A stretch of 64,000 bases of DNA from Clostridia bacterium (GCA_045638525.1 JAZUBQ010000001.1:68438-132437); one strand, 5' to 3'. Numbered from the stretch's first letter, positions 1 to 64,000 are shown. A program made the numbers and translations. Notes: a model not told the origin generated them from the sequence alone.

Positions 1-2
1 TT

Positions 3-995
3 ATGAAAGTTGTGGTTGACGGTTTCGGCGGAGATTACGCACCGAAAGAAGTAATTTTCGGGTGTCAGATGGCGCTGGAAGCCCGCGCAGATTTAGAGCT
101 GATTGTTACCGGCGATGAAGCTCTGTTACGGAAGCTGTTAAACGAAGAGGGACACAAAATTTCCGAACGGTTGCAGTTTGTGAATACAACTGAAATTGTG
201 GAAAATGAAGATGATCCCATTTCTGCCATCCGTAGAAAAAAAGATTCTTCTTTGGTGGTGGGACTTCGGCTGGTGAGCGAACAGGCAGGCGATGCTTTTG
301 TCAGCGCCGGAAATACCGGTGCAGTCTTAACCGGAGCAACCCTCATTATCAAACGAATCCAGGGAATCAAACGTGCGGCACTCTGTCCCACCCTTCCCAC
401 CAAAAAAGGAAAGGCTGTCATCATTGACGTTGGTGCAAATGCAGAATGTAAGCCGGAATTTTTCCCTCAGTTTGCGATGATGGGTTCAGTCTATGCCAAA
501 GAAATTTTAGGAATCAAAAATCCAAGAGCAGGGCTTATCAACATCGGTGTGGAACATCACAAAGGGACTTCCACCGTAGTGGAAGCTCACGCCTTATTAA
601 AAGAATCCAAAGACATTACCTTTGTTGGCAATGTGGAAGCCCGTGATATCTTAAACGGCGATGCCGAAGTTTTGGTATCTGACGGATGGACAGGAAATAT
701 TGCACTAAAAACCATAGAAGGCACAGCAAGCACTCTGTTTTATTTCTTAAAACAGGTATTTTACAAAAACACCATCACAAAACTTGCGGCTGCCATTTTA
801 AAGCCGGGACTCTCCACCATTAAAAAAATGTTGGATGCCAAAGAAGTGGGCGGCGCTCCCCTTTTAGGCCTCAATGCTCCCGTTGTGAAAGCACACGGCA
901 ATTCTGACCGTGTCGCCTTTAAAAACGCCATCTTATTTGCAGCCAAACTGGCAGATAAAGACCTTTGCGGCAACATCCGCAAACATCTTTCTTAA
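3..995 (+). CDS. plsX: Phosphate acyltransferase PlsX
   Basis: The 330-aa ORF starts MKVVVDGFGGDYAP, matching the conserved N-terminal GGD motif of PlsX. The length is typical for the family, and it lies directly upstream of acpP as in many Bacillota lipid loci. Confidence 0.85.
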   Translation: MKVVVDGFGGDYAPKEVIFGCQMALEARADLELIVTGDEALLRKLLNEEGHKISERLQFVNTTEIVENEDDPISAIRRKKDSSLVVGLRLVSEQAGDAFVSAGNTGAVLTGATLIIKRIQGIKRAALCPTLPTKKGKAVIIDVGANAECKPEFFPQFAMMGSVYAKEILGIKNPRAGLINIGVEHHKGTSTVVEAHALLKESKDITFVGNVEARDILNGDAEVLVSDGWTGNIALKTIEGTASTLFYFLKQVFYKNTITKLAAAILKPGLSTIKKMLDAKEVGGAPLLGLNAPVVKAHGNSDRVAFKNAILFAAKLADKDLCGNIRKHLS

Positions 996-1044
996 TTTTT
1001 TGTTATAAAAATAATGATACATATAAAGGAGGTTACAACATAGT

Positions 1045-1269
1045 ATGTTCGATCGGGTAAAAGACATTATCGTGGAACAGCTGGGAATTGATGCAGACAA
1101 AGTAACTGCAGATTCTACCCTGGTTGACGATTTAGGTGCAGATTCCCTGGATGTAGTGGAACTCATTATGGCTTTTTCTGATGAATTCGGAATTGATATT
1201 CCGGATGATGCAGCTGAAAAAATCAGCACCGTTTCCGATGTGGTTAACTATTTAAAAGAAAACGTGTAA
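1045..1269 (+). CDS. acpP: Acyl carrier protein
   Basis: The 74-aa acidic protein carries [25 protein letters not shown], where the DSL serine is the phosphopantetheine attachment site. An AGGAGG-like RBS (aaaggagg) lies upstream. Confidence 0.9.
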
Positions 1270-1305
1270 ACCACAAAAAACGGTGACCTATCATAAAAAG
1301 ATAAC

Positions 1306-1348
1306 AAAAAGACTGTGTAAAATCTGATTTTTTACACAGTCTTTTTTG
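1306..1348 (+). terminator. Intrinsic terminator after acpP
   Basis: Perfect stem gactgtgtaaaa / ttttacacagtc (1311-1322 / 1330-1341) is followed by a T6 run. Confidence 0.7.
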
Positions 1349-1601
1349 TGGTCTGTTTCTTAAAGCAAAGCATTTACGGGCGGTTCGTAAACCGCCCCTA
1401 CAAGCCTTCTCCACAAAACGAGAAGATGCCAAATGCAACGAATTTGACGAATATGGTGTCCAATCGCAGAACAGCCTTTCAAATGTTTAGAAAATGCACA
1501 ATAACGGTTTGTCGGAAACCGTCAACCCCTACAACATCTCACCACATACGACGAATTCTCTGAAAAAGCGAAAATCCTTTTTAAAAAAACTATCGCAATT
1601 T

Positions 1602-4082
1602 CTATTGCACCGGTGTTGCCTCAATCACAGGAGAAATGTTTTCTAAATTATCAAACACCAGAACCTTTGCCGTGGTGTAATCTTGATTCGGAATAAAATA
1701 GTAAGTTTCCTGCCCTTCCAATTTCGTCACAGGCTCAAAATAGGACAACACGTCCCCATGATAACAAGCCAAAATAATTTCACTTCCAGCAGGGATATTT
1801 TTAGTTGTCACCTGAATAGTTTTCTGGTTGTTTACTATGGATGTTTGAGCAGTAACAACCAGCGGTACATAATTATAATGGATGGTTGCATTGGTCAACG
1901 GTTTATTGGAGTTCCCAATAGAAATCTTCTGCCATTCTGCTTCACTTCCGGTATAATATACATCAGTTAAACTGTCACAACTCCAAAATGTACCAGAATC
2001 AATGGTCGTTACTCCCTTCGAAATCACTACACTCACTAAGCTGTCGCAATCAGAAAACACATACCTTCCAATGGTTGAAACACTGTCACCCATACTTACC
2101 ATCGTTAAATGGTCGCAAGCACAAAACGCATAATCGCCTATAGTTGTTACACTATCCCCTATGGTTACATTTGTTAAACGGTCGCAATTATAAAACGCAT
2201 AGCTACCTATGCTCACCACACTAGTCGGAATAGTATAACTTGTATTCAGATTACCAATTGCATATTGGATTAAAGTAGTTTGATTTTTATCAAATAAATT
2301 TCCATCTACGGAACTGTAATTGAAGTTACCTTCCGTTACAATGATATCAGTTAAACTACCACAATCACGAAATGCACCATTTCCTATTGATGTTACACCG
2401 GTTCCTATAACAACGCTTGCAATACCATTACAATCGTAAAATGCATACGCTCCGATGATTGTGACACTATTTGGAATGATTACATCAGTTAAGCTATCAC
2501 AATTATGAAATGCATAATTTCCAATCTCTGCAACACTTTCTCCCAGCATTACATCAGTTAAACCACCACAAGAAGAAAACGCATGTGTTCCTATTGTTGT
2601 GACACTATCCCCTATGATTACATTCGTTAAACGGTCGCAATTATAAAACGCATAGTCTCCAATCGTTGCAACGCTGTTTGCTATGGTTACATTCGTTAAA
2701 TGATAGCAATCAGAAAATGCATATGTTCCAATTGCTGCAACACTATTAGTTGCACCGGTCACACTGTTTCCTATGGTTACACTTGTCAAACGGTCGCAAT
2801 CATAAAACGCATAGTCTCCAATCTCTGCAACGCTGTTCGGAATGGTAACATCAGTTAAAGCATTACAATTTGAAAATGCATAGTCACCTATGGTAGCAAC
2901 ACTGTCTCCTATGGTTATACTCAAAACGCTGTTACAATAATAAAATGCGTAATCGCCTATGGTTGTGACACTATTTCCTATGATTATACTTTTTGCACCA
3001 TCGCAATAATAAAACGCATAATTACCTATAGTTGTAACGCTGTCTGAAACGACGATACTCGTTAAGCCGTCACAATAATAAAACGCATAATCGCCAATGG
3101 TTTTGACACCGGTTCCTATAACAACGCTTGCAATACCATCACAATCGTAAAATGCATTCTTTCCGATGGTTGTGACACTATTTGGAATGATTACATCAGT
3201 TAAGCTATCACAATTACGAAATGCGTAGTCGCCTATGGTTGTTACACTTTCCCCTATGGTAAAACTTGCAATACCATTACAATCGTAAAATGCATACTTT
3301 CCAATGGTTGTGACACTATTTGGAATGCTTACATCAGTTAAGCTATCACAATCACGAAACGCATGATCACCTATGGTTATTACACCACTTTCCATAGTCA
3401 CATTCATCAAGCTTTCACAACACTCAAATGCAGAAGTATCGATGGTTATTACGTTGGCTGGAATAATTACGTCAGTTAAGCGCTTGCAATCCTGAAACGC
3501 ACACTTTCCAATCGTTGTGACACTTTTTGGAATAGAATAGCGTGTATCAATCTTCCCACTTGCATATTGAATTAAAGTGGTTTGATTTTTGTTAAATAAA
3601 GTTCCGTTCACAGAACTAAAAATCGCATTGCCTTCGGTCACAATAATATCAGTTAAGCTGTCGCAATCACCAAATGCAGAAGCGCCTATCGTTGTTACAG
3701 CATCCGGAATGGTGATATCAGTTAAGCTGTCGCAATCACCAAATGCAGAAGCGCCTATGGTAGTAACACTGTTCCCTATCATTACACTTGTTAAGTTGTT
3801 GCAATCATCGAACGCATGCTTTCCGATGCTGAGAACCCCATCTTCAATAACTAAAGTCTTCACTGTTTCTCGAACATCATACCAAGGCGTTTTCGAGGAA
3901 GCAGTATAATTCGTCATTCCATTACTTCCTCTGATGGTCAAAACACCATTATCGTCTAATTTCCAAAACACTCTACTACCGCAACTTCCGCTGGTTGCTG
4001 CAGTGGCAGTCATAGGTGCAATCACCGAGAAACTTGTCAACAAACAAAACATTAAAACAAAAGATAACAGCTTATGTTTCAT
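1602..4082 (-). CDS. Secreted BspA-type leucine-rich-repeat (LRR_5-like) surface protein, about 30 Cys-containing 23-aa repeats
   Basis: A signal peptide (MKHKLLSFVLMFCLLTSFSVIAPMTATA) precedes tandem repeats of the form SVTTIGDYAFYxCxxLTxVxI. I moved the start to the ATG at 4082 because GGGAGG sits 7 nt upstream; the ORF track begins 5 codons earlier at a non-ATG codon. Confidence 0.8.
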   Translation of the reverse strand: MKHKLLSFVLMFCLLTSFSVIAPMTATAATSGSCGSRVFWKLDDNGVLTIRGSNGMTNYTASSKTPWYDVRETVKTLVIEDGVLSIGKHAFDDCNNLTSVMIGNSVTTIGASAFGDCDSLTDITIPDAVTTIGASAFGDCDSLTDIIVTEGNAIFSSVNGTLFNKNQTTLIQYASGKIDTRYSIPKSVTTIGKCAFQDCKRLTDVIIPANVITIDTSAFECCESLMNVTMESGVITIGDHAFRDCDSLTDVSIPNSVTTIGKYAFYDCNGIASFTIGESVTTIGDYAFRNCDSLTDVIIPNSVTTIGKNAFYDCDGIASVVIGTGVKTIGDYAFYYCDGLTSIVVSDSVTTIGNYAFYYCDGAKSIIIGNSVTTIGDYAFYYCNSVLSITIGDSVATIGDYAFSNCNALTDVTIPNSVAEIGDYAFYDCDRLTSVTIGNSVTGATNSVAAIGTYAFSDCYHLTNVTIANSVATIGDYAFYNCDRLTNVIIGDSVTTIGTHAFSSCGGLTDVMLGESVAEIGNYAFHNCDSLTDVIIPNSVTIIGAYAFYDCNGIASVVIGTGVTSIGNGAFRDCGSLTDIIVTEGNFNYSSVDGNLFDKNQTTLIQYAIGNLNTSYTIPTSVVSIGSYAFYNCDRLTNVTIGDSVTTIGDYAFCACDHLTMVSMGDSVSTIGRYVFSDCDSLVSVVISKGVTTIDSGTFWSCDSLTDVYYTGSEAEWQKISIGNSNKPLTNATIHYNYVPLVVTAQTSIVNNQKTIQVTTKNIPAGSEIILACYHGDVLSYFEPVTKLEGQETYYFIPNQDYTTAKVLVFDNLENISPVIEATPVQ
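3646..3758 (-). repeat. Perfect 44-nt direct repeat with a 69-nt (one LRR unit) period inside the LRR gene
   Basis: The sequence atatcagttaagctgtcgcaatcaccaaatgcagaagcgcctat occurs at 3646-3689 and again at 3715-3758. Confidence 0.9.
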
Positions 4083-4168
4083 ACAACAGCCTCCCAAAAA
4101 ATAAAATATAAATTTGAGTCAATTATACCACACCAATTGGAAAATGTCCACGTTTTTTCAAAAAAAGA

Positions 4169-4197
4169 TTGTAATTTTCCGGTGTTTACGATATACT
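4169..4197 (+). promoter_or_regulatory. Candidate sigma-A promoter for cinA
   Basis: TTGTAA (4169-4174), a 17-nt spacer and TATACT (4192-4197) lie about 40 nt upstream of the cinA ATG. Confidence 0.4.
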
Positions 4198-4235
4198 ATA
4201 GGTAGTAATTATGCAAAATTTCGGGAGGAATTTTT

Positions 4236-5489
4236 ATGAAGTGTGCAATCATTGCCATCGGAGCCGAAGTGGTTTCCGGGGATATTTTAAACACCAACGG
4301 TGTCACCATTGCCAACTTTTTAAAGCCATACGGCGTCAAAACCGTAATGCAAATGTCGGTGGACGACTGTAAAAAAGATATTGTACAAGCCATCAAACGT
4401 GGCTTAAAAAAGGCAGATTTGGTGATTACCACCGGCGGACTTGGTCCCACTTACGACGACATTACAAAAAAAGCAGTGGCAAAAGCTTTGGATCGGGAGT
4501 TGGTTCGGGATGAATATTCGGTAGAAATGCTGAATCTGTATTTTCGTCGTTCGGGAAGAGATATGCCCCTCTCCAACTTAAGCCAATGCGATTTCCCAAA
4601 GGGTTCTCAGATTATTCAGAATCCCAACGGCACTGCCCCCGCAAGCATCACCGGCACAAAGGAAGGAACGGTGATTATGCTCCCCGGTCCTCCCATCGAG
4701 GTAAAAGCACTGCTTCATACCGAAGAAATGCTGTCCTATTTTGAATCCTTAAAACAGGGAGAAATTTTAGAAACCACCTTAAAATTTTTCGGCATCGGGG
4801 AATCCCGTCTGGAAGAAGTCGTAAAAGACTATATGAAAAAAGAAAAAAATCTCATTCTTGCACCCTATGCAAAAACGGGAGAAGTTCAGCTGAAAATCAC
4901 CGCAATGGGAAAAACCAAAGAAGAGACAATCACTTTAACAAAAAATTTAAAAGAAAAATTGTATGAACTGGTGGGCGAATATATCTATGCCGAAGGTGAT
5001 TGCAAATTAGAAGAAGTGCTGCTGGATTCGCTCAAACAAAAAAATCAAACTCTGGCAACTGCAGAATCCTGCACAGGAGGAATGATTGGACAGATGATTA
5101 CCGCCATTCCAGGCTCCTCTGAACATTATCTGGGTGGTGCCGTCACCTATTCCAATGAATTAAAGCAAAAAATCTGTCACGTCAGCGAAGAAACTCTTTC
5201 GGAATACGGTGCCGTTTCCAAAGGAACTGCCTGCGAAATGGCAGAGGGAATCCGAACCTTCACAGGAGCCGACATCGGAATTTCCGTTACAGGAATTGCA
5301 GGTCCCGGCGGCGGAACCGAAGATAAACCGGTGGGACTGGTGTATATCGGCGTTTCCACCAAAGAAAAAACCGATGCCTTTCGTTTCAACTTTGTGGGCA
5401 ATCGGGAAAAAATCCGTCAATTAAGTGCAAAAAATGCACTCTATCTGGCACTTACCGCCTCAAAATCCCTATGCGAAAACAAAAAATAG
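4236..5489 (+). CDS. cinA: Competence/damage-inducible protein CinA (MoCF-like N-domain plus PncC-type nicotinamide-nucleotide amidohydrolase C-domain)
   Basis: The N-terminus MKCAIIAIGAEVVSGDILNTNG and the C-domain motif ATAESCTGGMIGQMITAIPGSSEHYLGGAVTYSN match CinA. It sits directly upstream of recA in the classic cinA-recA arrangement. Confidence 0.85.
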   Translation: MKCAIIAIGAEVVSGDILNTNGVTIANFLKPYGVKTVMQMSVDDCKKDIVQAIKRGLKKADLVITTGGLGPTYDDITKKAVAKALDRELVRDEYSVEMLNLYFRRSGRDMPLSNLSQCDFPKGSQIIQNPNGTAPASITGTKEGTVIMLPGPPIEVKALLHTEEMLSYFESLKQGEILETTLKFFGIGESRLEEVVKDYMKKEKNLILAPYAKTGEVQLKITAMGKTKEETITLTKNLKEKLYELVGEYIYAEGDCKLEEVLLDSLKQKNQTLATAESCTGGMIGQMITAIPGSSEHYLGGAVTYSNELKQKICHVSEETLSEYGAVSKGTACEMAEGIRTFTGADIGISVTGIAGPGGGTEDKPVGLVYIGVSTKEKTDAFRFNFVGNREKIRQLSAKNALYLALTASKSLCENKK

Positions 5490-5500
5490 AACATTTGTTC
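5489..5500 (+). promoter_or_regulatory. Cheo-type SOS box (LexA operator) GAACATTTGTTC
   Basis: A perfect GAAC-N4-GTTC palindrome, flanked aGAACatttGTTCg, lies 20 nt upstream of the recA -35 element and overlaps the last base of the cinA stop codon. Confidence 0.6.
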
Positions 5501-5519
5501 GTTTTTTGACTAAAATCTA

Positions 5520-5547
5520 TTGACATTTTTCGATTTTTTGTTATAAT
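5520..5547 (+). promoter_or_regulatory. recA promoter (consensus -35, extended -10)
   Basis: TTGACA (5520-5525), a 16-nt spacer and TGtTATAAT (TATAAT at 5542-5547). Confidence 0.55.
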
Positions 5548-5595
5548 GAGAGTATCAAGATAGGAAATCCTTAGGTGAGAAAGGAATGAAAAAGA

Positions 5596-6603
5596 ATGGA
5601 TATGGATATGGAAAAACGAAAAGAAGACCGCCAGAAAGCCTTAGCGGCTGCTATGGCACAATTAGATAAACAATTTGGGAAAGGAACCGTAATGCGTCTG
5701 GGCGAAAATTTGTCGATGGATGTGGATGTTATCCCCACCGGCATTATGACCTTAGACCGTGCCACCGGCGTAGGCGGTGTTCCCAGAGGTCGTGTGATTG
5801 AAATTTATGGCCCGGAAAGTTCGGGGAAAACCACCGTTGCTCTGACCATTATTGCAGAAGCTCAGAAAAACGGCGGCGAAGCGGCATTTATTGATGCGGA
5901 ACACGCATTGGATCCCATCTATGCAAAACGGTTGGGAGTGGATATTGATTCTCTGCTCATTTCTCAGCCGGATACCGGAGAACAAGCTTTGGAAATCTGT
6001 GAAGCTCTGGTTCGAAGCAATGCATTGGATGTTATTGTCATTGACTCGGTTGCGGCATTGGTGCCCCGTCAGGAAATCGAAGGGGATATGGGAGATTCTC
6101 ATGTTGGACTTCAGGCAAGACTGATGTCTCAGGCACTTCGTAAATTAACCAGTGTCATCAATAAAACCAAAACCACCACCATTTTCATCAATCAGCTTCG
6201 TGAGAAAGTGGGCGTAATGTTTGGAAATCCCGAAACCACCACCGGCGGACGGGCTTTAAAATTCTATTCTTCCATGCGTTTGGATGTTCGTCGTGCCGAA
6301 GCTTTGAAAAACGGTACCGATATTATCGGTAATAAAGTCAAAGTAAAAGTCGTGAAAAACAAAGTTGCACCGCCTTTTAAAGATGCAGAATTTGACATTC
6401 TTTACGGAGAAGGTATCTCCAAAAACGGTATGCTGCTTGACTTAGGCGTGGAAGCCGGCATTGTGGAAAAAAGCGGTGCCTGGTATAATTATGGCGAAAT
6501 GCGTCTGGGTCAGGGCAGAGAAAACGCCCGTATGTACTTAAACGATAATCCGGAACTTGCAAAAGAAATCGAAGAAAAAATCCGAGACAGTTGGGATGAT
6601 TAA
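5596..6603 (+). CDS. recA: Recombinase RecA
   Basis: Contains Walker [10 protein letters not shown] and the blocks IDAEHALDP and [10 protein letters not shown], and is collinear with RecA over its full length. The choice among the clustered start-proximal ATGs (MDMDME) is uncertain by a few codons. Confidence 0.97.
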
Positions 6604-6834
6604 ATAGTTCCAACTGACAAATAAGATAATACCGAAATTATTGTTTTACCAAAAATAATATTTTTTGTGTTGATTTTTGACGGCGAATATGATATAATGA
6701 AATTGTATTATCATATTTTTGATGTGAATGGTTGCCTCTTGTGTTTGCGGGTGCCGAATTTCAAAAAAATATGCTATAATAAAAAAGAATTTCATATCTT
6801 CACACAAAGTGTTGGCTGTGCCTTAAAAGGCTCT

Positions 6835-7020
6835 TGAAGCAAGGTATAGCCAATGTAAAGGGAATGGGGTGTGAATCCCCTGCGGTTAACTGTCGGTGTA
6901 TGTGTCGAAGTTTTTATGTTCGTCGGTGAAAGCCGGTCATTGGGAAACTGAGAAGGCAGAGCATAAAAATGCAAGGTTTGCTAACCTTATATGGCATAAG
7001 TCACAAGACCTGCTTTGGTG
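6835..7020 (+). promoter_or_regulatory. Cobalamin (B12) riboswitch aptamer
   Basis: The conserved core aaaGGGAAtgGGGTGtGAATCCCctgCGGttaaCTGTcgg is present, together with a B12 box ataAGTCAcaAGACCTGCtt at about 6998-7017. It lies upstream of a corrinoid adenosyltransferase/ECF transporter operon. Both boundaries are approximate. Confidence 0.75.
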
Positions 7021-7054
7021 TTATCTTAATCGAAAGGCTTAAGATAATGTTTTT
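7021..7054 (+). terminator. First hairpin of the riboswitch expression platform
   Basis: Stem ttatcttaa / ttaagataa (7021-7029 / 7039-7047) is followed by tgttttt. The stem is AT-rich, so this is weak as a stand-alone terminator. Confidence 0.4.
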
Positions 7055-7111
7055 GAGTATTATCATCGGATATTAAAATACTCAAATTGTGAAAATCACA
7101 GAAAAACTCAG

Positions 7112-7158
7112 CTGTGGTAATTTTTCAAGAAGGAAAATTACCGCAGTTTTTTATTTTT
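7112..7158 (+). terminator. Leader terminator, probably the riboswitch OFF-state terminator
   Basis: A 13-bp stem ctgtggtaatttt / aaaattaccgcag (7112-7124 / 7134-7146, one G-U pair) is followed by ttttttattttt. It ends 27 nt before the AAGGAG RBS and ATG of the first gene. Confidence 0.65.
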
Positions 7159-7184
7159 GGTAACATCATAAGGAGATTCACGTT

Positions 7185-7697
7185 ATGATACAGACTTATT
7201 TTGGAAACGGAAAAGGAAAAACCTCTGCCGCTGTGGGTTCGGCAATCCGCTGTGCCGGCACCGGTAATCAAGTGCTGTTTGTGGAGTTTTTAAAAAACAA
7301 CGATTCCGCAGAATTTAATATTTTTAAAAAAATCGACAACATTGACATTTTATATTCCGATACACCATATCATTTGTATGATAATTTTAAAAAAGAACAA
7401 ACCGAACTCTTTACCAAAGCATACAATAAGCTTCTGTTTTCGGATGCAATGAAAAGCATCAGTACCTACCAGATGATAATTTTAGATGAAATTTTAGATG
7501 CCGTTGTGTTTGGATATATCAAAGAAGATGCCCTTCTGGATTTACTTTCCAAACTGAAAGACCGAATGGAAATTATCCTGACAGGACATCAGCTGCCCGA
7601 AAAAATAGAAGCGATATCTGATTACATCTCCGAAGTAAAAGCCATCAGACATCCCTACCAAAAGGGAATTTCATCACGAAAAGGAATTGAATTTTAA
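7185..7697 (+). CDS. cobO: Cob(I)alamin/cob(I)yrinic acid a,c-diamide adenosyltransferase (CobA/CobO/BtuR family)
   Basis: A 170-aa protein with the family P-loop YFGNGKGKTSAAVGSAIRCAGTGNQVLFVEFLK. It follows the B12 riboswitch. Confidence 0.8.
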   Translation: MIQTYFGNGKGKTSAAVGSAIRCAGTGNQVLFVEFLKNNDSAEFNIFKKIDNIDILYSDTPYHLYDNFKKEQTELFTKAYNKLLFSDAMKSISTYQMIILDEILDAVVFGYIKEDALLDLLSKLKDRMEIILTGHQLPEKIEAISDYISEVKAIRHPYQKGISSRKGIEF

Positions 7698-7698
7698 T

Positions 7699-8586
7699 AT
7701 GAATGAATTTAAAACCTATCATCCGATTGTGAATTTTACCTATTTTGTGCTGGTTATCGGTTTTTCCTGCTTTTTTATGCATCCACTCTGCCTTTTGATT
7801 TCTCTGACAGCCGCTTTCACCTACTCTGTCATCCTAAAGGGTCCTGTGCAAGTGAAGAAAAATTTACTTTATATGCTTCCTATGTTTGTCATTATGGCAC
7901 TGATGAATCCTGCTTTCAATCATCAGGGTATTACGATTCTCACCTATCTGCCCAGCGGAAATCCCCTGACGTTAGAATCCATTCTATACGGACTTTGCAC
8001 TGCGGTGATGATTGTGGAAGTCATCTGCCACTTTTACTGCTACAATGAAGTAATGACCAGCGATAAGTTTATTTATCTGTTTGGAAAAATCATACCGTCG
8101 CTATCTTTAATCCTTTCCATGACCCTACGATTTGTTCCCAAATTCACCAATCAGCTGAAAATCGTTGTCAACGCCCAAAAATGTATGGGACGCGACATCT
8201 CGGAAGGAAGCCTCATAAAACGTGCAAAATGCGGACTGAATATTCTCTCAATTCTTACTACCTGGTCACTGGAAAATGCCATTGAAACAGCTGACAGTAT
8301 GAAAGCCAGAGGGTATGGACTTCCGGGGCGAAGTGCCTTTTCTATCTTTACCTTTGATAAACGGGACAAAAAAGCTCTTAGCGGAATTTTATTAACAGGT
8401 GCATACATCTTGTTTGGAACTCTGATGGGAGAACTGCAATTTCAGTTTTTTCCAACCATCCAAATGACAGATGTTTCTGCATTTGGAATCAGTGTACTGG
8501 TTGCATATTTTTTGCTGTGTATGACTCCTGTCATCATTGAAATCAAGGAGGTGAGAAAATGGAAAATTTTGCAGTCGAACATGTAA
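7699..8586 (+). CDS. ECF transporter transmembrane (T, CbiQ/EcfT-like) component
   Basis: A polytopic membrane protein with the coupling-helix motif ETADSMKARGYG. I chose the ATG at 7699, 1 nt after the cobO stop; the ORF track's TTG at 7687 is only 1 nt from the AAGGA. The start is uncertain by 4 codons. Confidence 0.75.
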   Translation: MNEFKTYHPIVNFTYFVLVIGFSCFFMHPLCLLISLTAAFTYSVILKGPVQVKKNLLYMLPMFVIMALMNPAFNHQGITILTYLPSGNPLTLESILYGLCTAVMIVEVICHFYCYNEVMTSDKFIYLFGKIIPSLSLILSMTLRFVPKFTNQLKIVVNAQKCMGRDISEGSLIKRAKCGLNILSILTTWSLENAIETADSMKARGYGLPGRSAFSIFTFDKRDKKALSGILLTGAYILFGTLMGELQFQFFPTIQMTDVSAFGISVLVAYFLLCMTPVIIEIKEVRKWKILQSNM

Positions 8587-11021
8587 GTTTCACCTATCCA
8601 AATCGTACCAAACAAGCACTCAAGGACATTCATTTCACAGTCAATCAGGGAGAATTTATTTTAATCTGCGGTCAATCCGGATGTGGAAAAAGCACACTGC
8701 TCAGGCTGTTAAAACCTTCCATTTCCCCTTTTGGTGAACTGAGTGGAACCATTTTCTTTTGCGGAAAACCACTGTCAGAATACGACAAACGAGAACAAGC
8801 CGCAAAAATTGGTTTTGTGATGCAAAATCCCGACCATCAGATTGTCACAGACAAAGTATGGCACGAGCTTTCTTTTGGATTGGAAAGCCTGGGCTATTCC
8901 ACAAGCGAAATCCGAACCAGAGTATCCGAAATGGCTTCTTTTTTCGGAATCGGAACCTGGTTTTATAAAGATGTAACCGAACTTTCCGGCGGACAGAAAC
9001 AGCTTCTGAATCTTGCTTCCGTAATGGTTATGCAACCGTCGGTTTTAATTTTAGACGAACCCACCAGTCAGCTTGACCCAATTGCTGCAGGTGAATTTTT
9101 AAAAACCCTTGAAAAAATCAATCGAGAACTGGGAACCACCATTATTTTAACAGAACATCGCTTAGAGGATGCCTTCCCGTTGGCAGACCGAGTTATCGTG
9201 ATGGACGAAGGAAAAATCATTGCCAATGAATCACCGGGCAATATTGGAAAAATCCTGAAAGAAAGCCATCACCCTATGGTTTCTGCACTTCCGACACCTA
9301 TGAGAGTTTACAGCGAAATCGAAAACAAACCGCCCTGTCCCTTAACCATCCGTGACGGGCGGGATTGGTTGCAAACCTATGCCAAAGACCATCCTTTACC
9401 GGTTCAAAAAATTCCGGAGGATGTCCCCCCCTCTGATTCTGAGCCTGTCATCGAAGTAAAAGATGTATGGTTCCGTTATGAAAAAAACGCACCTGATGTG
9501 GTAAAAAATTTCAACTTATGTGTACAAAAAGGAGAACTTTTTTGTTTGCTGGGTGGTAACGGAACCGGTAAAACCACTGCACTTTCCGTAATATCCGGTC
9601 TTCACACCCCCTACAGAGGTCAGGTGCAACTAAAAGGTCAAAACATTTCAAAAATCAAAGGGTTATACGATGGATTATTGGGCGTACTCCCTCAAAATCC
9701 ACAAAGCGTATTTGTGAAACAAACAGTCCTTCTTGATTTACTGGAAATGTTATCCCAACAAAAAACATCCCAAGAAGAAAAAGAAGAAACCGTAAAACAA
9801 ATGGCTTCGCTTTGCCGGATTGAACGTCTGTTGGAAAGCCATCCTTACGATTTGTCCGGCGGAGAGCAACAAAGAGCAGCACTTGCAAAAATTCTTCTGC
9901 TAAAGCCTGAAATCCTGCTGTTAGATGAACCGACAAAAGGAATGGATGCCCGGTTTAAGGAAGAATTTTCTGACATTCTTTTGGATTTGAAACAGAAAGG
10001 TGTCACCATTCTGATGGTCTCCCACGATATTGAGTTCTGTGCAAAATATGCCGACCGATGTGCTCTTGTTTTTGACGGTTCCATCACTTCAAAAGACACG
10101 CCCAGAGCGTTTTTTAAAGGGAAAAATTTCTATACCACCGCAGCAAATCGTATGGCAAGAGGCTGTCTCCCTGATGCAATTTTAGCAGAAGATATCATCG
10201 TAGCCTGCGGCGGAGTTCTCCCAAAAAGAGAAAAAAAGAAAGATAATCTTCCAAAGAAACCTCCCATATCCCAATATACTCCCAAAAAAGAACAAACAAA
10301 AACTCCCAAAGCTTCCCGAAAGCTTCCCAAAAGAACACTTGCGGCAACCCTTTCTGTTCTGGTGCTGATTCCGCTTACATTATATTTTGGAATGTCTCTG
10401 TTTGGGGAGCGTGCCTATTATTTCACAAGCTTACTCATCATCATAGAAACCATCATCCCCTTTTGTATGCTGTTTGAAGCCAGAAAGCCAAAGGCAAGAG
10501 AGCTGATTGTCATCAGCGTTTTATGTGCCTTGGGTGTGGCAGGACGGTCTGCATTTTTTATGATTCCACAGTTTAAACCCGTGGTGGCACTTGTTGTCAT
10601 TGCCGGGGTATGCTTTGGTGGAGAAACGGGATTTTTGGTTGGTGCCATCACCGGATTTGTTTCCAACTTTTTCTTTGGACAAGGTCCATGGGCACCGTGG
10701 CAGATGTTCGCCTTCGGAATGATTGGATTTCTCGCCGGAATCTTGTTTCAAAAAGGTTTTTTAAAAAGGACAAAACTCTTTCTTTGCATATTCGGCTTTT
10801 TGGCAACCTTTTTCATATACGGCGGCATTATGAATCCTGCCTCTGTTATTATGTGGCAAAACCAAATCACCCGGGAGATGATTGCAACTTCTTATGCAAT
10901 GGGATTCTCCTTTGATATCATCCACGCACTCTCCACTGCCTTTTTCTTGTGGTTCCTCTCGGAAGCTATGATTGAAAAGTTAGATAGAATCAAAATCAAA
11001 TACGGTCTGGTGGAAGGATAA
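8559..11021 (+). CDS. Fused ECF-type double ATPase (EcfA-EcfA') with a C-terminal polytopic membrane domain resembling an ECF S component
   Basis: The first ABC cassette has GQSGCGKST, LSGGQKQ and LILDEPTS. The second has GGNGTGKTT, LSGGEQQR and LLLDEPTKGMD. A Lys/Pro-rich linker (about 10220-10330) leads to roughly 220 aa of TM helices (about 10356-11021) containing GQGPWAPWQMFAFGMIGFLAG. AGGAGGTG lies 6 nt upstream, and the gene overlaps the T-component gene by 28 nt. Confidence 0.8.
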   Translation: MENFAVEHVSFTYPNRTKQALKDIHFTVNQGEFILICGQSGCGKSTLLRLLKPSISPFGELSGTIFFCGKPLSEYDKREQAAKIGFVMQNPDHQIVTDKVWHELSFGLESLGYSTSEIRTRVSEMASFFGIGTWFYKDVTELSGGQKQLLNLASVMVMQPSVLILDEPTSQLDPIAAGEFLKTLEKINRELGTTIILTEHRLEDAFPLADRVIVMDEGKIIANESPGNIGKILKESHHPMVSALPTPMRVYSEIENKPPCPLTIRDGRDWLQTYAKDHPLPVQKIPEDVPPSDSEPVIEVKDVWFRYEKNAPDVVKNFNLCVQKGELFCLLGGNGTGKTTALSVISGLHTPYRGQVQLKGQNISKIKGLYDGLLGVLPQNPQSVFVKQTVLLDLLEMLSQQKTSQEEKEETVKQMASLCRIERLLESHPYDLSGGEQQRAALAKILLLKPEILLLDEPTKGMDARFKEEFSDILLDLKQKGVTILMVSHDIEFCAKYADRCALVFDGSITSKDTPRAFFKGKNFYTTAANRMARGCLPDAILAEDIIVACGGVLPKREKKKDNLPKKPPISQYTPKKEQTKTPKASRKLPKRTLAATLSVLVLIPLTLYFGMSLFGERAYYFTSLLIIIETIIPFCMLFEARKPKARELIVISVLCALGVAGRSAFFMIPQFKPVVALVVIAGVCFGGETGFLVGAITGFVSNFFFGQGPWAPWQMFAFGMIGFLAGILFQKGFLKRTKLFLCIFGFLATFFIYGGIMNPASVIMWQNQITREMIATSYAMGFSFDIIHALSTAFFLWFLSEAMIEKLDRIKIKYGLVEG

Positions 11022-11036
11022 ATTTTTTATCACAAA

Positions 11037-11080
11037 ACAAAAACAGGAACGATTTTCAAAAATCGTTCCTGTTTTTTTGC
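11037..11080. terminator. Bidirectional intrinsic terminator between convergent genes
   Basis: Stem acaggaacgattttt / aaaaatcgttcctgt has an A-run on the left and a T7 run on the right. Confidence 0.75.
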
Positions 11081-11087
11081 CTATATT

Positions 11088-12167
11088 CTATTCATAAATA
11101 GATACGGTGCGGGTCGCTCCATCCCATTCAACATTATAGTTGAAGGCTTCTGCCGCCGCTCTTGCGGGAATCAGCGTTCTGCCATCCATAATAATCGGAG
11201 GAGAATCCAACTCGTAATATCCGTTACCGAAAGAATTTCTCATATAATCTCTGCCAATTACAAATTCAGCAAACACGTATCCCCTCGTAGGTGCATACCA
11301 TTTTTCTGCCAAAACTCTCTGCTCTGCCTGATTCCATTCTACTGTTGCTCCCAAGGCTTCAAAAATTGCTCTTAGGGGAACCATCGTTCTGGAATTTATT
11401 ATCTGTGGCTGAACATCAAACTGCACTTTTTGCCCGTTAACAACCACTGTAATTTCATCTTGATTCAATTTCATGTCCTCTTGAAAATGAATGGTGGCGT
11501 TGGTCAGACAAGAATTATTTTTCCCAATCAAAACAGCATCCCACTGCTCTTTTGTTCCCATAAAATACACATTCTGCAAGTTATCACATTCACGAAATGC
11601 ATGGTCTCCAATGGTTTCAATACTGCCGCCAATGGTCACATCGGTCAAATTTTTGCAAGCATAAAATGCTTTATTGCCAATCGTTTTAATTCCATTCCCA
11701 AAGGTCACACGAGTGAGATTCTGACAATCGCTAAACGAAGAAGATCCAATCGAAGTGAGGCTATCGGGAAAAACAAGTTCACTCAGCCCATTGCAACCAA
11801 CAAACGCTGTATTCCCAATCGTTTCCAAACCGTTTCCAAAGTTCACTCGTGATAAAGATGCAAGATTCTGAAATGCAGCATTTCCAATCGTGGTAACATT
11901 ATCCGAAATGTTCACTTCCTCTACATTGTGGCAACCGTAAAACGCTGTAAAATCGATGGTTGTCACAGGATAACCGTCTAACATATCCGGAATGGTCACA
12001 GAGCCGCTGACAGCGGGATCGCATTCTTCAATCAGTATTTCCTCATTATTCCTAATCGCGTAGGCAAAAATTCCGCTTATTTTCGCAGAAACACTCAGCG
12101 TGGTCAACGAAACAAAAGCGATAGTCAAAACCATCGTAATCAGTAAACTCAATAATTTCTTTTTCAT
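11088..12167 (-). CDS. Secreted LRR (BspA-type) protein with a C-terminal copper-amine-oxidase-N-terminal-like (stalk) domain
   Basis: Has a signal peptide MKKKLLSLLITMVLTIAFVSLTTLSVSA and LRR units NVTTIGNAAFQNLASLSRVNF. The C-terminus VNGQKVQFDVQPQIINSRTMVPLRAIFEALGATVEWN ... MDGRTLIPARAAAEAFNYNVEWD is typical of the Cu_amine_oxidN1 fold. Confidence 0.7.
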   Translation of the reverse strand: MKKKLLSLLITMVLTIAFVSLTTLSVSAKISGIFAYAIRNNEEILIEECDPAVSGSVTIPDMLDGYPVTTIDFTAFYGCHNVEEVNISDNVTTIGNAAFQNLASLSRVNFGNGLETIGNTAFVGCNGLSELVFPDSLTSIGSSSFSDCQNLTRVTFGNGIKTIGNKAFYACKNLTDVTIGGSIETIGDHAFRECDNLQNVYFMGTKEQWDAVLIGKNNSCLTNATIHFQEDMKLNQDEITVVVNGQKVQFDVQPQIINSRTMVPLRAIFEALGATVEWNQAEQRVLAEKWYAPTRGYVFAEFVIGRDYMRNSFGNGYYELDSPPIIMDGRTLIPARAAAEAFNYNVEWDGATRTVSIYE

Positions 12168-12262
12168 TGGGGGTCCCCTCCTGCATGATAGAATATTTTG
12201 ATGATGTTATTTTATGGAATGATTTCCTAACTAAGCGATGAAGTTCACTGATTCTGCGCCTT

Positions 12263-12844
12263 TTATCGAGCCTTCCCGAAGAACAGGGGGGAGAGTCGTT
12301 TATAAAGCACAAAAGCAAATGCCACGTTAATAAGTCCCTTTATTAGAGTGAAGGGGAAGTTCATATAGATTAAGGCAGTCCAGAGATTGGTGACGTTGGG
12401 GTTGATTGCCTGATACATTTTGATAATGGTTTCCATGGGAAGCATAGCGGTATACATGGGATATACCAAATAATAATTGGTGAAAACCCCTACAAATGCC
12501 ATAGAAAATGCACCGGCTAAAGAACCGAAAATTGCACTTTTTAAGTTTCGCTTCACTTGATAGAGCCATGCGGCAGGAACTACAAAGAGTACGCCAAGTA
12601 AGAAATTGGAAGTCGCACCCACAAATCCGGCACTGCCAAAGAACAAATTAAACAATATGTTTTTGATGAAACATACAGCTACAGCATACCAGGGTCCAAA
12701 GGCAAAACCTGCCAGTAATGCCGGCAAATCCGAAAAATCAAGCTTGATAAAACCCGGCATCAGCGGAATGGAAAAGCCAATTAAAGATAAAGCGATTGAC
12801 ACGGCGGCAAGCATTGCCGTCACGGTGAGTTTTCTGGTTTTCAT
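12263..12844 (-). CDS. ribU: ECF transporter S component, riboflavin-type (RibU-like)
   Basis: A 193-aa six-TM protein starting MKTRKLTVTAMLAAVSIALSLIGFSIPLMPGFIKLDFSDLPALLAGFAFGP. It is directly preceded by an FMN riboswitch. Confidence 0.8.
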   Translation of the reverse strand: MKTRKLTVTAMLAAVSIALSLIGFSIPLMPGFIKLDFSDLPALLAGFAFGPWYAVAVCFIKNILFNLFFGSAGFVGATSNFLLGVLFVVPAAWLYQVKRNLKSAIFGSLAGAFSMAFVGVFTNYYLVYPMYTAMLPMETIIKMYQAINPNVTNLWTALIYMNFPFTLIKGLINVAFAFVLYKRLSPLFFGKAR

Positions 12845-12855
12845 AATGTAGATTT

Positions 12856-12996
12856 CCTTTCTTTCTTCCTGACTGTAACGGTCGGTATTGGAATTTCACC
12901 AATTCAGCCTTTTTAGAAAAAAGGCGGGTGGACTGTCCGCAGGTTTCGTTAAAACTGCGCTTACCACCGGTCGGGAATTTCACCCTGCCCTGAAAG
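12856..12996 (-). promoter_or_regulatory. FMN riboswitch (RFN element)
   Basis: The minus strand reads tcAGGGCAGGGTGAAATTCCCGACCGGTGGTaagcgcag ... GGTGAAATTCCAATACCGACcgttACAGTCaGGAAGAAAG, matching the conserved RFN cores. Its 3' end abuts the AAAGGA RBS of ribU. Confidence 0.85.
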
Positions 12997-13044
12997 TTTA
13001 TTTTTTTATTTTTTATTTTTTCAATATTTTTAATTTTCCCAAGC

Positions 13045-13977
13045 TTAATCTACCACATAAAGCTTAATGGTTTTTTCCTCGGTGGTTATAATATCTTCGG
13101 GAAGCTTTAAGGTAACGGTATAGGAAGCATTGGAATTTTCGGGGTCATAATCGTTGATATAGCCACCGATTTCCGTCACAGAATCAATCAGAGATTCTTT
13201 TCCTGCAATTTCAATTTGCTCCTGATTTAAGTTAAAGGTTAACTCATCAGGAAGATTTTTAATAACAATGGGAACCGTTTTTCGTTTTAAGATGGGAACC
13301 TGAACCGTAATGGATTCGTTGGCAATCTTTAAAAATTTATCGGTAACTTCTTCCCCTTTGGAATCCACTGCAATCCCTGTAAATTCGTTATAAATTTCTG
13401 ATTTTACATTGGTCATATCCAAATGAACCACAACTTCACTGATTTTGGATTCCACAAGCTCCGGAACTCTGACGGTTGCCATTTCGGGAGAAATCATAAT
13501 GTTGTTTTTGTCAATATAATAATCCGGATGCAAGGTTCCGTCATAGGAAAGTTTGATGGGTTTCTGAGTGGAAATAATCCGATCCACGTACAAAGAAACC
13601 GTGGAAGGGCTTTTGGAAACCACTGTAATATTACCGTCCTCGGAGCGGACTCTCACAGGGAAGGAATATTCGCCCACCGCTTTTGCAGTGGAAACATCCA
13701 CATAAGCCGACAAACTTCCCGGATCAAATGTATTTAAGTAAGAACGTTTGGTGGAGATGGTCAAATTGGTTTTCAGATTTTTCGGAGCAGCGCTGATAAC
13801 ATAGCCTTCACTGTTGATATCAGCTTCCCCTGTAATGGAAATGGGAACCTCGTAAGCATCATAGCTCAGCTCCGGATTTTGTGCCAGTTGTACGAAGGCC
13901 CACAGTAAAATTGCCAGAATAAGCGAAAAGATTTTGAGCGCAGTATTATGCCGAATGACATCTAAAAAATTTTTCAT
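13045..13977 (-). CDS. cdaR: YbbR-domain protein, probable diadenylate cyclase regulator CdaR
   Basis: An N-terminal TM anchor is followed by repeated beta-rich YbbR-like segments. It lies immediately downstream of cdaA, in the conserved cdaA-cdaR order. Confidence 0.7.
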   Translation of the reverse strand: MKNFLDVIRHNTALKIFSLILAILLWAFVQLAQNPELSYDAYEVPISITGEADINSEGYVISAAPKNLKTNLTISTKRSYLNTFDPGSLSAYVDVSTAKAVGEYSFPVRVRSEDGNITVVSKSPSTVSLYVDRIISTQKPIKLSYDGTLHPDYYIDKNNIMISPEMATVRVPELVESKISEVVVHLDMTNVKSEIYNEFTGIAVDSKGEEVTDKFLKIANESITVQVPILKRKTVPIVIKNLPDELTFNLNQEQIEIAGKESLIDSVTEIGGYINDYDPENSNASYTVTLKLPEDIITTEEKTIKLYVVD

Positions 13978-14025
13978 AAGGACCTCCTATCTTAGATTTT
14001 TTATTTTCTGATTTTTTTATTTTTT

Positions 14026-14877
14026 TTATTTTTTTATTTTTCCAACAAATTTTTTAAGATTCACTTTTTTATTGGTTTTTTCTTCTTTGATTAAAAGTTT
14101 GGTGAGTGCTTCTTTCAATACCACGGGGCTTAAATTTCTGGTTAAACCGCCGTTACAAGCCAGAGAAATCTTCCCGGTTTCTTCCGAAACAATAACAGTG
14201 ATACAGTCGCTTCCCTCGGTAATCCCCAGACCTGCACGATGACGGGTTCCCAGTTCCGATTCCAGGCTGTCATTTTGCGACAAAGGCAAAAAGCAGGAAG
14301 CCGCTTTAATTTTCCCGTCTCCAATGATGACCGCACCGTCGTGCAGGGGAGCTTTGGGATAGAAAATATTATTAAGAAGCTCGGTGGACACCTGCGCATC
14401 CAACGCAACTCCCGTTCTTACGATATCCATAATTTTGGTGGCCTGCTCAATTACAATCAATGCCCCGATTTTCTTTTCGGACAAAGCTTTTGCAGATGCC
14501 GTTACGGCGTTAATCACATTCACCACAGGGTCAGAATGAGCTTCCAGATCAAAATTTAAAAGGCTCAATCGGCTTTTGCCCACTCTTGCCAAAGCAGAAC
14601 GAATTTCCGGCTGAAACAGAATAAATACCGCCAACAGCCCCACCTGCATGGTGTTTTGCAAAATAAAGTTGATGGTGTTTAGCTTAAACATTTCCGATAA
14701 CTGCACACAAACCATCAACACCACAATGCCTTTTAACACCTGAACGGCACGGGTATCTTTAAAAAACTTTGCAATTTTATAAATCAGATAGGCAACAACC
14801 AAAATATCCACATAATCCGCCAAACGCATTGTGGATAGCATTGTCAGGCCTGATGGAATATTAAAATGGAACGGCAT
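14026..14877 (-). CDS. cdaA: Diadenylate cyclase CdaA (DisA_N domain, membrane-anchored)
   Basis: Three N-terminal TM helices are followed by the motifs HDGAVII, LGTRHRAGLGITE and VIVSEETGKIS. I moved the start to the ATG at 14877 (GGAGGTG 6 nt upstream); the ORF-track start is an upstream TTG. Confidence 0.85.
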   Translation of the reverse strand: MPFHFNIPSGLTMLSTMRLADYVDILVVAYLIYKIAKFFKDTRAVQVLKGIVVLMVCVQLSEMFKLNTINFILQNTMQVGLLAVFILFQPEIRSALARVGKSRLSLLNFDLEAHSDPVVNVINAVTASAKALSEKKIGALIVIEQATKIMDIVRTGVALDAQVSTELLNNIFYPKAPLHDGAVIIGDGKIKAASCFLPLSQNDSLESELGTRHRAGLGITEGSDCITVIVSEETGKISLACNGGLTRNLSPVVLKEALTKLLIKEEKTNKKVNLKKFVGKIKK

Positions 14878-15115
14878 TTTTTCACCTCCGGTCAACAATC
14901 TGTCAAATCATTTTATACGAAGTCATTTTTATTATACTACTTACTATGTGAATTGTCACGGATTTTTTTATTACATTTATGTTACAATTTCATCATGTAT
15001 TTTTCCGAAGAATCAGGTAATACTATGGTTAGCTTTTTCATACAGAACACCGGAAACCAGCATTTTTTCAGCAAATATTTCAGGAACAAAAACACCCAAA
15101 AAAGGAGAATTACAG

Positions 15116-16366
15116 TTGCCAAACTTCGAAATCAAAGGAAAACGCCCAATCGCCGGAACAGTTGCGGTGCAAGGTTCGAAAAATGCGGCACTTCCCATTC
15201 TTGCCGCAACACTGTTATGTAATCAAGATTGCAAATTAAACAACATACCGCCGATTTCGGATATTTCCAATATGCAGATTTTGCTTGCAACCACCGGAAA
15301 ACAAATCACGCAAAATAATCGCAGTTATCTTTGTGAGGCATCTCAGGAAATTTCGCCTTTTGCTTCTTATGACATCACCCACCGTCTGCGTGCCTCGTTT
15401 TTAGTAGCAGGTCCGTTACTTGCCAAACAGGGATATGCAGAAATTGCCTATCCGGGCGGTTGCCCAATCGGTGCCAGACCGGTGGATTTGCATTTGAAAG
15501 GTTTTGAAAAACTGGGGGCATCCATTCACACCAAAAACGGCTACATTTCGCTAAAAGCCTCCCGTCTGAAAGGCAATAAAATTTATCTGGATTTTCCCAG
15601 TGTGGGTGCCACAGAAAATTTAATGATGGCGGCAAGTCTGGCAAAAGGGACTACCTTGATTGAAAATGCCGCTGCAGAGCCTGAAATCAAAGACCTTGCT
15701 GATTTTCTCAATAAAATGGGTGCAAAAATTTCGGGTGCCGGAACAAACAGTATTAAAATTGAAGGCGTTTGCTCATTACAAGGCGGCGAACACACCATCA
15801 TCCCCGACCGAATTGAAGCAGGAACCTATATGCTTGCGGCAGCTGCCACCGGCGGAAAAATCACCCTCAATAACGTTATCAGCGAACATTTAAAGCCGGT
15901 CATTTGTAAGTTAAAGGATACCGGCACTTTGGTATCCTCCACAGAGGATTCCGTCACGGTAGAAGGAAAAGGCAGCTACAATGCTGTTGATATCAAAACC
16001 CTTCCTTATCCCGGATTTCCAACCGATTTACAGTCGCAATTCTGTGCAATGCTGTGCTGTGCGAAAGGAACTTCCATCATTACGGAAACTATTTTTGAAA
16101 ATCGTCTGATGCATATTGGGGAACTAAAACGGCTGGGTGCACAGATTACCACCGAGGGGCGGACTGCCATCATCGAGGGAGTTTCCCACTTAAACGGTGC
16201 TCAGGTTTGCGCCAGTGATTTACGGGCATCAGCCTCTTTAATCATTGCAGGGTTGATGGCAGAAGGAACCACCATTGTTTCCGATAGCGGTCATTTGCTT
16301 CGGGGATATCATAATATTGTGGAAAACTTAAAAACTTTGGGAGCCCAGATTGAAATTTTGCCATAA
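15116..16366 (+). CDS. murA: UDP-N-acetylglucosamine 1-carboxyvinyltransferase MurA
   Basis: Contains VQGSKNAALPILAATLL and the active-site loop YPGGCPIGARPVDLH. The length (416 aa) fits MurA only if translation starts at the in-frame TTG at 15116, which is preceded by AAAGGAGA. The 95-codon upstream extension in the ORF track looks non-coding (AT-rich, no homology). Confidence 0.85.
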   Translation: MPNFEIKGKRPIAGTVAVQGSKNAALPILAATLLCNQDCKLNNIPPISDISNMQILLATTGKQITQNNRSYLCEASQEISPFASYDITHRLRASFLVAGPLLAKQGYAEIAYPGGCPIGARPVDLHLKGFEKLGASIHTKNGYISLKASRLKGNKIYLDFPSVGATENLMMAASLAKGTTLIENAAAEPEIKDLADFLNKMGAKISGAGTNSIKIEGVCSLQGGEHTIIPDRIEAGTYMLAAAATGGKITLNNVISEHLKPVICKLKDTGTLVSSTEDSVTVEGKGSYNAVDIKTLPYPGFPTDLQSQFCAMLCCAKGTSIITETIFENRLMHIGELKRLGAQITTEGRTAIIEGVSHLNGAQVCASDLRASASLIIAGLMAEGTTIVSDSGHLLRGYHNIVENLKTLGAQIEILP

Positions 16367-16410
16367 AATCATGACCACTACTTCAACTATCGCATGATTT
16401 TCATTATACA

Positions 16411-16440
16411 AAAAAAGTCTCACCGAAGTGAGACTTTTTT
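16411..16440. terminator. Bidirectional terminator between murA and pck
   Basis: Structure aaaaaaGTCTCACcgaaGTGAGACtttttt. Confidence 0.75.
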
Positions 16441-16457
16441 CTATAACACAGTGGTTA

Positions 16458-18209
16458 TTATTTGTTTAATCTTGCTTTTAAGCCTTCCAGCTCAGCTGCC
16501 AGTTCTTTGGGCAGTCTGTCGCCGAATTTTGCGAAGAATTCGCCGATACCTTTGGTTTCTTCTAACCAAACGTCTTTGTCAACGCTTAACAGTTCGTCTA
16601 ATACTTCATCGGAAATATCCAGACCGGTTAAGTCTAAATCTTCTTTTTTGGGCAGGTAACCGATTTCAGTTTCAACTGCATCAACTTCGCCTGCACATCT
16701 TGCTAAGATCCAGTTTAACACACGAACGTTGTCACCGAATCCGGGCCAGATGAATTTGCCGTCAGCATTGGTTCTGAACCAGTTAACGTGGAAGATTAAG
16801 GGCAGTTTGTCGGTTTTGGTTCCCATATCCAACCAGTGCTGGAAGTAGTCACCCATATTGTAACCACAGAAGGGAATCATAGCCATGGGGTCACGACGAA
16901 CTACACCAACTGCACCTGCAGCTGCTGCGGTAGTTTCAGAAGCCATGGTAGCACCCATGAATACACCGTGGTTCCAGTTGAAGGACTGGTATACCAGCGG
17001 AGCGGTTTTCGCACGTCTGCCACCAAATACGATTGCGGACAGCGGTACACCTTCGGTAGATTCAAATTCAGAAGAGATACAGGGACACTGACAAGCAGGA
17101 GCGGTGAATCTGGAGTTGGGATGAGCACCTTTTACGCCGGATTCGGGAGTCCAGGGGTTACCCAGCCAGTCGGTACCGGTTGCCGGAGCTTCGCCATCCA
17201 TACCTTCCCACCATACGGTGTTGTCATCTTTCAAGAATACGTTGGTGAAGATGGTGTTTTTCATAGTGGTTGCCAATGCGTTGGGGTTGGTTTTGTTAGA
17301 AGTACCGGGAGCAACGCCGAAGAAACCTGCTTCGGGGTTCATAGCCCACAGTCTGCCGTCTTTACCAACACGGATCCAAGCGATGTCATCACCTACGGTA
17401 TATACTTTGTAACCTTTTAAGATAGAGGGAGGAATTAACATTGCCAAGTTGGTTTTACCACAAGCAGAGGGGAACGCTGCAGCAATGTATTTCACTTCGC
17501 CTTTGGGATTTTCTAAGCCTAAGATCAGCATATGTTCTGCCATCCAGCCTTCTTTTTTACCCAGGTAGCTTGCAATTCGGAGTGCCAGACATTTTTTACC
17601 TAAGAGAACGTTTCCGCCGTATGCGGAGTTGATGCTCCAGATGGTGTTGTCCTGCGGGAAGTGCATAATATATCTTTCATCGGGGTTTACATCTTTACAA
17701 GCGTGTAAACATTTGGTGAAATCTGCGCTGTCACCCAGCTGTTTTTCAGCCTGGATACCAACACGGGTCATAATAGCCATGTTTAATACAACATAGATGC
17801 TGTCAGTGATTTCGATACCAACTTTAGAGAAGGGAGAACCTAATACACCCATGATGAAAGGAATTACATACATGGTTTTGCCAGCCATAGAGCCGTCAAA
17901 TAATTTACCTAATTTTTCATAAGCAGCTTTGGGATCCATCCAGTTGTTGGTGGGACCTGCTTCTTCTTCGCTCGTTGCACAGATGAAAGTTCTGTCTTCT
18001 ACACGAGCAACGTCGTTCTGAGCGGTTCTGTGATAGAAACATCCGGGTAATTTTTCCTGGTCTAATCTGATGATTTCACCGGATTTGCAAGACTGTTCTC
18101 TTAAGCTTTCCAGCTGTTCTTCAGAACCGTCAATCCATACTACGTTAGCGGGTTTTACCAGGTTTTTCATTTCTTCAACCCAGCTTAACACAAATTTGTT
18201 GTCTGTCAT
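16458..18209 (-). CDS. pck: Phosphoenolpyruvate carboxykinase (GTP)
   Basis: A 583-aa protein with the GTP-PEPCK kinase-1a loop FPSACGKTNLAML, plus WMAEHMLILG and GVAPGTS blocks. Confidence 0.9.
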   Translation of the reverse strand: MTDNKFVLSWVEEMKNLVKPANVVWIDGSEEQLESLREQSCKSGEIIRLDQEKLPGCFYHRTAQNDVARVEDRTFICATSEEEAGPTNNWMDPKAAYEKLGKLFDGSMAGKTMYVIPFIMGVLGSPFSKVGIEITDSIYVVLNMAIMTRVGIQAEKQLGDSADFTKCLHACKDVNPDERYIMHFPQDNTIWSINSAYGGNVLLGKKCLALRIASYLGKKEGWMAEHMLILGLENPKGEVKYIAAAFPSACGKTNLAMLIPPSILKGYKVYTVGDDIAWIRVGKDGRLWAMNPEAGFFGVAPGTSNKTNPNALATTMKNTIFTNVFLKDDNTVWWEGMDGEAPATGTDWLGNPWTPESGVKGAHPNSRFTAPACQCPCISSEFESTEGVPLSAIVFGGRRAKTAPLVYQSFNWNHGVFMGATMASETTAAAAGAVGVVRRDPMAMIPFCGYNMGDYFQHWLDMGTKTDKLPLIFHVNWFRTNADGKFIWPGFGDNVRVLNWILARCAGEVDAVETEIGYLPKKEDLDLTGLDISDEVLDELLSVDKDVWLEETKGIGEFFAKFGDRLPKELAAELEGLKARLNK

Positions 18210-18369
18210 TTCTAAAGACTCCTTTACAATTTTATATCATATATTTTTAATCATTTTTCGGGCAATGGCTTTTAAAAAAATCCTATTCTCAGCCATTGTA
18301 CCACTAACTATATCACACTTTCCTGTTTTTTGCAAGTGTTTTTTGAAATTTTTTTTGATTTTTTATTGG

Positions 18370-19176
18370 TTATTGGCAATTTTGCTCCAACATCCGATCG
18401 CTGAGATTGCAAAAATCCGAAAGGCTCAGCTTTTCACCACGGATGGTTTCGGACAAACCGCAATCGGTAATCAGCGAAACCGCTTCTTCACGGGTTAGGG
18501 AAAAATTCTGCATCAAACAGTTTGCCAACGTTTTTCTGCGGTTGGAAAACGCTGCTTTTACCACTGAGAAGAAATGTTTTTCGTTTTTGGGCGAAACCGC
18601 TTTTTTCTGACGGAAAGATAATTTCATCACCGCTGATGTTACTTTTGGGATGGGATCAAAAGCTTCGGGCGGAACCTGAAACAAAAGCTCGGTATCACAA
18701 TGGTAGTTACAAAATACCGAGATGGCACCATAATCTTTTTGGGTCTGGTCGGCACAGATTCGTTTTGCAACCTCAAGTTGCACCATCACGGTTAAGCTTT
18801 TCAGTCCGCAGGGATTTTCCACCAGCATTGTGATAATCGGTGTGGTAATATAATAGGGCAGATTTGCCACCACAATCATATTGTCGGTAACAATTTTGGA
18901 AAGGTCGGTTTCTAAAATATCGGCATTTAAAATGGTGAAATTCTCTCTATGTCCGTGTTTTTTCACTAAGTTATGATATAAACGGTCATCAATTTCCACC
19001 GCTACCACATTTCTGGCACGTTCCACCAACAAATCAGTCACCGCACCCAATCCGGGTCCGATTTCCAACACATCGGTATCAGAATTTACTCCTGCCTGTG
19101 TTACAATATTTTCAATCACCGAATCATCTTGCAAAAAATTTTGCCCCAGTGATTTTTTTGCCACAATTTTTGCCAT
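18370..19176 (-). CDS. rsmA: 16S rRNA (adenine1518/1519-N6)-dimethyltransferase RsmA/KsgA
   Basis: Contains KKSLGQNFL, the SAM motif VLEIGPGLGAVT and NLPYYITTPI. Confidence 0.85.
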   Translation of the reverse strand: MAKIVAKKSLGQNFLQDDSVIENIVTQAGVNSDTDVLEIGPGLGAVTDLLVERARNVVAVEIDDRLYHNLVKKHGHRENFTILNADILETDLSKIVTDNMIVVANLPYYITTPIITMLVENPCGLKSLTVMVQLEVAKRICADQTQKDYGAISVFCNYHCDTELLFQVPPEAFDPIPKVTSAVMKLSFRQKKAVSPKNEKHFFSVVKAAFSNRRKTLANCLMQNFSLTREEAVSLITDCGLSETIRGEKLSLSDFCNLSDRMLEQNCQ

Positions 19177-19351
19177 AACATCTGTTTCCTTTCCCGTTTT
19201 TCATATGTCGCCTATCATACCATTATTATCATACCACAAAAAATAACATCTGTCAAACGATTCCCGATTTCTCTGTTAATTTTTATTGATATTTTTTCAA
19301 ACTTACGCTATAATAGAAAGAGAAGAAACTGTTAAAAATGAGGTAAGTCTT

Positions 19352-20611
19352 ATGAAAACTGCATTGGTATTGGCAGGCGGCGGTTCCCGGGGAGCCTATC
19401 AGATTGGCGTATGGCAAGCACTTCGGGAGCTGGATATTCCCCTTGATATTGTAACCGGAACCTCGGTAGGAGCTTTAAACGGAGCTTTGATTACCCAGGA
19501 TTCTTTCGACGCCGCTTTAAAACTTTGGGAAGAAATTGACACCAAAATGGTTTTTGATATTGAAAAATCCCCCTCTCTTTCTGTCTATGCCAAGGAGTTT
19601 TTTAAAAAAGGCGGTGCTTCTGCCGAAGGACTGCGTGAACTTTTGCACCGCTATCTGGACGAAGAAAAAATCCGTACATCTCACATAGAATTCGGATTGG
19701 TAACCGTAAAAAAGAAGGGATTAGAGCCATATCAGATGTATCTGGAAGAAATTCCGAAGGGACAGCTGAGTGACTATCTGATGGCAAGTGCCGCTTGTTT
19801 CCCCGCTGTCAAAAGCCATTTGATTCAGGACACCGAATATATCGACGGTGGATATTATGACAATATGCCCATCCATTTAGCAGAAAAAAAGGGTGCTGAC
19901 CGTATCATTGCGGTGAATCTGGAATCTGTGGGTCTGATGAAAAAATCTGTCAAAGCATTAAAACAAGATAAAAACGTGATCTACATCAGTCCCAAATGGG
20001 ATTTGGGGAATTTTTTAATTTTTGAAAAAGAAACGGCTCGGCGAAATATTCGTCTGGGGTATCTTGACACCTTAAAAGCCTTTTCTTTTTTTGACGGAAC
20101 TGCTTACACCTTTGCCAAACACGATTTTTCCCGCTTTGCAAAAGGAAAAAATATCACCCTCCGCAAATGGAAAACTTTTTTTCAAAACATCCGCCTGAAA
20201 GGAAACCTCTTGCAAAGTGCAGGCTATACCGCTTTGGAAAAAGCCCTGCAAAATGAAACCGACCAACTGCTGACCCTTCCCGTCATGTTGCAAATCGGTG
20301 CCGAAACAACAGGAAGAATGTTAGAATTAAACCCTCTCACCTTATATACCGTAGAAAGTTTTCATCAGGCGTTAAGACAAACGGTTGCAAAACAAATGGA
20401 GGAAAAACAAATTGCAAAGCTGGTTGAAAACATCCACAGCAAAAAACTGCCCCTTCGTCCGGAAATTTTAAAAAACTTAGATTCCAAAACCATAACCCTT
20501 TGTCTGGCAATTCTTTTTTCAGAAAATCCCGACCTTATTTTTTCGGTTGCAACCCTGTTCCCAAAAGAATCTGTCGCAGGCTTTTATCTTATGGTGTTTC
20601 AGTTAGTATGA
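19352..20611 (+). CDS. Patatin-like phospholipase with an uncharacterised roughly 170-aa C-terminal extension
   Basis: Has the oxyanion motif GGGSRGAYQIG, the nucleophile elbow GTSVGA and the catalytic Asp in YIDGGYYDN. The start is set at the ATG at 19352 (MKTALVLAGGG) rather than the upstream TTG of the ORF track. Confidence 0.7.
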   Translation: MKTALVLAGGGSRGAYQIGVWQALRELDIPLDIVTGTSVGALNGALITQDSFDAALKLWEEIDTKMVFDIEKSPSLSVYAKEFFKKGGASAEGLRELLHRYLDEEKIRTSHIEFGLVTVKKKGLEPYQMYLEEIPKGQLSDYLMASAACFPAVKSHLIQDTEYIDGGYYDNMPIHLAEKKGADRIIAVNLESVGLMKKSVKALKQDKNVIYISPKWDLGNFLIFEKETARRNIRLGYLDTLKAFSFFDGTAYTFAKHDFSRFAKGKNITLRKWKTFFQNIRLKGNLLQSAGYTALEKALQNETDQLLTLPVMLQIGAETTGRMLELNPLTLYTVESFHQALRQTVAKQMEEKQIAKLVENIHSKKLPLRPEILKNLDSKTITLCLAILFSENPDLIFSVATLFPKESVAGFYLMVFQLV

Positions 20612-20673
20612 TAAAAATTTTTCAGGAACGCAAGAGATAGAATCTTCGGTACAAAATAAGAGTTCAAACCAAC

Positions 20674-20702
20674 AAAAAAGAGGCTCTGTGAGCCTCTTTT
20701 TT
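20674..20702. terminator. Bidirectional terminator between the patatin gene and nfnB
   Basis: Structure aaaaaaGAGGCTCtgtGAGCCTCtttttt. Confidence 0.75.
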
Positions 20703-20713
20703 AGTGGAATGAC

Positions 20714-22102
20714 TTATTTTTTGTTTTCCAAATATTCCTCGATTGCATGTGCTGCTGTTTTGCCTGCGCCCATCGCTAAAATTACGGTAGCTGCGCCGGT
20801 TACGGCATCCCCGCCGGCATATACGCCTTCACGGGAAGTCAAGCCGTTTTCATTGGTTACAATACAGCCGTGAGGATTGGTTTCCAGTCCTTTGGTGGTG
20901 CTTTTAATCAGCGGATTGGGGGAAGTACCGATGGACATAATCACAGCATCCACATCCAAAATGAATTCGCTGTCTGCTTTTTCCACAGGTCTTCTTCTGC
21001 CGGATGCATCCGGTTCAACCAGTTCCATTTCAATGCATTTCATACCGGAAACAAATTTGTTTTCGTTTCCTAAGATTTCAACGGGATTACAGAGGGTTTT
21101 AAAGATGATGCCCTCTTCCATTGCGTGTTCCACTTCTTCTTTTCTTGCAGGCATTTCATCTAAGGAACGACGGTAAACAATATATACATTTTCCGCACCC
21201 AGACGTTTTGCACAACGAGCAGCATCCATGGCAACGTTTCCGCCGCCGACAACTGCCACATTTTTGCCACGATGAACGGGAGTGGGTGCATCTTCACGAT
21301 AGGCTTTCATCAAATTGATTCTGGTTAAAAATTCGTTGGCAGAGAATACGCCGTTTAAATTTTCACCGGGGATTCCCATAAAACGGGGAAGTCCGGCACC
21401 GGAACCGATGAACACAGCTTCAAAGCCTTCTTCAAACAGTTCATCAATAGCTACTGCTTTGCCGACAACGGTGTTGGTTTCAATGGTAACACCGATTTTT
21501 TTCAATTTATCAATTTCAGCATGCACAATGGCTTTGGGCAGACGGAATTCAGGAATTCCGTATACCAATACACCGCCGGCAACATGAAGTGCTTCAAAGA
21601 TGGTCACATCGTAACCTGCTTTTGCCAGGTCTCCTGCACAGGTCAAGCCGGCAGGGCCTGCACCGATAACAGCAACTTTGTGTCCGTTCTTGGGTGCCAG
21701 AGTGGGTTCTTTCTGAACATTCAGACGATGCCAGTCTGCCACAAAACGTTCCAGACGACCGATGGCAACCGGTTCTCCTTTGATACCGCGAACACATTTT
21801 GCTTCACATTGAGTTTCCTGAGGACAAACTCTGCCGCAAACCGCAGGTAAGGAGCTGGAGCGATTGATGATTTCATAGGCTCCTTCCAAATCTTCTTCTT
21901 TTATTTTTTTGATAAACTCGGGAATATCAATCGCAACGGGGCAACCGCCTACGCAAGGTTTGTGTTTACACTGCAAACAACGTTCTGCCTCGTCTTTCGC
22001 CTGCTCTAAGGTGTATCCCAAAGCAACTTCCTCGAAGTTTTTGTTTCTGACATTGGGATCCTGATGGGGCATTTTATTTTTTTCAAGTGACATATTCGGC
22101 AT
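20714..22102 (-). CDS. nfnB: NfnB / GltD-like NADPH-dependent oxidoreductase large subunit (glutamate synthase small-chain family)
   Basis: Has Cys clusters CLQCKHKPCVGGCPV and CGRVCPQETQCEAKC, dinucleotide folds VAVIGAGPAGLTCA and VAVVGGGNVAMD, and is 462 aa long. It is paired with a PyrK-like subunit 1 nt upstream. Confidence 0.75.
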   Translation of the reverse strand: MPNMSLEKNKMPHQDPNVRNKNFEEVALGYTLEQAKDEAERCLQCKHKPCVGGCPVAIDIPEFIKKIKEEDLEGAYEIINRSSSLPAVCGRVCPQETQCEAKCVRGIKGEPVAIGRLERFVADWHRLNVQKEPTLAPKNGHKVAVIGAGPAGLTCAGDLAKAGYDVTIFEALHVAGGVLVYGIPEFRLPKAIVHAEIDKLKKIGVTIETNTVVGKAVAIDELFEEGFEAVFIGSGAGLPRFMGIPGENLNGVFSANEFLTRINLMKAYREDAPTPVHRGKNVAVVGGGNVAMDAARCAKRLGAENVYIVYRRSLDEMPARKEEVEHAMEEGIIFKTLCNPVEILGNENKFVSGMKCIEMELVEPDASGRRRPVEKADSEFILDVDAVIMSIGTSPNPLIKSTTKGLETNPHGCIVTNENGLTSREGVYAGGDAVTGAATVILAMGAGKTAAHAIEEYLENKK

Positions 22103-22103
22103 A

Positions 22104-22943
22104 TTATTCTACCCCCTTAAACAGATTGCAAGTTGCTTCATGATGATGACGTTCGGTTTCAAAATACATTCTGGAACGCTGAATCGCTTCATCAAAATCC
22201 ACCTCGTGACCGTCAAAATCGGGACCGTCAACACAAGCGAATTTGGTTTTGCCGCCAACCGTCAGTCGGCAACCGCCACACATTCCGGTTCCGTCAATCA
22301 TAATGGGATTCATACTTACTGTGGTTTTAATTCCATATTCTTTGGTCAGTTTTGCAACAAATTTCATCATAACAAGCGGACCGATTGCAATAACTTCGTC
22401 ATATTCTTCGCCGCTTTCGATGAGTTCTTTTAAAGCATCGGTAACCAAGCCCTGCTCACCATAGGATCCGTCATCGGTTCTGATTTTCATAATATCGCTG
22501 ACTGCTTTGAATTCCTCTTCCAAAATCACCAGATCACGGTTTCTGAAGCCAACAATCGAATGAACTTCAGTTCCCTGCTGATGCAATGCCTTTGCAATGG
22601 GATAAGCAATGGCGCAACCAACGCCGCCACCCACAACGGCAACTTTTTTAAGCCCTTCCAGATGAGATGCAACGCCCAGAGGACCCACGAAGTCCTGAAT
22701 GTGTCCGCCTTCCGGAATGTGATTCAATTTTTCTGTGGTGGAACCGACAATCTGGAAAATGATGGTCACGGTTCCTGCTTCGGGATTGGTGTCGGCAACG
22801 GTCAAAGGAATTCGTTCGCCTTCTTCATCCACACGCAAAATAATAAACTGCCCTGCTTTTGCTTTTTTTGCAATTTTCGGGGCTTCGATTTCCAACAGAG
22901 TCACTGTAGGATTCAGTTCTCTTCTTTTGGTTACCAAAAACAT
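22104..22943 (-). CDS. nfnA: NfnA / PyrK-like FAD-binding, 2Fe-2S ferredoxin-NADP reductase small subunit
   Basis: A 279-aa protein with a C-terminal cluster motif DGTGMCGGCRLTVGGKTKFACVDGP. It is tightly coupled to nfnB, with the stop 1 nt before the nfnB ATG. Confidence 0.75.
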   Translation of the reverse strand: MFLVTKRRELNPTVTLLEIEAPKIAKKAKAGQFIILRVDEEGERIPLTVADTNPEAGTVTIIFQIVGSTTEKLNHIPEGGHIQDFVGPLGVASHLEGLKKVAVVGGGVGCAIAYPIAKALHQQGTEVHSIVGFRNRDLVILEEEFKAVSDIMKIRTDDGSYGEQGLVTDALKELIESGEEYDEVIAIGPLVMMKFVAKLTKEYGIKTTVSMNPIMIDGTGMCGGCRLTVGGKTKFACVDGPDFDGHEVDFDEAIQRSRMYFETERHHHEATCNLFKGVE

Positions 22944-23181
22944 ATATCTAACCTCACTTCCTCTTTTTAAAAAAGAGTTTATTTGTGAATTTTACACATA
23001 TTTGACACCGTTTTTTGAAAAAAGTTTCACACTTTGGATTCTAACGGCAACAAATGTGACTATAATATTGATACTATAGCACTTTTTTCTCACTTTGTAA
23101 AGTGTTTTTTTGTGTTTTTCGGAAGTTTTTTTGATATTTTGATTATTTCCAAAATTGGATAGAAATAATACCGTTATATAA

Positions 23182-23210
23182 TTGACAGAAATAAAAAAAT
23201 ATGATATACT
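23182..23210 (+). promoter_or_regulatory. Candidate promoter of rnj
   Basis: TTGACA (23182-23187), a 17-nt spacer and TGaTATACT (TATACT at 23205-23210). Confidence 0.5.
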
Positions 23211-23276
23211 AAAGTGTAATTTTTATTCGGAAAAATTTTTAGCATCAGATTGCTAATTGTTACAGGAGGATTATTT

Positions 23277-24944
23277 GTGGCAAAAAAGAAAATATTGAAG
23301 GTTATCCCCTTGGGTGGACTGCACGAAATCGGAAAAAATCTGACAGTCATTGAGTATGGGGATGTTGCCATCCTAATAGACTGCGGAATTGCATTCCCGG
23401 ACGAAAATATGCTGGGAGTAGACCTGGTGATTCCCGACTTTTCTTATATCGTAAAAAACAAAGAAAAGTTCAAAGCACTGGTACTCACTCACGGTCATGA
23501 AGATCACATCGGCGGAATTCCCTATCTGATGAAAGAGTGTCAGATGCCGGTATTCGGAACCAAGCTGACGGTTGGTCTTGTGAAATTCAAATTAAAGGAA
23601 CACAACTTACTTTCTAAAGTGAACTTAAATCAGGTCAGCGCAGGTGACACCTTAAAATTCGGCGATATTACCGTAGAATTTATTCATACCAATCACTCCA
23701 TCGCTGATTCTGTGGCAATCGCCGTTCACACACCGGAAGGAATTATTCTGCATACCGGTGACTTTAAAATTGACACCACACCGGTTTCGGGCAATATGAT
23801 TGACTTGGCAAGATTCGGGGAACTGGGCAAAAAGGGAGTCACCCTTTTGATGAGTGAATCCACCAATGCAGAACGTCACGGTTATACCCAAAGTGAGCGC
23901 TCGGTTGGAAAAGCATTAAATGATATTTTTATTTCCAACCCAAAAAAGAGAATCATCATTGCAACCTTTGCATCCAATGTACATCGTGTTCAGCAGATTA
24001 TTGATGCTTCGGTTCGCTATAACCGTAAAGTTGCGGTATCGGGCAGAAGTATGGAAAATATTGTTCAGGTTGCTCAGGAACTTGGGTATATGAAAATTCC
24101 AAAAGGCACTCTGATTGATATTGATAACATCAAAAATTATAACAACGAGCATTTAACCATCATCACCACCGGCAGTCAGGGAGAACCTATGAGCGGTCTG
24201 CACCGAATGGCATTTTCGGCACACCGTAAAGTAGAAATCACTTCCAACGATTTGGTGGTGTTAAGTGCAAATCCCATCCCGGGCAATGAAAAACTGGTTT
24301 CCACCGTGGTAAACGAGCTGTTCAAACGAGGCTCCTCGGTGGTATATGATAACCTGGCGGATGTTCACGTTTCGGGTCATGCTTGTCAGGAAGAATTAAA
24401 ACTGATGCTGGCACTCACAAAGCCGAAATATTTTATGCCCATTCACGGGGAATACAAACATCTGATTCATCACAAAAATCTGGCGATGGAAGTTGGGATT
24501 CCCGAAGATAAAATTTTTGTTCTGCAACTTGGGAACATTCTGACCGTGTCCAAAAGCCAAACCAAACAAAACGGCAATGTACCTGCCGGGAAAGTGTTTG
24601 TTTCCGGTCTTTCGGTGGGCGATGTGGGAAATATCGTGCTGCGTGACAGAAAACATCTGTCCCAGGATGGTCTGATTGTGATTGTGGTTTCTCTTTCGTC
24701 GCAAAACTGTCAGGTTTTGTCGGGTCCCGACATTATCTCTCGCGGATTTGTGTATATGAGAGAAAGCGAAGCCTTAATAGAAGAAACCCGTCAGGTGGCA
24801 AAAGATGCCTTAGACGGACTTCTTTCCCGAAATGTAACCGATTGGTCTGCATTAAAAAGCGAAATGCGAACTGCTGTTTCGGATTTCTTAAACAAAAAAA
24901 CCAAACGTTCTCCCATGATTTTACCGATTATTATGGAAGTTTAG
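23277..24944 (+). CDS. rnj: Ribonuclease J
   Basis: Has the metallo-beta-lactamase motif THGHEDHIGG plus beta-CASP and C-terminal domains, at about 555 aa. The start is set at the GTG at 23277, with AGGAGGA 7 nt upstream. Confidence 0.85.
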   Translation: MAKKKILKVIPLGGLHEIGKNLTVIEYGDVAILIDCGIAFPDENMLGVDLVIPDFSYIVKNKEKFKALVLTHGHEDHIGGIPYLMKECQMPVFGTKLTVGLVKFKLKEHNLLSKVNLNQVSAGDTLKFGDITVEFIHTNHSIADSVAIAVHTPEGIILHTGDFKIDTTPVSGNMIDLARFGELGKKGVTLLMSESTNAERHGYTQSERSVGKALNDIFISNPKKRIIIATFASNVHRVQQIIDASVRYNRKVAVSGRSMENIVQVAQELGYMKIPKGTLIDIDNIKNYNNEHLTIITTGSQGEPMSGLHRMAFSAHRKVEITSNDLVVLSANPIPGNEKLVSTVVNELFKRGSSVVYDNLADVHVSGHACQEELKLMLALTKPKYFMPIHGEYKHLIHHKNLAMEVGIPEDKIFVLQLGNILTVSKSQTKQNGNVPAGKVFVSGLSVGDVGNIVLRDRKHLSQDGLIVIVVSLSSQNCQVLSGPDIISRGFVYMRESEALIEETRQVAKDALDGLLSRNVTDWSALKSEMRTAVSDFLNKKTKRSPMILPIIMEV

Positions 24945-24968
24945 TAACAATAATGCGAGGAATCAATT

Positions 24969-26348
24969 ATGAAACGATTGCGCTTGTCCCTTAGCATCTT
25001 AATTTGTAAAATTCTGATTCTTATGGGAAAACTGTTGGGCAAAAAAGGCTCCTCTGCACCGGGCAAGTTTGCTCTTAAAATTTGTCCCGATGCCATGCGG
25101 ATGCTCTCAAAAAATGTTTCCTATGAAATCATCTGCGTGTTAGGCACCAACGGAAAAACTACCACTAACAATATGATTGCTTCCCTTTTGGAGCAAAACA
25201 AGTTTAAAATTATTTGTAACCGGGTCGGTGCCAATATGTTGGACGGCGTTGCAACCGCATTCATCTCGGCAACTAATCTTGCCGGAACCAAAAAGGCAGA
25301 TTATGCTGTTTTGGAAATTGATGAAGCAAGTGCAAAGCTGGTGTTTGACCATATCACCCCCGATGTGATTGTGGTAACCAATTTATTCCGTGATCAGATG
25401 GACCGCTACGGAGAAATTGAACAAACTCTGGCACAGTTAAAACTCGCCATTGACAAAGCTCCCGAAGCGATGCTTTGCTTAAATGCCGATGACCCCATGA
25501 GCAGCTATTTCACAAAAGCAACCGAAAATCGAACGGTAACCTTCGGTATTTCACAACCGGTTGCAAAACCGCTTTCGGAAACAAAAGAAGGCAGAAACTG
25601 TCCTCTTTGTTCTCATCCGCTTACCTATCAGTTTTATCACTATAATCAGTTGGGCAACTATGCTTGTTCCCATTGCGATTTTGTGCGCCCAACCCCCGAT
25701 TATTATGCCGAAGACATTGTGTGCGAACCGAAAATCCGTTTCCGCTTAAACGGCACACAGCTGATTGAAACTGACATTTTCGGATTTTATAACATCTACA
25801 ATATGCTGGCGGCAATTACGGTATATGAGCTGTTGGAACCGGGCACCCAAAACTATACCGAATTATATAGCAGCTATACCCCACAGACCGCACGAATGGA
25901 ATCTTTCCACTTCCGAAAACCTGTCATTTTGAATCTTGCAAAAAATCCGGCAGGTTTTAATCAGGCAATTTCCACCATTTTAAGTGATCCCCGTAAAAAA
26001 GCCGTGGTGATTGGCATTAACGATATGCCCTCTGACGGATGTGATATTTCCTGGTTATATGATGTGGATTTTGAAGCTTTAAAAGATTGCAGTGCCTACG
26101 GTGCTGCCGGAAAGCGTTGCTATGACATGGCTCTTCGTCTGTATTATGCCGATGTATGCGAAAGCCCGAAAATTGACAAAAACCCCGTTCCCATGGCATT
26201 GGAATTTTTACAGACCGATTGCCAGGTGGTTTACGTTCTGGTAAATTATACTTTGATTTTCCAGGCAAAGGATGACCTGCAAAAAGCAGAAAAAGCATTT
26301 TTAAAATCCAATAAAAAGCAGAAAAAGGGGGAAACATCATGCAATTAA
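24969..26348 (+). CDS. murT: Lipid II isoglutaminyl synthase subunit MurT (Mur-ligase family)
   Basis: Has the P-loop LGTNGKTTT and a Cys4 ribbon CPLCSHPL...CSHCDF typical of MurT. It is followed by, and overlaps, gatD. Confidence 0.8.
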   Translation: MKRLRLSLSILICKILILMGKLLGKKGSSAPGKFALKICPDAMRMLSKNVSYEIICVLGTNGKTTTNNMIASLLEQNKFKIICNRVGANMLDGVATAFISATNLAGTKKADYAVLEIDEASAKLVFDHITPDVIVVTNLFRDQMDRYGEIEQTLAQLKLAIDKAPEAMLCLNADDPMSSYFTKATENRTVTFGISQPVAKPLSETKEGRNCPLCSHPLTYQFYHYNQLGNYACSHCDFVRPTPDYYAEDIVCEPKIRFRLNGTQLIETDIFGFYNIYNMLAAITVYELLEPGTQNYTELYSSYTPQTARMESFHFRKPVILNLAKNPAGFNQAISTILSDPRKKAVVIGINDMPSDGCDISWLYDVDFEALKDCSAYGAAGKRCYDMALRLYYADVCESPKIDKNPVPMALEFLQTDCQVVYVLVNYTLIFQAKDDLQKAEKAFLKSNKKQKKGETSCN

Positions 26349-27067
26349 AACTCATCCATCTGTTTCCCGAACTTTTGAATCTGTCCGGAGACCGCGGCAA
26401 CATTATGGTCTTGCAAAAACGGTGCCGGTTACGAAACATTGAACTTTCCGTAGTCCCCGTTTCTTTTGATGATGAAATTTCCCTTTCGGATGCGGATTTC
26501 ATTTATCTGGGCAACGGCAGTGAAAAGGATTTACTGCGTATCTGTAACAAACTGCAGGAAGCAAAAGAAGAACTCATCGGTTTCCGGGAAAAAGGCGGCG
26601 TGATTTTAGCAGTTGGAAACTGCTATCCCATGCTTGGAACCTCCTTTTCCATTTCGGACGAAGAACATCCGGGCGTTGGTCTGATGGACATAAAAACCAT
26701 TCCATCCAATACCCGTATGACCGGCAATATCTCGGTCAACACGCCCTTTGGAGTGTTGGTCGGGTTTGAAAACCACTCCCAAAAAACACAACTTGGACCT
26801 GCCGTGTCTCCTCTGGGAACCGTGTTAAGCGGTTTTGGAAATAACGGCAGTGATAAAACAGAAGGTGCCCTCTTTAAAAACATCTGCGGTACCTATCTGA
26901 CAGGACCGCTTCTCCCCAATAATCCGGAGCTTGCAGATCTACTCTTAGAAAAAGCACTCCGACAAAAATATAACAGCATAGAAGAACTTTCCCCCATCCC
27001 TTCCGACTTGGAAAATCTTGCGAAAGGATATCTCTTAAATTATGATAACAGAACTCACAAAAGATAG
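26339..27067 (+). CDS. gatD: Lipid II isoglutaminyl synthase glutaminase subunit GatD (CobB/CobQ-like amidotransferase)
   Basis: Starts MQLKLIHLFPELLNLSGDRGNI and has a nucleophile region LAVGNCYPMLG. It overlaps murT by 10 nt. Confidence 0.8.
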   Translation: MQLKLIHLFPELLNLSGDRGNIMVLQKRCRLRNIELSVVPVSFDDEISLSDADFIYLGNGSEKDLLRICNKLQEAKEELIGFREKGGVILAVGNCYPMLGTSFSISDEEHPGVGLMDIKTIPSNTRMTGNISVNTPFGVLVGFENHSQKTQLGPAVSPLGTVLSGFGNNGSDKTEGALFKNICGTYLTGPLLPNNPELADLLLEKALRQKYNSIEELSPIPSDLENLAKGYLLNYDNRTHKR

Positions 27068-28097
27068 AATCGAAGAATATGAAGCCTTTAACCGGGCTCA
27101 CCCCAAAGGACATTTTATGCAATCTGTTCTGTGGGGACAAATGAAACCGGACTGGAAAAACGTCATTTTGATTTCCACCGATGAAAATAACAAAATCAAA
27201 GGCGCCATCAATGTGTTAATCCGTCCCGTTCCCGTAATCAAACGCACCATCATGTATTCCCCCAGAGGGCCCGTTTGTGATTTGGATGACAAAGAAACCT
27301 TAAAAGAACTTGCCGACGGTGTGAAAGCCCTTGCAAAAAAACACAAAGCATATGTGTTTAAGGCTGACCCTGACGTAAAATCCGACAACGAACTGTTCAA
27401 ACAGAACTTAAAAGATGCCGGCTTTAAAATCATCCCCGGAAATAAAAACTTTGAAGGAATTCAGCCCTGCTTCGTGTTCCGTCTGGATGTGAAAGACAAA
27501 ACCGAAGAAGAAGTATTTGACATTTTCCATTCCAAAACCCGTTACAACATCCGTCTTTCCGTGAAAAAGGGAGTAACGGTTCGTCTGGGTGGAAAAGAAG
27601 ATGTGAAAGATTTCCAACGTCTGATGGAAGAAACCGGCCAGCGTGACGAATTTGTGGTGCGTCCTGCTTCCTATTTTGAAAAAATGCTGGAAGTATACGG
27701 TGACGATGCCCGTTTGTATATGGCAGATTTTGAAGGAAAACCCATCGCCGGAACTCTCGCCATCTACTACGGCAACAAAGTTTGGTACTTATACGGTGCA
27801 TCCGGAAATGCTTACCGCAATGTGATGCCCAATTATCAGCTGCAATGGGAAATGATTCGCTGGTCCATTGAAAAAGGCTGTGATATTTACGATTTCAGAG
27901 GAGTGTCGGGTGATTTATCCGAGGACAACCCCTTATACGGATTATATCGTTTCAAAAAAGGGTTCAACGGAGAATTTACCGAATTCTTGGGCGAAATCGA
28001 AATCGTGTTCTCTCCCTTTATCAACTGGGCAGTGCATCACGGTGAAAAAATCTTCCGTGAACTGCGCAGAAGAGTTTATCTGTTACGAAAAAAATAA
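27042..28097 (+). CDS. FemAB-family peptidoglycan interpeptide-bridge aminoacyltransferase (FemX/MurM-like)
   Basis: A 351-aa protein with a family-typical N-terminus (HPKGHFMQSVLWGQMKPDW), the block LAIYYGNKVWYLYGASGN and a C-terminal LYRFKKGFNG. It overlaps gatD by 26 nt. Confidence 0.75.
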   Translation: MITELTKDRIEEYEAFNRAHPKGHFMQSVLWGQMKPDWKNVILISTDENNKIKGAINVLIRPVPVIKRTIMYSPRGPVCDLDDKETLKELADGVKALAKKHKAYVFKADPDVKSDNELFKQNLKDAGFKIIPGNKNFEGIQPCFVFRLDVKDKTEEEVFDIFHSKTRYNIRLSVKKGVTVRLGGKEDVKDFQRLMEETGQRDEFVVRPASYFEKMLEVYGDDARLYMADFEGKPIAGTLAIYYGNKVWYLYGASGNAYRNVMPNYQLQWEMIRWSIEKGCDIYDFRGVSGDLSEDNPLYGLYRFKKGFNGEFTEFLGEIEIVFSPFINWAVHHGEKIFRELRRRVYLLRKK

Positions 28098-28119
28098 AAA
28101 GGAATCCCGGGTATTTTCT

Positions 28120-28776
28120 ATGAAAATCAGATTACAATTTGAAAAAAACATCAAGTATATTTCTCATCTGGATTTAATGAAAGCAGTCCAGAAAATTTTA
28201 AAACGGACAGGATACCCTTTAAAATATTCCGAAGGGTTTAATCCTCATATGGTATTAAGCATTGCAAATCCCCTGCCCTTAGGCATTGTGGGCAAACAGG
28301 AATTTTTGGATTTTGAAATCAAAACCGATTCCCTTTCCTTTGGAGAATTAAAGGAAAAACTGACCTTTGCAAGTCCGAAAGGAATTGTTCCCGTTGAAAT
28401 TTTCACCGAAGACGGAACCGTCATCAAAAAACTCAAGAATTTTAATCTGACCACCAATGCTGACTACGAGATTACCATCCGAACTGCAGAGGACAATAAA
28501 ATTCGTGAATTTTTAGAACAAGAAACCATTTTGGTTGAAAAATTTTCCAAAGGAAAAACCAAAACAATCGACTTAAAAGAACTGATTTTCCGCCACGAAA
28601 TCACCGATACCGAAGATGGGATTACCCTCTTTTTAAACTGTGCCTGCGGAAACGAAAAAAACTTGAATCCTCTGCTTCTTTTGAAAGCGATGCGAAATGC
28701 AGGAATTGAAATTTCCGCATTTTTACCCGTTAGACTTGGCTTTTATGATGCAGACGGAAACGGTTTTGCCTCTTAA
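28120..28776 (+). CDS. DUF2344 / TIGR03936-type radical-SAM-associated protein (no radical SAM partner in this window)
   Basis: Starts MKIRLQFEKNIKYISHLDLMKAVQKILKRTGYPLKYSEGFNPHMVLSIANPLPLG. The start is set at the ATG at 28120. The ORF-track extension back to 27868 overlaps the fem gene out of frame and shows no family features. Confidence 0.7.
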   Translation: MKIRLQFEKNIKYISHLDLMKAVQKILKRTGYPLKYSEGFNPHMVLSIANPLPLGIVGKQEFLDFEIKTDSLSFGELKEKLTFASPKGIVPVEIFTEDGTVIKKLKNFNLTTNADYEITIRTAEDNKIREFLEQETILVEKFSKGKTKTIDLKELIFRHEITDTEDGITLFLNCACGNEKNLNPLLLLKAMRNAGIEISAFLPVRLGFYDADGNGFAS

Positions 28777-28811
28777 TAATAACTTACAAACAGAACGGTG
28801 GTGAATTCCCT

Positions 28812-31013
28812 ATGAAAATCTTGCTTACCACAATGAGCATGGATATTGGTGGCGCAGAAACTCATATTCTGGAACTGGCAAAAGAACTGAAAAGACTTGG
28901 TCACCAGATTTGGGTAGCTTCCGAAGGCGGTATTTTTGTGGAAGATTTGTTGCAACACGATATCCCACATATCAACGCCCCCCTAAGCTCCAAAAAGCCG
29001 AAAGATATTCTTGCTTCTTACCGCATTTTAGGGAATCTGATTAAAACTGAAAAATTTGATATTGTTCATTCCCACGCCAGAATCCCCAATTTTGTGATAC
29101 ATATGCTGAAGAAACGCATGCGCTTTGGCTTTGTTTCTACGTTGCATTTTGCTTTTACCAAAAATTCTTTTGTGGAAAAGTTTACCGTCTGGGGCGATAA
29201 ATGTCTGGTTGTTTCTGAAGATTTGAGACGTCATCTGATGCAAAACAGCCACATGAAATTAAAAGACATCACAACCACAGTCAATGGCATTAACGAAAAA
29301 AGCTTTTCCGATTTAAACGTCGATCCTAAGTTGTTGCAGGAATTGGGATTACGGGAACAAAGCAAAAAAATTCTCTGCGTCTGTCGTTTGGAAAAAGGAA
29401 ACTGCGACAGTGCTTATATGTTGGTTGAAAAAGCCGAAGAAATCAATAAAAAACTCAAAGACACCCAGATTATTATTGTGGGTGATGGGGATGCTTTGGA
29501 AGATTTAAAAGCCAAAGCCGATGAGGTCAACAAAAAAGTCGGCTCCGACACCGTAATTTTAACCGGCAAACGAAACGATGTCAACCGCATCATCGCTCTT
29601 GCCGATGTATTTGTCGGAATCTCCCGTGCAGCTTTGGAAGCAATGGCTGCCGGAAAAATTGTGGTATTAACAGGAAGTTACGGACATCTGGGTATTCTCA
29701 CCGAGCATCAGTTGGATGCAATGAAGCAATCCAATTTCACCTGTCGGGGTCTGGAACTGCCCACTGCAAATAAAGTTGCCCGTGCAGTCTGTGATGCCTA
29801 CCGCATGGACAAAGAAAAAAAGGAAACAACCATTTCGCTTTTAAAACAAGCTGTTTTACAGGACTATTCTGTTGCGAAAATGGCAGAGGATGCCTTACAG
29901 GTATATCAGACTCTGCTGTATGAAATCAAGCCCAGTGACATTGTTCTTTCCGGCTACTACGGCTTTCGTAACAGTGGTGATGATGCCATTTTAAAAATGA
30001 TTATCCGTGACATCCGGGAGCATCATCCGAAAATGGGCATTACCATTTTATCCAACCGTCCTTCCGATACCAAACGAATCTACAAAGTCAATGCCATCAA
30101 TCGCTGGAACTTTTTTGAAATCAGAAAAGCATTAAAAGAATCCAGGCTGTTTATTTCCGGTGGCGGAAGCGTGATTCAGGATTCTACTTCTACCAAGTCG
30201 TTGCTGTATTATCTTGCATTAATCACACTGGCAAAACACTATCAAAACAAAGTTATGCTTTATGGTAACGGCATTGGTCCTGTCAGAAAAAAGAGCAACC
30301 GGAAACGCACCAAAGCTGTGTTAAACCGTGTGGACGTCATTACGCTTCGCGAAGAAGATTCTCAGGATACCTTAAATGAAATGGGAATTATCAATCCCAA
30401 AACTCTGGTTACCTGTGACCCGGTTATCGGTCTTCAGAATGTTGACACCGAACCTGCCGAAAATCTGTTGTACCGCCATAACTTGTATGGTAAGTCTTAC
30501 ATCATTGTGTCGTTAAGAGAATGGAAAACTGTTCCGATTTTTGACTCGGAACTTCTGGAAGGCTTAAAAGAAATCAAACGCAAACATCAGTGCGAGTTGG
30601 TCTTTCTTCCGATGCAATACCCCAATGATGTTGCCATCAGCCAGAAATACGCAAAACTGACCGATTCTGTATGCATCACAAAGCGTTTGTCTGCGGAAAT
30701 ATGCATCGGATTGGCAAAAGGCGCAAAAATGGCAATCGGGATGCGATTGCACCTGTTAATCTATGCTTTTGTTGCAAACATTCCCTCCGTGGGACTTGCA
30801 TATGACCCCAAAGTGGAAAGTGTGATGAAATATTTCGGGCAGGATACCTATCTTGGGTTATTGGAATTCACAAAACTAAACTTCACTGCAAAAGCAGATC
30901 GTTTGCTCTCTAACCGTGAAGAAATCTGTGCTGATTTATCCGTCAGATTACACGAATTGCAGGAAAAAAACAAAACCAATATCGAATGTGTATTCAAGCT
31001 GTTGGAAAAATAA
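28812..31013 (+). CDS. csaB: Fusion protein: N-terminal GT4-type glycosyltransferase plus C-terminal polysaccharide pyruvyl transferase CsaB
   Basis: The N-terminus MKILLTTMSMDIGGAETHILELAKELKRLGH is a GT-B/GT4 signature. From about aa 380, IVLSGYYGFRNSGDDAILKMI ... FISGGGSVIQDSTSTKSLLYYLALITLA ... YGNGIGPV matches the CsaB family pattern. Confidence 0.8.
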   Translation: MKILLTTMSMDIGGAETHILELAKELKRLGHQIWVASEGGIFVEDLLQHDIPHINAPLSSKKPKDILASYRILGNLIKTEKFDIVHSHARIPNFVIHMLKKRMRFGFVSTLHFAFTKNSFVEKFTVWGDKCLVVSEDLRRHLMQNSHMKLKDITTTVNGINEKSFSDLNVDPKLLQELGLREQSKKILCVCRLEKGNCDSAYMLVEKAEEINKKLKDTQIIIVGDGDALEDLKAKADEVNKKVGSDTVILTGKRNDVNRIIALADVFVGISRAALEAMAAGKIVVLTGSYGHLGILTEHQLDAMKQSNFTCRGLELPTANKVARAVCDAYRMDKEKKETTISLLKQAVLQDYSVAKMAEDALQVYQTLLYEIKPSDIVLSGYYGFRNSGDDAILKMIIRDIREHHPKMGITILSNRPSDTKRIYKVNAINRWNFFEIRKALKESRLFISGGGSVIQDSTSTKSLLYYLALITLAKHYQNKVMLYGNGIGPVRKKSNRKRTKAVLNRVDVITLREEDSQDTLNEMGIINPKTLVTCDPVIGLQNVDTEPAENLLYRHNLYGKSYIIVSLREWKTVPIFDSELLEGLKEIKRKHQCELVFLPMQYPNDVAISQKYAKLTDSVCITKRLSAEICIGLAKGAKMAIGMRLHLLIYAFVANIPSVGLAYDPKVESVMKYFGQDTYLGLLEFTKLNFTAKADRLLSNREEICADLSVRLHELQEKNKTNIECVFKLLEK

Positions 31014-31276
31014 ATTTTTAAGTAATAAAGGGACTGTAAAAAAAGTCCAGACCGCAAAAAAAGAGATAATACTATAAAACACAGATAGTATGAACACGCA
31101 GAAACATCTTGTTTTGGTGTGAATTCCATTTTTCTACGTTTTTTCTGACTTTTTGCTACAAACAAACTTCGCCTCTCGACGTACCAATGTACACCTTCGG
31201 GTAACCGTACAATGCCTGTATACAGACATTGTACGCTCAGTTTGTTTATTCTGAAACATTTTTTCCATCCCCTAAA

Positions 31277-31320
31277 AAAGGGACTGTAAAAAACTCAGTT
31301 TTTTACAGTCCCTTTTATTT
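31277..31320 (+). terminator. Intrinsic terminator downstream of the csaB fusion gene
   Basis: Structure aaaaGGGACTGTAAAAAActcagTTTTTTACAGTCCCttttattttt. Confidence 0.7.
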
Positions 31321-31379
31321 TTATTGAATCTTTCAATAGCTATATAAAATTTTAATTTAATTTCTTTGCCATCAAAAAT

Positions 31380-31427
31380 ACCCCTTATGGTAGTTTTTTG
31401 TTCTTCTACCATAGGGGGTATTTTTTG
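31380..31427. terminator. Bidirectional terminator that serves GH89 on the minus strand
   Basis: A 13-bp stem ccccttatggtag / ctaccataggggg has aaaaata on the left and tattttttg on the right. Confidence 0.7.
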
Positions 31428-31463
31428 TCTATGATCCGTTCTTGTTAAGTTCTTTTACCAAGC

Positions 31464-33641
31464 TTACTTCCAAAACTTAATTGAATTTTCACAAGCTTTG
31501 CGTAAATCACCGGAGGGTTTGGTCTGATAATTTTCGGTAGACAAAGTGAACACATAATCCTGTTCGGTAAAGCTGATGTTGGGTTCCAAGCCCTGATTTT
31601 CTCTGCCGAAATGTAAGGACAACCAGGTAAAGTAAGCCATCCAACGCTTTTTATAGTAACCGGAGAGCATACCGTCATATTCACGGAATGCATAGTCTCT
31701 CAAACGGAAACGACCGGGTTTACCGCACCAGAGTGTCATCATATTTTTTACATTGTATTCAAAGATTCTCTTTTCAGTATCATTTTTACCGTAGTCTCTT
31801 GCACGCTGAATCCAAGCACCTAACAAGGTATGTTCATTGGTACGAACAACTGCTTCCTGCAGGTCGTAGAGTTTTAAGAAGCGACGTGCTGCTTTTTCAA
31901 ATGCACTCTGTTTGCCTGCTTTATAGGTGGTTTTCATCTCTTCGATGATTTCCCAACCGTAGTCAGCATTCGCCTGACGGCACAGTTCCATCAAGTCAAA
32001 ACGATAACATTCGTTATCTTTTAAGGTATCGTATTCTTCGAGCATCAGTTTGGTTGCTTCCTGCAGAATTTCGATGGGATACGGGCTACCGCCACGGGAT
32101 TCAAACCAACCAACAGTACGAACATTTAAGTTGGGACAAGTACACAAGGAAGAAGATTTACTTGCATTGTATGCAAAGCCGTTCCACAGTGTGTAGATAT
32201 TGTCGATTACCAAATCGTATGCTTTTTTGATATTTTCGTTGTAGTAACCGTATCTTGCCACAAAGAAACGTTCCACAAAATCTTCCTGTTTTAAAGGTTT
32301 CTGACGAATGGTATTGGAAGCTAAGATATCATACAGAATTTCGTCGGTTTCAAAGCCTTCCATTGCCATACCGATACCTGCAACCATATCGTTGAGGGCA
32401 TCAGGCTGCATTGCTTCAAACGGCTGATTTAAGAACTCGGGGATGTTACCTGCAAAACGCTGAACACCACCAAAGTTACCAATCTGCATATACATCCAGG
32501 GATAACCGTCGTACATCTCGGTTGCAGTGGTATACACACGGTCACCGGATAAAAGACCGATTAACACTTCATGTTTTTCCAACACATTTAAGAGTTCCTG
32601 TCTGGGATTACCAACCCAGCCCTGATAGAACCAAACATTACCATCGGAATATTTTTTCATTGCTTCCACATTCGCTTTGGAGTATGCCGCAATGTCAATA
32701 CCGTCGATAATACCGCCTTCGTGGAAGGGGTCACCGCCATAGTAATGAATTTCACCAAAGTGTTCTTTGGTTTTTCTGTAATAAGCTTCTGCAAATTTTG
32801 TATATAAGGGATCGTTCACGTCGATGAGCGGAGGACGGTCACCTTTTTCGGCCAGATTCCAGGTTCCCTGTTCATAAACTTTTGCTTCGGGGAATTTTTC
32901 GCTGAAGTTATTGGGGACTTTACCGTAGAATGCAGGACGAATAACATCTGCACCGAAATCACGGAGTCTTTCGGTCATTTTATTTGCCAGTTCTTTCTGG
33001 TCTTCATACCACCAGTTGGGAATGTCGCCACCAAAATGGCTCATATTACCCATAATCTGCCATGGCAGAGTGCCTGCACCACAAAGGTCATCGTTTGCTT
33101 CCTCGGCAGTGTAGCCAAGTTCCATTAAGGCATCTCTCCACACGATTTCGTGACCTAACTGGTTTAATACCAGGTTAACACCTGCCAAAAGCATCCAGTC
33201 AATGAGTTTTTCATACTTGTCCCATTTCCAGTAAATGCAAGTGTAAACGTAGGTACAATAATTCATAAAGTAACGGTATAAGAATACCGATTTATTTTCA
33301 ATCACTTCTCCAACAACGGGAGGTTTTTTCGGTAACGCTTTTACGTCCTGAGTGATAGGACCGTAAAATACGTGACATTTTTCTTTTAAGTATGTATTGA
33401 ACGCAACTGCTGCCGCAACACCGGAGGTTGCTTCAATTACAACTTTGCCGTCTTTGTCATAAAGTTTATACTGATCCATACCGGTTTTTTCTTCTGCAAT
33501 CTGCTTGATTACAAAAGCATCACGATAAGTTTTTGAGCCGGTAACACGTTCAATTAAGTCCAGCACAGCCTCTTCTTTCAGGGTAGTGCCGAGGTTTTGT
33601 TTTTTGACTTGTGAAATTTTGTCGAACACTTTCTGATCCAT
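31464..33641 (-). CDS. Alpha-N-acetylglucosaminidase, glycoside hydrolase family 89 (NAGLU-like), no signal peptide
   Basis: It is collinear with NAGLU blocks: LIDWMLLAGVNLVLNQLGHEIVWRDALMELGYT, LPWQIMGNMSHFGGDIP, RLRDFGADVIRPAFYGKVP and HYYGGDPFHEGG. At 725 aa it covers the N-terminal, TIM-barrel and C-terminal helical domains. Confidence 0.85.
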   Translation of the reverse strand: MDQKVFDKISQVKKQNLGTTLKEEAVLDLIERVTGSKTYRDAFVIKQIAEEKTGMDQYKLYDKDGKVVIEATSGVAAAVAFNTYLKEKCHVFYGPITQDVKALPKKPPVVGEVIENKSVFLYRYFMNYCTYVYTCIYWKWDKYEKLIDWMLLAGVNLVLNQLGHEIVWRDALMELGYTAEEANDDLCGAGTLPWQIMGNMSHFGGDIPNWWYEDQKELANKMTERLRDFGADVIRPAFYGKVPNNFSEKFPEAKVYEQGTWNLAEKGDRPPLIDVNDPLYTKFAEAYYRKTKEHFGEIHYYGGDPFHEGGIIDGIDIAAYSKANVEAMKKYSDGNVWFYQGWVGNPRQELLNVLEKHEVLIGLLSGDRVYTTATEMYDGYPWMYMQIGNFGGVQRFAGNIPEFLNQPFEAMQPDALNDMVAGIGMAMEGFETDEILYDILASNTIRQKPLKQEDFVERFFVARYGYYNENIKKAYDLVIDNIYTLWNGFAYNASKSSSLCTCPNLNVRTVGWFESRGGSPYPIEILQEATKLMLEEYDTLKDNECYRFDLMELCRQANADYGWEIIEEMKTTYKAGKQSAFEKAARRFLKLYDLQEAVVRTNEHTLLGAWIQRARDYGKNDTEKRIFEYNVKNMMTLWCGKPGRFRLRDYAFREYDGMLSGYYKKRWMAYFTWLSLHFGRENQGLEPNISFTEQDYVFTLSTENYQTKPSGDLRKACENSIKFWK

Positions 33642-33799
33642 AAAAATTACCTCTCTTTACTCTTTACAATAACAGAGTCTATTTGCCTTCATTGTAGCAG
33701 AAAACAACCCCTTTGTCAATACGAAAATCTGATTATTTCGAGCCGAAAATCTGCTGATTTCAAGTAAAGAAATTCAGAGTGTGACGATATCCTTTTTGG

Positions 33800-33835
33800 C
33801 ATAAAAAAGAAGAGAGAAACAAGTTCTCTCTTCTT
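33800..33835 (-). terminator. Intrinsic terminator of the SLH gene pair
   Basis: A 12-bp stem aagaagagagaa / ttctctcttctt (33807-33818 / 33824-33835) is followed by a T-run on the minus strand (plus-strand ataaaaaa at 33801-33808). Confidence 0.7.
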
Positions 33836-33853
33836 TTCGTTAAGGTTTAAAAA

Positions 33854-36646
33854 TTAGTCAACATATTCTACAGCAATGTAGTTAATATTGGTAAGACCGC
33901 CGTAATAAACAGTGGTGCCTGCTGCGATGTCAGCCGCACTTAAGTTTACCTGTTCTATTTTACCGTTTTTAATCTTAATACCAACGATTCTGCAGTTGGT
34001 ACCCAGGTGGTAAGCACCACCATTTTCTAAGAACATTCTGTAGCTGGTAATCTTTTTCACAACACCTTTGTTCAGGTCATAACCAAGCTGTTCGTACCAA
34101 TCTTCCATAACTTCACTTTCAGCAACCGCTTCAACAGAAGTGATATAGATACCGTTATCACAGAACAGCGCACCGCTCATGTAATATACTCTCATACCTT
34201 CTTCTAAGGTAGCGGGGAAAGGTCCGGATACAGTTTCGTCATAGCTTTCCGGAATCCATTCAGGTTTAATTGCGATGGAATCCAGAGTCCATTTGGTGTC
34301 ACCGTTATCTAAGATAACTTCATAGTAACGTTCGTCGTCTTCTGCATTATATTTTTCGGTAACGCTATCGATAACAGAATCTTCGTCACCCTGATGTCTG
34401 TAGATCTTATCGGTGTTTCCGTATAAGAACCAGAACTGAGGATGAGAGGTTCCGGGTTCCGCAAACATAGCAACATTTACTCTCATACCATTTTGATCGG
34501 TAAAGGGACCATGTGCCAGTAAGGTATCGTAGCTCACTTCTTCAACATGCATTTTTCCGCCTTTGTTGGACAGAACGATGAATCGTTCATTATGGATGTT
34601 GAATCTGGAGAAAGTGCTGTTTAAAGCACCGATACCACCGGTATGGCTGATGGGGAAATAAACACCACGGAAGTCACCAACAAAGTGGTCTAAGGGAACG
34701 TCTTTTGCGGGAAGACGGGGAATAACAGCTACTAATTCTTCTTTAGTTGCAGTATCCAGATAACTTACTTCGTGTTCTTCACCATAGAACAGATAGAAAT
34801 CAGGATCCGCAATTCTGGTGATTTCGCCGTCTGCATTGATGGTGAATTTGTAAAGTCCGTCAGCTGCATTCATTCTGTGGATATCAAAGGGGTCTATGAT
34901 GATATCTTCCCAGTGTAAAGCGGCAGCAGCAATGGATTCTTTGGTGCTAAAGACTCTCTGTGCATGTTCTACAATTTTAGAAGAACCGATGATATCAGTG
35001 GGAAGAATGATGGTTTCTTCTGCTACTTCAGGATAGATTTTCTGAACTTTAATTTTAATATCGTCGAATCCTTTCTGGAAAGAACCGATGATATAAGCAG
35101 TAAATTCATTTTTTGCCTGTAAGTCGCCGCTTCTTGCGATGTAACGAATGTTATCAAAAATATCTACATAGCAGATAACTTCGTTATCGTAGAATCTTTC
35201 CAGATTGTCCTGTGTGTAATCCTCGCCATTTTCAGAAGCATAAATTTCTGCTGCACCGTCGCCATCGTTATCGGTAATGGGGTAGAAACGGTTTCCGATT
35301 TCAATTTCGTCATCGGCAAGACTTGAGAAGTTACCAACAACGGTTTTTTCGGAAACTACAACTACCAGAAGATCATCAGACTGATAGTAGTAGAACAAGC
35401 TACCGGGTTTAATCTGGGTACGGTCAGTGCTTCTGCCGCCGATGATAACCATAATGTCATCATATTCGCCGATTCTTTTTACTCTACCAACAGATTCACC
35501 TTTGAGGTAGGAAATGTAGCTGTTGTTAACTTCGGTTACCATACCTGCTTCTTCTAAGTTCCAGGTTTCGATGAAGGTAACTTTATTGTTGATTAAAACA
35601 ATTTTTGCATATTTTCCTGCTAATTTCACAGGAGTACGGGTCAGTTCGCCATTGTAGCTTACGGTTGCGCCTTCTGCAATTTTGTATTCTTTTTCATCGC
35701 GGTTTAATTCGATTTCATCTACCAAATGCAGAGCATATGCATTATCAGCATTGGTGTCGTTGTTTACGCTGTAGATTACATCGTAGAACACTTCCACATT
35801 TTTCTGAGGTGCAATGTAAATCATCATACCGTTTCTATCAGTCCAGATTTCAACAGGGATATTACGGTAGAAGTTTAAGTCGATTTTGCCGTTGGTTGCA
35901 AAGTCATAGTTGGTACCAACAGTCAACAGTTCGGGGTTGGTTTCGGAAACGTTTTTGGTGATGTTAACTTTTGCCATCTGAGACTGATGGTTTACTTCAA
36001 CAATAGAACCATAGTAACGGGAAACGCCAAAATACTGAGACAGAATGGTCTTTTTATCGCCGGTGTTTTCCATATTTACGTTACCGTATGCATCGTAAGT
36101 ATAGTTATATGCAGCGATATCTGCAGTTAACAGATTGTAAATCATCTGACGGAACTGTTTTACGGTAACGGTGTCGTAAGTTTTTACTTCAACGTCACGA
36201 TATAAACGCAGAGCGTTAACAGTTTTTAAGTTACCTTCTTCGCCACCGCCATTTACATTTGCAATGGTTTCATAGGACAGTAATTTAATTACCGCAGCAT
36301 TGAAATCATGGAAGCTGATGGGATCGTTGGGTAAAAACAGGTTTCCTTCAGAAGGTAAGAAACCGTTTACGGTTGCATAGTAAATGTAACCGGAATCTTC
36401 GTCTTCCGCACTAACATCTACAAATTCAGTGTCTCTGGGGTCCACTTCTTCATTGATTAAAATGTTGGTAATTGTGTAAGCAAAATCTCTACGAGTTACC
36501 AAACTGTCAGAATCTACGGAACAAGATGCAGGTAAAATGCTGAAATTGGACATAACATCACTTGCACCGGCTGCCGAAGAGACAACCGGGAAGCAACTGA
36601 GAATTAATGCCAAAATCAAAAATAAAATTGTACCTTTTCTCATCAT
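33854..36646 (-). CDS. Secreted 930-aa surface protein with degenerate N-terminal SLH-like repeats; remainder uncharacterised
   Basis: The signal peptide MMRKGTILFLILALILSCFPVVSSAAG could alternatively contain a lipobox (ILSC). An SLH-like segment reads FVDVSAEDEDSGYIYYATVNGFLPSEGNLFLPNDPISFHDFNAAVIKLL. Its ATG overlaps the TGA of the upstream gene (ATGA), with GGAGGTG 9 nt upstream. Confidence 0.6.
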   Translation of the reverse strand: MMRKGTILFLILALILSCFPVVSSAAGASDVMSNFSILPASCSVDSDSLVTRRDFAYTITNILINEEVDPRDTEFVDVSAEDEDSGYIYYATVNGFLPSEGNLFLPNDPISFHDFNAAVIKLLSYETIANVNGGGEEGNLKTVNALRLYRDVEVKTYDTVTVKQFRQMIYNLLTADIAAYNYTYDAYGNVNMENTGDKKTILSQYFGVSRYYGSIVEVNHQSQMAKVNITKNVSETNPELLTVGTNYDFATNGKIDLNFYRNIPVEIWTDRNGMMIYIAPQKNVEVFYDVIYSVNNDTNADNAYALHLVDEIELNRDEKEYKIAEGATVSYNGELTRTPVKLAGKYAKIVLINNKVTFIETWNLEEAGMVTEVNNSYISYLKGESVGRVKRIGEYDDIMVIIGGRSTDRTQIKPGSLFYYYQSDDLLVVVVSEKTVVGNFSSLADDEIEIGNRFYPITDNDGDGAAEIYASENGEDYTQDNLERFYDNEVICYVDIFDNIRYIARSGDLQAKNEFTAYIIGSFQKGFDDIKIKVQKIYPEVAEETIILPTDIIGSSKIVEHAQRVFSTKESIAAAALHWEDIIIDPFDIHRMNAADGLYKFTINADGEITRIADPDFYLFYGEEHEVSYLDTATKEELVAVIPRLPAKDVPLDHFVGDFRGVYFPISHTGGIGALNSTFSRFNIHNERFIVLSNKGGKMHVEEVSYDTLLAHGPFTDQNGMRVNVAMFAEPGTSHPQFWFLYGNTDKIYRHQGDEDSVIDSVTEKYNAEDDERYYEVILDNGDTKWTLDSIAIKPEWIPESYDETVSGPFPATLEEGMRVYYMSGALFCDNGIYITSVEAVAESEVMEDWYEQLGYDLNKGVVKKITSYRMFLENGGAYHLGTNCRIVGIKIKNGKIEQVNLSAADIAAGTTVYYGGLTNINYIAVEYVD

Positions 36647-39600
36647 ATATCTAACACCTCCATCATAACATAAATGATTTTTGCAGTCTGTGCTCTGGTT
36701 GCATTAACGCCGGGAGCAAAATTGCCGTCCAGACCGCCAATTGCACCAATTTTTTCCATTGCCAGAACTGCAGTTTTTGCATAATCTGCAATGATTGCAG
36801 AATCGTTGAATGTTGCGTTACCTGCAGGCATATTGATACCTAACAGCTGGAAGGTTCTGTAAACCATAACGGTCAGATCCTGACGGGTAACCTGTTTGCC
36901 TAAGCCAAAGGTTCCGTCTGCATAACCTTTTACAATACCCAGTTCCTGAGCGGTTGCAATGTAAGAAGTTGCCCAATGTCCTGCCGGAACGTCAGCCAGG
37001 TCAGAAACTGCACTTGCTTTATGAGAACCGATTGCGTTCACCAGCATTTTTACAACTTCTTCACGGGTAACATCAGACAGAGGACGGAATTTTTTGTCTT
37101 CGGGTTGTGCAATGATTCCTTTTGCTGCTAAGGTTTGAACCATATCCTGAATTTCAGGATCATCAGCAACGTCATCAAAGAAGTATTTGGAAGTGTTTTC
37201 GTCAGTTTCTTCTACTTTTTCTTTCGGAGGAGCAACATATCCGCCACCGCCTCCGCCACTGCTACCGCCGGAAGAAGCAGGTCTTTGAGGACTGGTAGTA
37301 GGTTTACGGATAACAGATACATTAAAGCTGGGCTCTGTTACATCGTCCTCCAGTGTAACAGATGATAAGTTAACATTAACACGAATATCATACTCTTTTT
37401 CATTTTTTGTTTTTTGGATACGATATCCGACACCAACGGCATCAATTTCAAATGCACAGTCAGAAACTGTGGTAGCAGGAGCAGTGAGGTAAATATCTCC
37501 AATGTCTTCAATCTTCTTGTCAGAAGATGCGTCAAACATGAAGGAACATGCCGCTATCATCGCTTCCTGATCATACCATTCAACATAAATTTCGTCTCTG
37601 CTTGCCGCAGAATCGGTGGAACAGGTGAGGAAACTTTCGAGTTCATCCAAAGAACGAGTTCCGATAAAGTCTGGGTCTAATTTTAAATACACACAAACAA
37701 TATAAACTCTGTCCTGAGGAACAGTAAACTTAATTGGAAGGTGAACAGCACCGTTTTCATAGATAGTTGTCGGAATTTCTTCAGCAATCTTAGCGCCGGT
37801 ACCAGCAACTTCTTCACCGATTAAAATAGCTACATCCAACCAGTACTCTACCGTATATACGAAGTATGCTGCTGTATTAACAGGTACTTCTCCGGCGATA
37901 CATGCTGCAACAGCTTCTTTCTCCACATCGCTTAAAAAGTCAATTTTTTCTGCAATATAGGCAGGGAACAACGCTTCACATACTTCCGGTTTAGAAAAGT
38001 AGTTATTAATAATATAATCAATGCTGGTTGCCTGATTCAGTTTTTCCAATAACAGAATTTCGTCATAGGCAGGAGCCACGTCTTTTACGGAAGTGAATGT
38101 GGCCTGCTGGAAATGTTGCAAAAAGTGACCTACATTATCAAATTCATTTTCATGATAGAATACATCTTGCTCAGTCAATGTATCAAAATCATCTTGGTAT
38201 TTCTCTTCCGGAATCAGCAATGCTGCACCGTATTGTGCTAAAATAGCTTTTACATCATCGGGAGTGTCTGCATTTGCAAATAATCCCAGAATTATTCTTT
38301 CATCTTCTTCAGATACATAACCTACCAATGCATTAGCGCTTGCACCATATTCAGAGATAACGGTGTAGGTATACGCATTTGCAACGGTACCTTCTGCGAT
38401 GTTAAATTCTGCGGTAAATGCACCGTCATCGCCGGAAGTTACAGTTGCAACTTCTTCACCGTCAGGAGAGGTAACAGTTACGATTCTTCCTTTGATACCG
38501 TGACCGGTAGAACCATATGCGATACCTTTGATGGTTACAGCTTCATAACGAGATTCAACTTCAGTAACTTCAACAGCGTCCAAAGCGTCATCGGAAGAAT
38601 AATCACCGGTGGTGAAGGTGTAGGTTCTGTCTTCCAAAACAGTTTCATCGTTTGCACCACGTAAACCGGTTACTTCTAAGGTATATTCGGTTTCGTAATC
38701 TAAGGTTTCTAAGAAAGAAACGATTACGTTTGCACCATCAACGTCAACAGCAACGGGAACTTCCACTCCGCCTACAGTTAAAGTAGCAGCTACGGTATCC
38801 TTCATAACGTCGTTGAAAATAAGAGTTAAGTTGTCAGTATCTCTTGCAACGGTATCACCATCAGAGAAGGATTCGCTGTCCAAACTGGTTTCGTAGGGAG
38901 AAACATATTCAACCTTCGCCCAAGCCAGGCTGTAAGCGGTGAAACCATTTAATGTCAGCGTATATTCACCTTCGGTTAAGGGGAATACCGCTAAGTCGGT
39001 GTACTCATACTCGGTATTATTTACGGTTGCAGTTTTTACATCGCTGCCAAAATCAGCAGACACGTGATTGTCGCCACTTGCTTTACCCATTACGGATACT
39101 TTATATTTACCGTCAACGGGAATATTCATTTCATAGGTAACAGTGCTAACTTCTGCCTGATTGTACCCATCATCATAAGATACGGTTAAATCTTCGCTTT
39201 CACTGATACCTTCTACGGGAACTAACCATTTTACCATAGAAGTATCTGCTTCTTCATCCAAAGTCAGAGTTAAGGTTCTGAAGTTGATATAGGAACCACC
39301 TTTGTTATCTACATAAATGTGGTTCAAACCTTCTTCCAGGTACACATAACCTAAGTCGGTAATATCTTTATATCCATACTGGTTACCGGTTTTGGCAAGT
39401 TCTTTTTCAATGATGGACTTTTCAGTACGAATATAAACATAAGTACCGTTCTGAGCACCAACAGCAGCGTTCATATCCACAGAATAATAACCTGCAACGG
39501 GAGCTTCCACTTCAAATCTTACCCATTCTGTTGCCACAATGTTTAAGCCGGCATTGGTTGCAGAAGACCACACTTCTAAGGGAGCGTAAGCTTTGTTTTT

Positions 39601-39816
39601 GTTAGAAGAACTATCCAGACCTGAGTTTGCATTTGCGTTTCCGGCACTGGTTTCATAGTATAGCTCACCTTGTCTTTGCAGTAAACCACCATAGGTTAAT
39701 AAGTCCGTATAGGACACAGTAATGGATGCTGATGCCATAGCCGGAATTACAAAATTCACTGCCATAACAGTCAGCGTAAGTGCTAAAGCAAGCACTCGTT
39801 TCAAATTACGGTTCAT
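36643..39816 (-). CDS. S-layer-type multi-domain surface protein: CBM-like beta-sandwiches, SbsA/Big_5-like Ig domain, helical region, Gly-rich linker, three C-terminal SLH domains
   Basis: A signal peptide ends in AMASA. The C-terminus carries three SLH repeats: FFDDVADDPEIQDMVQTLAAKGIIAQ...FRPLSDVTREEVVKML; LADVPAGHWATSYIATAQELGIVKGYADGTFGLGKQVTRQDLTVMVYR; and FNDSAIIADYAKTAVLAMEKIGAIGG...FAPGVNATRAQTAKIIY. The start is set at the ATG at 39816, with AAGGAGGA 6 nt upstream. Confidence 0.8.
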   Translation of the reverse strand: MNRNLKRVLALALTLTVMAVNFVIPAMASASITVSYTDLLTYGGLLQRQGELYYETSAGNANANSGLDSSSNKNKAYAPLEVWSSATNAGLNIVATEWVRFEVEAPVAGYYSVDMNAAVGAQNGTYVYIRTEKSIIEKELAKTGNQYGYKDITDLGYVYLEEGLNHIYVDNKGGSYINFRTLTLTLDEEADTSMVKWLVPVEGISESEDLTVSYDDGYNQAEVSTVTYEMNIPVDGKYKVSVMGKASGDNHVSADFGSDVKTATVNNTEYEYTDLAVFPLTEGEYTLTLNGFTAYSLAWAKVEYVSPYETSLDSESFSDGDTVARDTDNLTLIFNDVMKDTVAATLTVGGVEVPVAVDVDGANVIVSFLETLDYETEYTLEVTGLRGANDETVLEDRTYTFTTGDYSSDDALDAVEVTEVESRYEAVTIKGIAYGSTGHGIKGRIVTVTSPDGEEVATVTSGDDGAFTAEFNIAEGTVANAYTYTVISEYGASANALVGYVSEEDERIILGLFANADTPDDVKAILAQYGAALLIPEEKYQDDFDTLTEQDVFYHENEFDNVGHFLQHFQQATFTSVKDVAPAYDEILLLEKLNQATSIDYIINNYFSKPEVCEALFPAYIAEKIDFLSDVEKEAVAACIAGEVPVNTAAYFVYTVEYWLDVAILIGEEVAGTGAKIAEEIPTTIYENGAVHLPIKFTVPQDRVYIVCVYLKLDPDFIGTRSLDELESFLTCSTDSAASRDEIYVEWYDQEAMIAACSFMFDASSDKKIEDIGDIYLTAPATTVSDCAFEIDAVGVGYRIQKTKNEKEYDIRVNVNLSSVTLEDDVTEPSFNVSVIRKPTTSPQRPASSGGSSGGGGGGYVAPPKEKVEETDENTSKYFFDDVADDPEIQDMVQTLAAKGIIAQPEDKKFRPLSDVTREEVVKMLVNAIGSHKASAVSDLADVPAGHWATSYIATAQELGIVKGYADGTFGLGKQVTRQDLTVMVYRTFQLLGINMPAGNATFNDSAIIADYAKTAVLAMEKIGAIGGLDGNFAPGVNATRAQTAKIIYVMMEVLDI

Positions 39817-40002
39817 AAGCAATCCTCCTTAATTTGTTTGCGTGTAATTTGATATATGAAAATAATTTTTTTACACAAAATCGGGGTTCCCCGGGCAGAG
39901 GATTTCAGCCCTCTGCCCGAGAAACAGTTTTTAAAACGTCAACACTAAGAAGTCATTGGTACCTGCGAAAAAGCAGTCCGATTAGTTCTTTGCCAAAATC
40001 CC

Positions 40003-43000
40003 TTAGTTTGCAGGGATATCCATCATACGCATGGTTCTCCAGGTGGGATATTCGCTGATAGTATTGAGTACGGTTTTGTCTTCCAAACCTGCTTCCGCCA
40101 TAATTCTCTGTGCTGTGGTGGACCAGGTGGATACTCTGTAGGAATTACCTTTTAAGGCAACATCCTTGGTGCTGGTTCCGTTGGTGCCAAAAATTTTAGC
40201 AGGGTCACGGCCGTCAGTATGATTGTAACCGGCAAAACAGTTATTGATATTTACAAGTTGTCTTGCAAAGAACCAATATTCGCTACTATTGTCATAAGCC
40301 CCGGTTACCACGTTATCACAAACGTTGGTATAACCGGTACCCTGGTCAAAGTAGATACCGGGAGCTTTGATCTGACCCGGATCGATTACATAGTTATCGT
40401 TAATCTGAGTTCCGCGGAGATTACCTAAGGTGTAGATGTGTGCACCGTCACCCATGGTCTGCATTACATTGTCAATCTTGTTGTAGGAGATGTTGTGATT
40501 ACCGCAGTCAACGGGATCATCATATCCCCAACCCCAACCAACAACAATACCGGAATAAGAGGTATCTTTAATATCGTTGTGGTGAATGTTTGCATTGCCC
40601 ACATAATATACGGAAATTGCAGTTAAGCCCTGGAATTCCTGAGCTGTACGGCGGAAAATGTTGTTGTCAATTTCAATATTTTTACAACGCTCAGTGGAAG
40701 CAGCTGCGGAGTTACCGTCTCTGTAGTCACCGAGTACAACGCCGGTTCCTGCAATATCGTGGAAATAGCTACCGGAAATCTGAGAGTTGGAAACGCCTTC
40801 TTCAAAGATCAGGGCGCTAGATCCCATAGATGCAAATTCACAGTTTTTAAATACCAAAGAATCTGCATATTTTGCCACGATCTGTGCAGGGAACATATGC
40901 TGACCGTAGTAGGTTTCACCGCCTAATCTCCATTCGTCGGTCTGGTTGAATGCTGCACCTTTTACGGTAAAGTCGTCATATCCGCCATAACGGAAGGAAA
41001 TTCCATCAAATTCTAAGTTGGTAACTTTGTTATTACTGCCAACACCGGTGATATTCATCATACCGTCGGTTACTGCGCACCAGGTTTCAACGGTTGCCAT
41101 ATTTTCCTCGGCGTAGGGATAGTAGTACATTTTGCGAGCTTCTTTATCGAAGTAGAACTCACCAGGTTTATCTAACAGTAAGAGAGAGTTTTCGATATAG
41201 AATGATGCGCCTTGATCAGGAGTAATGGTAGATGTGTGTAAACCGGGGATACAGAATGCATTATAATAGGGGTAAGTGGTATAAACGTATGCATTGCTGC
41301 CGCTGTATTCGATTCTGTCTAAGGGGAAACGGTGATTTGCCCACTGCAGGCTGAATACAATCTGCATTCTGGAAGCCTGAACTTCGGTCTGCTGGTCTAA
41401 ACCTTTTGGGAAGTCTTTATTGCCACCGGAAAGGGACAACAGAATACCGTCAGTTACATGAGAATCATTTTTCTTTTCAGCAGGATCCATCAGTGCACCG
41501 GAGAACAGATTTTCAGTTCTTGCCATAGTTGCCTGATAGCCGTTTACAAACAGTGCTCTGGTTTCACGGGTAGAGGTAGATGCTACATAGTAGTTCTTGC
41601 CATCTACCTTGCTCCATTTACCGGTTAAGTCTTCACCGCCGGAGAGAACAGGTTTATTATTCTTATCTTCTGCACGGATGATAACTTTGTGACCGTTTTT
41701 ACCACTCATGGTGGGGTCGATTTCAATCGCAACGGAGCTTTTGTAAGTACCGGGAGCAACATTGATGATGATGTCGCCGGTCATATCAGCATTGATGGTT
41801 TTTACAATTTTCAGTGCATTTGCCAGGTTGTTTACGGGAGCTTCCTTGGTACCTGCATTGGTAGATTTACCGGTAGTTGCAACATAAATTTCGCGGTAAG
41901 GGGTGCCGTAAACTTCTTTTGCATAGGGAGCTGCTTCTGCCAAATCAGCCATTGCCAGAACTTTCAGAGTGCAACCTGCAGAAAGTTCAGTGAACGCTGC
42001 ACTTGCCAATCCGCCTTCTCTTGTCATAGGACTGATTGCTACCAGTTTGTTGCCGCTATAAACTGCAGCAATTAAGGTAACCTCGGAAGGAATGTTGATA
42101 CAATCCATAGACACATATGCGGTGCCTTCGGGCAACTCGCTAACTTCCTGACCGGAAGCATTCTTCACGATCACGGTGGGATCTACGATACATTCGTTGT
42201 AAGCTTCCAGCATTTCGGCTGCAGTTTCGTAGTTTTTACCAACCATATTCCAGAAGGACATGGGTGCATATACGTGATTTACAGTGTCTGCATTCACGTC
42301 GATGTTTGCAGCTTCGCCGTATTTTTCCAGAAGATCAAATGCACCTTCCGCGGTGGTAATATCTTTGAAATCGTGAATCAGATGATAATACATAGAATTT
42401 GTGTCTTCCAACACGATAGAATCAAAATAGAAGGTATCGCAGTAGAACACAAATTTTAAGGTGTGAGTACCTGCATCCAGGTGGAGCTGTGCTACTTCTT
42501 CCTGCTGGTATGCCCAGGTGGTTCCGCTTCTGTCATTATCAAAATGCATGGTAGCGTAATCCACTAAGGTATTATCCACATACAAGTCAAAGTTTACATC
42601 TTTCCAAGCAGCACCCACCATATTCAGATTGTAAACAGTTTCCTGCGCCACATCTAAGGTGTAAGCTGCTTCGGTGTACATATCGGTCATTTTCAGACCG
42701 TTTTTGCCGTTGTAGGTAGCTTGTTCGGTTAATGCGGTGGAAACGGAATCTTCCGCTTCAATTACGGTGTATAAGTTGGCGTTGGAAACGTCGGGAAGGA
42801 TGGGAGCGGGAGTTGCAGTCGGAGCTGCATTGCTGCTTCCGCTGAAGACTTTCAAGTTTTGTAAGTTCATCTGGGGACCCCAAGTTTCGTGGTCTGCCAG
42901 ACCGTCTTCCCCATCAGTCATGGAAAGACGAAGCGCAGTTACGGTTGCGATGGAAGAACCGGTATTTTTGATGGTGATCAGGTTCTTGCCTTCTCTTACA

Positions 43001-45804
43001 TATAAGAATTCCATATCCAATCTGTCGGCATCTGCCCAACAGAAGGAACCGCTGCTTACAGGTTTGTAAACTTCTGCATAGAAGCCGGTATCGGAGGTAA
43101 TTTCAAAGGTGTTTTCCACACCGTCTAACACACCCAGGTAGGGATATACGATACCTGCACCGTCTTTCGACATAGTTAATTCATAGGTAACCGCTGCGCC
43201 GGGAGACAGATTTATAAACTTACCGACATCATTATTGGTACCGGTCTGATAGGAGCCGTCCGCTTCCACAAAATTGTGAATATCGGTAACAGAAACGTGC
43301 TGTCTGCCATATGCAGTAAATGCAGTTTCAATTTTGGAAAGATGATTCATGCCGAATGCATCTAATTCATTGAAGGTAATATCTGCAGATAAATCAGAGG
43401 TGCTCAGGTTGTTCACGCCTTTAATCATATACAGATATTTTACAATACCGCTACCGGATAAGGTTACGGTAGAACCGGTTTCGTTGATTAAGGTTACCGC
43501 TTTGTCGGAAGCCACACGATAGATACCTGCGCTGGGTGCTTCATAAGTGATGGTGCCAACCGGAGCGAAGGTTGCAGTGGGAGGAGCGGTAGGAGTGGGA
43601 AGATCTACTTCCAGGGTTTTTAAGTTTTTCAGGTTAACCTGGGGACCCCATACTGCATGATCTTTGATTGCGGTTTCTGCAGTTTTAGACAGACGCAAGG
43701 AACCGATGAGTGCAGCATTGGAACCGGTATTGGTGATGGTAATCTGGTTTACGCCTTCTCTTACATACAAGAATTCCATATCTTGCTGTTTGGAACCGTC
43801 TTTCCAACAGGTAGTCTGCCAACCGGTAGTATCTTTAGTAATTTCTGCATAGAAGCCGGTATCAGACGAAATGGTGAAGGTATGCTGAAGGTCATCCTGA
43901 ACATTCAGGTACGGATAAACAATACCTGCACCGGTAGCACCTACAGTTGCATTTACAGTAACAGATGCGCCGGATTCCAGAGACATCAGGCTGCTAATAG
44001 CCTGCGTATGATCTACTGCGTAGCATACAGAGGGAGTAGAAATCTGATCAATATATGCCAGACCATTATCTTCTATGTTCGTAAAGGTTACGTTTGCATT
44101 TTTGTTGGTAGTTTGAATTTTATTTACACCTGCAATTAAGTAGATGTATTTGGTTTCGTTTGCTGCTAATGCTGCAACGGAACCGGTTTCACTGGTCAAA
44201 GTAACCGCTTTGTCGGAAGTTACTTTATGTACACCTGCATAAAGAGAAGTGTAGGTAACATAGTCTGCAGCAGGAGTGGGAACAGGAGTCGGAGTCGGTG
44301 TGGGAGTCGGTGTGGGAGTTGCCTCGGGTTCATCCGAATATTCAACCACTTTCAGCTCAGTCATTTTCATCTGAGGATCCCAAGCTGAGTTGCCAACCAG
44401 TTCCCCTGCACTGTGAACTGCAATGGTATACAGTGTGGTAGCGGTGGAACCGTTGTTTTTAATGGTGATTACATTTTCACCTTTTCTTACATACGCCATT
44501 TCGGGATCGGTTTTCGCCAGATCTTTCCAAGCCCAGGAACCACCATTGGTTGCCGGGGAATAGAAGATATCCGCATAATAACCGGTATCAAAGGTAACTC
44601 TTAAGGTACCTTCTGCCGTATTGTTCATAGTAGCGATGTAAGGATATACGATACCATTCATTCCTTTGGAAGGAGTGTAGGTAGCGGTATAGACTTCTCC
44701 GGGAGCCAGCGTTTTTAAAATCGCTACCGCAACTTTATCTTCCTGGCCGGAGATAATGGGTTCTTTAGGAATATTCACCTGGTTGAAATAAGCTTTACCG
44801 TTGTCTTCTAATGCGGTAAAGGTTAAAACAGCGTTTTCATCGGTGGTTTCGATGGTGTTCACACCTGCGATTAAGTAGATGTATTTGGTTGCGCCTGCAG
44901 TTAATGCTGCCACGGAACCGGTTTCGTTGGTTAAGGTAACCGCTTTGTTGGAAGAAACTGCATACACACCTGCGTATTCCGCTTCGTAGGTAACGGTGAG
45001 CACTTCAGGAGTCGGTTCGGGAGTTGGTTCCGGAGTGAGGCTATAGGGAACAACCTTCAAGGATGCCATATTCATCTGGTCTTTCCAGTAATCAGCTGTC
45101 GCTAAAACACCGGTAGTACGAATTCCAACAGAATACAGCGTAACAGAGGAACTACCGATATTTTCAATGGTAATTTCCTGTTTTCCGTCTCTTACATAGA
45201 GCATTTCAGGATCCTGACGAGCTGCATCTGCCCATGCAGAAGAGCTATAATTATAAGCAAGATAAATGTCTGCATAGTAACCGGTATCAGTGGTCACTCT
45301 AACGGAATTACCTGCACCGGATGCGGGAGCAATGTAGGGATATACAAGGCCTGCATCGATTACACCCGGAGTATAGGTTGCGGTGTGTTTTGCACCGGGA
45401 GCCAAAGTCACATAACTAAAGCCTGCAACCGTATCGCCGGTATCACCGGGAAGAATGGGTTCTTCGGTCATAGCAACTTTGTTGATATAATCCAAACCAT
45501 TGCCGTCTAATGCGGTAAAGGTTAAGGTCGCTGATGCAACGCTCTTGGTAATGTTGTTATTCCCTTTAATCAGGTAGAAGTAATCAGCAATACCTGCTTT
45601 TAAGGTAACAGTATGTCCGGTTTCGTTGGTCAAGGTAACTGCTTTGTTGGAAGTTACCTGATACACACCTGCATAAGGTGCATCGGTGTACGAGATGGTT
45701 TCACCTGCTGCAGAGGCAGTCAGTTGTACGAGGGATACTACCATACTGCTTAAAACTGCGCAAACCAAAAGGAAAGAAATCAGTTTTTTGAAACTTGTTT
45801 TCAT
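40003..45804 (-). CDS. Giant secreted protein P1 (1933 aa): 4 type-B modules, CBM6/35-like module, helical plus Ig-like module, C-terminal right-handed beta-helix domain
   Basis: A signal peptide ends in LTASAAG. Four repeats of about 220-250 aa each begin ..Y.(D/E)APYAGVY.V.S.KAVTL.NETGS and are separated by PEPTPEPTPE, PTPTPTPTPTPVPTP and PTPTAPPTAT linkers. The beta-helix motifs include NIFRRTAQEF and HHNDIKDTSYSGIVVGWGWGY. Confidence 0.75.
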   Translation of the reverse strand: MKTSFKKLISFLLVCAVLSSMVVSLVQLTASAAGETISYTDAPYAGVYQVTSNKAVTLTNETGHTVTLKAGIADYFYLIKGNNNITKSVASATLTFTALDGNGLDYINKVAMTEEPILPGDTGDTVAGFSYVTLAPGAKHTATYTPGVIDAGLVYPYIAPASGAGNSVRVTTDTGYYADIYLAYNYSSSAWADAARQDPEMLYVRDGKQEITIENIGSSSVTLYSVGIRTTGVLATADYWKDQMNMASLKVVPYSLTPEPTPEPTPEVLTVTYEAEYAGVYAVSSNKAVTLTNETGSVAALTAGATKYIYLIAGVNTIETTDENAVLTFTALEDNGKAYFNQVNIPKEPIISGQEDKVAVAILKTLAPGEVYTATYTPSKGMNGIVYPYIATMNNTAEGTLRVTFDTGYYADIFYSPATNGGSWAWKDLAKTDPEMAYVRKGENVITIKNNGSTATTLYTIAVHSAGELVGNSAWDPQMKMTELKVVEYSDEPEATPTPTPTPTPTPVPTPAADYVTYTSLYAGVHKVTSDKAVTLTSETGSVAALAANETKYIYLIAGVNKIQTTNKNANVTFTNIEDNGLAYIDQISTPSVCYAVDHTQAISSLMSLESGASVTVNATVGATGAGIVYPYLNVQDDLQHTFTISSDTGFYAEITKDTTGWQTTCWKDGSKQQDMEFLYVREGVNQITITNTGSNAALIGSLRLSKTAETAIKDHAVWGPQVNLKNLKTLEVDLPTPTAPPTATFAPVGTITYEAPSAGIYRVASDKAVTLINETGSTVTLSGSGIVKYLYMIKGVNNLSTSDLSADITFNELDAFGMNHLSKIETAFTAYGRQHVSVTDIHNFVEADGSYQTGTNNDVGKFINLSPGAAVTYELTMSKDGAGIVYPYLGVLDGVENTFEITSDTGFYAEVYKPVSSGSFCWADADRLDMEFLYVREGKNLITIKNTGSSIATVTALRLSMTDGEDGLADHETWGPQMNLQNLKVFSGSSNAAPTATPAPILPDVSNANLYTVIEAEDSVSTALTEQATYNGKNGLKMTDMYTEAAYTLDVAQETVYNLNMVGAAWKDVNFDLYVDNTLVDYATMHFDNDRSGTTWAYQQEEVAQLHLDAGTHTLKFVFYCDTFYFDSIVLEDTNSMYYHLIHDFKDITTAEGAFDLLEKYGEAANIDVNADTVNHVYAPMSFWNMVGKNYETAAEMLEAYNECIVDPTVIVKNASGQEVSELPEGTAYVSMDCINIPSEVTLIAAVYSGNKLVAISPMTREGGLASAAFTELSAGCTLKVLAMADLAEAAPYAKEVYGTPYREIYVATTGKSTNAGTKEAPVNNLANALKIVKTINADMTGDIIINVAPGTYKSSVAIEIDPTMSGKNGHKVIIRAEDKNNKPVLSGGEDLTGKWSKVDGKNYYVASTSTRETRALFVNGYQATMARTENLFSGALMDPAEKKNDSHVTDGILLSLSGGNKDFPKGLDQQTEVQASRMQIVFSLQWANHRFPLDRIEYSGSNAYVYTTYPYYNAFCIPGLHTSTITPDQGASFYIENSLLLLDKPGEFYFDKEARKMYYYPYAEENMATVETWCAVTDGMMNITGVGSNNKVTNLEFDGISFRYGGYDDFTVKGAAFNQTDEWRLGGETYYGQHMFPAQIVAKYADSLVFKNCEFASMGSSALIFEEGVSNSQISGSYFHDIAGTGVVLGDYRDGNSAAASTERCKNIEIDNNIFRRTAQEFQGLTAISVYYVGNANIHHNDIKDTSYSGIVVGWGWGYDDPVDCGNHNISYNKIDNVMQTMGDGAHIYTLGNLRGTQINDNYVIDPGQIKAPGIYFDQGTGYTNVCDNVVTGAYDNSSEYWFFARQLVNINNCFAGYNHTDGRDPAKIFGTNGTSTKDVALKGNSYRVSTWSTTAQRIMAEAGLEDKTVLNTISEYPTWRTMRMMDIPAN
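44268..44335 (-). repeat. (PT)n linker between type-B modules 2 and 3 of P1
   Basis: The translation reads EPEATPTPTPTPTPTPVPTPAA. The plus strand reads ggagtcggagtcggtgtgggagtcggtgtgggagtt. Confidence 0.85.
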
Positions 45805-45911
45805 TTGGTTGTCCTCCTTAAGTTGTAATGAATTTTTTGGGTCATATGAGGTTTTTATTTTATCTGTGATATGCCGCTTTTAAGGCATATCACAGAATAT
45901 TTTAAGTGAAA

Positions 45912-48900
45912 TTATTCGTCTGCGGGAACATCCAGCATACGCATGGTTCTCCAGGAAGGATAATAATCAACCGCTTCCACTTTTGCGGTGTCTTTTACGC
46001 CTGCTTCAGACATAATTCTCTGTGCAGATAAAGACCAGCTGGTCACGCTTACGTTGTTGTTTTCCATAGTTACACCGGAGCTGTCAAAACCGTAGGAACC
46101 GCCGGTGGAAGGCATTTTACCGTCAGTATGGTTATAAGAACCGTAACAATTGTCAATCTGAACATATCTTCTTGCAAACAGCCAACGGTCAGTGGTGGGT
46201 TTTGCGTCGGTGAACACGTTATCACTGAAGTAGAGATCCTGGGTTGCCTGGTCAAGGTACAGACCGCCTCTTAAGTGGTCACCCGGATCAATAAAGTAGT
46301 TATCGTTAATCTGGTTGTTGCCCTGCAAACCAACGGTGTAAATCTGAGAACCGTCATACATAGTCTGCATTACATCCTGGATTTTATTGTAAGATATTAC
46401 GTTATTTCCGCAATCTTCGGGAAGTGCTGCTCCCCAACCCCAACCAACGGTAATGGCGGTGTAGGGCATATCAGCGATATCGTTGTGATGCACTTTGGAA
46501 TTACCGGTGTAATACATCGCGATGGCGGTGGTTCCTAAATATTCCTGTGCACAACGGCGGAAAATATTGTTGTCCACTTCAATCTGAGTGGAACGCTGTT
46601 TGGAAGCATCCATAGACTTATCGTGTTTAAAGCTTCCGATTACCACGCCGGTACCGGAAATATCGTGGAAGGAGCTTTCGGTCACACGACAGTTGGTGTC
46701 TCCTTCTTCAAAGAGTACCGCACTGGAACCCAGACAAGCAAATTCGCAATTTTTAAATACCACATTGTCTGCATAAGTTACAGTTACCTGAGCAGGGAAC
46801 ATATAGCTTCCGTACCAGATGGCGTCACCTACACGCAGTTCGTCTGCCTGGTTAAATGCCGCACCCTGAGTGGTGGCTTCATCCCAAGCACCGTAACGGA
46901 AGGAAATTCCGTCAAATTCGATGTTGGAAACTTTGTTGGTTGCGTTAACACCGTTGATGGTCATCAAACCATCTGTAATTGCACAGTAAGTTTCTGCGGT
47001 CGTCATATCCTCATTTGCATAGGGATAGTAATACATTTTGCGGTTGGTGTTATCGAAATAGAATTCACCGGGTGCATCCAGCAGGTCCATGGAATTTTCC
47101 AAGTAGAAAGAACCGGTGGGCTGAATGGTGCTGGTGGTAGCATCGTCATCTAAGAACACGTGATATCTGGGATACGGAATGTAGATGTATGCGTGTTCAT
47201 AACCGTAGTAATCACCATAGGTAACTTTTTCTACAGGGAAACGATGGTTTGCCCAGTTTTTCTGGAATACTACCTGCAATCTGGTATCATCGCCCAGCGT
47301 TCTGGGGAAGTTGGTATCCCATCTTTCGATGTCTACCACAAAACCATCTGCGATATGCAGGTCATTCTGGGGATTTTCAGGTACGATAAAGTCTTTTCCG
47401 GTATACCAAACATCACTTCTTGCTAAGGTTGCCTGATAGCCGTTAACATATAATGCTCTGGTTTCACGGGTGGTGGTAGTAGCTACCCAGTAGTTCTTAC
47501 CGGAAACTTTTGACCATTTTCCGGTTAAGGGTTCACCACCGGAGAGAACCGGCTGATTGTCCGGGTCTTGGGCTTTGATGATTACTTTATAACCGTTCAT
47601 ACCGCCCATGGTGGAATCAATCGCCAAGGTCACATTACTGCGGTATACACCGGGAGCAACGTGTACCACAATGTCACCGGTCATAGCAGAATTATAGGAT
47701 TTTACTTTGGTTAACGCCTGTGCAACACTTGCTAAGGGAGTTTCGGGAGTTAATCCATCATTGGAGGATTTTCCGTTGGTTGCAACATAAATATCTTTAT
47801 AAACGCCGGTAGAAGAATAGGGCTTTGCTTCCGCCAGATCGGAGAACACCATAATTTTCACTTTACTCTGTGCGGTTAAGTTTGTTAAATTACAGGTAAC
47901 GGTGGTGGAAGTGCTCTTTAAGGTGTTTAAGTTGCCAACCATCTGATTGCCTTTGTATTCTGCCACAACGACGGTGGAGTTTGCAGGCATATCAGCGGTT
48001 TTAATCACCAGTCTTGCAGAGCCTTCGGGCAATACGCTGACAAGCGAATTGGAACCATTGTATAACTTCACGGTTGGGCTTGTGGTTTCATTGGCGATAA
48101 TATCGTTGTATGCCAGAAGCATATCGTCCAAAGAATCGAAATCCTTACCAACCATCGGCCAGAAGGACAATTCCGGATAGAATAAATCGGAAGTGTCATT
48201 TTCCACATTGATATCAATCAAAGCACCACATTCTTTTAAAATGTTGTAAGCTTCGATCGATGTGGTGGCATCTTTGAAGCCATAAAGCAGGTGATAGGTT
48301 CTGCTGCTGGTATTTTCCAGTCGGAATGCATCAAAGTAGAACTCATCACAGAAATAGACAAAGCTGATAGTATGTGTGCCTGCAGTTAAATTTAAGGAAT
48401 AAATTTTTTCATTCTGCATGGGATAGGAAGATGAACTCTTCGGCACATTAAAATGCATGGTTTCATAAGACAGCGTGACACCATCTACGACAATTTCAAC
48501 GGAAACGTCCTTCCATGCAGCACCTCTGAAATACAGGTTATACAACCCGTTATCGGGAACAGAAACGGTGTAGGTAGAAACAGATTCTGAGGTAGCTTTG
48601 ATAACATCTGCACCATCATAAGTGGTATGGGAAATACCGGTTGTGGGAGTGCAGCTTTCTGCTTCGATTGTAATCATATACTCAGAATCGGTAATATTCG
48701 GAGTAGGAGTCGGAGTGGGAGTGGGTTTTGCAGTGGGAACAGGAGTGGGAGCATTGGTAGGAACAGGGGTTGCTACCGGAATGTCTGCAAGCTCTTTCAC
48801 AAACTGCATATACTCGGTGGAATCGTAGGGTGCTTTATCCAGACGACCGAAGTCGGTTTCGGATAACATTACCGCATAGGTTCCGATGTTTTCAATGATA

Positions 48901-50474
48901 AGAGTGTTTTCACCTTCTGTAAAGTACAGAGGCTGGTCCTGATACATGGGACCGTTGGTCCAACCGGTCTGGGTCAGATTGAAATCTGCATAGTAGTCAC
49001 CGCTGGTCACACGGATGGTAGTATTGCCGCCGATGGATTTTACCAGTAGCTGCATACCGTACACGCCGGTGTAAGGTGCGTTGAAGGTGTAGGTTGCAAA
49101 TTCTCCGTTCACCATGGTGAAATCAGCACCGCTTAAGTGGGATTCATCCATATTGACTTCCCCGGTGATTTCATCCATGCCGAAACCGCCGATGTAACCG
49201 TTGAAAGCAGGTTCTGCTTTTACGTTACCAATCCATTTGGTAATGGGTGCAGCAGTGGGAGTCGGTGTGGGTGCCGGAGTGGGAGTAGGAGTTGCTTCGG
49301 GAGCACCGGTTACTTTTACCAAAGGCAGATAATCCAGAGATTTTTCTGCACCGGAAGCATCCAGACGACCAAAGTCGATACAGGAAACGGTTGCATTTGC
49401 ATTGCCGTTTAATGCTAATTTAATGGTGTTAACACCTTTTTTCAGATAAATGGGTTGGTCCTGCTGACAGCCGGAGCTCCATCCCCAGGTGGTAACATTA
49501 TAGTTTGCTTCGTAACCTTCTTCGGTGGTTACCTGCCATTGTACAGGAGTGTTGCTTGACCAATCGGTTTTGATCTGCATTACATACACACCGGTATAAG
49601 GCATATCCACATTGATGTATGCCCAGTCCCCTGCAATCATGGTAAATTTACCGTATGCATCGAAAGGAGCGCCGGAAGATGCCTGATAGTCAACACCTGC
49701 TACCGCTGCTTCGCCGTTGCGGATTGCAGCTTTGATATCGCCCACAGTAGAGGTATAACCATTCTTATAAGCACTGCCACATTCGTTGTATTCACCCGGC
49801 CAGGTTAAGGGTGCTTCGGTAGGTTCGGGAGTGGGAGAAGGAACAGGAGTGGGAGTGGGAAGTTGTACGGGAGAATCCACACTCTTTACCAGAGGTAAAA
49901 AGTCTAAGGATTTTTCTGCACCCTGGGCATCCAGTCTTCCCATATCTAATGCATTGATAATTGCATTGTTGTTACCCATCAATTCAATTTTGATGATGTT
50001 TTTACCTTCTTTTAAGTAGAGGGGCTGGTCCTGATTACAACCGGAGCTCCATGCAGTCTGAGTCAGGTTGAACTGCGCCAGATAATCTTCATCGGTGGTA
50101 ATATGAACGGTGGTGGCACCGTCGCCGCCAATCCAGGCAGTAGACAACTGCATTGCATACACACCGGTATAGGGAGCGGTGATTTCATAGTAACCCCAGT
50201 CTCCTACCACCATAGTGAAGGCTCCGTCTGCTCCAAAGGGAGCGGAAGAACTTGCCTGATAGTCAACGCCGGCAACCGATTCGGTGCCGTTAGATTTGGT
50301 GAATGTGGTTAAACCGTAATACTCACCCACATAACCGTTTTTGTAAGCAGCATCTAAGGAGCCGAATTTACCGGTCCAGGTGGGAGTTGCCGCAGAAACG
50401 GGCATTGCTGCCACGCTAACGAGCATAGAAATTAATAAACAGATGGATAACAATTTTCTGAATTCGATTTTCAA
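45912..50474 (-). CDS. Giant secreted protein P2 (1520 aa): 3 type-A modules, then the same CBM-like/helical-Ig/beta-helix chassis as P1
   Basis: It uses a TTG start with GGAGGA 7 nt upstream, and the signal peptide ends in MPVSA. Three modules of about 180 aa carry (V)AGVDYQASS..PF, APYTGVY(A/G)MQ, QDQP(L/I)Y(L/F), GRLD and (F/Y)(L/M)(P/Q)(L/F)VK. The C-terminal roughly 635 aa are collinear with P1 and P3. Confidence 0.75.
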   Translation of the reverse strand: MKIEFRKLLSICLLISMLVSVAAMPVSAATPTWTGKFGSLDAAYKNGYVGEYYGLTTFTKSNGTESVAGVDYQASSSAPFGADGAFTMVVGDWGYYEITAPYTGVYAMQLSTAWIGGDGATTVHITTDEDYLAQFNLTQTAWSSGCNQDQPLYLKEGKNIIKIELMGNNNAIINALDMGRLDAQGAEKSLDFLPLVKSVDSPVQLPTPTPVPSPTPEPTEAPLTWPGEYNECGSAYKNGYTSTVGDIKAAIRNGEAAVAGVDYQASSGAPFDAYGKFTMIAGDWAYINVDMPYTGVYVMQIKTDWSSNTPVQWQVTTEEGYEANYNVTTWGWSSGCQQDQPIYLKKGVNTIKLALNGNANATVSCIDFGRLDASGAEKSLDYLPLVKVTGAPEATPTPTPAPTPTPTAAPITKWIGNVKAEPAFNGYIGGFGMDEITGEVNMDESHLSGADFTMVNGEFATYTFNAPYTGVYGMQLLVKSIGGNTTIRVTSGDYYADFNLTQTGWTNGPMYQDQPLYFTEGENTLIIENIGTYAVMLSETDFGRLDKAPYDSTEYMQFVKELADIPVATPVPTNAPTPVPTAKPTPTPTPTPNITDSEYMITIEAESCTPTTGISHTTYDGADVIKATSESVSTYTVSVPDNGLYNLYFRGAAWKDVSVEIVVDGVTLSYETMHFNVPKSSSSYPMQNEKIYSLNLTAGTHTISFVYFCDEFYFDAFRLENTSSRTYHLLYGFKDATTSIEAYNILKECGALIDINVENDTSDLFYPELSFWPMVGKDFDSLDDMLLAYNDIIANETTSPTVKLYNGSNSLVSVLPEGSARLVIKTADMPANSTVVVAEYKGNQMVGNLNTLKSTSTTVTCNLTNLTAQSKVKIMVFSDLAEAKPYSSTGVYKDIYVATNGKSSNDGLTPETPLASVAQALTKVKSYNSAMTGDIVVHVAPGVYRSNVTLAIDSTMGGMNGYKVIIKAQDPDNQPVLSGGEPLTGKWSKVSGKNYWVATTTTRETRALYVNGYQATLARSDVWYTGKDFIVPENPQNDLHIADGFVVDIERWDTNFPRTLGDDTRLQVVFQKNWANHRFPVEKVTYGDYYGYEHAYIYIPYPRYHVFLDDDATTSTIQPTGSFYLENSMDLLDAPGEFYFDNTNRKMYYYPYANEDMTTAETYCAITDGLMTINGVNATNKVSNIEFDGISFRYGAWDEATTQGAAFNQADELRVGDAIWYGSYMFPAQVTVTYADNVVFKNCEFACLGSSAVLFEEGDTNCRVTESSFHDISGTGVVIGSFKHDKSMDASKQRSTQIEVDNNIFRRCAQEYLGTTAIAMYYTGNSKVHHNDIADMPYTAITVGWGWGAALPEDCGNNVISYNKIQDVMQTMYDGSQIYTVGLQGNNQINDNYFIDPGDHLRGGLYLDQATQDLYFSDNVFTDAKPTTDRWLFARRYVQIDNCYGSYNHTDGKMPSTGGSYGFDSSGVTMENNNVSVTSWSLSAQRIMSEAGVKDTAKVEAVDYYPSWRTMRMLDVPADE
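48690..48785 (-). repeat. PT-rich linker between type-A module 3 and the CBM-like module of P2
   Basis: The translation reads IPVATPVPTNAPTPVPTAKPTPTPTPTPNITDS. Confidence 0.85.
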
Positions 50475-50551
50475 GGGTTAGTCCTCCTTCAAACGATAAC
50501 GTTTGTTTCATAGTACCGGACAAGAGATTAGTAGGTCCGGCCGAATTCTGT

Positions 50552-53500
50552 CTAATCAATGATTGCAGCGTCGGGAATGTGGAACATTGGAAGCACTCGC
50601 CAAGAGGGATAATAATCCACTTTGGCTACTCTTGTTTTATCTTCCACACCGGCTTCTGCCATAATTCTCAAAGCTGTGGTTTTCCAGGATGTCTGATTGA
50701 TATTGTTACCGGTGTAAGTTACACCGGAAGTATCTAATGGGAAGGTGGAGAATCGTTTGGGGTCGCCACCGTCTGTGTGGTTATAGGCTGCATAGTTGTC
50801 GTTTAAGTTCACATACTTTCTTGCAAACAACCAATAGTCATTGGAATCGTTTGCGCCTTCAACCACGTTGTCGCACATGGAAATATATCCTGTGCCTTCA
50901 TCAAAGTAAACACCGCCTCGACGGTAGTTACCCGGATTGATTAAGTAGTTGTCATTTAGGTGCATATTTTTCTGGTCACCCAGTGTGTAAATCTGAGCGC
51001 CATCATCCAACACCTGACAAACTTCGGTAATTTTATTGTAGGAAACAATGTGATTTCCTGTGTCGGATGGTTCATAGTATCCCCATCCCCAACCGATACA
51101 AATGCCGCTGTATGGCAGATGTTTGATATCATTGTGATGCACATTCACGGAATCTGCATAATATGCCGCAACAGCAGGCAAATTCATAAATTCCTGAGAA
51201 ATTCGGCGGAAAATATTGTTGCCGATTTCAATGTTCTTACATCTGCCGCCTCCGGTATAGTTGCTGTTGTGTAAGAAATTGGAAACCGAAACGCCACCGC
51301 CGGAAATATCGTGAAAATCACAGTTTATCACTTTGGAATTGGTAACGCCTTCTATCAGATACATTGCAGAAGAACCAAGTTCTGCAAACTCACAACCGTC
51401 AAAAACCAAAGCATTTGCATAGTTGACTTGAATCTGCGCATTCATCAGATGCTGAGAGTATCCGGTTTCGGTTCCGCGACGAAGCTCGTCTGTCTGGTTA
51501 AATGCCGCACCGTAAGTGGTGGCATCATCCCAGGCACCGTGTTTGAAGGAAATGTTTTTAAATTCCAGATTTTCCACACAGTTGGTCATAGAGGAACCGT
51601 TGACTGTCAACAACACATCGGTCACTGCACAATAGGTTTGGGCATTTTTCATATCCTCATTTGCGTAAGGATAGTAATACATTTTGCGATTGGTTTTATC
51701 AAAATAGAATTCACCGGGCTCGTCTAAGAGCGCCATTGCGTTTTCTAAGTAGAAGCCTCTGCCCTCTTTGGGAACAACCGTATCGGTATGTCCACCCAAC
51801 AGATAGGCATTATAATAAGGATAGGTTGCGTTGATATACGCATAGTTGGAATCATAGGTTACGCTGTCAATGGGGAAACGCTGATTGGTCCAGGCTAAGT
51901 TATAAACCACCTGCAATCGGGTTTCTCCAGCCAAATCCCTTGAAATATTGGGGTAACTTGCCAACCTTACTTTCAAGCCATCCACCACGTGTTTGTCATT
52001 TTTGGGATTTGTGGGGGTGATGTATTCCCCTGCGTATATATCATTACTTCTTGCCAGAACCGCCTGATAACCATTGACATAAAGTGCTCTGGTCTCACGG
52101 GTAGTGGTAGAAGCGACCCAGTAATTTTTGCCGGAAACTTTGCTCCATTTTCCGGTTAAGGATTCGCCACCGGAAAGAACCGGTCTGTTGCCCGGGTCAT
52201 CCCCCTGAATGATTACCTTATAACCATTTTTCCCGCTCATGGTGGGATCAATTTCTAAGGTAACATTACTGCGATAAACGCCGGGTGCAATGTGAATCAC
52301 AATGTCACCGGTCATTTGGGAATTTACGTTTTTTACTTTGTTCAGCGCCTGAACCAAAGTTGCAAGCGGTGCATCGGGAGAGGTTCCCGTATTGGAGGAG
52401 CTTCCCTCAGTGGAAACGTAGAAATCCATATATGTGCCGGAGGAAGTATAGGGGGTTAATTCCTCCAGATTGGTAATTGCAAAAATTTTCAGTTCACTTC
52501 CTGCCTCCACATCGGATAAGCTGAAGGAAACGGTTGTGGAAGTGCTGTTTTGCACCTGAGGTATCTGTGCCAACTTCGCACCTTTGTAAAGTGCCAACAC
52601 CAAAGAGGTGTTTTTCGGAATATCTGCACAATCTACAGTAACGGTGGATCTGCCTGCAGGTAAATCGGATACCGATACATTGGATGCATTTTTGATTCTG
52701 ACGGTGGGATTTTCCAACTCGTCTGCCAAAACAGATTCATACAAATCTTTTAACTGAGCAGGCGTTTGATAGTCTTTTCCAACCATACCCCAGAACGCCA
52801 TCTCAGGACAAGCAAGTTCCAAAGTATCGGCTTCCACATCAATGTAAATGTAGTCACCGGAGGAAAGCAGTGCTTCGTAAATTCCCTGAGAGGTAGCAAT
52901 ATCTTTGATTCCGTAAAGAATCTGATATTTTTTCGAATAAGTATCTTCTAAAGTGAAAGAGTCAAAATAATAGGTATCACAATAGAAGGTGAAGCCAATG
53001 GTATGTGTTCCTTTGGCTAAGGGGAAAGTTGCCACACATTCTTCGTTGTAGGAGAAGGTGGCGTTTCTGTCACTCTGGAAATGAGACGTTTTGTAGTAAT
53101 ACACAGTTCCGTCTAAAGCGATGTCAAAAGAAACATCTTTCCAGGCAGCGCCCTTCATATATAAGTTATAGATAGTATCTTCTTCAACAGTTACTTCATA
53201 AGTAACAGAGGATTCGGAAGTTGCTTTCGCCACGGAGGCACCGTTATAAGTAGTTTTAGAAAGACTTCCGCTTTTATAATTTTCCGCTTCGTAAACCGTT
53301 CTCATCACTCTGTCTGAAACATCCGGATTAACGGGGTTGGGAGTCATTGTGGGAGCCACGGTGGGAATCGGAGTAGTTGTCGGAACAGGGGTTGCGGTGG
53401 GAACGGGAGTGGGAGTAGGTTCTGCAGTTTCGCTTAATACTTTTAAGTTCTGCAGATTAATCTGGGGACCCCAGATTGCATTATTTTTCACCCCATCGGA

Positions 53501-55408
53501 ACCGTCTGTCATTGACATTCTCAAACCGTACACACAAGCGGTATTGGAACCGGTGTTTGTTACGGTTACGGTGTTGGTGCCTTCTCTTAGGAACAGAAAT
53601 TCCATATCTTGCTGCTGGTCATCTGCCCAACAGGTGGTCTGCCAACTACCGCTTAAGTATTTATTTAACTCGGCATAGAAGCCGGTATCGGAAGATACTG
53701 TGAAGGTATGGACTCTGTTATCGCAAACATTTAAGTATGGATACACAAGTCCTGCTCCATTTTCGGAAACCTCTGCCTGCAAGGTTACACTTGCACCGGG
53801 AGTTAATTCCACATACTGACCTGCAGTATCGGTTTTCTCGCTGTAAGAGCCCGAGCCGCCAATCACATAGCTGTGAATACCGGTTGCAGTGCGTTCACCA
53901 AAGTAAGTATGTTCCGTAGCATACGGGATAAATGCAGTTTGCACACCGGAAAGCTTACTCATTCCGTTATCACTCAGTTCTTTGACGGTAGGAGTGATAT
54001 TGGTTTTATCTAAACTAAGTTTATTTTCGCCTTTGATCAGGTAAATCGCCTTGCTGCTTAAGAAGCCGGTGGTCGCAGTGGAGCCGGTTTCGGCAGTGGT
54101 GGTCAATGTGCTGGTGGAGCTGATGGTGTAAACCCCTGCATAAGGAGCATCATACACATACACAGCCGCCGGTGTTGCAGTGGGAGCCGCTGTTACAGTA
54201 GGGGTAACAGTCGGAGTGGGAGCTGCTGTGGGAGTTGCAGTTGGTTTCGGTGTCGCCGTAGGTTTTGCGGTCGGCGTTGCGGTGGGTTTTACTGTGGGAG
54301 TCGGAGTCGGCTTCACAGTAGGTGTAGGAGTTGATGCGGGTGCCTTGGTGGGAGTGGGTGTGGGACAGAATGTGGGAGTTGCTCCCTCTGCCGGCATATC
54401 TGCCACTTTTTTTACCAAAGGCATAAACTGCAAGGAATCAGAATCGGTTGCATCCAATCGACCAAAATCATAATCGGTGATGGTAACATCGGCATCCCCG
54501 ATATTGGTAATCACCACGGTATTTGCACCTTTTTTAAAGTACATAGGCTGATCTTCAAGATTATTCTGATTGTTAGACCAACCTGGATATTCCATAAAGA
54601 ACTCCCCGTAGTAATCACCGCTTACGGCACGGATTATCGCTGTGCCTTCGGGTAAAGCGGAAACATACATCTGCATTGCATACACACCGGTGTAGGGTGC
54701 GTTGAAGGTGTAGGTACCATAGTCACCGGGTTCCATGGTAAAGGAACCGGTTTTGATGTTTGACTCGTTTGCGGAGTAAGCACCGGTAAAATCGGTAGCA
54801 GTAAATGCACCATAGTATCCGTTAAAGCCGGATTCCCAATTTGCATTTCCCCACCAGGTGATGGTTTCTTTTTCCACGTAATCGGAGGCGGAGCCGCTTC
54901 CGACAGAAGATGATAAAATCAGCTTACGATAGTTAAAATATCTGCTTGAGGTATTGTTGATAACAATTTCGTTTACCCCTTCATTTAAGTAGAAGGAGCA
55001 AAGATTGGTTAATTTGGAAAATTCCAAAATATCACCACTGGACGGCAGCGACACATTGTAGCCGATTCCGTTTACTTTCACAGTGATGGATGTTTTTGCG
55101 GAAGTTGCCGCATCCATCGCCAGGGAGTAAGTACCTGCAGTTTCCACATTGAAACGGTAGGTCAGCCATTCGGAAGAAAGCATTTCCACAAAGGTACCGT
55201 AGTTTCCGCTACACACTTCTACAGGGAAATACTTTTTCAAATACCAGGTCTGGTCAAAACCATTGGGAGAAGTATCTTTATATTCTCCCTGGGTTAAGCT
55301 GAAGTCGGTTGCTAAAATGCTGATTTCTGTGTAAGCATACACGGATAATCCCGCAAGCATACTACACAACATTGCAATTACAAGAATTGCAGACAATAAC
55401 TTTTTCAT
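50552..55408 (-). CDS. Giant secreted protein P3 (1618 aa): N-terminal CBM-like module, 1 type-A module, 73-aa PT linker, 1 type-B module, then the CBM-like/helical-Ig/beta-helix chassis
   Basis: The signal peptide ends in GLSVYA. The module order was read directly from the translation. Beta-helix motifs include NIFRRISQEF and HHNDIKHLPYSGICIGWGWGY. Confidence 0.75.
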   Translation of the reverse strand: MKKLLSAILVIAMLCSMLAGLSVYAYTEISILATDFSLTQGEYKDTSPNGFDQTWYLKKYFPVEVCSGNYGTFVEMLSSEWLTYRFNVETAGTYSLAMDAATSAKTSITVKVNGIGYNVSLPSSGDILEFSKLTNLCSFYLNEGVNEIVINNTSSRYFNYRKLILSSSVGSGSASDYVEKETITWWGNANWESGFNGYYGAFTATDFTGAYSANESNIKTGSFTMEPGDYGTYTFNAPYTGVYAMQMYVSALPEGTAIIRAVSGDYYGEFFMEYPGWSNNQNNLEDQPMYFKKGANTVVITNIGDADVTITDYDFGRLDATDSDSLQFMPLVKKVADMPAEGATPTFCPTPTPTKAPASTPTPTVKPTPTPTVKPTATPTAKPTATPKPTATPTAAPTPTVTPTVTAAPTATPAAVYVYDAPYAGVYTISSTSTLTTTAETGSTATTGFLSSKAIYLIKGENKLSLDKTNITPTVKELSDNGMSKLSGVQTAFIPYATEHTYFGERTATGIHSYVIGGSGSYSEKTDTAGQYVELTPGASVTLQAEVSENGAGLVYPYLNVCDNRVHTFTVSSDTGFYAELNKYLSGSWQTTCWADDQQQDMEFLFLREGTNTVTVTNTGSNTACVYGLRMSMTDGSDGVKNNAIWGPQINLQNLKVLSETAEPTPTPVPTATPVPTTTPIPTVAPTMTPNPVNPDVSDRVMRTVYEAENYKSGSLSKTTYNGASVAKATSESSVTYEVTVEEDTIYNLYMKGAAWKDVSFDIALDGTVYYYKTSHFQSDRNATFSYNEECVATFPLAKGTHTIGFTFYCDTYYFDSFTLEDTYSKKYQILYGIKDIATSQGIYEALLSSGDYIYIDVEADTLELACPEMAFWGMVGKDYQTPAQLKDLYESVLADELENPTVRIKNASNVSVSDLPAGRSTVTVDCADIPKNTSLVLALYKGAKLAQIPQVQNSTSTTVSFSLSDVEAGSELKIFAITNLEELTPYTSSGTYMDFYVSTEGSSSNTGTSPDAPLATLVQALNKVKNVNSQMTGDIVIHIAPGVYRSNVTLEIDPTMSGKNGYKVIIQGDDPGNRPVLSGGESLTGKWSKVSGKNYWVASTTTRETRALYVNGYQAVLARSNDIYAGEYITPTNPKNDKHVVDGLKVRLASYPNISRDLAGETRLQVVYNLAWTNQRFPIDSVTYDSNYAYINATYPYYNAYLLGGHTDTVVPKEGRGFYLENAMALLDEPGEFYFDKTNRKMYYYPYANEDMKNAQTYCAVTDVLLTVNGSSMTNCVENLEFKNISFKHGAWDDATTYGAAFNQTDELRRGTETGYSQHLMNAQIQVNYANALVFDGCEFAELGSSAMYLIEGVTNSKVINCDFHDISGGGVSVSNFLHNSNYTGGGRCKNIEIGNNIFRRISQEFMNLPAVAAYYADSVNVHHNDIKHLPYSGICIGWGWGYYEPSDTGNHIVSYNKITEVCQVLDDGAQIYTLGDQKNMHLNDNYLINPGNYRRGGVYFDEGTGYISMCDNVVEGANDSNDYWLFARKYVNLNDNYAAYNHTDGGDPKRFSTFPLDTSGVTYTGNNINQTSWKTTALRIMAEAGVEDKTRVAKVDYYPSWRVLPMFHIPDAAIID
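54165..54382 (-). repeat. Long Pro/Thr/Lys/Ala linker (about 73 aa) in P3 with internal periodicity (TPTPTVKP, TATPTAKP and similar)
   Basis: The translation reads TPTFCPTPTPTKAPASTPTPTVKPTPTPTVKPTATPTAKPTATPKPTATPTAAPTPTVTPTVTAAPTATPA. The plus strand shows repeated ggtgt/ggagt/gggagt units. Confidence 0.85.
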
Positions 55409-55791
55409 AAATCCTAATGCCCTTTCTTTGGGTATTTGCCGGAATTTCTGTAAGTCAGTTCATTGATGTCGCAATTCTACAGAGGAAAAACTCTCTGAAT
55501 CATTTGTCTGAAATCACCTGTAGAATTTCAGAGAAATTTTCCTCAATAGAGTTACTTTGTTGTCTAAAGAATCGGGAAAATTCACCCATCTCTTAACATT
55601 CGGGTCGGCAGGAGCACAACACTCCTGCCGAGTCCCTCTTGTTTGTTTTGGTTATCTTAATTGGGTGCAAGAAAACAGATACAGAATCTGGAAACCGAAT
55701 CAAGGCTTTGCCTTGACAAGCCCGAAGCTGTACTTATGTGTACAGCGAGCGGTGAGGTTTGCAGATTGTGCGCTGTTTTATCAGCCCTCTC

Positions 55792-58700
55792 TTAGAATAC
55801 GGGTTTTAAGCCGTCGAAGTTATCCCAAACAAATACTTTGATAACGTCGCCGTCTTCGGGGATGTAGTCATATAAAGTAGCTTCCACAGGAACATAAGAA
55901 CCGGTAGCTTCTTCATAGTCTAAGTAGCCTTCACCCATCATGTATAACTGATCACCTGCGTAAACTGCAACCAGTACGGTGGTGCCAACTTCGTTCCAGT
56001 CACCAACCTGAACGGTGTAAACCAGGTTACCGGTACCATCGTCAGCAACGGCAATCATATCTTTTGCAAAGTTGTATGCGTATTTAATATCTTCGTAGGT
56101 TTCGTACGCACCGTTTTCCAACATTGCACAGTTTAATAATGCATTGTATGCATATTCAGGATAAATGAAGTCAGTTTCAACATCTGCACCGAGGTCATCA
56201 GCCAATACATCTGCATATTCTTCCAAGATGTCAGCGATATCTTCGGTGGAGCCTGCTCCCTGCATAGCTGCCAACAGTAAGTCCTGACGAGTTACGGTGG
56301 TGAACTCGAAACCATGGAGGTGAGTTAACATCATAGAGTTGGAACCAACATCACCATTTTCGGTGAAGGTGAAGGTTAAGATGTAGTCACCTGCATCCAG
56401 GTATACTTTTTCTTCAGTTAAAGTAACGCTGTTGGACTGATCCTGGTTACCAAAATAAGGAGTCTGTCCATCGAATAAAACGATGTCATTCATGCCTGTT
56501 TTTGACAGGGTTACATTAATGGTAGCAGTCAACGGAACGGTACCGCTCATAATTAAACCATATTCACTGGAAGAAGGAATAGTTACTGCATACTGTTTTA
56601 CTTCGGTGTTTGCAGAAGAATCAGTAGTGCTTCCGATGTGAATCCCGTAGTAGTTATTTCTTACGGTGTATTGCGGAATGTCTTTTGCAGATTCGGGAGC
56701 ACCAACGAAGTTGTGACCCTGAACAAATAATCTGGGAAGCAGACCGGTGCTGTCTTCCAGATAGGAGAACAAGATTCTCTGTAAGTACATCCAGCCACCG
56801 CCCATATTCTGAACCCAAACAGAGTTTACGCCTTCTTCTAAGTAAATAGCGTCACCCATTACGGTTCTGTAGTTATCGGGGCTTGCAGGATGTTTTACGG
56901 TGGAGATAGAATTTTTGGTTTCTACATTAATGGTAGCTTCTGAGCCATAAACAGCTGCAGTAGTATAAACCTGATAGTAACCTGCAGTTGTTGCAGTTAC
57001 TTCAAATCTCTGCCAGCAGCCTGCCAGTAACTGACAACCGATAACACTACCGGTTACAGGAGTATCGGATGCATAAGAGTAGAAGTCGTAGTTTTTGCCA
57101 CCTTCGGTTAAGGTATCGGTGTAAGGATTGATTACTAAGTCAGCGGGAGGAGTTTTGGTTAAGTCATCCATGGTGATGGTTGCTTTTTCTTCTTCGCTTA
57201 ACAGTTTGAATTCTAAGTTCCACAGAACGTGGTGAGTACCACCTGCGGTAACAGAAACTTTGTTGATACCTTCTTTTAAGTATACATACTGGTATTCGCC
57301 GTTTGCATCGGTTGCTCTCCAAGCACCCCAGTCATCAACGTTAGAGGTAGCCAACTGTGCACGGTAACCTTCATCACCGTCGGTATCGATGGTAACAACG
57401 GGGAACACAGGACCAACGGTACCACCGATTTTTGCCTGTACTCTATAGATACCGGGGAATGCACATCTTACATCATAGGTCATGGAAGAACCAGCGTACT
57501 GAACAACTGCTTCGTATGCACCATACTGATAGAAACCGCTGTCGTTGGTTCTGTCGGTGTATACTCTGGGAACTAAATCGATGGGCGCTTCGGGAGCGTC
57601 GTTTACGTTTTTGTTCTGATTTAAATAATCTTCAGAATTGTTTAACTGATAGAAGGTTGCGTTTACAAATTCAACGTCACCGGTAGCTTTGATTACGTTA
57701 TCGCCTTCTGCTAAATAGATGTAAGCAGGAGTGAAATCAGAATAATCAAAGGTTACATAGTCTAATGCTTCGGTGGTTAAAGTTAAAGTGTTGCCGTCTG
57801 CTACATCAGCGTATACTAAGTACATGCCTGCTGCAGGAGCGGTTACAGTGTAATTTACCCAAACATCGTCTAAATCAATACCATTTTCGGTATAGGGGAT
57901 GGGCATAATGTATTCATTGTAGTTTAAAGCGCCGATGGTGCCATCGTAGCCTGCGAAACCTGCAAATTCGTCAACCATACCGTTCCAGCCTTCAGGATCA
58001 ACACCTGCAGGATTTTCAGCAGTGCCAACGTACTGCAGTAAGCTCATAGAATCGGTAATTTTACCGAAGTCATTGTTTTCGTAGGTTGCACCGTATCTGC
58101 CAACGTTGGAAATGGTGATTTCGTTTGCACCTGCCTGCAGGTAAATCAAATCGTCACCATTGAAGCCGTTAGAGTTGGACCAGGTGGTAACCCAGGTACC
58201 GCGGTTGGGGATTTTATGCTGAGAATAGTAAGGCACACCGTTAACGATGTTTTCCATCTGTAAGGTGGTTGCACCTTCTGCAGAAGATGCTTTTACCTGT
58301 GCACCGTAAACACCTTCTTCTGCAACAGTTACAGTATAGGTTACGGCAGCACCGGGTGCTAAATAAACAGCATTTGCCTGACCTTTGTTGGGGATAGAGG
58401 TAGAACCTTCGGTTCCCCAGTCAGTACCGAATAATTCAGTACCTTCGTCAGAAGACATATTCATGGAGTATGCATCAATATAGAGTGCATCTGCATCAAA
58501 GTTTACGTCGGGATGATTTTCAACCACGCCGTCCCATCCTTCAGGGAAGTACGGCTTAGCAGTCGGTTCGGGAGTCGGTTCGGGAGTCGGTTCGGGAGTG
58601 GGAACTACCAAATCGTCTGCTAATTTTACTAAAGGTAAAAAGTCTAAGGATTTTTCTGCGCTGGTTGCATTTAAAGCACCAAAGTCGATGGAGCTAATAC

Positions 58701-59199
58701 CACCGTTATTGCTACCAACCAGCTGATATTTCAGCACGTTGATACCTTCTTTTAAGTACATGGGCTGGTCCTGTTTACAACCGGAAGACCAGCTGGTTGC
58801 GGTGATTTTGTATTCTGCCGCATAGCCTTCGTCACTGGTTACATGCATTACAAAGGGGAAACCATTTGTCCATTCGGTTTTCAGCTGCATTGCATATACG
58901 CCGGTATAAGGCATATCAACAACGATGTACGCCCAGTCGCCTGTTACCATGTTGAACGTACCGTTTGCACCCCAGGGATCGTCTGAGGATGCCTGATAGT
59001 CAACGCCTGCTTCAGCAGCGTCGCCGTTGCGGATTGCTGCTTTGATGTTTTCTACGGTTGAAACATAGGTACCATTCTGATAGGTCGCAGGCAGATCTTT
59101 GAATGCGCCCGGCCAGGAGGGAGCTGCGTTAACACTGATTGCACTTACCATTGACAGTAACATGCACAGTGCTAAACAAACACTTACAATTTTTTTCAT
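55792..59199 (-). CDS. Giant secreted protein P4 (1135 aa): 1 type-A module plus a roughly 920-aa multi-beta-sandwich tail shared with P5; no beta-helix
   Basis: The signal peptide ends in AISVNA. The type-A module is followed by a PTPEPTPEPTPEPT linker. The tail begins YFPEGWDGVVENHPD and ends VFVWDNFDGLKPVF. Confidence 0.75.
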   Translation of the reverse strand: MKKIVSVCLALCMLLSMVSAISVNAAPSWPGAFKDLPATYQNGTYVSTVENIKAAIRNGDAAEAGVDYQASSDDPWGANGTFNMVTGDWAYIVVDMPYTGVYAMQLKTEWTNGFPFVMHVTSDEGYAAEYKITATSWSSGCKQDQPMYLKEGINVLKYQLVGSNNGGISSIDFGALNATSAEKSLDFLPLVKLADDLVVPTPEPTPEPTPEPTAKPYFPEGWDGVVENHPDVNFDADALYIDAYSMNMSSDEGTELFGTDWGTEGSTSIPNKGQANAVYLAPGAAVTYTVTVAEEGVYGAQVKASSAEGATTLQMENIVNGVPYYSQHKIPNRGTWVTTWSNSNGFNGDDLIYLQAGANEITISNVGRYGATYENNDFGKITDSMSLLQYVGTAENPAGVDPEGWNGMVDEFAGFAGYDGTIGALNYNEYIMPIPYTENGIDLDDVWVNYTVTAPAAGMYLVYADVADGNTLTLTTEALDYVTFDYSDFTPAYIYLAEGDNVIKATGDVEFVNATFYQLNNSEDYLNQNKNVNDAPEAPIDLVPRVYTDRTNDSGFYQYGAYEAVVQYAGSSMTYDVRCAFPGIYRVQAKIGGTVGPVFPVVTIDTDGDEGYRAQLATSNVDDWGAWRATDANGEYQYVYLKEGINKVSVTAGGTHHVLWNLEFKLLSEEEKATITMDDLTKTPPADLVINPYTDTLTEGGKNYDFYSYASDTPVTGSVIGCQLLAGCWQRFEVTATTAGYYQVYTTAAVYGSEATINVETKNSISTVKHPASPDNYRTVMGDAIYLEEGVNSVWVQNMGGGWMYLQRILFSYLEDSTGLLPRLFVQGHNFVGAPESAKDIPQYTVRNNYYGIHIGSTTDSSANTEVKQYAVTIPSSSEYGLIMSGTVPLTATINVTLSKTGMNDIVLFDGQTPYFGNQDQSNSVTLTEEKVYLDAGDYILTFTFTENGDVGSNSMMLTHLHGFEFTTVTRQDLLLAAMQGAGSTEDIADILEEYADVLADDLGADVETDFIYPEYAYNALLNCAMLENGAYETYEDIKYAYNFAKDMIAVADDGTGNLVYTVQVGDWNEVGTTVLVAVYAGDQLYMMGEGYLDYEEATGSYVPVEATLYDYIPEDGDVIKVFVWDNFDGLKPVF
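58561..58608 (-). repeat. Three perfect 12-nt units agtcggttcggg (plus one degenerate unit) encoding PTPEPTPEPTPEPT in P4
   Basis: Read directly from the sequence. The same 12-mer family occurs in P5 (63111-63183) and P1 (45002-45040). Confidence 0.9.
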
Positions 59200-59604
59200 A
59201 ACTTTGATGTCCTTTCTTTTTTTGATATTATATTATTTTTTTTCAAAAAAGAAAATATGAGAACATCGTAAAAGCTGTAACACTCTGGTTGTAAAAAAGC
59301 ATTGTTGATACTTTGTTCATCTTTACGATTATTTCATGTTTCCAAATGAAATTTCAGAGTGGTCCCGGCAGAGGAAATCCTCTGCCGGAGCCTTTTTTTA
59401 GTTTTTAAGCCGTTTTCTTTCAATCGGGTGCAAGAAAACAGATACAATTTTTTGACATTTGCACCATTTCCTATAGTGCCAAAAATCAAACTATATTTTG
59501 CAAACCGAACACCCGATGGGTGGTAATATTCCCGAAGGCGTACCGTTATGCTGCATGCAATGCTACGTCGAGTGATGAGGTTTGCGAAATAGAGGAAGAT
59601 TTTT

Positions 59605-62600
59605 TTAGAATACGGGTTTTAAGCCGTCGAAGTTATCCCAAACGAATACTTTAATGGTATCGCCTGTTTCAGGAATGTAGTCATATAAAGCAGCTTCCAC
59701 GGGAACATAAACACCGTTAGCTTCTTCATAGTCTAAGTAGCCTTCGCCCATCATGTACAGCTGACCATTTTCTGCGTAAACAGCAACCAGTACAGTGGTG
59801 CCAACTTCATTCCAGTCACCAACCTGAACGGTGTATACCAAGTTACCTGCTCCGTCGTCAGCAGCTACGATCATGTTTTTCGCAAAGTCATATGCGTATT
59901 TAACATCTTCGTAGGTTTCGTATGCGCCGTTTTCCAGCATTGCACAGTTTAACAGTGCATTGTATGCATATTCAGGGTAGATAAAGTCAGTATCGGGAGT
60001 TACGGTGATGTCAGAAGTTAATACATCTCTGTATTCTTCTAATGCAGCTTTAACATCTTCAGTAGTTGCTACAGCCTGCATAGCAGCTAAGAACATATCC
60101 TGACGAGTTAAGGTAGTGAATTCAAAGCTGTGAATGTGATTCATCAGAATGGATTCAGAACCTGCGTCTGCATTTTCGGTTAATTCGAAGATCATGGTGT
60201 ATTCACCAGCTTCTAAGTAGGTTTTTTCTTCAGTGATGGTTACGCTGGAAGCTTCATTTTCGTTACCGAAGTAGGGCAGTTCGCCGTCTACCATAACGAA
60301 ATCTTCAGAACCGTTGGTTAAAGTGATTTTAACTGTGGGAGTCAGCGGAACGGTACCGGTCATAATGATACCATATTCAGCATTTGCGGGGATGGTTACA
60401 TTGTAGGTATAAGTTAAAGTATTAGCGGTTGCATCAGTAGTGTTTGCTACGTGGATACCCATGTAGTTGTTTCTTACGGTATATTCGGGAACCTGAGTTA
60501 AATCATCAGATGCACCGATGTAATCAAAGCCCTGAATAAATACGCCGGGTACGATTGCAGAAGTATCTTCAACATATGTTAAAGAAACAGATTTCAAGAA
60601 TACCCAACCGGGACCATCACAACGAACCCAAACGGAGTTTACACCTTCTTTTAAGGTGATGTAGCTACCGGTAGATTCTTTGTAGAATGCAGCAGCGGTA
60701 TCGTATTTGGTGGTTCCTTTGGAGTCGATGGTTTCTACAGAAATCACAACACCATCATCGCCGGTAACATATGCCATAGTGCTGATCTGGTAAGTACCTG
60801 CTACTTTTGCATCCACTTCAAATCTCTGCCATTCGCCGGACAGCAACTGAGTACCGTGACCTTCACCAATGGGAGGAGTATCCTGGCTGTAGAAGTGGTA
60901 GTCAAAGCCCATACCGTTTGCAGTTAAGGTATCGGTATAAGGACTAATGGTAATCGGTCTGGGAGGAGTCAGTTTACAATCATCAATGGTGATGGTTGCT
61001 TTTTCTTCTTCGGTCAACAGACAGAAGTTCAAGCTCCACAGTTCGTGGTGAGTGGAACCAGCGGTAACTTCTACATGGTTGATACCTTCAGTTAAGTATA
61101 CATACTGGAATGCACCGTCAGCATCGGTATTTACCCAGATGGGAGAAGGAGCGTTGGTTGCTAACAGCTGTGCACGATAACCGTCATCGCCATTGGTGTC
61201 GATGGTAATAGTGGGATATTGGTCACCGGTAGTGCCGCCAACAGTACCGCCGATTCTTGCAGCAACTCGGTAGATACCGGGGAATAAAACGTTTACATCG
61301 TAAGCAACTTTGGAACCGCCACCCTGAACGATAGCAGCGCCTTCGGTGTCATACTGATACTGATACCAGTAACCTTCAGAAGCACTCATATCTTTCATCG
61401 GATTGATTTCGATTTCAAAAGCTTCTTCCGGTAAGAATGTGCTGTTTTGTCTCTGAGATTCATATTCTTCAGAGTTGTTTAACTGATAGAAGGTAGCAGA
61501 AGTGAATTCAGAGCCGGATTTACCGGTTACGGTAACAACGTTGTCACCTTCTTCTAAGTAAATGTACTGTACAGGAGCACCGGTAGAAGTAAAGTCTACA
61601 TAGTCACCGGTTGCAGTTTCTAAATGTACATTACCTAAAGTTTCAGCTTCTACCAGATACATACCTGCTTCAGGAGCAGAAACAGTGTAGTTAACCCATA
61701 AATCATCAGCAAAAGTTACGCCGTTTTCGCTGTAAGGCAGATAGTATTCTAAAGTATTATAAACATTAGGTACAGATTGAACACCGTAGGTCCAGGGATT
61801 GATATCCGGATTCCAGTCGGGCCAGCCAACTAAAGAACCGGTCCAACCTTCAGGATTGGTACCATCAGGATTTTCCACAGTACCAACATACTGGAAGTAA
61901 TCGTCAGTGTTTTCTAAGGGTAAAATGTCGAATTCATAGAAGAGAACACCGCCGGGACCTGCATTGTATACAGTGATTTCATTGGTGCCTTCCAGCAGAT
62001 AAATGAAGTCGTCACAGTAGGTGTTGTAAGACCATTCTTTACCCCAACCACGAGGTGCGATATTATGCTGAGTAATATAATCTACGCCGTCAACATTGTT
62101 AATCAGCTGCAGAGCAGAAGAAGCGTAGCTAGCCTGACCGTAACGTACTAAAGAAGCATAAGTTCCGGTATAAGGAATGTTTTCTAAAGTATAAGTTAAA
62201 GAAGAACCTGCGGGTAAGAAGATTGCATCTTCATAACCTTTGTTTAATACGTCGCCGGTTTCGCCTTCAAATCCCCAGTCAGTACCCAGTAATTCCATAC
62301 CGTCGTCAGAAGACATGTTGGGAGCGAATGCGTCAATGTAGAGAGCGTCTGCATTGTCGTTATAGTCGGGATGATTTTCAACAACACCGTCCCAACCTTC
62401 AGGGAAATAGCCGTAGTCAACGGTTTCATATTCGCCGTTGTATACTTTTAAGTTTGCTAAATTCAGAGCGGTACCCCAGGTTGCATGGTCTTTTAATTCG
62501 CCAACACTGTGTAATTTAATGTTGGTGATGAAAACGGTGCCTTCACCGATATTTTCTAAAGTAATAACGTTGGAACCGTTTCTTACATACAGCATTTCTA

Positions 62601-63921
62601 AGTCGGTCTGAGCTGCATCAGTCCAAGCCATATGGTTGGTTTCGCCGGCACCTCTGTAGATGTCTGCATAGAAACCGGTATCAGCAATTACACGGATGGT
62701 AGTTGCATCTGCACCGGCAAAGCTCATGTAAGGATATACCAGACCTGCTTTGCCCTGGAAGGGAGTGTAGGAGAAGGTATATTTTGCACCGGGAGCCAGT
62801 TCATAACCTAAGTTGGTGTAGATAGCATCTTCCTGACCGGAGATTACTGCTGCACCGGTATCTTCGATTTCTGCGATGTAATCTAAACCGTTGTTTTCTA
62901 AAGCGGTAAAGGTTACGTTTGCGGAAGCATCGGTAGTTGCAATCTCATTTTTGCCTCTTACTAAGTAGATGTAGCCGGTTTCGCCTGCTGCTAAAGCAAC
63001 TTTAGAACCGGTTTCGTTTTCGATTACTACGTCTGCATCAGCGGTTACTTCGTAAACACCTGCTGCATCCGCTTTGTAAGAGAAAGTATCATTGTAGATA
63101 TTGGGAGTTGCGGTCGGCTCGGGAGTGGGTTCCGGAGTCGGTTCGGGAGTCGGCTCGGGAGTCGGTTCCGGAGTCGGTTCAGGATTTAAGTCAGCGTAAG
63201 TCATTACTGCTAACTGATCTACAGTAATGTCAGATCTGTATTCACCAACAGAGTGAATGTTGATGTTTGTTAATACACCGGTATTCTGACCCATATTGGT
63301 AATGGTGATTTCCTGAGAACCACCTCTTACATATAACAGGGCTACAACTGCGTGTGCAGCATCAGACCAAGCTAAGGTGCTTGCGTAACCGGGATTTTTG
63401 TAAATAGTGGTTTTGAAACCGGTATCAGTAGTGATCAAGTAGGTATTTTCTACAGTATCAGAGAAATAGATGTAGGGATACACGATACCGTTTTTACCTG
63501 CAGAAGGATTGTAGGTAAAGGTGTAGGATTCACCGGGTGCCATAGATTTGTATAAACCTGCAACAACCGAATCTTCCTGACCGAAAATAACGGGAGAGTT
63601 AGGAATGTTTACCTGACCCAGGTAATCCATACCGTTGTCATCTAAATCAGTGATGGTTAATGCAGCACCATTGGTGATGTCTACATTGTTTGCACCTTTT
63701 ACCAGGTACATATAACCGGTCTGACCTGCTGCTAATTCGGTAACAGAACCGATTTCGGTAGTAATAGTAGTTGCTTTGTTTGCTGTTACAGCATATACAC
63801 CTGCATAGGGTGCATCGTTGTAATCAACAGTTTCGCCAGCCGCGCTTACGAATGTAAACTGACTGAACATACAGCTTAACATCATTACGAGTGCTAAGCA
63901 AATGCTAAGAGTTTTTTTCAT
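59605..63921 (-). CDS. Giant secreted protein P5 (1438 aa): 2 type-B modules plus the same roughly 920-aa tail as P4
   Basis: The signal peptide ends in FTFVSA. The two type-B modules are separated by a (PEPT)6 linker. The tail begins YFPEGWDGVVENHPD and ends VFVWDNFDGLKPVF. Confidence 0.75.
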   Translation of the reverse strand: MKKTLSICLALVMMLSCMFSQFTFVSAAGETVDYNDAPYAGVYAVTANKATTITTEIGSVTELAAGQTGYMYLVKGANNVDITNGAALTITDLDDNGMDYLGQVNIPNSPVIFGQEDSVVAGLYKSMAPGESYTFTYNPSAGKNGIVYPYIYFSDTVENTYLITTDTGFKTTIYKNPGYASTLAWSDAAHAVVALLYVRGGSQEITITNMGQNTGVLTNINIHSVGEYRSDITVDQLAVMTYADLNPEPTPEPTPEPTPEPTPEPTPEPTATPNIYNDTFSYKADAAGVYEVTADADVVIENETGSKVALAAGETGYIYLVRGKNEIATTDASANVTFTALENNGLDYIAEIEDTGAAVISGQEDAIYTNLGYELAPGAKYTFSYTPFQGKAGLVYPYMSFAGADATTIRVIADTGFYADIYRGAGETNHMAWTDAAQTDLEMLYVRNGSNVITLENIGEGTVFITNIKLHSVGELKDHATWGTALNLANLKVYNGEYETVDYGYFPEGWDGVVENHPDYNDNADALYIDAFAPNMSSDDGMELLGTDWGFEGETGDVLNKGYEDAIFLPAGSSLTYTLENIPYTGTYASLVRYGQASYASSALQLINNVDGVDYITQHNIAPRGWGKEWSYNTYCDDFIYLLEGTNEITVYNAGPGGVLFYEFDILPLENTDDYFQYVGTVENPDGTNPEGWTGSLVGWPDWNPDINPWTYGVQSVPNVYNTLEYYLPYSENGVTFADDLWVNYTVSAPEAGMYLVEAETLGNVHLETATGDYVDFTSTGAPVQYIYLEEGDNVVTVTGKSGSEFTSATFYQLNNSEEYESQRQNSTFLPEEAFEIEINPMKDMSASEGYWYQYQYDTEGAAIVQGGGSKVAYDVNVLFPGIYRVAARIGGTVGGTTGDQYPTITIDTNGDDGYRAQLLATNAPSPIWVNTDADGAFQYVYLTEGINHVEVTAGSTHHELWSLNFCLLTEEEKATITIDDCKLTPPRPITISPYTDTLTANGMGFDYHFYSQDTPPIGEGHGTQLLSGEWQRFEVDAKVAGTYQISTMAYVTGDDGVVISVETIDSKGTTKYDTAAAFYKESTGSYITLKEGVNSVWVRCDGPGWVFLKSVSLTYVEDTSAIVPGVFIQGFDYIGASDDLTQVPEYTVRNNYMGIHVANTTDATANTLTYTYNVTIPANAEYGIIMTGTVPLTPTVKITLTNGSEDFVMVDGELPYFGNENEASSVTITEEKTYLEAGEYTMIFELTENADAGSESILMNHIHSFEFTTLTRQDMFLAAMQAVATTEDVKAALEEYRDVLTSDITVTPDTDFIYPEYAYNALLNCAMLENGAYETYEDVKYAYDFAKNMIVAADDGAGNLVYTVQVGDWNEVGTTVLVAVYAENGQLYMMGEGYLDYEEANGVYVPVEAALYDYIPETGDTIKVFVWDNFDGLKPVF
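63111..63183 (-). repeat. Six tandem 12-nt units (plus-strand gagtcggttcgg and variants) encoding (PEPT)n in P5
   Basis: Read directly from the sequence: cggtcggctcgg gagtgggttccg gagtcggttcgg gagtcggctcgg gagtcggttccg gagtcggttcag. Confidence 0.9.
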
Positions 63922-64000
63922 AATCTTGCTGTCCTTTCCTTTATTGTATTGTTTTATTTTGCTTATTTATTTTTCATAAATATCGCTAAAGGAATCCATT

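Follow-up and report, generated by a model that had tools for sequence, protein, structure and literature searches.

A tandem array of predicted GH141 glycoside hydrolases and non-catalytic paralogs in a probable Gram-positive-type polysaccharide-utilisation locus of uncultured Clostridia

Polysaccharide-utilisation loci (PULs) of Gram-positive bacteria combine an ABC importer and a lipoprotein binding protein with secreted multi-modular glycoside hydrolases (GHs) and cytoplasmic exo-glycosidases. Family GH141 is polyspecific, and its characterised members include the exo-acting alpha-L-fucosidase BT_1002, the endo-xylanase Xyn141E and the Wf141 endo-fucanases. The catalytic aspartate pairs are D523/D564 in BT_1002 and D540/D577 in Xyn141E (PMC5593877, PMC12786026). 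The locus described here lies in a 64,000-nt stretch of a Clostridia bacterium genome (GCA_045638525.1 JAZUBQ010000001.1:68438-132437; hereafter the window) and contains five giant genes, P1 to P5 (Table 1). The region was judged to be, with fair probability, the enzyme core of a Gram-positive-type PUL in an uncultured ruminant-hindgut Clostridia lineage.

Table 1. Features of the array and of its downstream neighbours; positions are counted from the first nucleotide of the window.
Feature	Position	Strand	Residues (aa)	Description
P1	40003..45804	(-)	1933	signal peptide - A x4 - C - D - GH141
P1 A modules (four)	42850..45708	(-)	33-985	joined by PT/PE linkers
P1 C module	42400..42792	(-)	1005-1135	CBM6-like
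P1 D domain	41905..42399	(-)	1136-1300	helical half and beta half; accessory domain of GH141 subfamily
P1 GH141 beta-helix	40006..41904	(-)	1301-1933	matches 5mqp (BT_1002); Pfam GH141_M and Beta_helix
P1 predicted catalytic Asp pair	40447-40449; 40345-40347	(-)	Asp1786; Asp1820
P2	45912..50474	(-)	1520	TTG start; signal peptide - B x3 - C - D - GH141
P2 B modules (three)	48792..50390	(-)	29-561	divergent CBM6/35 superfamily; APYTGVY.MQ-type motif
P2 GH141 domain	45915..47804	(-)	891-1520
P2 predicted catalytic Asp pair	46353-46355; 46251-46253	(-)	Asp1374; Asp1408
P3	50552..55408	(-)	1618	signal peptide - X - B - 64-aa PT linker - A - C - D - GH141
P3 GH141 domain	50555..52435	(-)	992-1618	Pfam
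P3 predicted catalytic Asp pair	51002-51004; 50900-50902	(-)	Asp1469; Asp1503
Spacer P4/P3	55409..55791	(-)		383 nt, after P4 and before P3; hairpin related to that of spacer P5/P4
P4	55792..59199	(-)	1135	non-catalytic; signal peptide - B - E1 - A-like (E2/E3) - E4 - E5 - F
P4 F domain	55795..56322	(-)	960-1135	D homolog at C-terminus
Spacer P5/P4	59200..59604	(-)		405 nt, after P5 and before P4; GC hairpin 59365-59388
P5	59605..63921	(-)	1438	non-catalytic; signal peptide - A x2 - E1 - A-like (E2/E3) - E4 - E5 - F
P5 F domain	59608..60138	(-)	1262-1438
N1	36643..39822	(-)	1059	secreted, SLH-anchored (Pfam SLH 2.1e-21)
N2	33854..36646	(-)	930	signal peptide; 4-nt overlap with N1; conserved partner
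GH89	31464..33641	(-)		alpha-N-acetylglucosaminidase; no signal peptide, probably cytoplasmic

The first-pass annotation had described five consecutive minus-strand paralogs built of beta-sandwich-like modules, with Pro/Thr(/Glu) linkers and a mixture of short and long spacers. The lengths and coordinates of the five reading frames were all verified (22,947 nt, 35.9% of the window), the linkers were found in the array proteins, and the spacers measured 107, 77, 383 and 405 nt, the two longest of which had sequence blocks in common. The description as five paralogs held for their relatedness on one scaffold, but not for their equivalence, because three are GH141 enzymes and two are non-catalytic. 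Nor did the beta-sandwich description apply to the last ~630 aa of P1, P2 and P3, which form a GH141 beta-helix catalytic domain instead. Residues 1305-1835 of P1 and 894-1447 of P2 matched BT_1002 (5mqp) at E 1.2e-42 and E 1.5e-35, respectively, over an aligned length of ~530-550 aa, and the corresponding domain of P3 was 55-56% identical to those of P1 and P2. The Pfam model GH141_M scored 36.6 (P1), 34.2 (P2) and 40.5 bits (P3) against a curated cutoff of 27. The aspartate pair equivalent to D523/D564 of BT_1002, mapped by HMMER alignment to that protein and by matching spacing, was kept in 3/3 proteins. Family membership thus identifies P1, P2 and P3 as predicted GH141 glycoside hydrolases, with an architecture of signal peptide, variable CBM6/35-superfamily modules, a CBM6-like C module, a D domain and the GH141 beta-helix.

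P4 and P5 contained no GH141 domain and gave no Pfam or PDB match, and both end at the F domain, at the point where GH141 would begin; since they stop there without a catalytic domain, they are not members of the family. D and F were homologous (hhalign probability 93%, E 2.7e-7), and 10/10 distant proteins in which D was complete were GH141 enzymes, most of them with recognised CBM6/35 modules. On these two grounds, P4 and P5 are read from their sequences as GH141-less derivatives, that is, as paralogs of the GH141 enzymes that share the same scaffold minus the catalytic domain. The beta half of F (F-beta) was the most conserved module, with 82-90% identity across orthologs and paralogs, and was common to the array proteins and to BspA-LRR surface proteins. 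F-beta is a candidate anchoring or docking domain.

Two other explanations of the array and its beta-helix domains were considered. Right-handed beta-helices also occur in polysaccharide lyases, and faint Pel9A-like_beta_helix matches appear in the precomputed annotations of relatives, so that the domains might be lyases or inactive binding domains and the array a purely binding or lyase system. This is very improbable given the full-length match to the GH141 founder, the GH141_M scores above threshold and the conservation of both essential aspartates in all three paralogs. That the array is an assembly artefact caused by repeat collapse or expansion, which the first-pass annotation had named as a ground for discarding its finding, or a set of decaying pseudogenes, is hardly credible. 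The architecture is repetitive, and the 12-nt linker units, which are the only tandem DNA repeats (<=72 nt), could be misassembled in copy number. However, the paralogs were 23-56% identical in protein sequence, the longest DNA repeats had identities of 88% (163 nt) and 83% (271 nt), 5/5 frames were open across 1135-1933 codons, and orthologous arrays with the same gene order recurred in metagenome-assembled genomes (MAGs) from separate studies, deposited at NCBI, ENA and JGI.

The N-terminal regions of the five proteins comprised about 26 module cores of types A, B, X, E and C. The signature noted earlier (APYTGVY.MQ, QDQP.Y, G.N.I and DFGRLD) was carried by B-type modules, with three copies in P2 and others in P3 and P4. 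A profile of B, E1, X and N1 cores matched solved CBM6/35 structures (8zvk, E 1.6e-13; 5x7o, 5.9e-11; 2cdo, 5.4e-7; 2vzp, 2.5e-4), and the C profile matched the CBM35 of 5x7g at E 4.6e-4. Modules A, B, X and E1-E5 gave no Pfam family match above the curated cutoff, CBM models included, and C scored 27.2 bits against CBM_6, just below the cutoff of 28.9. Both parts of the first-pass opinion were thus borne out, namely that the modules resemble CBM6/35 (at profile level, E 1.6e-13 to 5e-7) and that none can be assigned to a named family. The B/E1/X and C modules are accordingly related to CBM6/CBM35 at superfamily level only, and their carbohydrate binding is a prediction. In an AF2 model (pLDDT 95.9), the A module consisted of a small beta-sandwich lobe and a CBM6/35-like jelly-roll lobe. 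Foldseek returned partial matches to SGBP-B, CBM35 and CBM6 (probability 1.0) and found no close whole-module neighbour of A in the PDB (TM <=0.35).

The A copies of P1 were 39-52% identical to one another. Module positions were in general 73-91% identical across species, while copies inside one protein were only 37-54% identical, which argues for distinct, maintained specificities. Module type and number were shuffled among paralogs and among species. A modules also occurred on alkaline phosphatases and SGNH esterases, a distribution as compatible with a general role in targeting or retention as with substrate binding.

Each of the five proteins carried a predicted signal peptide, as first noted, called from hydropathy and motif only: 5/5 had one N-terminal hydrophobic segment with Lys/Arg before it and an AxA-like site after it. 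The Sec pathway would export all five. The absence of a recognisable anchor (SLH, LPXTG, lipobox or C-terminal transmembrane segment) was likewise upheld for P1-P5: the motif and hydropathy scan detected no second hydrophobic 19-mer, lipobox or C-terminal LPXTG, and Pfam assigned none of them an SLH, dockerin or cohesin domain or any further anchor family. An SLH domain was present only in the neighbour N1, whose N-terminus contained two CBM6/35-like cores of the same type as the array modules and whose position immediately downstream of the array was kept in relatives. N2 had no family match. In relatives, N1-N2-GH89 lay downstream of the array, with GH89 found repeatedly near array genes; directly upstream lay GH123 (-), a pair of ABC permeases, a lipobox lipoprotein and a GH141-CBM6-SLH protein. 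Secreted GHs lay beside the ABC importer and lipoprotein in three relatives (L001, L002 and L026). The transporter is known only from relatives, as the window stops 79 nt upstream of P5. GH89 and GH123 both lacked a signal peptide, and no dedicated transcriptional regulator was seen in the stretches read. The array family was restricted to an uncultured Clostridia clade of ruminant hindguts, with 3-4 tandem paralogous GH141 enzymes and 1-2 non-catalytic paralogs across loci.

The locus is predicted to be an extracellular glycan-binding and glycan-processing system, in agreement with the first-pass view. In the proposed mechanism, the divergent CBM-like modules would recognise separate epitopes on a single complex polymeric glycan and keep the GH141 domains on it, and P4 and P5 might act in non-catalytic glycan capture, by analogy with surface glycan-binding proteins. 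Released oligosaccharides would be taken up via the ABC transporter and lipoprotein encoded beside the array in relatives, after which the cytoplasmic enzymes GH89 (alpha-GlcNAc) and GH123 (beta-GalNAc) would trim them. The SLH proteins (N1, and GH141-SLH in relatives) would form the wall-bound part of the system. Trimming by GH89 and GH123 suggests that the target is a glycan of host or microbial origin that contains amino sugars rather than plain plant xylan, although the substrate assignment is a guess because GH141 is polyspecific.

The same modules could instead serve attachment, with P4, P5 and the CBM arrays of P1-P3 fixing cells to mucus, feed particles or other microbes and glycan breakdown being secondary. 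BspA-type LRR proteins, with which the array shares F-beta, are often annotated as adhesins, P4 and P5 are non-catalytic, and the habitat is the hindgut. A mainly adhesive or colonising role is nevertheless improbable, as the GH141 active-site residues are intact in 3/5 proteins and the tight linkage in relatives to an ABC importer and cytoplasmic exo-glycosidases indicates nutrient acquisition. Somewhat less remote, though still unlikely, is that some or all of the non-catalytic modules (the A/B/E arrays or F-beta) bind the cell's own wall polymer non-covalently, so that the five proteins are displayed on the surface and not released; the "missing anchor" would then be the modules themselves. 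The occurrence of A modules on unrelated secreted hydrolases of one lineage (GH141, alkaline phosphatase, SGNH esterase) and on catalytic-domain-free proteins resembles the behaviour of a general surface-targeting module, and the highly conserved F-beta occupies the extreme C-terminus of P4 and P5, as it does in the BspA-LRR protein encoded in the window and in many BspA-LRR surface proteins from elsewhere. A GT4-pyruvyltransferase for wall-polymer modification is encoded nearby, and there is a precedent in the CBM35 of CsxA, which binds the wall polysaccharide of its producer (Montanier 2009, as cited in PMC11002231). Against surface retention, the locus already has SLH wall anchors (N1, and GH141-SLH in relatives), and the strongly diverged yet individually conserved module copies are unlike typical anchoring repeats. 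Moreover, D, the homolog of F, has an internal position in P1-P3 and accompanies the GH141 domain in many distant enzymes, a pattern suggestive of a role as an enzyme accessory, and the structure of F was poorly predicted (pLDDT 48).

The preferred reading, glycan utilisation, can be set against several described systems. The last ~630 aa of P1-P3 match BT_1002 (alpha-L-fucosidase, PDB 5MQP) along the full beta-helix, and as in Xyn141E (endo-xylanase, Acetivibrio thermocellus), GH141 is paired with CBM6-type modules. However, BT_1002 has no CBM and Xyn141E has one C-terminal CBM6 and a dockerin, whereas P1-P3 have 4-5 N-terminal CBM-like modules. P1-P3 also differ from these characterised members in carrying the D domain ahead of the beta-helix and in forming an array of 3-4 tandem paralogs with a mutual identity of just ~55%. 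B, E1 and X show the "G.Y ... YL.EG.N.I" core of CBM6/CBM35 (8zvk, 5x7o, 2cdo, 2y8k, 2vzp), and the C-lobe of A may have the same beta-jelly-roll fold, but A has an additional N-terminal beta-sandwich lobe. Like SGBP-B of Bacteroides thetaiotaomicron (PDB 7kwb), the top though weak structural match of A (TM 0.33), P4 and P5 lack a catalytic domain and consist of serial beta-sandwich modules of a glycan-binding type, in a probable glycan-utilisation locus; unlike SGBP-B, they are not lipoproteins, belong to a Gram-positive lineage and are descendants of GH141 enzymes that have lost the catalytic domain. In combining large multi-modular secreted enzymes, CBM-only proteins and wall-anchored proteins, the locus recalls the dockerin-cohesin assemblies known as cellulosomes and amylosomes. 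As the first-pass annotation had proposed, the array is not a cellulosome: Pfam detected no dockerin (PF00404) or cohesin in P1-P5, N1 or N2, and there was no evidence of a scaffoldin. The accompanying statement that it is not a classical PUL holds in that it is not of the Bacteroidetes Sus type, but the array of relatives has the known Gram-positive PUL layout, lying beside ABC permeases, a lipoprotein, an SLH-anchored GH141 and cytoplasmic GH123 and GH89. The array is probably a lineage-specific form of a known type of polysaccharide-degrading locus, not a novel type of system, and is set apart from other Gram-positive PULs by an unusual succession of 3-4 enzyme paralogs from a single, poorly known family together with 1-2 non-catalytic paralogs.

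The five consecutive minus-strand genes P1 to P5 occupy 35.9% of the window, and the positions and lengths assigned to them in the first-pass annotation were reproduced exactly.

Positions of the array genes, their neighbors, and other features in the window (SP, signal peptide; A, B, X, E1-E5, and C, CBM-like module types; D, domain preceding GH141; F, C-terminal domain of P4 and P5)
Feature	Position	Strand	Length (aa)	Architecture or description
P1	40003-45804	-	1933	SP-A-A-A-A-C-D-GH141
P2	45912-50474	-	1520	SP-B-B-B-C-D-GH141; TTG start
P3	50552-55408	-	1618	SP-X-B-(64-aa PT linker)-A-C-D-GH141
P4	55792-59199	-	1135	SP-B-E1-A'-E4-E5-F
P5	59605-63921	-	1438	SP-A-A-E1-A'-E4-E5-F
Spacer after P5	59200-59604			Common blocks; GC-rich hairpin
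Spacer after P4	55409-55791			Common blocks; GC-rich hairpin
Spacer after P1	39823-40002			GC-rich hairpin
N1	36643-39822	-		Two array-type CBM-like cores, SLH repeats, weak Big_5 match under the Pfam cutoff
N2	33854-36646	-	930	Signal peptide; 4-nt overlap with N1
GH89	31464-33641			No signal peptide
GT4-pyruvyltransferase	28812-31013	+	733	Single-protein fusion, CsaB-like polysaccharide pyruvyltransferase
Cell-wall cluster	24969-28776	+		MurT, GatD-like amidotransferase, FemAB-family transferase, DUF2344
FMN riboswitch	12852-13001	-		96.7 bits
Riboflavin S-component gene	12263-12844			ECF-type, directly downstream of the FMN riboswitch
Double ABC-ATPase/ECF S-component	8559-11021			Fused protein, after the 299-aa ORF
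ORF	7687-8586		299	After BtuR/CobO
BtuR/CobO	7185-7697			Downstream of the cobalamin riboswitch
Cobalamin riboswitch	6795-7031	+		36.7 bits
BspA-type LRR_5 protein	1602-4097	-	831	Signal-peptide-like start; C-terminal F-beta (E = 6.5e-8)

The C-termini of P1, P2, and P3 were predicted to be GH141 catalytic domains, which the first-pass annotation had overlooked. All three exceeded the Pfam cutoff for GH141_M and also matched Beta_helix, and the sequence of the founding GH141 member BT_1002 (PDB 5mqp) aligned over approximately 530-550 residues (P1, E = 1.2e-42; P2, E = 1.5e-35), including the beta-helix. Two aspartates are catalytically essential in BT_1002 (D523 and D564, equivalent to D540 and D577 of Xyn141E; PMC5593877, PMC12786026), and both are kept, by alignment, in P1 (1786/1820), P2 (1374/1408), and P3 (1469/1503); around other active-site residues, such as Q336 of BT_1002, the alignment was ambiguous. 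Every sequence-level criterion tested thus placed P1-P3 in GH141. This family is polyspecific, comprising an exo-alpha-L-fucosidase that acts on RG-II, an endo-beta-1,4-xylanase, and endo-fucanases (PMC12786026), and membership therefore does not reveal the substrate of P1-P3, whose catalytic domains share just 55-56% identity. GH141 contains more than 1000 sequences against only three known activities. Three to four diverged tandem paralogs kept in one lineage, each with its own conserved binding modules, would be a good source of new specificities.

At the N-terminus of all five proteins, basic residues precede a hydrophobic segment and an AxA-type site, and a scan of hydropathy and motifs, rather than a dedicated predictor, detected no second hydrophobic 19-mer, lipobox, or C-terminal LPXTG in any of them; the earlier calls of secreted proteins without an LPXTG, lipobox, or C-terminal transmembrane anchor, and of Pro/Thr/Glu linkers between modules, agree with these results. 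Assembly artefact, in the form of collapsed or expanded repeats, was ruled out. The paralogs share only 23-56% protein identity, the DNA repeats of 39800-64000 are at their longest 163 nt (88% identity) and 271 nt (83% identity), tandem repeats there are limited to 12-nt linker units that cover 72 nt or less, and orthologous arrays were found in MAGs from NCBI, ENA, and JGI. An exact look-up of the P4 protein returned no record. The GC content of 40001-64000 is 0.43-0.46 vs. 0.385-0.457 (mostly 0.39-0.43) in the remaining window, which probably reflects the Gly/Thr/Ala/Pro-rich composition of the array rather than a foreign origin.

Searching the window proteins iteratively with HMMs revealed that every A, B, X, and E module is built on one common core of approximately 110-130 aa, with about 26 cores in P1-P5 and two more at the N-terminus of N1, the SLH-anchored neighbor of the array. 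No A, B, X, or E module was recognized by Pfam, and the C module came nearest to a family (CBM_6, 27.2 bits, below the cutoff of 28.9). A profile of the B, E1, X, and N1 modules matched solved CBM6/CBM35 structures (8zvk, 1.6e-13; 5x7o, 5.9e-11; 2cdo, 5.4e-7; also 2y8k and 2vzp), and the C-module profile matched a CBM35 (E = 4.6e-4). The resemblance to CBM6/35 proposed earlier therefore stands at the superfamily level (E = 1.6e-13) and fails at the level of named families, the curated thresholds of which no module passes; the modules are divergent relatives outside these families. The A-module profile had no solved relative at the sequence level. In its predicted structure (35-sequence alignment; pLDDT 95.9, pTM 0.90), a small beta-sandwich at the N-terminus is followed by one helix and a jelly roll at the C-terminus; the N-terminal lobe is an addition relative to CBM6/CBM35. 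Foldseek returned only partial matches (TM ≤ 0.35) to SGBP-B, CBM35, and CBM6, so the whole A module is without a close solved neighbor. The A, B, and E modules may represent new CBM families or strongly divergent ones. In some A-A-A proteins of approximately 850 aa from relatives (P0016; L019 14771-17404), the A N-lobe exceeded the Pfam cutoff for SPP1_Dit, a beta-sandwich domain found at the C-terminus of a siphovirus tail component (29.6 bits vs. 25); this is a partial match, and none was seen on the A modules of the window.

P4 and P5 appear to be GH141-less derivatives of the same architecture, ending where the beta-helix would begin. The homology of their C-terminal domain F to D, the domain that separates C from GH141 in P1-P3, extends over 144 columns (hhalign probability 93%, E = 2.7e-7), and E5 weakly resembles C (probability 59%). 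An exhaustive D/F profile search of 1.84 billion representative proteins returned just 158 clusters at E ≤ 1e-3. Ten of the ten full-D proteins examined were GH141 enzymes, most with recognized CBM6/35 modules, which marks D as an accessory domain belonging to a subfamily of GH141. The beta half of F (F-beta, approximately 80 aa, motif IxAxYxGxxL...KVxVWDxLxxxxP) is the most conserved module, with 84-90% identity between P4 and P5 and 82-87% to orthologs, against 41-79% for the remaining P4/P5 modules. Recent gene conversion at the 3' ends was rejected; nucleotide identity peaks at only 0.84-0.89 and orthologs are equally conserved, which makes purifying selection the better reading. F-beta is covered by no Pfam model and also ends many BspA-LRR and other secreted proteins in other genomes; a protein of this type in the window carries it as well (table). 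Given this conservation and distribution, F-beta is a candidate domain for wall association or docking that would substitute for the missing anchor, a role that is inferred only, because the structure prediction of F (D+F alignment) reached a pLDDT of 48, too low for a fold search, with a helix-then-strand layout. Such a domain could account for the retention of many clostridial surface proteins that lack an anchor, BspA-LRR proteins among them.

True homologs of P5 numbered approximately 22 among 5.8 billion proteins. A genome scan for A modules, which used a six-sequence sub-alignment because the full alignment was too diverse, located them only in MAGs labeled "Clostridia bacterium", the samples of which came from water deer, roe deer, water buffalo, and similar sources. 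RecA placed these in a tight, all-uncultured clade (92-100% identity; next relatives ≤83%), labeled Ruminococcaceae/Oscillospiraceae in one record, and the locus is a handle on the nutrition of this wholly uncultured ruminant-hindgut clade. The order P3-like, P2-like, P1-like, N1 (SLH), N2, (GH89) was kept in four loci (L005, L006, L015, and L020), and gene and module numbers varied, as the first reading had suggested checking. P1 orthologs have four A modules or one, P3 orthologs are X-B-B or B-B-A, L026 contains four GH141 paralogs and a single P4-like gene, L001 and L002 each have one non-catalytic paralog against two in the window, and L008, L010, and L019 carry a solitary P5-like gene, with GH89 upstream in the former two. 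Module copies within a protein are 37-54% identical, whereas the same position across species is 73-91% identical, except for one A position (51-52%). This pattern argues for distinct, maintained specificities at the module positions.

The spacers are short between P3, P2, and P1 (77 and 107 nt) and long upstream of P3 and P4 (383 and 405 nt), as noted before. Together with AAGGAGGA ribosome-binding sites upstream of P1, P2, P3, and N1, this spacing suggests the transcription units P5, P4, and P3-P2-P1. The operon structure is only suggested, because a promoter scan scored no higher than shuffled sequence and the intergenic hairpins have no T tail on the coding strand. Blocks such as GTATCTGTTTTCTTGCACCC are common to the two long spacers, with no exact occurrence in relatives, and a GC-rich hairpin of the CCGGCAGAGG...CCTCTGCCGG type is present in three spacers. 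Rfam matched nothing in the array or spacers, and only the two riboswitches elsewhere in the window.

The GT4-pyruvyltransferase probably contributes to synthesis of the pyruvylated wall polymer to which SLH domains attach. In the adjacent cell-wall cluster, the FemAB and DUF2344 ORFs as listed overlap by approximately 230 nt, so the TTG start of DUF2344 was probably placed too far upstream. N2 lies behind the array in all syntenic relatives; searches of Pfam, NCBIfam, and the PDB with N2 and with a 628-aa lipoprotein of the relatives returned no match.

Relatives carry, ahead of the array, a GH123 that lacks a signal peptide, a pair of ABC permeases, the 628-aa lipoprotein with its lipobox LAAC, and a GH141-CBM6-SLH enzyme; the transporter is not visible here because the window stops 79 nt upstream of P5. 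With N1, N2, and GH89 downstream, the predicted layout is that of a Gram-positive polysaccharide-utilization locus, in which the array proteins would depolymerize a glycan outside the cell, the ABC importer would take up the products, and cytoplasmic enzymes would then trim these by exo action. The presence of an alpha-GlcNAc-ase (GH89) and a beta-GalNAc-ase (GH123) suggests that the glycan contains amino sugars and is of host or microbial origin. Alternatively, the A modules may be a general targeting device, directed to a complex substrate that combines glycosidic, phosphoester, and ester linkages or to the cell's own wall, since in the same genomes they are also part of giant alkaline phosphatase-(A)n-SGNH esterase proteins and of proteins without a known catalytic domain. 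The own-wall option has a precedent in the CBM35 of CsxA (Montanier 2009, as cited in PMC11002231), and we regard this alternative as unlikely. The giants (approximately 2200 aa; P0005-P0010; L009, L011-L013, L016, L018, L022, and L023) combine an N-terminal alkaline phosphatase, five A modules, and a C-terminal SGNH/GDSL esterase, an unusual fusion that may point to a target polymer bearing phosphate and acyl groups or to a common role in surface retention. In a more far-reaching reading, to which we assign a low probability, A would define a new carbohydrate-binding family with two lobes and serve as the common targeting device of the lineage on glycosidases, phosphatases, and esterases; F-beta would be an unrecognized C-terminal wall-association domain of clostridial surface proteins that BspA-LRR proteins also carry; and the three to four tandem GH141 paralogs would be enzymes with undescribed activities on an amino-sugar glycan that bears phosphate or acyl groups, for example mucin or a microbial wall polymer resembling teichoic acid.

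No paper in the literature searched described a GH141/GH89/GH123 array of this type, and none mentioned PDB 9rx2. What is new is the lineage-specific two-lobed A module, the module shuffling, the unannotated D/F domain, and the tandem expansion of an under-characterized GH family along with paralogs lacking the catalytic domain; the locus reveals no new kind of system. The earlier view that it was not a cellulosome holds, since neither dockerin nor cohesin was found. The view that it was not a classical PUL was half right; the array is no Sus-type PUL of the Bacteroidetes, but it would work like a Gram-positive PUL, with the importer, lipoprotein, SLH enzyme, and GH123 beside it in relatives.
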